From the NCBI GenBank assembly GCA_001179505.1, contig CDMY01000592.1, positions 186,001 to 250,000 of the forward strand: 64,000 nucleotides of DNA, written 5' to 3'. Of the stretch, positions 1 to 64,000 are shown in pieces. The notes under the pieces are model-generated. The model had not been told where the DNA came from and did no database searches. It saw only the letters and a list, made by a program, of their open reading frames with translations. A program made the position numbers and the translations under genes. The number at the start of each line of letters is the position of its first letter. Position 1 is the first letter of the stretch. Source of the stretch: Vitrella brassicaformis CCMP3155. Its lineage: Eukaryota > Protista > Chromerida.

Positions 1-46
1 GGACGTCATACACATTGACGCTCTCGATGTGTCTTGCCGTATGTAG

Positions 47-3000
47 GCCGCCTTCGTGGCTGATGCCTTGCGCGTCATTCGCGGGTTGTATGCCGCTCGC
101 GGGAGGCCAGGGGTGAGGGTGACGGTGCTCGCACACTCAATGGGATCCCTAAGCGTCCTTAAGGTATACAGGTACGTACGTACGTATGTGTGCCGTACGT
201 AAGTATCCGCGGGCAGAGGCCGGCCGCCCATCTATCTGATCTGGGTGCTGTGCTGTGCTGGTTGGTGTGTTTTGTCAGGCGCTACAGGACCAGCCGGAGC
301 TCGTCGAGTCTTTGAGTGGTGTAGTGCTCCTCAATCCGCCGCTGTCGGGCCATCCGCTGCTCTTCGACCCGGCCTTGGTCACCCTCTTCAACTCGCTCTA
401 TGCTGGGGGGGGTGCAAGACCAGACAGGGATAGCGGGCAACCACCGCGACAGCTGCCTCTAGTGGTGCTGGCCTCGGGCATCAAGGATCGGTCGGTGCCG
501 CCCGAGAGCACCGTCGTCCCACACGTATGGAGGAGGACGAACGGATTGTTCAACCCCATCCACCACGTACGTAAGCAGTCAACTCCCACACACCACACCC
601 GTCGGGCGTCTAATGCTGCTTGCCAGCTGGCCAGCGAGTCCCTCAGGGGCCGGTGTGGTGTGACCTGGTGTCCGTCTGGTGGATGGATGGATGGATTGAT
701 GGGTGGGTGGGTGGGTGGGTGCAGGTGATGACATCTGACTTGTCCGACAGCCACGTGCTGTTAACACACGTCAACATCATCTTCGTCACGCCTCTTCTCC
801 GCCACTACTCCAACATTCTGCACCTGGTGGCTCGAGGCGAGGCGGACCGCCTCGCCGACTGCATGGACATCCAGCACACCCACCTTCCGCACATTAAAGC
901 ACTGAGATATGGGAGGTGGTGCGGATCCGGCGGGTGGGGTGAGGAGCCCTCTCCACACAAGGACCAAACGACCGGAGGCTCTCTGCCTTTGCTGTCACCT
1001 GGGCTGGCCGTGTGGGCGATGGATGGCGGCGTGCCTGTCACATTTGAGCACCATGTTAGCAACGGGACAGCCTTCTCGCTCGTCGTGAAGGAACCACCAG
1101 GTCAGCCATCTACCCAGCCGGGCAAGGGTGGAGCAACCGCAGCGTGTGTATGCCTCCATTGGCGTATGGTTGGTACCATGTGTGTGTCTCTGTCAGCTGA
1201 TGTCAACGCTTCTCTCGCTGAGGGCGGCACCGGGTCATTTCGGCCACGTGATCGAATGCGGTGCGACAGATACTTCCATGTGGCTTCGCAACCCAGCAAT
1301 CAAGGTATGGATGTATGCATATTCGGGCCGCTACAGCGCACCCGGCCGGCTGCTGGAGTAAAGTGCCTGTCTCCCTCCCTCCTCCCTGGTGTGGTGTCTT
1401 TCTTGTGTCCGACTTGCTCTCCAGTGTCTTGGTCGGTAGTGCGTCCCCTGAGCCGCTTTTATCCCTCCAAGATGTGCTGGTGGGCGGTCGAGGGCCCTGC
1501 CAACCTTCGTGTAACCCGACACAAGCATACCAGCCGGCCGCCGTCTTCGCAAGCCTGGATGGAGGAGAGCTGCAACACCCATACCAAGAGCAGTCACACG
1601 GGCAACAAGGGCTCCCACGGCGGCAGCGTGTGGCGGTGGCTGTGGTCTGCCATCTCCCCGCTGAAGATCAACGTGCCGCCTGGCAGAGCCGCCGTGGGTG
1701 TGCCTCTCCCGATCCCAGAGGGCATGGGGCATCTGCTGCCGTGCGACATCAGCCTGAATGTGGACGTGGCCTCAACCATCCAGCGTCGTGCCAATGGGAC
1801 CAATGTGACTGATGCCCTGGCTGCCGTCGCGGCGGGGCTGGTGCCGACACTCATGGCATGGGGACCATCCACTCTGGCCATTTTTCGACCGAGACACCTG
1901 CCTTTGACGAACGTGCCGCTGGAGCCTCATGGTGGGGTACATTTACCATCGATGTCGGCGGATCGTCACGGCATCCTGCAGCAAGGGAGGGCAAGGGGGA
2001 TGATGGATGCGGAGAGTGACCCAGATGTGTTCACACCGAGATTCCTGCCAGCAAACGGCACGTCTGCGGGCTACACGGTCGGCATCGTCAGGGACCCTCG
2101 TGTGGCTGTCAATCTTAAGATTTCTGCCAACTGGAGCACTTTTTGGACCGAGGTGGGGCGGCTCTACTTCCCCTACATTGCAGCTGCTGCTGTCGGCTAT
2201 CTGCTCCTACACACGGCATCGGTACGCACGCATGCCTCTGTCTGTCGTCGATTAATCGATCACCGCCTCCCTCACATGGGATGTGGTGGATGGTTGAATG
2301 GATGGACGGATGGATTTCTGCAGGCGGCGTACAGGGCGTTCTGCGTGAAGCCTCCGGATGCGCCGCGGGCAAGAAAGCCATTGCTTCAGTGGGCAGGGAA
2401 GTGGGCGGGGACCATAGTATGGGGGATGGCAAGCACCCAGCTCACGCACCTACTGCCCGTGATGGAATCAACTCTCGACAAGCCCCTCAGCAGCAACCTC
2501 TTCCGGCCGCCAAGCCCCCCCATTGCCCTCCTGGCCTTGCTTCACGCCCTCGGGGTGCTGCTCGCAAACTCTCTCATCGCTGTGTCGGAGCTGATACTTT
2601 GGATCGTCACGTCTCCCTGGTGCTGCCCGATGCCGGGGCGCTGCTGCCGCGCCTTGAGCTGGGTGATGGGGAAGCTCGTGGGGCCGGTATTGCTTTTGTT
2701 TCTTCTCTTGTTATCGCCCTCCATGGCTCTGCTGGGTGCCTTTGTCGCGACGCTGGCGGCCATGCATGCAACGGAGTCCAGGAGCGGCAGGTCCCCGGCC
2801 GTGGAGTGGCGACTTGGGCTGCTGGCTGGCGTCTTGTTTATGGTCGTGATGCGCATCCCAGCCCTGTCCTACACCTGGTGGCTTATGGCCTGCTGTCACC
2901 TGCGACCAGAAGACACACCGGTCAGTCAGGAAACACACACAATTGGCATGGGCGGAAACACAGACAGACAGACAGACAGGCAGACAGAACGGCAGATGTA

Positions 3001-3909
3001 CAGGCGAACCCATGCCGTTTGTGCGGGACCCAACCGATGTGCGAGTGTGTGTGTGTGTGTGTAATGTGTGTTTCAATGGTTAATCAGATGGATCTCCCGC
3101 CGCAGCAGTTCCGCACCTTGATGCGAGAGTCCCAGCACGAGCCTACCCTGCTATTCGAGTCGCCCTTTGTTCTCCGATACGCCCCACGTGGGGGAGGCGA
3201 CAAGCAGCTCGCCTTGACTTGGAATCTGCCATCCGCTCTTGAGCGGCTGGCAGGCCTCGAGGTGACGAGCACGGCCGAGAATGACAGCAGGTGGGCCGCT
3301 CACCTCACAGCCCTGGTGCCGTGTGCGGTCGCCCTTGTGCTGCTGGGGATGGGACGGACCCGACGCAGCGGCACTCAGCGACGCAAGACAGAGGGTGGAA
3401 ATGGCGCTCATGGTGGTGTTCCTTGCAGTGGTGAGGCTATTCGCGGCGGCGCAACGAGTGAGGGCGGTGCGGTACGGCATCGTGTTGCGGCGAGCGACAA
3501 GCGTCCAAACGATTCGGTTCACCAGCTGAAGTCGGCGTGTGTGGAAGGGCGGGATCTGCCATCGGAAGAGAGCTGCAGGGCTGAGAACTCTACCTACTGG
3601 CCTCTCACTGGGCTCCTCGCGCTACAGGTAGGTCCGTCGTGAACCAGAATCACAAACCCACTCGTTATCGATGGGTATGTATGTGTGACATGTCCCCACT
3701 TTGTATTTGTGGTGTCTGTCTGGGCGGTAATGGGTGCTTGTCTGCTGCAGGTCCTGGTGTCTGTGTGTGTCGTGTGGCTGACGCAACATTGTGGCTATCG
3801 GTGCATGCTGTGGCTTGAGCTGTCATGCGTCATGTGGGCGATGACGCTCTGGATGCGATGCGATGCGCACACTTTACTTCCAAGGATGAGTTCAATTCAC
3901 GATAGATAG
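47..3909 (+). CDS. PGAP1: GPI inositol-deacylase PGAP1/Bst1-like (alpha/beta hydrolase plus C-terminal TM helices); multi-exon, 5' end lies upstream of the window
   Basis: Exon 47-163 reads AAFVADALRVIRGLYAAR...VTVLAHSMGSLSVLK (GxSxG elbow in PGAP1 context). It is followed by VVLLNPP, VVLASGIKDRSVP (catalytic Asp region), a His-containing segment, and hydrophobic helices at about 2400-2900 and 3750-3909. Confidence 0.75.
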
Positions 3910-4208
3910 ATAGCTTCGTAAGTCAGCCGCCAAGACAGCATAGCATGCATTTCAGTCAGTCCGCATACGTATAGATCTATCATCCGCACTACACTACACC
4001 CACGCTTGGCCAGGCCACCGAACATTGATTGATTGGACGCATACCAACCTGTAGGACGATGAACAGACAGACAGACACGGATGCATTCATTCACTTATTG
4101 ATTGACTTGGACAAAAGACAGACCTAGGCTAGGCAGATGTGCGGATCTGTTCACTTCACGCCTGTGCCTGGTGAGACGGACGAGACCATGACATTGCCGC
4201 CCGACACG

Positions 4209-4749
4209 CTAATACGTTGCCTTGCCTACCTGGTCCACATTGGGGTCCTGGATGACGATCAGGATGTAGTCGCGGTCAGGGGCAACCATTATCTCGTGCT
4301 TGCGGCTTCTCACACGCAGAAACGTCAGGTCATTCTGTGTGGATGAAACCAGCCAGTGGACACCCAAGGAAGGCATGATTATTGGATATACAAATTGGAG
4401 CAAGCCCCGACCCTCCTGTTGTCTGTCTGCCTGCCTGCCCTCTGTCCTCCCTCCCTCCCTGGATGCGATGCAGCCTGACTGACCTGTGGGTCCAGGTCAC
4501 GAACGACGCTTCGGGCCTTGGTGGCGAGCTGGGATATCTGGACCGACGAAAGCAAGGAGAGGCGTGTCGGTAGGCAGTGGTGTGGTGTCTGTCGTGCATG
4601 TAGGTCGGTACCAGCGCCGAATACTGTAGGGTCATCTTGCTGTCGAGTGTGGAGCGGATCGGCACGCCCTCGCTGTTCACGATGACGATGCCACTAACGC
4701 CGCGGTGCTGTTTGATGCGGGCAAGGGTCTCCTCCACCTCACTGCTCAT
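4209..4749 (-). CDS. DYNLRB: Dynein light chain roadblock/LC7; join complement(4612..4749,4484..4537,4209..4334), 105 aa
   Basis: Spliced product [36 protein letters not shown]...[48 protein letters not shown] matches the roadblock signature; all junctions are GT-AG and in frame. Confidence 0.97.
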
Positions 4750-4933
4750 ACTGGCGGGGGAAATTGTTCCTCATGCGAGCTTCGATCGGCCCCCCACGGT
4801 GATTTTTCCCATGGCCGCATGGATTGCTGGGTTCGCCGACCTCCGCCGCGGGAACCAAGAGTCACATGAATGCATTACAGTTATCAGTAAACACATGCAC
4901 GGCACACATCCATGCAGAGAAGCCTTAATCAGG

Positions 4934-6816
<1,883 letters not shown>

Positions 6817-6978
6817 CCTTCCACGTAGCACGAAGGAGAAACGCGGATGCAATCGGCACGCAGGCTGCAACAAGGAGACCTTGTCCGTAGCAGACAAGAA
6901 TGCTGCCGCAGCAGACACAACGTTCATCCTCCTCGCGATCCTCCAACTGCGAGCTGAAAGCAATCACGCCGAGGGCTG
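6817..6978. promoter_or_regulatory. Probable bidirectional promoter between PLPBP (-) and dynactin p150 (+)
   Basis: Divergent start codons at 6816 and 6979 (or 7085). Positional inference only. Confidence 0.4.
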
Positions 6979-9900
6979 ATGGACCAAGGTGAGATGCGCG
7001 TCGACACACACGCTCACTTGAAATATAGTTTGTGCAATTTCTGCCGTCTTGGCCCTGGGCGGCAGGTGAAGAGAAAACCAGTCCATGATGCGTGTCGGCG
7101 CCAAAGTGAGCGTGAGTGGTCGAATTGGGCACGTTCGCTTCGCAGGAACCACAAAGGTGCAGAGCATGCAGTGCTCGTGCTCAAGACTACGTCGCCAGAA
7201 CGAGTGTGATCTTCTCTTTCATTCAGTTCGCCCAAGGACAGTGGATTGGTGTTGAGCTTGATGTAAGTGAAAGGTGATGTTCTCTCTGCTTATGCTTAAC
7301 GGTGGCCTCCGTGCCTCTTGGCCGGTGAATCTTCAGGAGCCCGAGGGCAAGAACGATGGGACGGTGCAGGGCGAGAAGTATTTCAGCTGCAAGCCAAAGC
7401 ATGGCATCTTCGTCCGCCCTCCACAGGTGGGGCCATTGCAGCGAGGCACTCTTTGTCGGCCCTCGGTGTATATTGTATGTAGCTAGCTGCCTGTCCTGTC
7501 TGTCTGTGTGTCGTGGCTGTCTGTGTGCTGCTACGTGCAGGTAACGCTGATCGCGGAGGCCGAGGAGGAGTCGCCAGCGCCTTCTGCTGCGGCGGCTCCG
7601 CCCACTCCAACACCAGATGTGTCGGTGCCGTCGACACCCCAGCCCCAGGCCCAACCGTCAGAGGGTGGGCGACGCACCCCAGCCACAGAGCCAGCGGGTT
7701 AGCCTCCAGCAGCCAGCCTTGTCACATCCTGTCAGCCAGCTCTTTACCCTGTGGGTGTCTCTCTTTCATTGGCTCACAGCAGGCCGTAAGACTGTCACTC
7801 CTCCCGTTAGCGTTGCCACTCCGGGGCAAACTGCCTCAGCGGCGCCTGGGCGTTCCCAGGCGGGCAGTGCAACAGCAGCACCGGCCATTGCGCCCACCGA
7901 GCAAGGCACAGGACAGTTGACAAAGGTGTGCAGAATCGACAGGACCTGCCACTATGTAATTGTGAGCCCTGACGTTCCTTCGTTGCTGCAGGAGCGAGAC
8001 ACCTGGAAGAGCAAAGCCTCCGCGCTGCAGGAGAAAGTGGAACTGCTGAATCTCGAGAAGGAAATCAAGGACGCCCGGATTGAGGAGCTAACGGTGGAGC
8101 TCGAGCTAAAGGTAGGGGACACGACCACTGCACGCCATCTTCTACTGGCGTCCGTGATCGTGTGTCTGTGTGCCATGTGTTGATTGTGTACACCCGGGTT
8201 TACGTCTGGCCAGGCACATGAGCTCGAGATGCACAAGACGGAGAGTGACTCATCTTACTTGGCATCTAAGGGTGACTCATCTTACTTGGTACCGATCGGA
8301 GGGTGACAGTAGAGGTCACAGCTCCTGCGCCACCCTTCTCTGGCTGTGACACTCAGGTCGACAAGTACAAAAGAGCTCTGCAGAAGCTGTACCAGGAGTC
8401 GACTGCGGAGATCGCTCGGCTGACTTCCGTCGCTGACAGCCTCCGATCACAGGCAAGTCTGCAGCTTGGACCATCCGTTTGCTTCGTCGCACATGGCGTG
8501 TGTTTCAGCTTGCGGCTACTGAGGGAGCCGGGGCCAAGAAGCAATCCGTGGAGCAAGACACTGGCCGCGTCTCGAAGGTGGTGGAGGCTCTCACCCAGAA
8601 AACTGTACAACTTGAGGAGCAAAACAGGAAGCTGCAGGTGAATGATGCAAGGACCGATCGATCGCTCAGCGGCTCCCTCATGGTTCCATGCCATTTGCGT
8701 CAGAGTATCATTGATGAGCTGATGGAGTCCCGCTCGGTGGACGAGGAGCTCTACCAGCTTCACTCGGGGCTACAAACAGATCTGCGGGTGAACATGAGCC
8801 TTGTGCGCCAATGTGAAAGGCATTGAGCTTCTCTCAGGTCGAGTTAGAGGCGAAGGAGGCGGAGCTCCAGCAGTACCACGACATCATTTCTCGTCTACGA
8901 GACGAGAGGATGGAGGCTCGAAGGGTGATCGAGCTCTACCGAGAGAAGCTGAAGAGCTTGGAGCAAGAGCTAGCCAGCGGCGGAGGAGGCCGAGGAGGCA
9001 TTCAACTCGAAGCCAGTGTCTCCACCTCCTCGTTAGGCATTCAGCTGGACTTGAGAGTGGCAAAGACGACAGGAGACATCATCAAACGACAAGTGGGTGT
9101 GAAAGAAACGGGCGCATCCTTCGAGACACTATCACCTCGTGACCTCGTATGCAGGTGGAGCTTCTGGCATCGTGTATCCCAGAGAACGTCTTGGGCCACC
9201 ATCTCGAGTGTTACGTGGTTGTATGCCAGCTGCTCCGGTGAATGACATGCCACTGTAGAAGTGCTTATCTCACTGTGTTGCCTGGCACCTGCCCTCGAAG
9301 GTCCTTCCATATGGGTATCTTCTTCATCGAGCACATCTTTGAGCACTCACTGCGTCCTCTCGTCATTGCGCACATGGAGAACCCAGACGCTGTTCCACCC
9401 GCCATTGGATTCCTTCGGTGGGGCACACATGCATCCTACACAAACACATGCATCCCCATGCAAATCGTTGTTTGTCTGTGCACCACAGGTGGAAATGCTC
9501 GGCAATCTGCCAGGTTGCCAAAACAACCTTTCAGGTTCGCACAGCGCTTTCTGAATCCATTAGTGAATTGCGCGTTCACCAATGGGTTGCTTCATCACAG
9601 ATCTCAGTCCTGCTTGCGCGGCTTCGACGCTTGTCCGTTGATGAGTACATGAAGATCACACAGAACGCATCGCTAGTCAAGATAAGTGCCTTTGGTAAGC
9701 CGATATGGCAGCTCAGTCAAGATCGCTGCAGAAGGACTTCTACGCTGTTCATTTTACATACATTCAGTCGAGCGCTCGCTGGATTCAGTCATCGCTGCCT
9801 GCCGCGAAAACACTCTTTCTTCGGCCACGCCCATGTCTGAGATTGAGGTGAGCGACGGTGCGTGAGTGGGATTGATGACTCTGGCTCGAACATTCTCAAC

Positions 9901-12195
9901 AGGCCGCGTGTTCGCAGCTCGAAGCCAGTGTGAAGTCTGTCGCGGGTAGGGGAAATCGGGATGCTTTGAAACTGCGACAACAATTCCTCATCGACTCACT
10001 GTTACAGGCTCGGACCTGAAAGACATCGACGGCTGGATTGCTGGCTCAGTTGTTGCTCGAATCCTCTCCTCGCTCTGCTTGATGCTATGTCGCGCCGCTC
10101 TCAACAGCAGCATCCTCCAAGCCCTGAGAGACAAGAACAATCCCAACCTAGGCAGGGCGGCAAAGAACCTCTGGGATGGAGCGTTACGGCTGATGGAAAG
10201 GTGAGCCCGTAATGAAAATGAAGAAAGGCATCCTTGTCTCATGTCTGCATCAGGTTGAACGCCGAAGGGCTTGACTGGCAGCCTGCGGCGACGACAGGTG
10301 CACCCCCGACGAAACTGCTTGACGCCGTCCTGAAGGTATCAAGGGAAGGCATCCCATTCGAAATCTGGCGAGAGGACACGCGTGTATGTTTCAAGCAGGC
10401 GGGGGAGAAATTAGAGAATCTTCTTATGAGGTCGGATGCTGACGAAAAGGCTTCAAGCGCTGTAAAGGATTGCCTTGAGGTAAGGCCTGCTTCAACGCTA
10501 CCAGATATCGGCACGTTGTCCACTGAGGCGTTTATTGGCCTTCATCATCAGACGTCGAATCGATCCGTCGCTGAACTGCTGTCCATAGGAGCTGGCAGAA
10601 AAGCAAAGAACACGGCAGCGTCTGAGCCCTGGCAGGTGGGCTGTTAAATGATCCCGGAAATGGGATGTTGAGCGGTGTTCCGTTGAGCTGATTCAGGAGG
10701 CTCCACGGCTTGTCCGCGAGCGACTTAATCAAGTTGGTACCTTGGAGAAGCAACTTGCGGACTCGACGGCTTTGCAACAGCAGCAGTCGGAAATCGCAGC
10801 AAATGTAGGCCGATTGTTGACTATTTTCTGCTCATTGTCGTCGTGTCTGGTGTGACAGCTCGAAAAGGACCTAAAACTGCAAATGGAACAAAGCAGAGAC
10901 CTCGAGCGCAAACTGGGAGAGCTCAAACTGCGCGTGGAGAAGTGAGATGAGAGGTCACTGTGCCAGGATGATGCAAATCTCCCTTTCTGTTTAGGTGTGC
11001 TTTGCTTGAAAGCGAAGTTGATAAACTCAGAGGGCAGCAAACGTACTACGTCAGCAGTCTCGAGGAAGTTCAAGCAGAGTTGGAAAAGGCACTCGCCCAA
11101 AAGCGGGAACTGTCACAACTTGGGGAACAATATAAATCGAAACTTGAAGGTGCGCCTTTCAACGACACCTGTCGGTAGTAAATGTGAGGAGTGCCTTTCG
11201 CAGAGATGCAACACGAGAGCGAGGCAAAAAGCAAAGCCCGGAAACACCAAACGGAGTCGGGTGGCACGATTCAGGTACCGAGAAAGGATTCTGTGGCCCG
11301 AAGTGGTGTTTCGACTTCTCTTGGCTCTTGCCGTCAGGAACTCGAGTCCTTACGGAATGTGATTATTCGACTGCAGAAAGAGGTTTTCTCACTGCAGATT
11401 GGCGGAATCGACTCAGAATTTGCCACCCCTTACATAGCCAACCTCGTCGACGCTTTGCCTGAGAACCACCCTTATTTGGCACATCACGTCGATGAAGCAT
11501 CTTCGCCGGCTGCCGGAAAAACAGAATCCACGCAAAAGCTTGGTAAGTGACGGTGACGATTTTGTAGGCAAGAAGGTGAAGGGTCAACATTGGTCCTGGC
11601 AGAGGAATCGACACAAGATGGTGTTACACGAGAGGTCGTCAATCATCTTTCTCGATACCGGTAGCGGAATCGCGTGCCGATGTGCCTCACGGTCTATATC
11701 TTCTTTCATTGTCTTCTTCTATTCAGGCGTCTCAGGCGTCTGATACTTGCATCGAAGGCTCAGACAGCGGTTGTGGACATAGCCAAAGGTGAGCAGGACG
11801 TTTTCGCTCTTTTTCGCGGGGAATCCCTTTTCTCCGCAGATGCCCCGATTGAGGATCTCAAGAGATCGAAGGAGCATCTGGAGAAAATGAAGTTTGACTG
11901 CCTTTCGACATGCGCGTCGGTGACTCGGGCTCTGAAAAAACGGTAGCCCAAAAGCACGTCAATTATCCAGCTGCAGGCTTGTGGCGTGTGCAGGCTGGAA
12001 ACAAGCGTGTGTCAACAAGGTGAGGGTTTCGCGCAATACCCACCGCTTGACATCACTCGGGCCATTCAACCAAGAAGTGCGGGCGACAAGTTAGCTGCAA
12101 GGATTACCCTTCCCTCGCAGGTCGAAGGAGCGACCGCAATAAAGGCCGGTTGCCTGCAGGTCGACGCATTGTACAGGAAGGCGTTTGCACACTGA
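6979..12195 (+). CDS. DCTN1: Dynactin subunit 1 (p150Glued)-like: CAP-Gly domain, Pro/Ala/Thr-rich linker, long coiled coils; start codon 6979 or 7085
   Basis: CAP-Gly exons VGAKVSVSGRIGHVRFAGTTK|FAQGQWIGVELD|EPEGKNDGTVQGEKYFSCKPKHGIFVRP. Coiled coil with RRVIELYREKL resembling the p150 TIxKYR segment. C-terminal AVVDI and ARITLPS...QVDALYRKAFAH* resemble the p150 end. Confidence 0.8.
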
Positions 12196-12393
12196 CCTGA
12201 CAAGGCCTGTAGATTCACTAGCTTGACTAGATTTTCACGCGAGAAGACATTTGTAGCTTAAAGCCCGCCGAATCCTGGCCGAAAGTAAAGAGCCTTTCAC
12301 AGAAAGCCTTTCACAGAAACCCTAACTCTGGTGTACGAGGCTGCGCTGACATATCCTCGCTCCTTCCCCATATCCCCATCGTCCCCATCGCCA

Positions 12394-14815
12394 ATGGCGA
12401 AAAAGGCAAAGTGGGACCCGGATCTCGAACCGTTTATGAGAGAAGTACTGCGTGGCGTTCGAGTTCGCCAAGCGGTCGAGGTCAGTGACACCTGTGGCCA
12501 TGCCGAGCAAGTTGTCAGTTTTAGGATCCTCCTCCAGGTCGGACGTCGGGCAGTGGACTATTTCAGAGGCCAAGAGTTCGTACGCTTCGTCCTCAAGGTA
12601 GCTGCAAACACATCGATTTCCAGATGCACGCATGTCATTCTGTCTTTGTGCACACACACGCTTTGTTGCTCAAGAACGCAGATATGCTTCGGAAGCGAGT
12701 ACGTCTGGCCACTCATACATAAGTGATGTGATGCGTTACCCCTTCTGTGTTTAAGCGACTCGTCGTCTCCTGCTGGTGCTGCCTCGCAACTACAGGCACC
12801 CAAGGCGTGCGATGGCATCGACCTCAAGGATGTGAAGGATGCTGAGAGGCTTGGCGATAGGCTCATCAAGCGCGGCTTCGTATACAGGTAAGCTTTGCTC
12901 ATTGCCTCTCAGTCAATTGATTATTCCATTCATTTCTTTCTGAATCAGGGCCCAGTAAGTCACGAATGATGTCCAGTAAGCCCGATCGATGATGAGTGAC
13001 CGTCTGATTTGTTTGTAGGTATAAGCCGGTAACCTCAAGAAGTCGTTGATTCATCAAACTTGGCTTGGCTAAATCACATCATCATTTCTCGAATTCCTAG
13101 ATGTCCAAGCCCTCCGAGGAGAATGCAAATGAGGGTAAGCCTAGTGGGACAGGCGCGTCCACATTAACCGATGGCGACACTTCTTCTTCCGTGTGTCCCC
13201 TCTGCTCAGCGGCTCGTCGTCCAAAGTGGCCAAAAAGGCTGATTGCGACCCAAAGGTTAGCATGGCGCGCTTCGGTCAATCAGCAAGACAAGACCTCTGT
13301 ATATGTTTCAGCCAACAGTTTGATGAATCCGCCTTCTTCATTGTCTTGTACGAGGTGGTTCAAAGCTGTCTTCTCTTCAACAATTCCACTGATCCTCTCT
13401 TCCTGCTTTGTTTAAGGGAAGCAAGGCCTGGTCGTACATTCTACTGACGCTAATCATTGGAGGAGTTCTGGTATCCCAACCCTTTTGTCCGGTCTCGACG
13501 AATTCTTGTCATTGAGTCTTGATGGTTGGTTTGTCGGCTCACAGGCCATGTGCCTCTTCCCCGCATGGCCACTCTCCATGAAGATAGGTGCGCATTTGAA
13601 TGACTAAGACAGCAGCAAAACCACGTTCCAAGCTTGCAGGGGTCTGGTACATTAGCGTCTTCTTCATGACGGCCATGGTACGACAAAAGCGAGATGGTTT
13701 TCGAAGCGAGATGATTTCCAAAGCGAGATCTGTTCGTCAACAGCTTCTTCTTGTGATCGGGCGATTGATCATCTTCGGACTTTTCTGGTTCATGGGCGTT
13801 GATTTCTGGATACTGCCCAGTAAGGAGTTATTTCAGAGCTCCCTTGACTTGATCCCTTCACCGCCATGATCTGTAATAACAGATCTATTCAACGAAGATG
13901 CTGGCGTTTTAGACTCCTTCATTCCCGCCTACTCGGTAGGTAGTAACGCATTGCAAGCCACATTTGAGGGGATCATTGCGTTCCGGGTCAGTTTGAGTAC
14001 AGGGCTGACGACTGGAAGATGTTTGCAATTCGGGTCTTCTGCTTCGTCTTGCTTTGTGGTCGGAACGGATCTCGTTTTCTGTCATTAGCGTGTTGGCATC
14101 CGTATCTCTTTTTTGCAGGGGGCTTGTATCAACTCAATCAAGTTCACTCGGTGGATGACATGAGGTATGAACCCGGCGCCAGCTTAAAGGAAAGGAGCAA
14201 CACACCGTAATTCATGTCATTTTTCCCTGTACCAGGAACTTCGCGGAGACGTGACCTAGGAAAAAGAAAGTTGACTGGAGGGTTCAATTGCGGTTTGTTT
14301 CTTCTCTTTTTTTTCACCGTCAGCTCATTCATTGACCTCCTTGAATGGGGAAAGAACAAGCTTGCCGCTCGTAAGAAACTTTCTTGATAAAATTGTTCAA
14401 TCAGATGCGTGTCGCGTTTTCGTTCAGCTCCCCAGCCAACACGGCGCTTTCCGTAAGGATTGGGTGGGTGAGCGGGTGAGTCTGGCAGGGCACCAGTGTT
14501 GCTAGGACCCTTCTCTTGCAGATCGCTTGACGAAATCTCGACGACGGAACATGACGACGCCCCTTCATCAGAGCCAACACCAAAACCTTTTGAGTGCCTT
14601 GCGCCCTGTGGAGTGGAGCCGGACGAGGACTTGCTGACATCGTGCAAAACCCTTACGGTCAGACGGTTGCGGTCTGGCGGACGGCAGAATCCTATTTCTG
14701 GGTTGTGCTGCAGGAGCTCGAAAAGACCTCGTGCTTCCGCAAATGCACCGACTCAGAGAAGGACAAGTTGACCGAGGCTCGTGTTCTGCAGTGTGTCAGC
14801 GAACAAGAGCTTTAA
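12394..14815 (+). CDS. SEC62: ER translocation protein Sec62, about 21 exons
   Basis: Spliced motifs GRRAVDYFRGQEF, LIKRGFVYRAQYKP, RRPKWPKRL, QQFDESAFFIVLYE, MCLFPAWP, GVWYISV, FWILPNLFNEDAGVLDSFIPAYS, DLLEWG. Confidence 0.92.
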
Positions 14816-14929
14816 GACGTATGTATCGCATATGTATCGCATACATGGTCACGTGCGTACTCTTCCGACGGAAAAGACTTTCTTTCCAATTGACATTTAC
14901 GAGAATCATCATGAAAGTCTATACAAGTG

Positions 14930-20486
<5,557 letters not shown>

Positions 20487-20697
20487 CGAACAGCGGCCGT
20501 CAGAACTCCAGCACAATCAGCAGTGCATGCAACTCATCTCCCGCCTGAAACCCATCATACACACAAGGGAGAGTCATGTCTGAACACATTCCACAGACGA
20601 GCAATGGGACGTGACGCCACATTCTGACCAGAGAGGCGTAGCTCTTCGCCACCGCACTTGTTGAGCCGCTAACAAGAAGGTCTGCTCAGGTGAGGGG

Positions 20698-21556
20698 AGC
20701 GTGAACCTCGTGTACCAGCGGTTCCAGGGAGAACCGTGTCCGGGCTGCGAGCTTAGCTCCCAGCGTGCGAGCTTTCCGATCGAACCCATTGAATGCAGAT
20801 GGGCACATCTTCTGGCGCTGGGGACGTTGTGTCGGAGTCGTCGAGGGCTGTTGTTGCAGGTGGACATCGGATCTTCCACCCCGTTATAATATTGTCTTGT
20901 CATGCTCTGTTGTCTTTCTGTTCTCAGGTTGCGTGGTCTTCTCTGGGCTGCAGGTGGCGATGCCACGAGCGACATGAGTTCGTGTCTGCAGCTAGGCTGT
21001 CCAGTTCCGGTTGGTTTGGCTTTTTGTAGGCATTTTGTCACTTGCCGCTACTCCGTGGGAAGGCACCCTTGCTCCGGCACAGGACGCGAAGCATTCGGTA
21101 CGAAAAGCGAATCAACCGAATTGCTGGCAGTCTGCGTGGAAGGCAGGTTATCGTCATTTTGCTTTACCTGATCATGTCTGTGAGTGTGTAGGCTGGGGCT
21201 GATATCGGCGTTGGCAGCAGGTGCCGTTTTCTGGATCAACCATCGACGCAATCTCAGGAGGCGCGAGGCATTGGAGACTCTACAGTAAGAATGGCCTTAC
21301 ATTCTCTAGTGCATGTGTGTGAGCGGCCTGGACGTGATGAACAGGCAACAGGACGTCGAGAAGATGAAATTCATGGTGAGACAGAAATGACCATGATCGA
21401 TGCAGAAGAGTTTGTGTTTGTGTTTGGCTGCAGAAGGCGGACAGCCTGGCTACACCTCTGTCAATGCCCGAAGAGACGGAGGAGGCCGAGTTGAAGATCC
21501 CGTCGTTGATCCAGGAGGCCAAGGCAGAGGACCGAAGGATGGGCTGGGAAAGATGA
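20698..21556 (+). CDS. Hypothetical small, probably membrane, protein; exon structure unresolved
   Basis: Short GT-AG-bounded open segments, including hydrophobic LGLISALAAGAVFWINHRR and a terminal KADSLATPLSMPEETEEAELKIPSLIQEAKAEDRRMGWER*. More than one frame combination is open. Confidence 0.4.
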
Positions 21557-22496
21557 ATTGTTATCGATAGATCTGCCCAACGAGCCATCTGCCGGCTGTG
21601 GCTGACAGACAGAACACCCAACCATCCACCATGACCGCGTTGAGCGCATCGGCTTTCCCTTCACTCGTGGATGCCGTTCGCCCTTCAGGGAGAAGGTGAG
21701 TAAGCGCAGCGCGACACTTCTGTCCTTCATGCATCTCCATGCTGACCTGTGTGCGTTCTGACAGGTCATGACTGACAAGTGGTTGAGCCGAAGAGGTTTT
21801 CTTTCTACGTGTATGTATACATCATTCAGCAGAAACGGACCCACAAACCAATGATACTTCGCTCACTACATGGCAGACGGTCCTCGCATAAGCTCTGTCA
21901 CAAGAATCAATCTCGGTCAGCCGTCCCTTCGTCCCCCGGCACGCACGCACCATATCATGCAGCCCATTCCTCCCTCTGTGCCGCACACTGCTCGGGCAGC
22001 CCCACCCAATCAATGCATTCGTTCATGCACTATTTGCACGCCCACACCACACGCACCACGCTGGCAGGCGAGAAGGAAAGTGACCTAGTAAAGTAGACAG
22101 ACGGTGAGTAAAATGACATACCGGCAGAAACAGGCGGAGAGCGAATATATATTGTGTGTGTTACCCTGGACAGAACAGCCATTCCAACCAACCAACACAC
22201 ACGTGCGCACACACAGACACACACACACGCACAGATGCATGTACATGGTCAGGCGGCGACGGAGACATCGCAACCACTGCGTTTCTCACATTGTGAAACA
22301 CTCTCACGGAAACACCGACCGCTCCATTCACGACCACATGAATCAAACCGAGCACTAGACAAAACTGGCGTTTTTTGCTCTTCCGTACTTTTTTGGACCA
22401 GTCTCACCTCTCTATGTTTCTTGCTCTCCCTTTCCCTCTCCCGCCCCCTTCCCCCTTCCCAAATCGAGTATGTGTGTGTGTTGGTGTGGACAATGA

Positions 22497-24232
22497 TCAG
22501 ATGTCCGCCGTGTGCAGGTCGAGGACAGCATCCGCCCTATCGTCCTCCTCCGCCTCCTCCTCAGTTGGCCCCTCTGTGCTGACTGTCTTCGGTGTTGTGG
22601 TTGTTTTCGGCTTCGGCTCGGGCGTCACATCACCCGTCATTGAGGTTTTCGTCGCTCCCAGCCGCTCCACCATGACGCTATTGAGTACGGCGACTGCCTT
22701 GATGAGAATTGTGGAGGAAGTGGCCATGATGGAGATGATGGTCGTCAAGAGGTCGGTTGACCTCGCGCCGTAGAGGACGGTCAGCACCAAAATGGGCACC
22801 TCGCACAGCGACGTCGCGAAGAGGGACGCGTGCTGCCGCAGTGTGGCCCTTGTTCGGATGCCGTAGGCGATTATGCCGCTTAATATGTCCACTTGGCAGA
22901 GGACCAGGACGGACACCCCCGCCCACAAAGCGACACCACGCGTCACCATACCCATTCCCACCGCCAAATCAGACATGTAGTCGACACTGCAGTGCACACC
23001 CATTAAACACACATGCGCGCGCACAGACAGACAGACAGACAGACACACAGACAAACAGAGACGGCGTATGACTGGATGCTGGAATCTATCTCTGTGGATA
23101 TTTATTCACCAGGTCAGCAGGTAGGTAATGTACTTGAGCATTCGGCAGAACTCCAGCTCGCCCATCCATCTCACGCAGGGCACGTACTTTCGCACTAGAG
23201 CCATCAGGCGGTTCTGCCGCGTCCACATGTGCTCTGACGCCGTTAGCATGGGTGTCGGCGAGAATGGCACCAAGCTGTATGTGGCCGGCAGCCATCGAGA
23301 CCCTCCCAGCCTCTTGAGCACATCATCCGTGTCAAACAGCCGTGGCTGCGCAATGAGGGCGAAACACGGGGAGCAGAGTGCGTTTGGGACACACACGAGC
23401 ACCAAAGTGGCCGCATAGCCGAACGCTGCACACTCACAGGAGGAAGAAAAGAACGACATGTCCGGGTGGGTTCATCGATGGCAAATGCATTCATTCACCT
23501 GCCTGCCTGCCTTACGTGCGTAGAGCAAAATGGCTGCTCTTATGAGGGCGCCAAACATACCGGCGAGGAATTGCACGGCCAGGCTGCTGTACGTCCCATA
23601 CGAGAACATGAGGTTGACGAGAGCCAGCAGGGGGTCGCCAACTGCAAACAAACGCAAAACGAACGGATAGTGACTGGCAAGTCGTTGCAACCTCTCGGTC
23701 TTTTGCCTCGCCTCGGCTGCCCTGCCCTGTCTGCCCACCAATGTCGGTCATGGCGACGACGCCAACCCATCTGGCGTCCGGCACAAGGACAATCGTGATC
23801 GCCCCCAACGCAACCATCCCCAGACCCGCAAGGACTGCCGGCGTAAAAGGAACAAACAACCCGGTTGAGGCACTGCCTCCCTCTCTCCTTGTTTCTTTCT
23901 TGTCTCTTACACAAAAGGGCCCAATAGAAGCGCATCTTGGCCGGCACGTCCGGGAGATAGAGCCTCAGCTGGCGCCGCTTCCCCCACACCACGGCGGCAA
24001 GATCCATCACCAGGTACTTGCCAGGGAGCCGTCTGCCGACCTCCTCATCCGCATCGATATCACCTTCATCGTGCACACAGGCAGAGGCGCTTGGGCTGGG
24101 GTCCTGGTCGCCAACAGGCGGCGGCGGGTGGTCGGAAACAACGAAGCGGCCATCATTGGTGGTTGAAGGTGGTGCCATTGGCGTTGGTGCTGCATCTGCC
24201 AGTGACGCACGGAGGGCATCAGTGTCGTACAT
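22497..24232 (-). CDS. Hypothetical multi-pass membrane protein with acidic/Pro-rich N-terminus and charged C-terminal tail
   Basis: Consecutive exons with hydrophobic helices (PAVLAGLGMVALGAITIVLV; GDPLLALVNLMFS; AFGYAATLVLVC; LCEVPILVLTVLYG). No family recognised. Confidence 0.6.
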
Positions 24233-24303
24233 AAGCACGAGAGAAGAGCAATTTGGAGAAGAGTACGGTTTCGCTCAGGGTCTACTAGTAGCTCGCCTGG
24301 CCC

Positions 24304-26640
24304 ATGGCTTCCTTTCGTGTCGCAAGAGGCGTTTTGTGTTGCGCAGCCCTGGCCGTGATTCATCCATGTTTGTCGTTTCGACCATCGCCCCCGTCGGGTG
24401 CCTTGCATGTCGGTCCGTCTTGGCGTCGCTCATTGACTCATCCATTGTTGCTGAGAACAGAGGGCAGGAGCGATGCGGCGTCGTCTGCAGTCGGGACAGA
24501 CTCCGCCCTGATGCAACGGTGGGTGACCGTGCCTGCAGATAGGCCGCAGACAACACGAAAGATGGCAAGAACAGCCAGATGTCAGTCACCTTGGACGCTC
24601 GCCTCCACTTCAGGAACAAGATGTTACATGTGGTCTACAGAGTGGGAGATCTCGACAAGAGCATCGATTTCTACACTAATGTGCTCGGAATGAAGGTACG
24701 TTCTCATGGATGGAGCCTGGGCTAGACGCATGTGCACCACTTGATGGATAAGGACACTCCCCGGGTGCATGCCTGCCTGCCTGCAGGTTCTGCGAAAACG
24801 GGATGTCCCAGAGGGCAAGTATACGAACGTCTTCCTCGGCTATGGACCAGGTACTACACACTAGCCTACGTACTCCATAGCAGCCTTTGTGTGTGCGTGT
24901 ATCTGTGTGCCAGAGTCGAAGGGCGAACACTTCTCTGTCGAGCTGACGTACAACTACGGGGTGGACAAGTATGACATAGGCAAAGTAAGCAGACAGACAG
25001 ACAGACAGACAGGCAAGTGGTTGTCAGACGGGAGTGCGCCATTCATTGTGTATCGACTCGCATTGGCCATGCGTGCATCCCCCCACCCACCCCAAATGTG
25101 TGTGTGTCGTGCGGTCGGTGCCGTGCTGTGCTGTGCTGTGCTGTGCAGCTGGGTTTTCTTGGTCTTGGGGTGTGCCTGCCCGAGTTGCAAGCAGTGGAGT
25201 CCAGCGTGGAAGGTCACCACGGGAGGGTCATCAGGAATGTGGAGGAGCTCGAAATAACCCCCTCTATGATACCAGATGAGCCCGTACGTACGTACGTATA
25301 TAGTATGGACACCCATATTCGGCACCCATACATCACTCACAGACTTACTTGCCTCGGCAGCTCTGTCTGTCTGTCTGCCGTCGTGTTATGTATGGTTCTG
25401 TCTGTTGTGTTGGCTCCCTCCCTGTGTGTGTCCTGTCTGTCTGTCTGTCTGTCTGTCTGTTAGGCTGAGCAGTATAGGCTGTGGACGATGGCCACAGCTG
25501 AGGACCCGGACGGCTATCAGATTGAACTGCTACAAAAGCCACAGAGAGACCCCATGCACCGGGTATGTATGTATGTACCCACTCACTCAGTGTAATGCAC
25601 ATACATACATACACACTGAGGCACTCACTCATCACATTCCCCTATTTGCCTTGCTTTGTTTATTTACTTCCTTGCTTGAACTGCACTGTGTGCTGTGCAG
25701 GTCCGTCTGCACGTCACGCGTTTGGAGCCAGGCATCGCCTTCTACACAGAGGTGCTCGGAATGAAGGTGGGCCTGCACTGCACTGCACTGCACTGCACTG
25801 CACGCCAGTGCGCGAGGCAAGGCTAGTGACTGGTCCGGCGGGACAGACACCTAGCTTGTCTTTCTTCCGTCCCTTTCTGATGGATGGGTGGTGTGCTGTT
25901 GATGGATGTCTGTCTGCCACCAGCTTCTTCGAAAACGTTCTCTTTTGCCAGAGTGGCCGGCCATCTCTGTCTGGCTGGGATACGGTGACGATGAATTCGA
26001 CCAGACCCTCCTCGAACTCATATACGAATTCAGCACCCAGGAGGTGAGTGAGCCAACACTAACGCTAACATCGCTGACCGACGGGTATTTGCTTGTACTC
26101 GGTATGTGGGTCTGTCTGTCTGTCTGTTTAATCCAGCTTGACGTTGGTGACGGCTATGGCCAGATAGCCATCTCCACCCCGGACGTCTATGAAGCGGCCA
26201 AAATCATCGAGGCCAAAGGTAAGGTAGGGGGCTTGGTCAGGATACCTAGCTGGCTTGTTGGCCAGAACACTTGCATTGCATGCAGCCCTTTTATTTATTA
26301 TCGACAAATGGGGGGGGACAGACAGGCCATGTCGCTCATGGAGGGCATCCATCCCGGTCCATCCATCTACCGATGTTGATGATGTCTGTCTATGATTTGT
26401 TGTCTTGTATGCAGGGGGAGAGATATCGCGGGCTCCTGGCCCTGTGCCAGGCATCGGGACCAAGATCGTGGCGGCCAAAGACCCTGATGGTGGGTGGGTA
26501 CCTACCGTAACGCGGAACCATTGCAATGACCGAGTGAATGTCCCTCGGCCGGCGTGTCTGTGTTCTGTGTGTGCATGTCTCCAGGGTACAAGGTTGTGCT
26601 GGTGGACGAGAAGGACTTTGAGGCAGAGTTCAACGAGTGA
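24304..26640 (+). CDS. GLO1: Two-domain glyoxalase I (lactoylglutathione lyase)-like protein with an N-terminal signal peptide plus transit-like leader
   Basis: MLHVVYRVGDLDKSIDFYTNVLGMK, FLGYGP, VELTYNYGVDKYDIG, EDPDGYQIELL. Second VOC module ...GIAFYTEVLGMK, LELIY, GYGQIAISTPDV, PGPVPGIGTKI, DPDGYKVVLVD. Confidence 0.9.
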
Positions 26641-27004
26641 GGGGTCACTCACTCACCTGTCAGCCAGGGGCGACAGGGCGGGAGGGAGAGAGGCAGGCAG
26701 GCGGGCAGCCGGGTCAACGGGTAGGTCTTTTTCTAGTCTGTCTGCTAAGTGAAGTACAGCCATAATTCTGCCCGTCAGTGCAGGTAGGTAGGTGACCCCT
26801 GACTTGCTGAGTAAGCATCGATCGAACGTACGATGTGTGTCCTGCCACGGTAGAGACGAGACGTGTATGAATGAATGGCCGGATGTATGGATGTATGTAT
26901 GACACACACGTCCAATGCATATTATGTCATGTCAGCAATTCTGTCATTCATGAATCAAGGAAGCAGCTGAGCTTCTAGGGTTTTGGAGGGACAGCTGCTC
27001 AGCT

Positions 27005-29274
27005 CTAGCCTATGTTGACCATCTTGTTGCCGCTACCCTTCGGATGATCGTCCTACACACACAGACACACAGACACACATCCATACACCGAAACAGGGAG
27101 ATTCACCCCTTTACATACACCCATAGCGCTGAGCTAGTGAGTGAGACGGACACCACCCCTTGCCTGCCTCCCTACACGCACGCATGGCGTCTTGTCCCTC
27201 CCTCCCTCCCTGTCTCCCTCTCAGTGTAGTAGGCCATTCACCCCTACAGGTCTGTCTTACCTTCCAGTCGTCCCAGTCCCTGTCCTTTTTCTCCTGCTGT
27301 TCATCCACCCGGTCATCCTCCTCTTTGCCATGGTCGTTCCCACTGCCTTGAGCCGCAGCCCCCGTGTATGTTTGGACGATGTCGCCACCTGGCTGGGCGC
27401 CCATCTCATGCACCTCGATTGCCATCTCCATGTCGGCACACTGAGCCAATGATATCGTCGGCAAACCTGTCAACCAACACGGTCACATGCGGACAGACAG
27501 GCGACCAAGTAACTAATGGTGTGTGCCCCTGCCTCCCCTCCCCTCCCGTGCCGTGCCGTGCTAATGTAGTAGCGTACGGTGTGACGGTCTCAGTACCGCC
27601 TGCCGGTACAGCTGTCGCAACTCACTCGGCTGCCCCTGACATGACAGCAATCAATAAATCAGCCAGGCAGCAGGAAGATACAGACAGACAGACAGGGATT
27701 TTCATTCACTAGCTAGTGCACCGGCGGCCCCGGATCGGTCAGATGCAGTCTGTCTGTCTGTCTGTCTCTGTGCTTGCTTGAGGCGTGGCTGCACACCATG
27801 AGGCTTGCCAGCCCTGGGCGCTGCTGCGACGAGGCTGGCGCGGATCTTGTTGGTTCCTGCCTGTGTTGACGGGCCTCCTGGACCTGCCGGCGGTCAGCTA
27901 AGAAGCGCTCCAGCATCGGTAGCTCCTGCACAGAGACAACACAACACAACACAACCAGACAGACAGAGGGGTACAGCTGGCTGCACTGCACACTCTCTGG
28001 GGGGCCGGGCCCTTCAGTCAGTCAGTCACCCGTCTTATTTGCTCGACCTCCGCCATGGCGGCCGCCGCAGATCTGACAGTAAGCCAGCCATTTCAATGAG
28101 TCAGTCAGCCAGGCAGCGAGCCAGCCATCGGTCCCATCTGTGTTGTGCACGTCCGTCTGCCTGCGTGCGGGTGTGGGTGTGGGGTGCCTCACTCACCTCT
28201 CGAGAAGGGACACAAGAAGCAGCCGTTCATTTTCCTCGTCGACAGACTGCACAAAACAATGAATCAATGACACAGACAGCAATCCAATCCCGTCCGTCGA
28301 CCGCACCGACCAACATCCTGTGTGGCTGTGACGAGATCGGGTGGCTTGCCTTGCCCCAGTCGTGTTCGTCGCGTTCCCCGTGCGGGTCGGCCACCTTCTC
28401 CCTCGCCGTGCGCTGACGTAACGCAAACAAACGCTGATCGATCGCCCAGCCAGCCGAAAATGCGGTGACCACACCCGTGGGTACATACAGACAGACAGAC
28501 ATGCAGACAGTCAGACAGTCAGTCAGACAGCCACCCACCCATCCATCCAAGTGGAATGCACGCAAACATCGCTGCCGGAAGCGTATACCTGTATCCGTGA
28601 ATCGAGCTCCTTCTGCTGCCGATAGCGTTCAATCCTCCTGGTCCTGGAAGGAAACACAAGAGCAGTCGGACAGACAGACAGACAGACAGGCAGACTGACA
28701 GGTATCAAGGGAGGCGTACGTACGTGATTTCCCGCCCCACCTGTCTGTTGCTGGGTCAGGGCGCGCCGGGTGAGGACCTTCTGGCTCCTCCTCATTGTCG
28801 GCGCTTTGCAGCCACTGATCCACACCACCCACACCCAAACTCTGCATCCTTGCCAGAAAGCGATGGAAATACACCTGTGGCGCAGACAGACAGACACGCC
28901 AGTCAGTCAACCGATGAATCAGGTCGACTTGGTGTTGCATTCTTCATAGGAATGTGACGTACGAGTGCGTCGTTGAGTGCATCGAGTCGGTCGTCCACAT
29001 GAGTGACTTTGGTGGACAGGTCGCCCAGCACGAAAGGCACCATGAGGTACTTGAGGGATGCCGTACTGATGTCGTCCAGCTCCTCGTTGTCCGACACGAC
29101 ATCCAGCCCTTCTGCCATCGCCGCCACTTGCCGGAACCGGGCCACCAGGCCCTCCAGACACTCGACACCAGATACACCAGGTTGATCTGTGACCGGCACA
29201 CCACCCGACAGGCTGCTGTAGGCCGACAGGTACTCTGTGAAGGCCGCGTTAAATGTAGCGCTCAACTCGTTCAT
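27005..29274 (-). CDS. TAP42: TAP42/IGBP1 (alpha4) PP2A-family regulatory protein
   Basis: VSDNEELDDISTASLKYLMVPFVLG, RTRRIERYRQQKEL, PTISL, KDRDWDDWK|DDHPKGSGNK. Confidence 0.92.
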
Positions 29275-29451
29275 GATGTCACGCGATCGGGACGATTGGA
29301 GATTTACGGACGGAAAGAGGGGGGGTGTAGAAACACTGCATGCTTATTGTTCAGCGCACAAACGCCGTTGTCCGACTCGCCACAAAGACGGACACATGGC
29401 ATGCATAATATAGGCTGAAGGAGTGAGTGAGTGAGCGACTGACTGAGAGAG

Positions 29452-31208
29452 TCAGCGAGCGACTCGTTTTAGGAATATGAGCATGCCTTGCCTCTTGTTG
29501 TCACGCAGCGACAGAGAGCCCATGAACTCAGCAGTCACCTGCCCAAGACTGCTATGATCTGATGAAGCATCAAAGAAGGTATACAGAGAAGTGGCACGTA
29601 GGAATGCGACCGACTGATGGACGACCAGCTGCAGCGGGCTAGGCGGCCTCTCCGGCTTGCAGAGGGCCCAAGAGTCGTGGCCAGTGGCACTGGAGGAGCA
29701 GATGAGTGCCTCTTGAACGCACTCGTACGCCGAGCCGCCGCTGACACTCCGACTCAGCAGATGCAACAGCCACTGCCCCAGAGCATGAGGGGTGTCATAC
29801 AGCTGGCTGGCGTCACAGTTGTCCACGATAGCCTGCTCCACAGCCCCGGTCTTATCGATCAGATCCATCGATCGACGCACGCACAACAAATGAACGAACA
29901 AACAGACAGACAAGCGAAGAGGGAGGGAGGAGTAACCGACCGACCGACACAGTGAAGCAAGCAACACCGGAGGGGCTTCCCTTCCTCCCCTGCTCACCAT
30001 CTGCTGGATGCTGACCGATGCACCCTTTATCAATGTGTCGTTGACGATCAGCTCGTCTCGTGTCTGCACTCAGAATTCACACGATGACCAGCTGCCTGGC
30101 GCCAGCGCCCTGCACGCGTGTATGTGTGTATGACTCTCTTCCCCTCCCTCGTGCTGCCCTCGTCGGTATGCGTACCATGTCTTTGCTCTGCAGGCACACA
30201 CCAAACGGCACCCAGACAGACACATCATGCTTGAAGAACCCGCTCAGCAGTGAGGTCCGTCCGGTGAAGTCTGAGTTAGCTGACCAGCTGCTTGATGCTG
30301 ATGGGTGGGGCGGTGGACGAGTCAAAGTCCATGCAGACTGTGGGCAGCAGATCGAACCTGGTCGCCCACGTGGCGGCGTCAGGAGCGCGTGAGGGCAGCA
30401 CCAGCGAGGCCACTTGAACTGCATCGGCTGGCAATGAGGGCAGCTCCAGCGGATTGCACCTTGCGCGCCGAAGAAAGAACAGATCAGCATGGGGGTCCAC
30501 ACCTACTACGCCAGACGCTGCAGTGCTGGTAGTGCTGTTTTGTCGGGCGACGGAAACAAGTCCTGCGGCCAGTTCATGACGTATGGCAGCAATTCGATGG
30601 AACGACGAGGCAGAAGCGGTCACAAGTTGTTGCAGTCTCGTGTACGCGTCCTGCATCTCCACGCCAGGCGGTGAGGAATGTCCGGCCTCGACGGCTTCGG
30701 GAAGCCCATCCGCATTCAGCAACACGAGATCTGCCCTTACCGCCTTCGTTGTAAGGCTGCGCCACGCCATTCACAAGAGAGCCCCAATCGTTCCGTTCCA
30801 ACAGCTCGCGTCTGCCAGTGCAAGCTTGGCGGTGGGCCCCCCCCCCCCCNNNNNNNNNNNNNNNNNNNNNNNNNNNNNNNNNNNNNNNNNNNNNNNNNNN
30901 NNNNNNNNNNNNNNNNNNNNNNNNNNNNNNNNNNNNNNNNNNNNNNNNNNNNNNNNNNNNNNNNNNNNNNNNNNNNNNNNNNNNNNNNNNNNNNNNNNNN
31001 NNNNNNNNNNNNNNNNNNNNNNNNNNNNNNNNNNNNNNNNNNNNNNNNNNNNNNNNNNNNNNNNNNNNNNNNNNNNNNNNNNNNNNNNNNNNNNNNNNNN
31101 NNNNNNNNNNNNNNNNNNNNNNNNNNNNNNNNNNNNNNNNNNNNNNNNNGGGCCCCCCCCCCCCCCCCCCCCCCCTACCGACGTCCCGTACACGTCAGAC
31201 GCACCATT
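29452..31208 (-). CDS. Hypothetical protein; start uncertain (30770, or upstream across gap 2)
   Basis: Long open exons at 30770-30290 and 30069-29452 with GT-AG boundaries. No family recognised. Confidence 0.55.
30850..31149. other. Assembly gap (300 N) flanked by C-runs
   Basis: gggc+C-run on both sides of the N-run. Confidence 0.99.
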
Positions 31209-31271
31209 CTGGAGATGTAAGCAGCTCCCTCGCCGTTCAGATTGGCATCTGCAACGGACGAAGTGCAGCAT

Positions 31272-34066
31272 ATGGCCATGGAGGAGAAGGAGAGCCGCAG
31301 TGCGGCCAGCGGGGCGTCGCCCGACAGCTCTCCCACCACGATGGTTAACGGAGGACCATCGGCAAGCGCCACGAAAAGCCGCGGGCAAAGGTCGACCCCC
31401 GCTGCACTGCTCTCCGTCGATGAGGCATTCGGTCCGTGTGAGACACAGACAGACAGACAGACAGGTAGGCAGACACTTTACAAAGCTGTGCAGAGACGGG
31501 CAAGGAAGTCCCTAAGGGAGAGTCGGCATCCATGTGTGTGTGTGTGGTTGTCAATCGATGATTTGTTCGTTCTGTTTAGGCCTGTGCAAGATCCTGTTCA
31601 GCAAGATGTCTGCGGCCAACGATGTCATCTCGTCGGGCTCTGGTGGAGCTTACGGAGAGGTAATATACCTGGAGCATTGCATGCTCATAATTCTGTCTGT
31701 CTGTCTGTCTGTCTGTCTCGCTGCATGCCTTTCAGAACAGAGCATCGTCTGTGCGTGCGCTTCTGGACATTGCACGGGATAAGTACTGCCTCACACAGGT
31801 GCGTTCGATTCACGAGCAAGGCGCTTGCTTATCCTGGGATGGTCACGATTGGTCCCTCGTACACACCCATCCATCCATCCATGCACATGGGCGTTGGTTG
31901 GATGCAGAACTCGGTGTTCTTGGACGTCGGCAGCGGGAGTGAGTGAGACATTAACAGCTTGACTGGCCGTCGATCTGTCGGTGGCCATGTTGCTCCATTG
32001 TGCCCATGCATATCTCCCTCCTCCCCGCCCCTCCCCTGCCCTGCGTCTGTGTTCCACTCATTGGCTAACGTATGCATGCAGGGGGCGTTCCATCCTTCGT
32101 GGCGAGCGCCTACACGCAACGCGGGGCATCCTTGGGGGTTGAAATCGATGAGAATGCCGCTACTCTGAGCCAGAAGAACCTCGTCCAGCTGTTAGAAGCC
32201 ATGTATGTATCTATGTATGCATGTATGTATGTATGTGGCGCAGGCAGGCAGGCAGGCAGGCAGGAACACACACTCACACTGAGGTCAACCAAAAAAAAAA
32301 CGCAGGCAGGTGTGATCCATCTGTGTGTCCTTGTTCGTGTGTGTGTGTGTGTGTGGTGTGTGGTGTGTGCAGGCAGCAGAGGCAGGTTGAGAGCGGCATT
32401 GATCCATATGAGCACGGTGGGTAAGCAAGGAGAAAGGAGAGAGACATGTATGTCTCCTGACGTCCTGGCTGCATCCTACCGGCTGTCGCAACACATACAA
32501 ACCAGTGTTTGCGTCTGTCTGTCTGTCTGTCTGCCTGCGTGTGGTATCTATCGGTTCTCTCCATCTGTCGATGCCGCGCAGCCCCTCCGCTGCACTGTGG
32601 ATTTCTCCATGCAGGTACGTAGGTACCTACGTGGGGGGAGGCAGGCACAGAGGGAGGCACTCGGACAAACGCCATGGGTGTGTGCCTGCCACAGATGCTT
32701 GTGACCTTGAGAGCTTTGACCCCGCCACACACGTCTATTCCTTTGATTTCGCCATGCCCGCCTTCATGATCGCCAGATTTGTCAAGCTCTTCAATTCCAG
32801 CCATACGGCCTTCATTTATATGTCATTTAGGAAAGGTGCGATCGACGCGACAGACAGTGCTGTGCTGTGCTAGCCAGAGATAGATACGCCCATGCGGTGG
32901 AGACAGGCCCTCGTGAATCTGGGTGTGTGTTGTGTGTCGCCGTCTGTCAGATTTGGTGAGTGTGCATGGTCTGCGAGGGTGCCTCATGGAGTCTTTGCAG
33001 CTCTCAATGGCAGGTCGGTCAGCCGGTCACTCCCTCCCTCCCCAACCAACACGCGATGGGGCACTGGTGGTGGATGAGAGAGACCGAGTGGGCGTGTGGG
33101 GTGGCGTCGGGTGTGATGTGGTGTGGTGTGCAGGTTCTGGCGAGAAGCATTTGTGTTACATATATGGGAAGGGTGCGAAGAGCAGCACGTCGGCCATCAA
33201 GCCCACCAACACCAAATACTCAGTCCCATACAGACTCCCACGCAGGTCAGGTCAACGCAACATGTCAGCCGCAGTGTAGATGGGTGGAGGGAGGGAGGGA
33301 TGGTCGATGGAGTTCATAGCATTACATGTGTGTGAAGGTCTGGTCCATCTCACCCCTCATGTATGCATGTACTGTACTGCACGTGTGTATTGTATGTGTC
33401 CATCCGTGTCGGTCGATCAACCACAACATACATATGCATGCATTGGTGTGCAACCATGTGTGTGTGTGTGTGTGTGTGTTTAGGAGTCGTCGTGAGGACA
33501 GGACCACGAGTGTGTGTCCGTCGCTGCAGTCGGTGGTGGACGCCACCTGGACTCCCACAGCTGAGCAGATAGAGCACGCCCGCACCGGCATCTTGGCCTG
33601 GGTGTACCACCATCCCCTCCGCCACTCACAGGAGAATAAGTACAAGAAGATGAAGGAGGAGGAAATGATCGACAAACACCGCCGCATGGAGCAGGAGATG
33701 GACGACAGCCACCCTCTCTCCAGCCCCTATAAAAAACACTCACACAAAGCAAAAAAGGACTCGGGCCGGTCTAAACACAGCCAGCAAGAGGTGGACAAAC
33801 CAGGCCACGCAGCGGAAGGGACGGAGAGGGAGGAGGAAAGGGGCGAGGGGGGCCAAGGGGATCGTGCACATGCAGATGCACACGAGGACGATGGACACAC
33901 CCCAGCCAGGAAGAAGGTAGGCACCGCACCGCACCGCACCGCACCGCACGCACCGGCGGGGGGGTGCACCACACCAGTGAGTAGCAGGGAGGGAGAGCAG
34001 CCACCCCACCCCACCACCAGCCTTCCTTTTACCGTCTGTTTCTGTGTGCAGCATCGCGGTCAGTGA
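31272..34066 (+). CDS. Class I SAM-dependent methyltransferase, DOT1-like, with a charged low-complexity C-terminal tail
   Basis: Spliced AYGE|NRASSVRALLDIARDKYCLTQ|NSVFLDVGSG|RGVPSFVASAYTQRGASLGVEID has the YGE-(F)DxGSGxG-GVE order and spacing of DOT1. Later DPATHVYSFD and GSGEKHLCYIY. One internal junction (about 32.4-32.7 kb) is unresolved. Confidence 0.65.
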
Positions 34067-34723
34067 GTGACGCCATCCATCCCCTGACAGACAGATGGAC
34101 GGACAGACGGCCTATGCTATGTATGTCAAACAATCAGTCCCCATGTGCCGTCGGTCCTATGTGTGGACCGGGCCCCTCACTCACTCACTCACACAGGCAC
34201 ACAGGAAGGCAACCGGGCAGGCAGGCAGACACCATCAGTGTACACGTCGGATTGCACCGACCCGATGCACCCACAAACCCATCACACACACCACACACCA
34301 TAGGTATTGCATGCAACATGAAGCAGACAGACCATGGAATGGGATAAAAAGAGCGCACGTCAGGGAGGGCATCAGTGAAGTCACGCGTGCATCGCCCTCC
34401 CACCCGTCACTCACTCACTCACTCACTCACATAGTAAGTAGCAGCCAGTGCCTACAATCAACCCCACCATCCATCCACCCACCCGCCCGGCCGGCGACCT
34501 ACCTAGGTACCTACACAGCCGGGCACACACACGGCACATACGACACAAAAACTACCAGCCTGCCCTGCCCTGCCCCGCCCTGCCCAGGCTGACTTGACTC
34601 TCTTTCCCCACCCCCCCCACGTCCCCTCGCCTCCCCTCCCACCGCCCAGCCCCCGTGTGTATGGATGGGTATGTGTATGTGCATGTGGGGGGAGGCAGAA
34701 AGATAGGCAGACAGTCAGACGGA

Positions 34724-36278
34724 TCAGAGTTCGTCGTGGTATGTGCTGCCAGCGCCCTTTTGGGGTTTGCCGAGAGCCCACATTTGTGATATCTTGCCGG
34801 CGTCATCGAAGGTTGTGACGACCAGGTGGTTCTCAATCGACAGGCTCTTGTCGGGCTTCATCAGGTGAAACGCCTGCTTGTGCACCACAGTCTTCAAATC
34901 AGAACCAACCTGCATGCACCGCACCACCACATAGTCACACACACATTCGATTCCCTACACTTGCAATGCTGGTTGCCTGGCCCGAAGTGGCTCTAGTGCG
35001 CGGGAGTGTGTCTGTGTGTGTGTGTTTGTGTATGTGTGTGGTACCGTACCAGCAGCAAGGTGGGAGCGCTTGCGAACCGTCGCGTGTCCTTGTGCTCAGC
35101 ATACTTCTTGTAGAAGGCAATGTGCTCAGCGTGACCTGACACATCCATACAAACAAACATGGCCGTGCGCATCCATCCATCCGTCGATTCCCCGGCCCGG
35201 TGTCATCTGTCTGTCTGGTGGGTGACCTTTGATGGGGGCTGATGACCAGTAGGTGTGAGTGACGGCGTCGGCTGCGAAGAACTCGGGCACGAAAGTCTCA
35301 GGCGAGGTGATGTTGAAGTGCAGGGCGTCGAAGAACTTGCCCATGCGGCTCATCTGCAGCTTCTTCATCGCCGTCTCCTGCGGTAGGTACACGAGGGCAC
35401 ATGGGTTCGTACACACACACACGGATGGATGGATGGATGGATGTCTTGTGGTGTGGTGGATGGACTGACTGGTTGGCTGACCGTTTCGGTGGCGGATGGT
35501 TTCTCGAAGGAGTATTTGCAGAGGGCCTGGTCGATCATTTCTGTCTTGCTGGTCATGATGACCGACTTCATCGACTCGATAGTCGGCTTGTCCTCGTCCG
35601 TCAGACGCATCAACCGAAGCATGTACCACGTCGCCGGACACGGCAGCTGCGTACCCTGTGATGATGGCATGGGATGGGATGGAACCGAACACACCAGCCA
35701 ACCAAGGCTCGGCACACATACATACAAGAGGCTCAGCCAGATGGTAAACCACAGCCTGTACGTGTGGTGTGTGTACGTACCTTGGCGACATAGATCTGCA
35801 GGTGGCCGACGGTTCTGAAGTCGCTGAGGAAGAAAAAGTCACTGTCCCGCGCAATGGCGACGCTCTCCATCTGCTCGTAGCGCGGCGACAGGACGCTCTT
35901 CCAGAAGGCCTTGCCCTTTCCCCGGTGCGTCACATCGCCGTCCGTGTACTCGATCTCTGATTTGTCCGTCACGCGAGTTAGCACCGCCTCCATCGCTTCC
36001 ATGGGCGTCTTGCGGCTGTTGAAATCCACCAGCAGCTCTGATGGAATAATGAGTGAGTGAGTCCATACACACATAGCATACACACAGCAAACACGCAAAC
36101 CGCAGGATAAGCAAGCGACACGACGGAAGCCGCCATCCCCCTCTGTGTGCGCGTGTGTCTGTCAGTCAGTCCCCCGCTCACCGTCGTGCCATGCAGCCGC
36201 CGCCTGGGGCGTCAGGGCCTGGCTGCCCACCACCACACATGCCACCACCACCAATACAGATGCGAAGCGGGACGCCAT
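34724..36278 (-). CDS. Signal-peptide protein with probable tandem SnoaL/NTF2-like domains ending in HDEL
   Basis: First exon MASRFASVLVVVACVVVGSQALTPQAAAAWHD. FVPEFFAADAVTHTYWSSAPIKG and LVVTTFDDAGKISQMW resemble SnoaL-like patterns. The stop follows ...STYHDEL. Confidence 0.7.
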
Positions 36279-36422
36279 TCTTCGGGATTGCAGGCACCTT
36301 CCTCACTCACACTCGACCTTCGGAGGTGAATGCAGCTGCAAAAAAGCCACGGAAGACGGAGATCTCTCAGGCCTTTCTGCAAGCTTAGCTCGCAATGGCG
36401 CAAAGGGTTTGATGCCAGCAGC
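36279..36422. promoter_or_regulatory. Probable bidirectional promoter between the HDEL protein gene (-) and OPRT (+)
   Basis: Divergent ATGs 144 bp apart. Positional inference only. Confidence 0.4.
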
Positions 36423-37169
36423 ATGGACAAGGCTGAGAAGAGGAGTGCAGAGGACGGGTTGGTGGAGTATCGGAGGTCGTTCATCGAGTTTGCCCTTGCG
36501 CAAGGTGTGTTGCGGTTCGGTGACTTCACGGCCAAGTCGGGTCGGCAGACGCCTTATTTCTTCGACGCTGGTCGGTTCAACACGGGTCATGCGCTGACGT
36601 GCCTGGGGCGTGCGTACGCCGAGACGATAGTTGCCTCGGGCGTCGAGTACGATGTGCTGTTCGGCCCCGCCTACAAGGGCATCCCGCTGGTGTGCAGTGC
36701 GGCCATGGCGCTACACACACACCACAGCCGACCCTCGCCCTACGCCTTCAACCGGAAGGAGGCCAAGGACCACGGTGAGGGCGGCATGATTGTGGGGACC
36801 CCCCTGCAGCGCGGTATGCGGGTACTCATCGTCGACGACGTCATGACGGCCGGGACGGCGGTGCGCGAGTCGATGGACATCATCAAGCGGGCGGGCTGCC
36901 ACCTGGCAGGTGTGGTCATTGCCCTCGACAGACAGGAGAGGGGCAAGGCGGAGGCGGAGGGAGAGGCCGAAAGGGGCGGGGCGGCACCACAGTCGGCCGT
37001 GCAGGAGGTGGCGGGACAGTATGGTGTGCCCGTCTTGAGCATCATCACCCTGCAGCACCTCATTACATACCTGGACGAGTCCGTGTCGCGCAAGGACGAG
37101 GGCTACGAGGACCTCGACAAGACACTCAACCGCATCAGGCAATACCTCGACAAATACGGCGTCGTGTAA
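36423..37169 (+). CDS. pyrE: Orotate phosphoribosyltransferase (PyrE/URA5 type), intronless, 248 aa
   Basis: [54 protein letters not shown] motif [20 protein letters not shown]. Confidence 0.98.
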
Positions 37170-37624
37170 CCAACGCAGGCAGGCAGGCAGGCGATCGAAT
37201 CAATGAAAATGGACGCCATTGACTGGGGATGGGATGGGCGATTGGTTATGAGGGGGTCCTGTCCGCCGCTTCTATCTACCACAGTACATACCTCAATCAG
37301 GTGTCCGCCAGAACAGAGAGAGAGCTTGTGTCTGTCCGGTGTGCGTGTTGGTGGTTGGCACATAGGTAGGCAGGTAGGTAGGTAGGTAGGTAGATGTCAG
37401 TCGGATCCACTAACATATTTGTAGCTGCGACTCCATCTTCCCATTGCAATGACTGCCCGTGTGTACGACACTATCGCGAATATTCATGTGAGTGAGCCAT
37501 GTGAGTGAGCATGGACGTCACGTCATGCCCAATTAAGTCGTGGTCTGTCCTCCGGTGCATGGCATCAAAAGACCCTGAACCACTGGCGCGAAACGGAAAT
37601 TCGGCCCGGGGGCAGGGAAGAAAG

Positions 37625-40600
37625 ATGGAGAGTTCCGACGCAGCGGAGCCTGAGAGGACCTTCAAGACAGACCTGTAGCCACATTCAGACACAGATCTTC
37701 ATCCCTTCTCAACGTGTTGCCTTTCGTGTGCACGTGTGGTGTGTGTCTGTGTCCACAGTTGGGATGGGTTTGAGTGTGTGTGCAAGAAGGTTGAGTCGGG
37801 TCGGCGGCTGTGCGAGACGTTCCTGACCATCATGCGCGACAGGATGGCCCTCGAGGACACATACGCGGCCGGCATGGAGAGACTCGCTGCCAAGTGCCCC
37901 AAACACATCAATGAGGGCAGGTCAGTCAGTCAGTCAGTGACTGCTGTGCTGCCCACACACACGTCTGCACAGCAGCCACGGCAGACACACAGACACCACA
38001 GACAGACAGACAGACAGGGAAGAAGCCGAGACCTGTATGTATGTATGTCATTCAATGATGTGTGTGGTTCTATGGTTGGTGTGAGTGCAGCACTGTGCTC
38101 CGTGCTATTGGGTGTTTCCGCAACGAGGCCATCCGAAAGTAAGTAGGGGGAAGCAACCAAAACAGACAGGGAGGCAAACAAGCGGGATGGATGGATGCCA
38201 GGCGGCGGTGTTGTGTGTGTATGTGTCAGGGCCGAGCAGAGCCGTGAGTTGGCAGAGGGCATTCGGGATGATATAGTGCAGCAGCTGCAGGAAACTGTCA
38301 AGAACCACCAAACCGTATTCAAGAAGGTGACCGACTGACGCACACACAGGCAGTGCAGTGCATTCACAGCATACACAGCTGGGCGTGTGCATATCTGTGT
38401 ATGTGTTCATGTAGATCTACAGCGATGGGGTCAAGTTCATCAAGCTCATGAACGGACACATACAAACACACGAACGGGTGAGCATCAGCATAGCGGGAAG
38501 GGGGTGTGGGGGTGTGGGTGTCAAGGCGACGGAGGGAGGCCAAGCCAGGCAGGCAGGCAGGCACATCGATAGACACATGTATGGATGGATGGATGTATGT
38601 ACACACACACGTGTCGTGTGGTGTGGTGTCTGTCTGTCTGTCTGTCTGTCTGTCCTTGTGTGTGTGTGCCAGGCAATGCTGCGTTACGAGAAGACCTGCA
38701 GGGAGGCAGACGCTACCTGCATGGTAGGGATGGATGGTTGGTACACACAGGCACACACACACATCCGTCCTTGGACAACACCTGCTTCCCTGCCCTGCCT
38801 CCCTCCCCCCCACCCTCCCTGCCTGCCTCCGTCCCATGTCTGTCTGTCTGTCTGTCTGTCCAGAATGCGCAGGCTAGTGACCGCTCACCGCCGCCCCTCA
38901 AGACCAAACTGGCCATCAAGTCAGTCAGACACACAGACAGACAGACAGACAGACGGACAGCCACCGGTGTTTTGTGAGTGCCCCATCGCTCACTCCCTCC
39001 CTCCCTCGTCATGGCAGGGCACTGCAGCTGTGCAAGGAGGCCCAGATAGCAGAGGAGCAGTATAGACATGCCCTCGACGTACACACACACACACACACCC
39101 CACATACACACATACGTACGTACGCGGATGGCCTCTGCGTCTGTGTGGGTGTCTGATAGGCGCTCAACAACGGCCGTCGGACGTTCCGCCACCAAATGGT
39201 CAGTCAACGAGGGAGGGAGGGAGGGAGGGACAGAGAGAGAGGGAGGCGGCCGGCTACGGTGTCTGTCTGGACGAACGATGTCATTCACGTTGACGACGCC
39301 TGTGACTGTGTTCCTGTTGTGTTGTATGGTATGCAGACTGTGGTGCTTGACGCGCTGCAAGATATGGAGGAGAAGCGCATCCAGTGCTTCAAAGACGCAC
39401 TCAGGAAACTCATGGTAGCAGGCACACGCACACAGAAGGCACATAGCGTGACTGACCACTGGTCATCGATTTGGCGCGCGCATTTGTCGATATCAGGTGT
39501 ACCAGACGTCTTACGTCCGCAATATCCAATACGACCTCGACATCACCATAGAGGTCACCACAACCACCATGTTGTGTGTTGTGACCTTTTCCTCCCTCCC
39601 TCCCTCCCTCCCTGTCTGTTTGTCTGTATTTGTCTGTCAGGGTGTGGAGGCGATCGACCCCCGTGCAGAGATCTGTGAGTACATCGACAAAGTGGCCAGC
39701 GGCAGGCAGCCGCCACACGACAGCAACATGGTATGGTATAGACGGACGGACGGACCCACACAAACAGGACGGCGGAAATAGATTTCAGGTGCCCATGTGT
39801 CTGTGTCTGTGTGTGTGTGTGTGTGTGTGCAGCTGCCGTGGCCGGTCATCACCGAGTGGCGTGTCCGCAAGGCGGGTGGTGATTTGCTGGCGGCCGGTGT
39901 GGCGCCCTCCACCCTCCCATCGTCCATGAAGCACCTGCTGGCCCCTCCTGTGCCATCCCCACCCATACCCACGACGACCACACCACCAGTGGGCACACAG
40001 ACCCCCGCGGTGGACCCCCACACCACACAAACAGATGCCAATGCCGCACCCGATGCCGCCAGTGAGGCATTCAGCGACCTGGCCGACCCCGCCACCAAAC
40101 CCAAGCCAGCAGAGGAGGGGGACGAGCCGCAAGATCAGCAGCAGCAGCCGCGGCAGCATCCCCAGGACCCCGCGGTCGACCACTCGACTGCGTGTGACGA
40201 CTCAGCGGCCGTCAGTGCGGAAGCCGACTCGCATCATGGGGCGGGTGAGAGCGGGGCCGGTAGGGAGGATGGTGGTGGCATTAGTAGCGCATCGCCTGCC
40301 CCTCCGCCCCCGCCGCCGGCCAGTGAGGTGCCCAACCATGTGGCAGTGCCGCCACCGCCACCCCCTCGACCACAACAGGGGGCACCTGCCGCCGCCGCTG
40401 CTGCTGTCGGTGGTGTTGAGCGTCCGTCGGTGTTTCCGGCCAACTTCAACCCTGCCGCCACGGCCAACATGCTCAGACACATCACCAGGTGGGCAGACAG
40501 ACAGGGAGACAGGGAGGCCGAGTGGCATATGTGTCCTGCGTCAGGACCACTGGATTGGACAGGCTGGCCGATTCAGCTGCAGCACTGGTACACACTCATA

Positions 40601-42577
40601 CACACACACAGTCTCTCTGGTTTGTTGATTGAAGCAGTGGGTTGTGTGTTGAATGTGTGTGTTGTGGTGTGTTGTGATGTGCCAGGGCGGTGGTGTGGGT
40701 CGTGTTGGTGGTGTGCAGCAGGGTGAGGGGGCCGTAGAGACCATCCCGGACACACTCATCATGGACACAGAAATACAATACAACGCGTAAGTAACCTAAC
40801 CTGCCAATCACACATACATAAGCTCGAGACACCACACCTATGTGCTGATTGCCAGTCATCTGTCCGTGTGCATACCTACCTGTGTGTATGTCAGTGTGGT
40901 GGACTCGATATGGGCTGACAAGGGCATGACAGTGGTGGGGTTGCGGCCTGACCGACTGGTCAACGACCTCCAGTCGGCACTCAAGCGGGCCCTGCTCATC
41001 ACAGCCATCAGCAAGAAACGAATCGACAAGAAATTCCAACTCCCATCCAGGTGGGTGGGCCCGATGAATAGGGGCTTTGTTGCCGATAGATACACATCTA
41101 CCCATCACTCCAGCCATCCGTTTGCTGCTGGTGGTGTGTGTGTGTGTGTTTAGGATAGCGTTGAAGGAGTTGGCCATGGTGTGTCAGCCGTTGCTGGACT
41201 GGAGCGACCGCCAGTTTGACGTGGCCTGCGGCCGCACACTCATGGTCCTCTCACAGTTCTTCTACTGCATCGACCAACCCACTCCAGAATCAACACACTC
41301 ACAACACACTCCTGAGGCCGGGGAGGTGGACGGCCTTCCTGACAGCGACAAGGGTGCGGATGCTGGTGGGGAGGACAAGGGCGAGAGTGCAGGGGAACCG
41401 TCAGCCAGCACCAGCACCAGCAGCAGCGGTGTGTCGTCCCCTGAGGTCGACAAGGGCGGCGAGCAGCCACGGAAGGTCTTCCTACAGGTCCATCAGCCAC
41501 ACAGCGACACTTGCTCACTTGAGGTGTCTGTAATTAATGTGTCTTTAATGTGTGTGTGTGTGTGGGTGGGTAGACGTTGTTGTATCACCATGGTTTGTGG
41601 AACCGGGTGCAGTTTTGGGAGGAGGCTCTCGTGCTCTTCCTCAGCGAAGAAATGCAAAAAAACATGGTCGGTGGGTCGGTGGGTCGGTCACCCTGCACAC
41701 AATAAAGCACCGCACCGCACCGCACCGCACACACACGGCAGGCAGGCAGGCAGGCAGAGAGGGAAGTGTGACTGACTGACTGACTGGTGGGGTAGTCAAT
41801 CCACTTGTGGGTGTGTGTGGGTGTGGGTGTGGTGGCCTGTGTGTGTACATGTATGTGCAGTTGAGCCGTCGTTGGCGCACGAGGACTTCAGAGGAGCGTG
41901 AGTTGGAGGACAAGAACTTCAGGGACCACAACCCATGCGCAGGCATGCTCTACTCATTCGGTGGGTAACCACAACACACACCGCTGCAGTGCATGGATTG
42001 CATCAGGACTGGTTTGGTTCCTTCCATTTTTCCTTCCAACCTGGGTCGGTTGGGTTATTTGGTTCCTTTGTTTGTTTGTTTGTTTGTTTGTTTGTTGATT
42101 CCTTGGTTGGTTCAGGCAAGAGCATGGTGTCGTTTGGTATCGGTCGGCCGGCGGTGCGTGACCTCATCACCAAAGTCTGCCTCAACTACGACGTCGCACC
42201 CGAAGTCCTCACCAAACTACTGGTCAGTCAGCCACCCCACCCCACCCCACACACAGCCAACTCAACCTCAGCTGGATGTCAGTCAATGTGTGTGTCTGGG
42301 CGTCTCAATGTGTGTCTGTCGTGGCCGGGCCGGGTGCGGTGTGCAGGAGGGGTTGGAGGATGTTGTGGTGCCGGCTGACAGCGTGCCCAAGACCATGAGC
42401 GGGCAGCCCTCCGACATGGCCCCCAAGCCGGCCGATGCAGGAGATGTAACAGCCATGGGGGAGGAGCAGGGCACCTCCACACAGCAAACTACTGAGAATC
42501 ATGATCTTGTGACACTAGAGGAGGCTGAGGGGCAACTCTCACTCTCCGCCTCAGACTCACATGTCTTCGAGGCGTAG
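37625..42577 (+). CDS. F-BAR/FCH-domain protein with Pro-rich linker and C-terminal SBF1/SBF2-like domain
   Basis: FKTDL|WDGFECVCKKVESGRRLCETFLTIMRDRMALEDTYAAGMERLA (FCH pattern) and helical exons to about 39.7 kb. C-terminal GRTLMVLSQFFY and LYHHGLWNRVQFWEEAL (SBF2-like HxxWxxxxFWE). Confidence 0.7.
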
Positions 42578-43016
42578 ACTCACATACAGTGCACACGCTA
42601 GCGTGGCGTAGTGTGCGTGCGGTGGCTGGCAGAGCAGAGCAGACACACTGAGTGGTTTAATTGATTGACCCAGACACTCGCTTAGTTTACTTACATGCAG
42701 ATGAGATGTAGCACTTGCGTAGCTGGCTAGTGTGTGCGTCGGGTCGGGGGGAGCAGACGGGTGGTTTGTGTGTGACCACTGAAGTAGTGTCCTTCACGCA
42801 CAATCAGCAAGTCCTCAGACATGCACAGACCCTTGGCACAGACACATTCTCAGATGTGGATCCCGAAGTGGATTATTTGCTTTGGTCATGCGTCCGGTGT
42901 TGGGTAATCACACTTCGCAGCCATATGTAAGCAAATAGCATATGCAAACTCGCGAATGCGATGGAAAAAATCTGTAGCACTCTGAAGCAAAGCTCGCATA
43001 TCGATCGACTCTAAAG

Positions 43017-45413
43017 ATGCGTCGTCTCGCCGGTTTGTGGGCCCTTGCAGCATCGTACAGCTGCTGCGCCGCTGCCAGATCTGAGATCGGTGCGTATGTG
43101 AGCCCCGTCACACAGCCGCCATGCGGCGGCAGATCAGCAGGAGGTGTGATGAGGATCTCTCGCCGGCCGTCCTCCCCTGCTGCTCCCCAGCCGCCCCCGC
43201 TATCAGCCGTCAGTGCATTGCCGGCTGCTGCGGCATCCCCCGTGGCAGCTTCGGGAGCATCTGTGACTGTCAAGGGTGAGTCAAGACTTAGTCAGCCGCA
43301 CCAATCAATCAGCCAGGGAGCAATAGCCAGGGAGGGGATGACAAGGCAAGGCAGAGGTCTGAGTGAGTCAGACGTCGACGCATGCACGTGTGCGAATGAA
43401 TGGAACCAACCGTCGATTGTGCTTGTGGGTGTCATGCATGTCAGGCCTTTATGCCCTACTGCAGGTGAGGTGCGTGTCCGAGTCCCCCCTGAGCGTGTCA
43501 GAACAACGAATGATTGGCTTGTCAGTCATCCGTGTGTCCGTGTGTGTGGCAGGTCATCTCAGGAGGCGCCTTGGCTTCGATGGCCGACGCAGGCGGCCTG
43601 CTCTCGCCGGACGACACCAAGTACTCTGTGCCCTTGAGCAATCAGACATCAAGCAAACAGGGGGACTCACACACTCCTTACCTGTGATTGTGTTGTGTAT
43701 TCAGAGCTCTTTCAAGGCTGTTCTACAACGTGTTTCAGCCATGCCTGCTGTTCGTGGCCCTTGCGGAGAGCCTGGCACAAGTGAGGATGGATGGGCACAG
43801 ACAGGACAGACACCACGCCCAGCCTACCTGCTTGCGCTCCTATGTGTGTTGTGTTGTGTGCAGGGTGGCATGCCTGTGCGTCTGCTGTTGGTCCTGCCCC
43901 TGATGGCCCTCATCCACATCATGTTCGGCTTCATTGCCGCATTCACCACGGGAAGACTCACTGGGTGAATGCGGGGGAGGGAGCCGGGGAGGCAGGCAGG
44001 AAAGAAGGAATGGATGGCGTTCGGGTGGATGCGTGGTGTGTTTGTTGGAAATGCAGTTTGTCAATGGGCGGCCGGGCTCAGAAGGAGCTCAACATCCTCA
44101 CAGGTCAGTCAGTCAGATACATACAGGTGGATTGACGGGAAATAAAGTGTGAGTCGTAGCTGACTGCGATTGAATCAAGTCCCCTCCGGGTCCGTCCTAA
44201 CTGTACGTGCAGGCATCGGGAACGCAGCAACGATCCCGTTTTTATTTATCGATGCGCTTTTCAGAGGCAGCAACAGCCCCTTACTCTCCCCAGCCCTCGC
44301 TGCTGCGGCCGTCTACCTTCTCACCTGGAACCCCATTCTGTGGAGCGTTGGCAACGCCATCCTCTGCGATGCATTCCCCGACCACACACACGACGGGCAG
44401 GGCGGTGAGGCAACAGCGGGCATCGGCGACCTGGCGAGGTCGGCTTTTCTTTCCCCACCTGTCATCGCCAGCGCCGCCGGGCTAGCCGCTGGCAGCATCG
44501 CACCCGTCAGGGCTGCCCTTATCGGGGCAAATGCCCCGCTACGGTTCATATTCAGCTCCCTTCGTTCTATCGGCGGCGCGGCGTTGCCGGCAGCCGTCAT
44601 AGTCCTGGGCGGCGCTCTTAGCCGGGCGCTACGGGAGGGCGAGGAGAAAATCACACTAAGCAATGTCCTACAGGTAAGTGAGTGAGCATCAAGACAGACA
44701 CGCGGGCGGGTATCCTTGTTGGCTGATTGGTTGATTTGAACACATAAACAGGCCCTTCGTGTGATTTTTTCGAGGTTTGTTATTGTCCCTGTGTGTGCAT
44801 TGGGCGCTCTTCGTGGATTCGAGAGGCTGGGGCTGCTCACTGCTCAGGACTCCATGGCGAGGATGATAGTTCTCATGACAGGGTGGGTGAGTACATGTCT
44901 GCCTGTCTACCTGGCCGGCCATGCACACAAGTGTCAGGCATGTTGTGTGATATTTTGTCGTGTGTTGTGTTGTGTCTTGTGTTTAGGTGTGCGATGCCGT
45001 CGCCCATCATCTACGTGGCGATGTTGAGGATCGCCGGTCAGGCCAAGGGCGCAGGAAGGGCGGCCAAGATGCTCGCAGTAAGTGAGCAGACACACATGCA
45101 CAACAGTGATGTTACATAGGCAGGCAGGCAGGCAGGCAAGGCAGAGGGAAGGGACCGAGGAGAGCGGGTAGGTGCCAGTAGAGTGCGTGCAGTGTCTGCA
45201 GTCTGTCGGCGGGGGTCTGGTCTGTCTTGCAAGTACATGCATATCATGTGTATGTATGTATGTACAGTGGACATGAGGACCAGTACTTACAAAGATGGAG
45301 GGGTGTGTCTGTATGGCTGTATATGTTGTGTGCAGGTGCAGTACATGATGGCGCTGGTGCCCATGGCTTTGTCGCTGTCCTGGGTTCTCAGGGCAAGCGG
45401 CATAGCGATTTGA
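43017..45413 (+). CDS. Auxin efflux carrier (AEC)/PIN-like (PILS) family membrane transporter with N-terminal extension
   Basis: GLLSPDDTK|ALSRLFYNVFQPCLLFVAL, GNAATIPFLFIDAL, WNPILWSVG, FLSPPVIAS, SIGGAALPAAVIVLGGAL, IFSRFVIVP, AMPSP; about 10 hydrophobic segments. Confidence 0.85.
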
Positions 45414-46135
45414 CTTGCGAGCGGGATTTTACCGATGGCGCATGAATCAATCAAAGCCTAGTTGCATGCCGTGTGCATGTGATGGTATGCCCAGCCACTC
45501 GCACAGTGTGGATGTAAGGGTGTAATCGACTTGTGCGTAGATCAATCAGTTCATCACATTAAGGCTCCTGTAGAGCTGCCTCAAACGGAGGAATGCAACT
45601 CGGAGCCGCAATCGCGAGTTTTCCTTTCCTCCCTCTCCCCTCCCCCCATTCGAGTTTACGGCCTGGGCGAGCGACCTAGCCAGAAGCTCGCGGTGGAGGG
45701 GCGCAGAACCCAGATATAGGTCAGGTATATACATGCATTGTCCTTAACTGAGGGCGGGTTCATCATTTGTGCTGCATCCTCCCTCTCTTTCCTTGCTGCA
45801 GATCCGCCCGGATCCTGACGGGCGCCTCGCCGTGGTGAGCGGTCGCCAGTTTGCGCCGTGTTGGACTATCCAACCACCGGTGAGAGGGAGGGATAATGCA
45901 CGGTGCGGGCGCGCCAGGAAGGAGGGGAAGAGGAGAAGGGAAAAGGATACGATACCTGATCTTCGTTCGCCATCGTTGTTGTTCCGCCTTCCTGTTGCAG
46001 ATCTCCATCTCCCTCGGCTGCTAAGAGCGGTCGGTGCGGCAACGCCCCTCACCCACCCCCCATCTGCCACATCTATCCGCCCATCTGTCCATTCGTCCGT
46101 GTGTAGGTACCCCTGTCCCGGGTATCAAGGCCACC

Positions 46136-49100
46136 ATGACGGTATCCATTAGCTCCACCCTGTTGCTGCTGGCTGGCATCCTGCTGGCGTCCACCCTCCT
46201 GTCCTTCCCCCTCGCACACGCCGACCAAGTCGCCGAAGAGGCCGCCGACGGACCTGACAGGCGGACCCGCAGGAGCGGCAGGGTGTCGAAGCCGTCGACG
46301 CCATATGATCGGCCAGGGGCAGCAAAGGGGAAGAGAGGCAAGCTCACCGCCGAAAAAGCACGCCTCGCACTCGAATCAGTTGGGATGGAAGCACCCGAGG
46401 CGGCGGCGGGTGCCGGGGCCGCACCGTCGGATAGAATTCCACCCCGCGGTACGCACGACACACCACGCCATGCATATCATACGCACGTGTGTATGTATGC
46501 GTGGGTTGCCTGGCGCAACGCGGACCTTCCATGGATTGGCTGACTGACGCACGGACGAATGGACACATGGATGGATGGATGGATGGATGGATGTGCAGAG
46601 CAGTGCCTGATAATTACGTGTTCGTTCTGGCTGGTGCATGAATTCATGCCCCATCACTCACTCACTCTTTGGCTCCCTGTCTGTGTGTGCGTGTGTGTGT
46701 GTGTTTGGCAGATGAGTGCCCCAAGGTCGACCCTGGTGCCATGGGGACTGGAGTTCACCTGGCGCCGCGTTCAGATGGCTCAATGCCCTTCACCATCTTC
46801 CACTGGGTACACATGCATGCATTGCATGGATGAATGGCATCCCATCCCACAAGGCAGGTGGGGTGCACCGTGCACCATCCTATTACCTGGCCTGGTGTTA
46901 TCATACCTATTTGTTGGCTGACCTGACTGGCCATATGCGCACATCCATCCTCACACCCATCCATCCATCCATCCACCGGTATATGTCTGTGTGTGTGCAT
47001 TATACGTCAGAATTTGGATTGGATGTTTTCACCCAATGCCCCGCGCGCCGAGTGGGCCAGGAGTCGTTACGAGGGTCGTGAGAAGGAGGACCTCATCAAG
47101 GAGTGCCCACAGAGGTGGGAGCCGGGCGAAGAGTGCGACCACTTAGATTTCAGCCAAGAGCTCGGTATGTCAACACACACCACACACACACACACACACA
47201 GGGGCAGACACTGAGGTTTTCTCCCGTCCGCTGTGTATGTATGTATGTGTGTGTGTGCATCGTGCGTCCATCTGTCTGTTTGCTTGTCTGTGTGTGTCAG
47301 AGTGGCCGTCTGGATACTCTTTCAAGTGGACGCCCGGCGAAACGGGCCGGCCGGAGACGGAGCGTTCCACGCCCTGCACCGGGATGAGGGTGCCGGGCGC
47401 CGGTCTGATGCACCCCTGCATGAAGCAGTGGGGCCGCATCAAGGCCACCGGCATGTGGATCCGCTGGCTCTGGCAGCAATACCAACCCAACGTCATCAGC
47501 CTCAACGAGGTTCGTAAGCTACAGAGCCACTCAGGGTGGGCCACGTGGGGTGTCGTGGGGCGATCCATTGATGGTGATGGGTGGGTGGGATGGACGGATG
47601 GACCATAGATAGACCCATGGATGGATGGATGGATGGATGGACGGACCAATCAACCAGCCACTCACTTCTTTCTGTCTGTCTGTCTGTGTGTGTGTGTGTG
47701 TCTGTGGTGCAGATCGACGGGTGCACCACGTTGAAGAATCTGCTGGAGGCCTCCGGGCTCAACAACCCCCAGCTGACGGGGCCAGGGGTCTTCTGGCCGT
47801 ACCACTACATGGGCAATGACTACCGCAGCAACCAGCAGGTCGGTTTCCTCACCAACCTGCTCCCAGAGACACATGCAAACGAACTAGCCGCGCAATTCTA
47901 TTAAGAACAGCACACAGGACACTAACGGACAGACAGACAGACAGACAGACATGGGGAGAGGGACAGGGAGAGAGGGAGAGGAGAGGGTATGCATCACTGT
48001 CTGTTTTTCTGTCTGTCTGTCTGTCTTTCTGTGTGTGTCTATCTATCTATCAGCCACAAGGGTGTGGATACCAGCGATTTCCCTGTGACGAGCAACAAGG
48101 AGTGCCAGCAGTACTCTGGTCACGAGCGCGGCAAGGACTACAACTTCAAGAAGCAAGGAGCCATTGGCCTCAACAAGAACGTCATGTTGGGCGTCGACGT
48201 ATACGGCCGCAAAATCGCCCTCCTTACCGTGCACCTCAAATCCATCCCCAACGGTAAGACAGACAGACAGACAGACAGGGACAGTGGATCTATCTGTTCT
48301 GTGTCACCCACCGGTGGGTGTGTCGTGACGCCACCTTTACATCCATCCGTTGGTGGCTGGGGTGGCTGGGGTGGCTGCAGCGCCGGCCAACTGCATGTAT
48401 CGAGAGGTGGAGGCCAAACTGATTGACCAACTTATCACGTAGGCACCGTCCCTAGCGCGGCACACGACCGCCAATCCCACCCCCCACCCCCCACCCCCCG
48501 CCCCACCCCACCATCTCTCTCTCTCTCTGTCTGCGTGGTGTGTGTGGGTGGTGCCCGCCTGCCTGCCTGTCTGTCTGTCTGTCTGTCTGTACAGTTCGGA
48601 GATCCCTGAGGGTTACGAGATCATCCTCTTGGGTGACTTCAACGACTACGACGACAAGGACCCGCTGACGCGCGACATGCGCCGCGTCCAACGGGAGGGC
48701 CGCTTCTTCCAGCACCCCAATTCCCCCCCCGACCCCGCACTCGACCCAGGCAAGCCCGACACGCCCTACATGGACTCGACGCAGGACACATCCGTGAAGG
48801 GCAGGGGACCAGCCAACTTCGACGACCACAGCAAGGCGGAAGAGCTGGACGCCGAGGACGAGAGAGAGTACTACCGTCTGGTATCGGCGGATCAGGAGGA
48901 GTCGCAGATGTTCGTGGAGCTCGAGGCCAACACGACACAGGAAGAGTGCGAGGAGGGTGAGGGTGGCGAGGGGTGCGCCCTGATGGGGTCGTCGTTCCTC
49001 GAGACCGATGAAGGGCCCCCGCCCCCCGGCGACGAGGACATGGAGGTGACCGGGGTTCAGCAGGTTCAGCCCAAGAAGAAGCGCGCACCGCCCAGCGTTG

Positions 49101-50194
49101 ACCTCTACGCCAACAGCTGGGTCTTCCAAATGATCAAACACGGCTGGCCCTTGTGAGGCGAGCCACAAACATACACACATCCATGCACACATGACCCGTA
49201 TGTGTGTGTGTATTTGGCGAGCACTTGTACATGCATGTCTCCTTGTGTGTGTGTGTGTGTGTGTGTCCCCCTGCATGTCTGTCTGGCTGCAGCGGGCCCG
49301 GCCGCCATGGGCATCGTCACAACACGAAGAGGGAGATGTTCAACACCAATATGGCCCTGTCGCAGGACAAGCGCTGGTCTCTCGAGTTCATGAAAGCAAG
49401 CCAAACCCGTGCGGGGCAGGTCATTGCGTGGCTGCCCCAGCCATTCATACGTTCATACATACATGCGATGGTTTGTCAATGTCAATGTCAATGCAGGTCA
49501 AGACGCAGATCGACTTCATATTCGTATCAAGGGTGCGGTGCTATATCAGTGGCCCACACCCACACCCACCCACGCACACAGACGCATTCATCCATGTCTC
49601 TCTCCCTCCCTCCCTCCCTCCCTCTCTCCCTCCGTGTGTGTGTTTTCAGGACTTGTTTCACTGCTTGAAGACCTTCAAGATCCTCAACCCAGACATGGCG
49701 AGCGACCCCGACATGGCGAGCAACCCCGACAAGCCATACTTCACCAGCTACGGCGCCAGCAAGGGCTTCAAGGGCGAGTAAGGCGCACACACGCCACACA
49801 GAGACACAGAGCTTGCTTACCCACGTGTGTGTGTGTATGTATGTATGTACTGTGTGTATGTATGTATGTGTATGTATGTGTGTGTATGTGTGTGTGTGTG
49901 TGTGTGTGTAGGGACCCGTCGGACCATTTCCCTGTCGTCGGTGAGCAGCACATAGCACACACAGACACACATATATCAATCGCATCGCTGCACATATACA
50001 CAATGAATGAATGGACGCGTGACGTCCCGCCATGCGAGTTGTCTGTGTGTCTGTCCTGTGTGTCAGCGCATTTCGACTTCAAGTTGGGCGGGTGCGATGC
50101 CATGGCGGGACCGTCGGGCGCTTACTACAGAGAGGCCGGGCGGGTCTGCAACATGGGCGGCAGGGAGGTGCCCTGTAGCATGGCCAAAGAATAA
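46136..50194 (+). CDS. Secreted endonuclease/exonuclease/phosphatase (EEP) family protein
   Basis: Signal peptide MTVSISSTLLLLAGILLASTLLSFPLAHA. EEP motifs HW|NLDW, PNVISLNE|IDGC, VHLKS, CMYREVEA, IILLGDFND, QIDFIF, DPSDHFPV. Confidence 0.9.
47165..47300 (+). repeat. Intron with a 5' (AC)n tract and 3' (TG)n/(TGTA)n tracts; representative complementary-microsatellite intron
   Basis: gtatgtcaacacacaccacacacacacacacacac ... ctgtgtatgtatgtatgtgtgtgtgtgc ... tgtgtgtgtcag. Confidence 0.9.
47901..48053 (+). repeat. Intron with (GACA)n near the 5' end and complementary (TGTC)n near the 3' end
   Basis: gacagacagacagacagacagac at about 47928-47950; ctgtctgtctgtctgtc at about 48009-48025. Confidence 0.85.
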
Positions 50195-51331
50195 ACAGAT
50201 AGGCAGACAGACAGACCGGCTAACTGACAGAATACAATACAACACAACAGAGTGGTGATAGGTAGCCATACGTACACATGCACACGTAGAGGGGGTGGCT
50301 GCGGGTTCAAAGGGCGAGTTTTTCGTTCAGAAGGGATGGATGGAATGGCTGCTGGTGTGTGATTTAGGGGCGACTGCGTGTGGAGTGGAGTGGAGTGGAG
50401 TGCAGTGGAACGGATGTGTGTGCGTGGGCGTGGGCGTGTCCAGAGAAGGTGCGCATGGCTAATGAGTGAGTGTATCGGGGCTGCGTGTGTGCCGGGTGCT
50501 GACCAAACAGAGCGACACAAAGGACAACCGCCACGGATATTTCAAACATTGAGGCTGGGAATGCGTTGGTTGTGTTGATTGTGTTGTGCGTCCAAGAATC
50601 CTTCGATCACCACACGAGCAGGTCGACTCGCATTATATACCATTATTCATTGCAACACATTGAAGAGACGAACAAATGAACGAGTCGATCAGCATGGAAT
50701 CAGTCAGTCAGTCAGTCAGTCAAGGAATGAGTCGATGGGTCTGGCCGGACCGTCCGTATTGACACACAATGATTAATATGTATACGTACGTACGTATGTA
50801 TATAGAGCAGCAGCAGCTTCATCAGTACACACACAATGGGTCGATCATCTATCTAATAGCATAAGGTGCACCGGCCGAGGGGCGGACCGGTGAATTGCGC
50901 ACACATGGAAGACATGCAAAGCGACTGAGTCACACACCGATACATACGGAATGAGTGAGTGAGTCTTTCTGGCAAAACGCGCACAAAGGTCCCATCCTCT
51001 GTGAAGAATACACATGCACACGAGCTCCATGAGCCGATCGAGTAGCGTTTGTATCCCGCCAGACAGACACACACACCCCTCCCCTGGCCCTCTTCTTTCC
51101 ACTCAGTCAACCAGCGCTCGCTATCCGCACCGCGAACACGTAAGTCAGTCTAAGCCGGCTCGTCTTCTCTCAGGCAGCCACACATGCATCCATCACGCCA
51201 GGCGGCCGCGGCGTGCTCACGTCTGTCTGTCTGTCTGTCTGTTCGTCCGTCTGTGTTTCCCACTACCCTCCCACTACATGGCCGTCTGTGGTGTGTGTGT
51301 GTCTGGTCATCCATCCTTGTTCCTCTTCTAT

Positions 51332-54300
51332 CTATGGCCTTTCCCCCTCAGCGCCATTGCTGCTGTCCGACGCAGACGACCCGTTGACGTGGGTGGCCGC
51401 CACGCCGTTGCCCGCCTGCTGCTGGTGGAGGTGGTGGTCGCCGCAGGGTGTGGATGCGGGTGAGAGGCCCCGCGAGCGCGATGATGTGTTTGATGGCGAC
51501 AGGGCGAGTGAGTCGACAGAGGGGGGACGGGGGCGCAGCCGGGCGGGTCTCTCACTGTCACTGTCCAGGTCCAGCTCCTCGAGGTCAGCGATGAGCTCCT
51601 CATCCTCCTTGTCGGACTCGGAGTGGCGGTCATTTGGGTGTGGTGGTGCTGGTGAAGCGTTGCTGTCACTGCCGTGTGACGGCCTCGGTGGTCCTTCCGG
51701 TGCGTGCGATGCGGATGCGACAGGACTCGCCCTCAGCGAGGGGCCTTCAATGGCGTCCACGTAACGCTCCTTGATCCCCCTCCCAGGGATGCCTGCTCGT
51801 ACGTACGTACGTACACATGGATGGATACATACACGTGTCTGTGAGTCATGTGTGTCGTGTCTTGTTGTGTCGTGTGTGAGAGTGTGAGAGTGTGTGCAGG
51901 CAGCCGGCGCGTACCGTTGCACACGAGATCGTCCGGATTGAAGACCTTGATGCAGGGAATCCGCCACTCCTGCACAAGCACAAAAACACACGTACACTGA
52001 CCGACTGACTGTGGCAGGCTGACTTTGCTGGCCAACTGCACCAGCATCAGTGACTGCATGGGTGCATGTGTATGCGTACCGTTCCGGATGCGTGTAGCTG
52101 TGCTGGTCCGGGTGTGTCGTCGCGCACAGTGAGCATGCGGAAGCACGGGTCCAGGATGGCCAGCCACGACTGCCGCTGCTGGCTCACGCCCTGCTGACCC
52201 TGCAGCTGCTCACGCAACCTGAAGAATACGACGACGCATACGCATACACAGACATAACGAGGGAGATATCCGCGGGCAGGCGGGAGGGTGGGTGGGGGAC
52301 GTACGCTGTAAGCCAGACATTGTCACTGTTGTAGACTGCCAAGAGAAAGACACCCGCGTCGCTATCCATGCACAAAGCCAACCTAAACGAAGAACGGACC
52401 GGACCCACCACAGACCGACCGGCAAAGAGGCGTCGGCGGGATCGTGTGGGCTCATGTGGTGAGTACTGACTGACATGGGGTTCAGGATCATTTTGGCTTC
52501 GATCTCTATGGGGATCAGGTAACGCGCAACCACAACGGTCGACGGATTGTCGCCCTCCCTGCAGCCAGCCAGCCAGCCAATGCACACATGCTCACAGAAT
52601 GTTCGTGCTTCGGTTGTCGCCCGCCTCTCTCTGTCGTCAGTTTCTTCCTCCTTCCCTCCCCCACTCCCTCCCTCCCTCCCTGGCTGGGATACCTGAGTGT
52701 CTTATAGCCCATCTGTGTGACCTGCCCCTTATTATTCCCTCCCTCCCCCTCCCCGTCCCTGTCGGTGCTGTCCCCGCCCCCCACCCCGTTGGCCGGCGAC
52801 CCATCTGTGGACTCCCCCATGCCCACGTCCTGCCCGTCGTGGTGCGAGCTGGCCGTGCTGCCGCTGCTGGGAGAGGCGTCGGGGCTCACACGCGACGCAC
52901 CCTCGCCATCCATGGTTGTGGTGCCCAGCGGTCGCGAGGCCACCTTATTCACATCACTCGTGGTGGTGGTGATGGCAGGTGTCTTGGTGTTGCCGGGCCG
53001 TGGGGGCTTCCCTCTGCCCCTGCCGCTTGTGGCCGTGGCGGTCGCTGTCGCTGTTGGTGTGCGTGATTGGGTGCTGGTGGTGGCGCCGGCACGTGTGACG
53101 GCAGTGGGTCTAAATTTGAGCGGCAGTCTCGGAACGACGCTTTGCTTGATGACTCGGAGGGAATCGCCCACTTGGCGGGCCTTCAGCCGACACTGCATAC
53201 AATACACCGTGATAGTAGGCGAAGTGCACAGACAGACGCACGTGAAGTGTATATCAATCACCACCTTGTTTTTGATTTGTGTGCCGATCTTGGTAAGCAG
53301 TCTCGCGTGTTGCTGGTAGAGCGCGTCGGCACCGGCATAGGGGTCGATGACGTGACACTGCACACCCACACGTGTACAGACGGGCAGGGCGATACCCGTC
53401 CACTCATTCTATTGTGTGTGTGGTGTGTGTACCCTTTTCCAAGCTTCGATGGCCCCGTTGTAGTCCAGCAGGTATCGGTAAGCCTCGGCCCTGTTGAGCC
53501 AGATGTCGGGGTACTCATGGCCGAGCTTGCCAAACAGCATCTCCTACACACACAGATACATCATCACTGCATTTCGTGGATGCCGGTGGCTTGCTTGTTT
53601 GCTCGTGTGCGTACCGCTCGTGTGAATGCCTTGAGTGCCCTCTCCATGGACGTCCTCAGGGCGGCCTCCGACTGCACCTTGGTCATGGTCGCCTCCATCA
53701 AATACGAGTTGCCTGAGAAAACTGCACACACTCCCACACATGACAAATCGATCGTCCCTCTGAGCGAGTGGAATGTTGTATGCATTGCCACTTACACCAT
53801 GAGAAGGGGTCGTCTAGGTTGAGTGCGAGTGCCTGTTTGGTCAGTGCAAACGACTTGTGCATGTTCTCATGTCGCTCGGGGCTGTTGCCTGTCATGTCAG
53901 GATGCAGTCAGTGCGATTTGCATCAACACACACGAGAAAAGACAAGGAGGGAGATACACCAGTAGGATGACGTGCAGGTGTGTGCTGGTTGGTTACCCTC
54001 TCCTATCGTCCTCATGACCACAGCGAGGTACCGCAGCGGCTTAGCGTCACTAGAGTCCTGATGCACACACACACATACCGACCCGTTATTTTGTGGCGTT
54101 TGTTATGTTGCTCTTTCCTTCCTCCTGGCTGACCAGTTTGATAGCCCTTTCTAGGCAGTCCCTGGCCTTGAGCATATCCCTCTTCTTGGCATACGTGTGG
54201 CCCAAAGACGTCCACGCATCACACAAACACGGATCCAACTTAACCTGACAGACAGATCATCCACACGTGTACGGTGTACAGACAGATACACTCCCACATC

Positions 54301-54961
54301 GTTGATTGCACATTCAGACAAGCGGTGTACGTCTGTCTGCTTGCACACCGCTTTGGTGAGGAACTTCTCGGCCTCTTCTGAGTAGTTTTGCTGGTGCGCG
54401 TCATGTGCCCGGCCTCGCAGATAGAGCAGGCGGGCCCGATCAACCACACACGAGCTACTCGAATCACCAGCACCAAAGGGAACTGACACACACGACAGGC
54501 AGGGCAACGATACAGACAAAGAAGGAAAGAAGGAGTGAATGAGTGACATGCACCCTCATCTCTGTTCGCTTCGGCGCCTTCCCTCTGCATCGCTTGCGAA
54601 TGCAGTCTGTGTGTGTGCGTATCATGGTACCTGCGGCGACCATGTCAATGAGTGTCATGATGGCCTGCAGCTCCTGCTGTATCCTCGACTCCTTGTCACT
54701 CATGTAATAAAACTCGCATATCTCATCCAGCGCCCGCACACGCCTCTCGACCTCCTGCAGCAGCTCCGCTTGCGACGGAACCGGCGCTGGCTCACTCATC
54801 AAGCCCGCGGTCGCAGCACCCTTCGGCTGCCCCTCCAGCAGCCACTTATGCCGTTCGGCAGGATCGATCCATTCATTGGGGGCCTGCATGGCGCCCCCAG
54901 TCTCCCCCCCGCCGTTCTCCCCCCGAGCGATGGCGGCTGGCGAACCCGTCCTCGCTGCCAT
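51332..54961 (-). CDS. TTC5: TTC5-like TPR protein with C-terminal OB-fold and acidic tail
   Basis: LYLRGRAHD..NYSEEAEKFLTKAVKLDP..DAWTSLGHTYAKKRDM, DPFSW|..GNSY, PDIWLNRAEAYRYL, RLKARQV, LAVYN, IKVFNPDDLVCNG. Confidence 0.85.
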
Positions 54962-55019
54962 CCCGAAGCGAGCCACACAGCACGGATTGTTTGTGCCGGG
55001 TACAGACAAGCTATTTGCA

Positions 55020-56675
55020 ATGAGGTTTGTTTCATAGCTGACTCTCTCACTTGGTATCGTTCCCCACCATCAGCGTGGGAGAGGCCGGTGCTGTGCTACT
55101 TTCCCCCCAAGGACCGGGCCATCTACACCGCTCTTGCCGCCACGAGGCCAAGGAAACCATCTCTGCTCACCGAGGAGCGCTCCAAGCTGTCCACATACAT
55201 TCGTGATGTATGTAGGCCAGCCACGCGCCTCCGTATCCGTCCATCGGTCCTTCCTTGCCTTTGCGTGTCGTGTGTGTGCAGATCAACAATGCTGTGCATC
55301 CTCCTGACTACATTCGCCCTCCAGCCCGTGAGCCGGCTCCACAACTCGACGAAGGGCCTCAGACAACAACCACCGCCACCGCAGCCCAAGACAGCCAGGC
55401 CGGACTGCCCCGCATTCGTGCCTCGACTGCCCCACCCGGCGGCCAGCGCAAATCGAGCGAGGGTGTGGGGAGGGCACGTGAGAGCGTGTTGATCTATCCC
55501 ACTGGTGGTGAGAGGCCGGCCAGTCTCCAGGGCGTGGCTACGAGGGCGATGCTGCAGCATCGACAGGCGGTGGAAGTCGAGAAGGCCACCAAGAAGTGGA
55601 TGAGTGAGTCGCATCGGGTGACCAAGGCCGTTTTTGACCAGGGGAGGCACGTCCCTTGGCCGAGGTCAGCTCATGCAAACACGCGGAGGATGAACGATGC
55701 ACTCATGTCAGCGGTCAGTTGGTCGGTCGGCCGGTCGCTGTGTCAGGTACAAGCTGCCGACGTATCAGCCGGCGCCCCTGCCGACGTGCCTGGCCCGAAC
55801 GGTTCCCCAAAGCCAATACACCATGGGTACTGAATCACTGGATTACACTGTCATCGATGCACTTGTCCAACAAAACATCAGAGTTTGGCAACTACGGATC
55901 GAATCCCCGTGACAGGGTAGGTCTGCACAGCATCCATAAGCAGACACAGGCTGTTAGTGTCGAAGTCTGATGTCCCCTGTTGATATGATTGGCAGCTGTC
56001 GTACTATGCGACGTTGCTGCCTAAGAGGAGGGACGAAGTGACGTAAGAGATGAAGAGAATCAAGCGAGACATGTATGTCTGTATCTTGTGCGGGGGTCGG
56101 TTGACAAGCAGCATCGGCACAACGAAAGCCACCCTGCACATACCAGGATACTCAGTATGAGATCGATCATCTGTCTGTAGTACATGGATGTGCATGATGC
56201 TCGTGTCTTGTGTGTTCCCTGGCTGTAGGGGTTCTTGTCGTCAAGTGCCAAGCGACTGCGTGACCCGCCTACACCTGTCCCACGTTCTCTGCTCCGCAAT
56301 AGGGACAACCTTGTGGAGAACTAGTACGTACAGGAAGGGACATGAACAAACGGAATACGCACTGGCTGTCCTGGTCATCTACTGCACCGATTGGCAGCTC
56401 ACATTTTTTGCCGAAGTACACTGGCTATCAGCCAACAGCCGCCCAAAACGACAGGGGGTACACAGCAGACAGCCACGCGACATCCACAAACGTCAATATA
56501 CATGCCCGAACGCCCTGTCTGTCTGTCTGTCTGTCTGTCTGCCTTTCATTCTGTCCGTGTGGCGTGCTTGGTCTACGACAGCCCCCCCCAGCCCACGGCA
56601 GCCACGACCTCGGGTTATGCAGCGCAGGAACCGTACCGTGTCATGCTCAAAATCAAGGACGCCCAGACCAACTGA
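55020..56675 (+). CDS. Hypothetical protein with PGY(S/T)G-type repeats; ciliary microtubule-inner-protein-like (FAM166/CIMIP2-type PYG repeats)
   Basis: Spliced segments EFGNYGSNPRDR, GTTKATLHIPGYS|GFLSS, LPKYTGYQP. First exons are uncertain. Confidence 0.55.
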
Positions 56676-57007
56676 CTGACTGATTGCCGCACCGACTGAC
56701 TGACTGACACAGATGGGTGCTGAATGGCGCCTACGATGCCTGGTTGGCCACTGAGACAGGCGCGGCGTACACTGCGCCGTACACTTGAGCGTCTGCTTGT
56801 GCATCGATTGTCGCTGTGTATGAGACGCTGAGCGAGTGAGTCAGTGCAGGAGAGAGATCTGAGTGGTCGGCATTAGACACACTCCGCGTGCATGTATATT
56901 ATAGGTCGAAAAGCGCGTGGTTCCCTCCTCAATCTGCCGTGTGTAAATTCGCACCCTGCGAGCTAAGCGTCCCTCCTTCTCCCTTCCCTCCCCTCCCCCC
57001 CCCCCCC

Positions 57008-57307
57008 NNNNNNNNNNNNNNNNNNNNNNNNNNNNNNNNNNNNNNNNNNNNNNNNNNNNNNNNNNNNNNNNNNNNNNNNNNNNNNNNNNNNNNNNNNNNN
57101 NNNNNNNNNNNNNNNNNNNNNNNNNNNNNNNNNNNNNNNNNNNNNNNNNNNNNNNNNNNNNNNNNNNNNNNNNNNNNNNNNNNNNNNNNNNNNNNNNNNN
57201 NNNNNNNNNNNNNNNNNNNNNNNNNNNNNNNNNNNNNNNNNNNNNNNNNNNNNNNNNNNNNNNNNNNNNNNNNNNNNNNNNNNNNNNNNNNNNNNNNNNN
57301 NNNNNNN
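57008..57307. other. Assembly gap (300 N) flanked by C-runs, just upstream of the 57331 ATG
   Basis: N-run between two C homopolymers. Confidence 0.99.
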
Positions 57308-57330
57308 CCCCCCCCCCTTCCTCTCTTCTG

Positions 57331-60300
57331 ATGGGGGTGTCGAGCTGTATTCCGGCCTTCTTTCTTGCGCTGTGGTTGGCTTGTGTTCAGCAGACCTTTT
57401 CCTACTGGCACGAAAACGCCCCCGACCGACACGGCGCGTCCCTCTCGGCACGGCAACTTCAACAAGCCGCATTGATCCCCACACACACAGACACCATGTG
57501 CCCCCCCGGCTATTACTACAGAAACACCCCACAGGTGCGCGAAGAGGCATCAAGATCCACGTGACGCACCATACCCTCTGCCGAAAATGGTCAGGATGAA
57601 GATTGTCTGCCGTGTCCTGAGGATCACTATTGTCCCATGGCAGTGGATACGCATCCCGTTGAGTGCCCTCCACACACGAAAACACGCACCAGTGGCGCAT
57701 CTCATATTTCGGAGTGCCTTTGTGACCGCGGCTATGGCTTCGATTGGACCGACACGCAGTGCAAAAGGTGCCCTGTTGGGACATGGAAGGATAGGCTTGG
57801 CAACTCGTAAGTGAGAGTCACGTACTTGCACACTGTGTCCAAGGCAATTTGACTCATGTCTTATGCGTGTGTGCGTATACACAGGAGTGTCTGGCATGTG
57901 GGGATGGCTTCTCTTCTTTCGAGGGCAGCATTTGGTATGAGCAGTGCTTCTGTCTGGCTGGTTATTACTTTGATGGGGAGCGATGCAGAAAATGTGCGGA
58001 TGCCTTCACGCCCGACAAATACGGCAGATCCAGCGCTAAGTGCGTGGGAAGGCTTACAGCCGAAATTCAGCAGCAGCTGCACGTTGACCCGTACTTCAAA
58101 GCAATCAGCTTTGAAGACCACGTGCCTCCCTTTGCCCCTCCTGGCTACTTCCGTTTTGACAACCGCCTCGACCTCGAGACAGAGGAGGAAAGCGCTGATA
58201 ATCCTCTTTTTGCAATACACGGTCGATCAGCGCCTGTGAGAGGATCCCGAGTACAGTATCTGCCAACTTTTATGAAATGCCACCCCTCTCGTGCATGTCT
58301 CGGGAGCGACGTGAACAACACCAATGTCTGCCACAAAACATGCAGGGCGTAAGAGGCCGTGTGGGGGAGGAGGGAAGTACTTGTACAGTGACACAGATGT
58401 GTCTCTTCCTTGCAGATTGTGTGCAATGAATGCAAGGAAGGCTTTACAAGGAAAGTCATTCGGATGCAACCTCGTGCGTGCAACAAGCAGTACCCCTCTC
58501 CCCTATTTGTGCAGGACAAGCCCTGGTAGCGTGTACGCCGAGTGTCCGTCGGATACGTTCAATGCTCTGGCGTTCATCGCCATTGGGATCGCCAGCTGGA
58601 TATACGCATTCATCATGACTAAGCTCAACATGGCTGCTGGCGTCAACCGCAAAACCATTCACACGTGAGTGAGTGAGCTTCCATGGACCCCACACAGTAC
58701 GCCCCTGGCTGGACATGTCTCATGTCTCGTGCACATCAAAGGCTTCGCTCACACTATGTGTCTGCAGTGTGGTCTTCAAGATCGGTATCAGCTACTATAC
58801 GAACATCAACATTCTCGGAAAGTTCGACATTCATGCTGCGAAGTGGCCGGATTGGTTGAGAGAAGTCTTGAGCTATCTCTTTTCGATCGTTGAGCCATCA
58901 GACCCCACGGCATATCAGTCAATCGAGTGCTTCGTCAGGCTGGTAAGCGAGCCTCACATTATCCCTGCATCTCATCGTGGTATTGTATTGTGCAGGCTGG
59001 CAGCGGCGTGACTCCAGCACATGCATTTCGGATGCATCGCACTGTATAAATTCCTGTCGCCGATCATTATCCCTTTGTGCATCACGTGTATATCGTCTCT
59101 ATTGATCAGAATAGCCGCATTTCGCAAACGGTGAATCGAAAGAAACAAAGAAAGCCGAACTTCTCATCAACCACTACCTTCCTGCTTTGCTCAGTGAGGA
59201 GATAAAACGCCAAACCGAGATCTTAAAATCCCTTTGGCAGGCATCTCGTCACTCTCCTGAGCATGAGGCGCTGTTTGAGTATATGTGCAAGGAGTTCACA
59301 ACGCAACGCTTCCTTGGCATCTGGCGCTATTTTTTCGGACCGAACGAGACAATCCGCACTCGGCTCCGCGCCTTTTTTCAGGATATGCTGCCCTTGTGGA
59401 TTGTCTGCCTCTACAACATCCACGGACCGACGGTACACACGGAGATACAGATCAGATCACAGCAGTCCTTCCATCTAGCCCCCCGTGCGTGTCTCCCTCC
59501 CTTCTGCGTGTTTGCATGCCAGACCGTTTCCATGGTTCAGTTGGTCGGCAAAGACATAGCGACACTGTCAGGAGCTGTCTGGCAATTCTCAATGTGCTTG
59601 TGTCGCTCAGGTTGCATGTATGAAGATAAACGATGAATACCGGCTGCAATCAGCTACGTCCGTCCGATGCTACGACAGCCAGGACTTCTTCATCTGGTTC
59701 GGTGTGGGCATCGTGGGATTGGTCATCTGGAGTATCGGCATTCCAATGTTCGCAATGTACTCTCTTTACTTGCGACGAGAAGTGATGTACGACAAAAAAG
59801 TACGGGAGCAGTTTGCCTTCTTGTACAATGGCTACACGCCCAAGCGGTACGTACAAAACACTACCTGGATACAGACACGGTGACGGTGGAGTGTGTGTTC
59901 AGGTGGTACTGGGAAGGAGTGATCCTTGTGAGAAAGGTGCTAGTGCCAGGGGGAGACAGGGGATAGGGGGAGACAGGGGAAGACATGTGTGTGGTTGACA
60001 TGTGTGTGGGTCGGTGCCTATCGACATGTGTGTGTGGTTGACAGGTGCTGGTGCTCTTGGTGGGCGCGTTGTCATTCGAAGGCGTGGAAGAGATCCAGAT
60101 GTCAGTATATACGCATACACATACACAAATCTGCGTCTGTATCTATATATTTGTTGGCACATGAATACAAACAGACACACGTGCATGTGCGTGTGCGTGT
60201 GTATGCAGATCCTTCAATCTGATCCTGGCCATCGGTTTTCTCTACCTCCAGTTCAATACGATGCCATTCGACAAGCGATCGTGGAATGTGCTCAATAAGA

Positions 60301-62620
60301 TGGAGCTGCGGTCGCTTGCTGCGTGGTGCTTGTCGTCGCTTCTACTCCAAATCGTCATCGTATTCAACGTGAATATTGTCTTAAACACCGTCATCGGCAC
60401 ATTGATCCTCCTCAACAACGTGGAGTTCAATGTGCGGTTCCTCGCCTGCCTCTTCACTGAGGTCTGCAAGGCAATTCGCAACGACCCTATGCTTGTCGGT
60501 ATGCGGACGGGGAAAACAATACACACGCACTCGGCATGCGCACAAGTGTGGTCTGCACAGCTATGCCCGTCGTGGGGCCGCTTTTCCGGCCCTTCGTCAA
60601 CTACGCCAACAGGCTACACGCTCGCGAACCGAGGGTGTTGTTCTGAATGGTGACCTCTGAGATCGAGCTGGCAGCTGCATCGCAAGTGGATGCGCGGATG
60701 GCTGCCGGCAAAGGAAGGATGGATGAGATGAGTGGCCGAGCGGGAGCCTACAAGGTGGGCAAGAGATACACAAAGGTGAGGAGACACGACGCAGTAGGCT
60801 TTCGCTTCCATCATTTGCAGGTGTCCATCACCCGTAGCCCCTCATTCACGCAGCAGTCCGCTCTACGACGACGTATGAAGCGCATTGAAGCGAGTGTCGA
60901 ACAGAGACATCGAGCTCTTTTCATGCGTGAGACAAAGAAGGGGCGACGTATAGACAAGATACCTGTCTCTCAGCGACACTATTTCGTGGAGGGGCTCGCC
61001 GACGCAACTGATTACATAGTGGTACACGCAAACAACCATGAATGTATTCATTTGCCGTCCATCCATCAATTCAACTACCTTGTTTTCATGTCTCCCCCTC
61101 TCTCTTCCTGTCCGTCCCTTTATTCATTCACACACTGACTGCAGGAAAAGATGCGGATGAACGTCATTCCTGGCAAGCAACAGGAATCGTGCCTCGAAAA
61201 CCAACGTACTTGTGTGTATCTTTGGTGCATTTCAGGTGATCTGACCGAGTTTGCCATTAGGCTAGCGTTCCTCTGGCAGTATCGTGACAAAGCAGATGTG
61301 GAGCGGCATATCGAGACGCGAAGGTCCCTCTCGAAAGGCGAGCTGCCACACTTGGTATGACGGAGGATTGAGTCCTCCGGAGATGTCGCAGTGCCAATTG
61401 GCGCTTGCGGATCGCTCGGATGCCTTCCTTATTGTGGGTTTCTTGTCATTCTGCCCTTCAGGTGCCCAAGAAAAGGGCGTCGGTTTGCAGCGAAGCGCCG
61501 GGCGGGAGTGACAACAACAATCGCGGCAGAGACCAGGCCGATTATTCGTCGAGCGGTGAAAGCCGAGTGGAGTCTGATGCTGCAGATGATTCCGCACCTG
61601 TCCCTGTTGGCCGAAATGTCCGTCGCGGTAGATTGCTACCCACCCTGCTTGGTGTTGAGAAAGAGGTGACGAAAGTTCTCCCATTACGAGCCTCGATAAC
61701 ATCGAACAAGGGAAGAAGCACAAAGTTGCGGGCTGGCTGGCGTCTCCTCGGCCACTACCGCCGAAGCCCAGCTTGGCGAAGGACTATGAGACGGCGTTCA
61801 AAGTCTTCCGACTGTCTCAGCGAGTAGCCCTGGAGGCCCATGAGAAGGATCCCCTGGCCGAGAAGAGCGAGGCCGAGAAGCAGGCACAGCTGAAGAGAGA
61901 AAAGGACGTGGACACGATGTTCGCTGTCGAAATATACGACAGCCCAATGGCTTTCGCTGACATGTACTTTTATGTAACGAACATCCAGGTACGCATCAGG
62001 CACTCCAAACAGAGAGAAGGAAGCAGTGCCTCCCTCTTCTATGTACAGTTCATAACCCCGACAGACATACGAGAGGTATAAACAGGCCGCGATGTCCGTG
62101 TCTCACTCGGTTTTTCCCTTTACATGTACAGTTCTATTTGATGTTTCAAAGGAGGAAAAGCAAGCGGCTGTGGGCCTCTCGCACCATCCAAAACGCGTGG
62201 CGGGCATACAGAAGACGCAAATTCTTGAAGCGCTTCAGGACTAGTGTGGAGCTCTCCAGACGGAAGATGCAGGAGAAAGCCGGACAAAAACTGTCTGATG
62301 CAGAAGCAAGACTGATTGAACAAAGGCGCTCGACAGCAGCTACTGGGCCTGAAAATCGATCTCAATCCACGTCATCAATCAACAGCTCTCGAAGAGACAC
62401 ACGTCAGCAACAACAGCGAACAAGAAAGCCGGCACAACGCGAGAGCATCATACATGCTAGGTCTCTTCGTCACAGCCAGGCCGTTGCCGCGTATGAGCCT
62501 GAATATGAAAGTGCCTCGGAGGAACTGACCTCATTCGAGGGGTCTATGTCTGGTGGAGGCGACGGCGAAGCCGTGCTGGACGACTGGGATGAAGCAGAAC
62601 ATGCTAGGCATCGTAAGTAG
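57331..62620 (+). CDS. Signal-peptide, Cys-repeat (GCC2/GCC3, ephrin-receptor-like) multipass membrane protein with a cytosolic IQ motif (CRMP-like architecture)
   Basis: MGVSSCIPAFFLALWLACVQQTFS leader; CPPGYY, CLPCPEDHYCP, CLCDRGY, CPVGTWKDRLGN, CFCLAGYY. TM region with FAFLYNGYTPKR|WYWEGVILVRK. IQNAWRAYRRRK at about 62186-62222. Confidence 0.8.
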
Positions 62621-62806
62621 CATATGGTAGGGAAGAGGGAAAGAATGACGCAGTGCTTGCGTTGATGTGAACAGAGAATGACGTCTTTGAGTGCGTGTGA
62701 TTTACGAGGGTCCAGTAGAGACAATTGAGTCGCTTGAGATGATTTCACGTATCCATACAAAAGTGACGCCACACACAATGGTGGCTTCCCAACGAATACA
62801 GCAGTC

Positions 62807-64000
62807 TCAGTCGCAAGTAATCATCAACATACACACAGACAGTAGACTATTCGACTGTGTGCTCAAATAAGATCTTGCACACACGCGGGTCTCGATGCAT
62901 GCCCTGTATAAACGGACGCAATCATGCGAGTCCAAGAATGTCTCTATCAGCAATAGCCGTACCAATTGCACTGTTCTCCCCATGAATTGAATGCATTCGA
63001 AGTCCACCAGCGCATTATACAGAGCCTCGTGTTTGCTCTTGACAATTACGCACTCATTGTCGCCGAGATGGCCTTGATATGGACTGGAAGGAATCCCATA
63101 CATCTCATTCGTGATGCCTTGTGCGTCCTCCTCTGCCGTATCTGGATCGAAACAGAAGAACTTCTGCACACACACTCACTCGTTCAGAAACGCTCCATTC
63201 ATTTGGTCCTACTGAACTTGCCTGCAGCACAGGGATAAGCGCCTCACGGCCCAAGAAGGCGTCATACCTGTTTCACAAGTAAAATTCACGTGACTCGATT
63301 GTTACTGTCAATGTAAGGCATGTAACTGTACATTAGCCGGATGCCTTTGTGACCATATCCATAAGACCAACACTGCACAACACAATACAATACATAGTGC
63401 AGTGAGCATCGCGCAACCGCTGGCCTCTCACTCTCACCTGCACCTTAAAGGCAGCGGTATTATCGGCAGTCCCGGGAAGCGTCATGATGAGAGCTGAGGA
63501 TGGGACTCGACGAAGCTTCTCCGGCAGTACGCATATCGGGCCAGGACTAAGGGACCGCGCTTTGTGACCTGAGATGGAACGCACGTGCTCACAAAGGGCA
63601 GAAAGTGGTTTACATGCTCTGCGTCCACTGACCGAGCAGTCGAACTTTCCATCGCCCCTCCTCATTCAGAAACTCCACAAGCACGCACAAGTTGTTGTTG
63701 AGCTCTGGCCGCCTTGCAAGTCTCACCAGCAGCGCTCGTGACCCGGGCGACAGATCACCCGTCATGGTGGGATGGGGAGATCTGCGAGCTCACTGGCGAG
63801 GACCTGCAGACAATCAGCACACACACCCGCAGAGGAAGAGCAATGTGATAGTTCAGCCGTTGCTCGGGAGATACCTTTTGGGGCCCCGAGATCTTGAGAT
63901 TTCCTGGCGATTGATGTCCGACTCGTTGTGGCACGGGGATGCTGATTCCCGCGGCCATTCGGACGAGGAACAGCCCGCTCACGCACCGATGACGGAACCA
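62807..64000 (-). CDS. 3' part of a hypothetical protein; gene continues beyond the window
   Basis: Open exon 63175-62870 (KFFCFDPD...EALYNALVDFECIQFMGRTVQLVRLL) plus GT-AG-bounded upstream segments. Confidence 0.55.

Follow-up and report, generated by a model that had tools for sequence, protein, structure and literature searches.

Many introns in a 64,000-nt stretch of Vitrella brassicaformis CCMP3155 DNA (the window) carry AC-type repeats in their 5' part and GT-type repeats, their reverse complements, in their 3' part, which raises the question of whether the two intron ends are selected to pair with each other. A sequence-only reading of the window had proposed that they are, as a hairpin-bridged intron definition with matched repeat alphabets. 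The intron-specific, polar repeats of several types that it described were upheld here, and the bridging with matched alphabets was not. The arrangement probably, though by no means certainly, reflects two independent compositional zones, each tied to its own splice site, with the complementarity as a by-product.

The genome studied comprised 72,700,666 bp in 1064 scaffolds. Introns were predicted with our own caller, which gave 459 introns (median length about 100 nt) in 264 kb; 93 were from the window, and the second set was from an independent 200 kb. Four of five RNA-supported introns were called exactly and the fifth to within 9 nt. Reversed sequence, used as a decoy, gave 87 calls against 414, so that up to about 20% of the called introns may be false. 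The assembly gaps in the window (5103-5402 and 30850-31149) overlap no listed intron, the nearest lying about 2 kb off; one called intron across gap 30850-31149 and all sequences with N were left out.

Five minus-strand introns of the window (~34908-35047, 35136-35226, 35378-35481, 35656-35780 and 36038-36181) were skipped by RNA-like contigs from three runs, with CT..AC ends on the plus strand that correspond to GT..AG on the minus strand. None of these skips was seen in the contigs of the DNA run X3, which were unbroken through the three introns that they covered fully and, in the other two, broke only at repeats. The repeat-bearing introns are real, and the observation was confirmed genome-wide. 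Fourteen places (nine on plus-strand and five on minus-strand genes) were checked by dinucleotide counts on the gene strand; as had been claimed for them, AC/CA prevailed in the 5' half and GT/TG in the 3' half of all 14. The stated ends coincided exactly with GT..AG in nine; for the rest they were approximate or missed by a few bases. The exact 11-bp inverted pair described in the first intron was located at 589-599 and 652-662. RNA contig X8 (record 19) implies about 52 nt of exon (at least one small exon) between 37917 and 38230, which the model missed, merging two introns into one. The features are collected in Table 1.

Table 1. Introns and a candidate intron part in the window, with their repeats and fold scores (z)
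Feature	Position	Strand	Basis	Repeats	Further observations
Intron	567..724	+	Model intron; donor GT at 567 chosen by reading frame (571-724 in the sequence-only reading)	CACACCACACC run near 5' end; GGTGTGGTGTG and (GGAT)n/(GGGT)n in 3' half	5' half AC 16, GT 9; 3' half AC 2, GT 31
Intron	2921..3087	+	Model intron and sequence reading	5' (AC)n, (GACA)n; 3' (GT)9	5' half AC 30, GT 6; 3' half AC 7, GT 33
Fish-type intron	37921..38090	+	Model and dinucleotide counts		
Intron	39731..39832	+	Model	5' (GACG)n and ACACAAACA; (GT)11 adjoins acceptor	Bridging stem in fold, z only -0.74
Intron	47165..47300	+	Model and counts	5' AC-type tract of 30 nt; 3' GT/TGTC tracts	Fold bridges ends; z +0.42 vs dinucleotide shuffles
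Intron	49778..49911	+	Model and counts	AC-type 5' part; long GT/GTAT 3' part	Fold z -1.94
Intron	49941..50066	+	Model and counts	5' half AC-rich; 3' half GT-rich	
Intron	34910..35049	-	RNA-supported, model	Long AC tract past donor; (GT)n/GGTGGTG before acceptor	RNA-like contigs stop at 34907 and resume ~140 nt on; fold z -3.49, the only clearly stable fold among six tested
Intron	35136..35226	-	RNA-supported	(GACA)n past donor; 3' end of TGTTTGTTTGTATGGATGTGTCAG type	Joint 35130>35222 (cut +5) in X1, X2 and X8; X3 DNA contig unbroken
Intron	35378..35481	-	RNA-supported	CCACCACACCACA and (ATCC)n in 5' part and middle; (GT)6 in 3' part	No stable fold, z +1.51 vs dinucleotide shuffles
Intron	35656..35780	-	RNA-supported	ACACACACCACAC past donor; GT-rich stretches in 3' half	Joint 35654>35780 (cut +1); model acceptor 9 nt off
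Intron (5' UTR or first)	36038..36181	-	RNA-supported	5' GACTGACTGACAGACACAC; 3' GT-rich stretches	Skipped in X2 record 6; fold z +0.40
Intron, 75 nt	53358..53432	-	Model and counts	Plus-strand reading: run of CACACCCACAC type at low end, (TG)n run at high end	
Candidate intron part	27660..27800	-	Inside called intron 27441-27796 (predicted boundaries)	AC-then-GT order	

Most short Vitrella introns start A/C-rich (often as (AC)n) and end U/G-rich (often as (GT)n). Of the 459 called introns, 27% had ACACAC no more than 50 nt from the donor and 52% had GTGTGT at most 50 nt from the acceptor; 16% had both tracts (15-18% of introns qualify by the fish criterion), and the reverse arrangement (GT 5', AC 3') was present in 2 of 459. 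Fish-type and reverse-type introns numbered 14 and 1 in the window and 58 and 1 in the independent 200 kb. In the 93 window introns, 37 AC runs fell in 5' halves and 14 in 3' halves (p=0.002), compared with 21 and 68 for GT runs (p=6e-7). By intron quintile from 5' to 3', the called introns contained 35/43/15/11/9 sense AC runs and 18/17/24/62/118 sense GT runs, and (AC)6-N30-60-(GT)6 occurred 2526 times genome-wide against 176 in the opposite order; the proposed polarity thus holds both along the intron and across the genome. The arrangement is not equally common outside genes: introns contained 5.1 AC/GT runs per kb, compared with 1.6 outside called genes and 0.2 for exons, and outside called genes the order preference was absent (4 vs 6).

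The polarity spans several repeat types (AC/GT, AG/CT and GACA/TGTC), as the plurality of alphabets noted in the window had suggested; AG..CT order was counted 90 times genome-wide and its reverse 12 times. The non-complementary combinations AC..CT and AG..GT together gave 1210 against 91 reversed, a 13-fold polarity like that of the complementary pairs, and occurred genome-wide about as often as expected. Since pairs unable to complement each other are equally polar, a shared rule is indicated, with the A-bearing strand 5' and the T-bearing strand 3', and this counts against hairpin-bridged intron definition as in teleosts, by which the tracts would pair, the splice sites would approach each other and the need for U2AF65 would fall, at least in a mid-length subset of introns.

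Bridging hairpins can form in roughly one fifth of introns, with no sign of selection for them. A 5' AC tract and a 3' GT tract co-occurred about independently in the 459 introns (OR 1.43, CI 0.94-2.17), a ratio that false intron calls bias upward and the easier detection of repeat-rich introns biases downward; OR was 0.85-0.92 for longer motifs and 1.10 in the 162 strongest calls. Among called introns, how AC-rich the 5' arm was bore no relation to the GT content of the 3' arm (rho -0.014), correlation between 5' and 3' tract lengths was absent, and arms of the same intron did not pair better than permuted arms (-21.50 vs -21.13 kcal/mol, p=0.47). Matching of repeat type between the ends was not found locally (OR 0.88). 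Genome-wide, setting 2526 x 90 against a x b (where a+b=1210) allows an OR of about 0.6-1, and GACA/TGTC (234 matched, 1455 crossed) gave an OR of at least 1.1; since repeat registers inflate these counts, which are also overdispersed (534 vs 921 on the two strands), the OR is bounded by them only roughly.

Pairing any 5' arm with any 3' arm gave -24.8 kcal/mol, only just surpassing shuffled arms (-23.3) and falling short of random exon pairs (-26.1). Minimum-energy folds did contain a bridging stem in four of six listed introns, but the proposed advantage over dinucleotide-shuffled controls was clear in only one of the six. Introns with both tracts had a modest folding advantage over shuffles (mean z -1.12), with more of their pairs bridging the ends (52% vs 31-38% in others), and the share of introns satisfying the fish criterion far exceeds the at most 2.3% in fish (PMC4691745). 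A weak post hoc signal of tract co-occurrence was also seen in introns of 100-160 nt (OR 3.1, p=0.01), with a post hoc OR of 5.9 (p=0.015) in window introns of at least 100 nt, and the ratio of AC..GT to cross-pairs rose from 2.1 at 30-60 nt spacing to 2.9 at 60-90 nt. The subgroup signals, however, differ between regions, the post hoc co-occurrence being absent from C77 and from introns of at least 160 nt. Most introns with a GT tract lack an AC tract; 119 of 337 introns had a GT run but no AC run, which fits the fallback suggestion that the 3' tract may act alone. Because the two ends vary independently, the fish-like hairpin idea is not supported, and we regard it as unlikely.

The 3' ends were TG-rich, not pyrimidine-rich, as had been read from the window: at -25..-6 the called introns had T 0.40, G 0.34-0.38, C 0.16-0.17 and A 0.07-0.11. 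The median distance between the end of a GT run and the acceptor was 9 nt (first quartile 3 nt). The nearest upstream AG lay a median of 48 nt away, AG was 4.7-fold depleted in the last 40 nt relative to 5' halves, and it occurred in the 3' zone at 0.43 of the composition-based expectation. The more GT the zone contained, the less CT it tended to have (rho -0.365), as would follow if the two fill a single slot as alternatives. After masking of all tandem repeats the 3' zone still had A 0.145 and T 0.315, and in 37 introns without any such run A 0.14 and T 0.36. The 5' zone after the same masking had A 0.27 and T 0.19. Unmasked, its T (0.15) was close to that of exons (0.16-0.18); this zone differs only mildly from exon composition and has a weaker claim than the 3' zone to being a signal. 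In introns of at least 160 nt the middle was neutral in composition, which places the zones at the intron ends. Donors tended to be slightly weaker where 5' AC content was higher (rho -0.15, p=0.005).

These compositions bear on a second alternative, that the repeats are neutral passengers without a positive role, high AC/GT slippage filling whatever sequence is permitted by negative constraints (no AG and few A before the acceptor; a sense strand that is generally poor in U close to the donor). The depletion of AG past composition with its 48-nt exclusion zone, the exon-like T of the 5' zone, the short, variable tracts (median 8-9 nt) and the 37-45% share of tandem repeats in the zones are all in keeping with it. 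Yet the 3' zone is positively U-rich (0.35-0.40), beyond being A-poor, and stays so without repeats; GT runs terminate right at the acceptor; the 5' zone is anchored to the intron end in place of a uniform strand skew; and the inverse relation with donor strength hints at compensation. Neutral passengers alone are in our judgement quite unlikely.

DNA transposons typically have inverted-repeat ends, and introner elements are known from other protists, so that complementary ends would also be explained if the introns derived from a mobile element bearing inverted terminal repeats. All-against-all BLAST of the 459 introns with a low-complexity filter returned only repeat-like matches of 21-48 nt and no intron family, the ends consist of simple repeats that vary widely in type and length, and transposable elements amount to only about 1.5 Mb in Vitrella (PMC4501334). 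This origin is close to refuted and extremely improbable.

In the two-zone explanation, the 5' zone extends from about +7 to +40, is A/C-rich and U-poor, and might work as an intronic enhancer of the CA type or form a region kept clear of decoy U/G tracts. The 3' zone takes up the last ~40 nt, is U/G-rich, strongly A-poor and almost AG-free, and typically stops a few bases short of the acceptor. Being of this composition, adjoining the AG and excluding upstream AGs, it may stand in for the polypyrimidine tract, as a working equivalent of that tract and the AG-exclusion zone together. Repeats such as (GU)n, (CU)n and (UGUC)n can all make it up, and its reader would be a U2AF65-like factor or another U/G-binding protein; the proposed look-up of U2AF65 and SF1 found U2AF large-subunit-like and SF1-like genes in Vitrella. 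The polarity, the restriction to introns, the zone positions and the independence of both ends are observed; zone-binding factors and a promotion of splicing by the zones are putative. Di- and tetranucleotide microsatellites may be taken to arise readily, and each class would survive only in the tolerated orientation, the A-bearing strand 5' and the T-bearing strand 3'. As the two orientations of one class are reverse complements, the ends look complementary without selected pairing.

The closest known arrangement is that of the (AC)m-(GT)n structured introns of teleosts and lamprey, 0.09-2.29% of fish introns (Lin et al., 2016, Genome Res, PMC4691745). In both systems AC lies just past the 5' splice site and GT just before the 3' splice site, both within 50 nt, the tracts can form an intron-bridging stem, and GT takes the position of the polypyrimidine tract. 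Vitrella, however, is an alveolate alga and not a vertebrate, its introns are very short, both tracts or the GT tract reach far higher frequencies, AG/CT and GACA/TGTC share the polarity, and the defining AC-GT co-enrichment across one intron was not seen. A GT-repeat tract supporting splicing at a 3' splice site is the (GT)16 of human apoA-II, according to its citation in PMC4691745. There too (GU)n stands directly upstream of the acceptor AG in a spliced intron; as cited, apoA-II is a single-gene curiosity, whereas the Vitrella GT tract, with a putative role, is the majority state of introns. Work of 2003 and 2005 by Hui et al. reportedly identified CA-repeat and CA-rich elements of mammalian introns as splicing enhancers bound by hnRNP L. 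The CA-rich stretch past the Vitrella 5' splice site, with its weak inverse relation to donor strength, resembles these in sequence, and its own enhancer role is putative. An AG-exclusion zone between branch point and 3' splice site is a general spliceosomal feature, to which the AG-poor last 40 nt of Vitrella introns correspond; unlike the general case, Vitrella nearly removes A and fills the zone with U and G instead of pyrimidines.

The assembly comprises 72,700,666 bases in 1064 contigs. The window has a G+C content of ~56% and contains three assembly gaps; two of these lie at least ~2 kb from each of the 14 introns listed in the sequence-only reading. N-containing sequence was left out of all statistics. 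Intron statistics were obtained from 264 kb, made up of the window, 150 kb of C98 and 50 kb of C77 (two further contigs of the same assembly), and were complemented by pattern counts over the whole genome. Simple codon log-odds proved too weak for calling exons, and a purpose-built gene-structure caller was used instead, with a 3-periodic third-order Markov coding model, explicit intron jumps from GT to AG and short splice-site matrices, trained iteratively. Since this caller holds no model of the intron interior, repeats were not directly selected for. The N-free introns called numbered 459 (median 101 nt), and 381 of them passed stricter filters. Four of five RNA-supported introns were recovered exactly and the remaining one to within 9 nt; exon sequence of roughly 52 nt implied by the RNA-like contig set X8, between 37917 and 38230, was missed. 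Reversed sequence, used as a decoy, yielded 87 calls versus 414 on the real sequence, so that false calls may amount to up to ~20%. Protein searches were run with single exons only. Individual features are listed in the table below.

Features in the window and on contig C176 of the same assembly (RNA-like contig set, X8)
Location	Strand	Feature	Observation
670-721	+	(GGAT)n/(GGGT)n	in the 3' half of an intron
34996-35043		AC/GT tract	contigs of public runs break
35405-35450		AC/GT tract	contigs of public runs break
35420-35445	-	(ATCC)n	complementary to (GGAT)n; in the 5'/middle part of an intron
36423-37169	+	orotate phosphoribosyltransferase gene	complete, single exon, Pfam Pribosyltran 50 bits; lies among intron-rich genes
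37175-37192		high-depth stretch	depth 20-100x that of surroundings and numerous false joints in each of the four runs
37921-37938		high-depth stretch	as for 37175-37192
37998-38017		high-depth stretch	as for 37175-37192
37759-37916	+	exon	joined in X8 record 19 to 52 nt of intervening sequence
38230-38324	+	exon	follows the 52 nt in X8 record 19
37917-38230	+	called intron, single, 309 nt	implied to hold an exon of ~52 nt (at least one small exon) by the X8 record 19 insert
57008-57307		third assembly gap, 300 N	just beyond the range of the repeat-bearing introns
C176:12341-12424		GACA..TGTC intron-like stretch	near-identical to the next two; one of the three is oppositely oriented
C176:19903-19986		GACA..TGTC intron-like stretch	
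C176:102563-102638		GACA..TGTC intron-like stretch	

In the window, runs of (AC)n and (GT)n of at least four units outnumbered AG, CT or AT runs ~10-fold. The sequence-only reading had described introns with AC-type repeats in the 5' part and the reverse-complement GT-type repeats in the 3' part, and dinucleotide counts on the gene strand bore this out at 14 of 14 places (AC/CA-dominated 5' half, GT/TG-dominated 3' half). Nine of the 14, as delimited in that reading, carry GT..AG precisely at their ends, and the 11-nt inverted pair quoted from one of them is exact. Between 34600 and 40500, the three RNA-like contig sets skip five minus-strand intervals, the ends of which read CT..AC. The same five intervals were not skipped in the DNA run: its contigs crossed the three fully covered introns unbroken and were interrupted only where the remaining two carry their repeats. 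The skips in the RNA-like sets together with the continuity in DNA identify the five intervals as genuine introns. The high-depth stretches near 37175-38017 consist of simple-repeat words, (GACA)n among them, that are found again in a very large number of contigs of the genome.

Because the arrangement of an AC tract and then a GT tract is unchanged by reverse complementation, the order of the two can be counted without reference to gene strands. Genome-wide, (AC)6-N30-60-(GT)6 occurred 2526 times and the opposite order 176 times. Distances between neighbouring tracts in the 264 kb peaked at 20-80 nt for AC followed by GT and at 100-300 nt for GT followed by AC, as expected for AC at intron starts and GT at intron ends with short exons between. 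With loosely defined two-letter tracts (A/C or G/T runs of 8-12 nt, at most 300 nt apart) the polarity was not seen, because GT..AC pairs across short exons occupy the range of 100-300 nt. The repeats were not equally frequent in intergenic DNA: AC/GT runs numbered 5.1 per kb within introns, compared with 1.6 outside called genes and 0.2 in exons, and the short-range order outside genes showed no preference (4 versus 6).

Base composition was measured along the sense strand of the called introns. The 5' zone (+6 to +40) has A at 0.27-0.31, C at 0.28-0.31 and T at 0.14-0.21. In the 3' zone (-40 to -6), A drops to 0.07-0.15 and both T (0.32-0.40) and G (0.28-0.38) increase; the minimum of C (0.16-0.17) lies at -20 to -6. 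Over -25 to -6 the composition is T 0.40, G 0.34-0.38, C 0.16-0.17 and A 0.07-0.11, and the 3' zone is a U/G tract rather than a pyrimidine tract. This U-rich, A-poor tract sits immediately 5' of the acceptor and is kept largely clear of AG: AG occurs in the 3' zone at 0.43 of the composition-based expectation, and the nearest upstream AG is at a median of 48 nt from the acceptor. GT runs end at a median of 9 nt (first quartile 3 nt) from the acceptor, and the median distance from the donor to the start of AC runs is 18.5 nt. No clear branch-point consensus emerged when k-mers were tested for enrichment in the final 45 nt of called introns.

One rule is common to all polar repeat classes, namely that the A-bearing strand lies 5' and the T-bearing strand 3'. 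The 5' arm was preferred over the 3' arm by AC runs (122:19) and AG runs (30:10), and the 3' over the 5' arm by GT runs (197:39) and CT runs (39:13). Within the 3' zone, GT content fell as CT content rose (rho -0.365), the behaviour expected of alternatives that occupy a single slot. In the introns called in the window, C98 and C77, tandem repeats of period 2-5 account for 37% of the initial 40 nt and for 45% of the final 40 nt. After masking of all tandem repeats the 5' zone still had A 0.27 and T 0.19, and the 3' zone A 0.145 and T 0.315; in the 37 introns with no such run the 3' zone was likewise A-poor and T-rich. The polarity is therefore independent of the repeats. In long introns the zones are limited to ~40 nt at each end and the middle is neutral, which rules out a uniform transcription-coupled strand bias as the explanation. 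The placement of the (GGAT)n/(GGGT)n and (ATCC)n tracts in the table indicates a C-to-G switch along introns, parallel to the A-to-T switch.

Association between the two ends was tested in six ways: co-occurrence, content, tract length, partner permutation, class-level complementarity and type matching. The odds ratio (OR) for co-occurrence of AC and GT tracts was 1.43 with 6-mers (CI 0.94-2.17), 0.85-0.92 with 8-mers and 1.10 among the 162 most confident introns. Content of AC at the 5' end and of GT at the 3' end were uncorrelated (rho = -0.014), and tract lengths in AC>GT pairs, counted annotation-free, gave rho values of 0.08 and -0.13. The best duplex between 5' and 3' arms averaged -21.50 kcal/mol within the same intron and -21.13 kcal/mol between different introns; corrected for arm propensity, the same-versus-different difference was -0.38 +/- 0.35 (p=0.47), or -0.18 +/- 0.60 with full 50-nt arms. 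Class-level complementarity of the arms was slight (any 5' arm with any 3' arm -24.8, shuffled arms -23.3, random exon pairs -26.1).

Type matching was examined by comparing complementary with non-complementary pairs. In called introns the table {AC, AG} x {GT, CT} read 78/14/19/3 (OR 0.88). Genome-wide, AC..GT was counted 2526 times, AG..CT 90 times, and the cross pairs AC..CT and AG..GT together 1210 times (91 in reversed order); the non-complementary pairs thus share a 13-fold polarity and occur as often as independence predicts (implied OR ~0.6-1). For the GACA/TGTC alphabet, 234 matched and 1455 crossed pairs gave an OR of at least 1.1, the counts being overdispersed. Whole introns folded slightly better than their dinucleotide shuffles (mean z -0.58). 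Introns with both tracts had a z of -1.12, with 52% end-bridging pairs, as their construction requires, and six of the listed introns gave z values of +0.42, -0.74, -1.94, -3.49, +0.40 and +1.51. With co-occurrence, content, lengths, permuted duplexes and type matching all approximately independent, and folds little better than those of shuffles, the hairpin-bridged intron definition proposed in the sequence-only reading is not supported.

Introns of intermediate length gave a different value. In introns of 100-160 nt the co-occurrence OR was 3.1 (p=0.01), in a length split made post hoc, and in window introns of at least 100 nt it was 5.9; the contrasting values were 1.7 on C98, 0.5 on C77 and 0.6 in introns of at least 160 nt, and the content correlation stayed near zero. 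The mid-length OR would, in addition, be raised by any false calls that carry neither tract. Genome-wide cross-type counts at a spacing of 60-90 nt were 956, 330 and 38, with a noisy OR of at least 1.3 that comes from ~13 AG..CT loci. Co-occurrence in mid-length and window introns probably explains why pairs were seen in "many longer introns". A role for pairing in a subset of introns is considered unlikely. Similarly doubtful is a combined scenario in which 3' splice-site recognition relies genome-wide on the U/G-repeat tract in place of a polypyrimidine tract and, in introns of ~100-160 nt, pairing of this tract with the 5' CA tract also brings the splice sites together; it would call for a U2AF65 of altered specificity or another U/G-binding factor, and would mean that the fish-type structured intron arose independently in a protist.

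We conclude that two independent end-anchored composition rules sort the orientation of abundant microsatellites, from which complementarity of the ends follows automatically. The measurements demonstrate where the zones lie, that the ends are independent, that AG is excluded and that the 3' zone is of U/G composition. The 3' zone would serve as the equivalent of a polypyrimidine tract, and the CA-rich 5' zone as an enhancer or decoy-free zone; the sole hint of a role for the latter is that donors tend, weakly, to be stronger where AC content is lower (rho -0.15, p=0.005). Genes for the splicing factors that the earlier reading had suggested for inspection were found: a U2AF large-subunit-like gene on contig C201 (two exons scoring 167.7 and 74.6 bits, short of the cut-off for whole proteins) and an SF1-like gene on contig C607 (67.9 bits). 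An introner or transposon origin of the introns was rejected because they share no similarity beyond simple repeats: an all-versus-all BLAST of the 459 introns with the dust filter returned only low-complexity matches of 21-48 nt. Gene finders for chromerids should model both zones. For Chromera, a related alga, a protocol for transfection has been reported (PMC12407925), which makes reporter tests conceivable.

Two observations concern neighbouring or related sequence. The three stretches on C176 point to a recently duplicated gene family, the introns of which would have been copied along with their repeats. The orotate phosphoribosyltransferase (OPRT) is the only complete single-exon protein of the window. 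Its named nearest relatives (54-62% identity) are gammaproteobacterial OPRTs, except for one fungal record (Gonapodya), and no Chromera orthologue was recognisable among its closest matches, which were mostly bacterial. From its sequence, the gene looks to be of bacterial ancestry.

To our knowledge, polar AC/GT intron repeats have so far been known only from teleosts and lamprey, as a rare, structure-dependent intron class. The papers that could be searched included the fish paper but held no description of the pattern in alveolates or other protists, and the Vitrella genome paper (PMC4501334) does not mention repeats in introns. The fish rule (PMC4691745) requires ACACAC and GTGTGT at no more than 50 nt from the 5' and the 3' splice site, respectively. 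In Vitrella, 27-29% of introns have the donor-side ACACAC and 52-55% the acceptor-side GTGTGT at these distances; 72 of 459 called introns (15.7%) and 67 of the 381 high-confidence ones (17.6%) have both, and the reverse arrangement occurs in 2 of 459. By the same rule, 0.09-2.29% of fish introns are classified (Lin et al., PMC4691745), and the Vitrella frequency is ~7 times the highest fish value. Unlike fish, Vitrella had no AC/GT co-occurrence beyond the independent rate and no rise of it with tract length, apart from the post hoc OR of 3.1 at 100-160 nt. A free-living relative of apicomplexan parasites thus has a fish-like arrangement, with a GU-type tract at the polypyrimidine position in more than half of its introns. 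Two end-anchored composition rules that filter both orientations of common microsatellites suffice for polarity and complementarity without selection for pairing. The same null model is due for the fish data.
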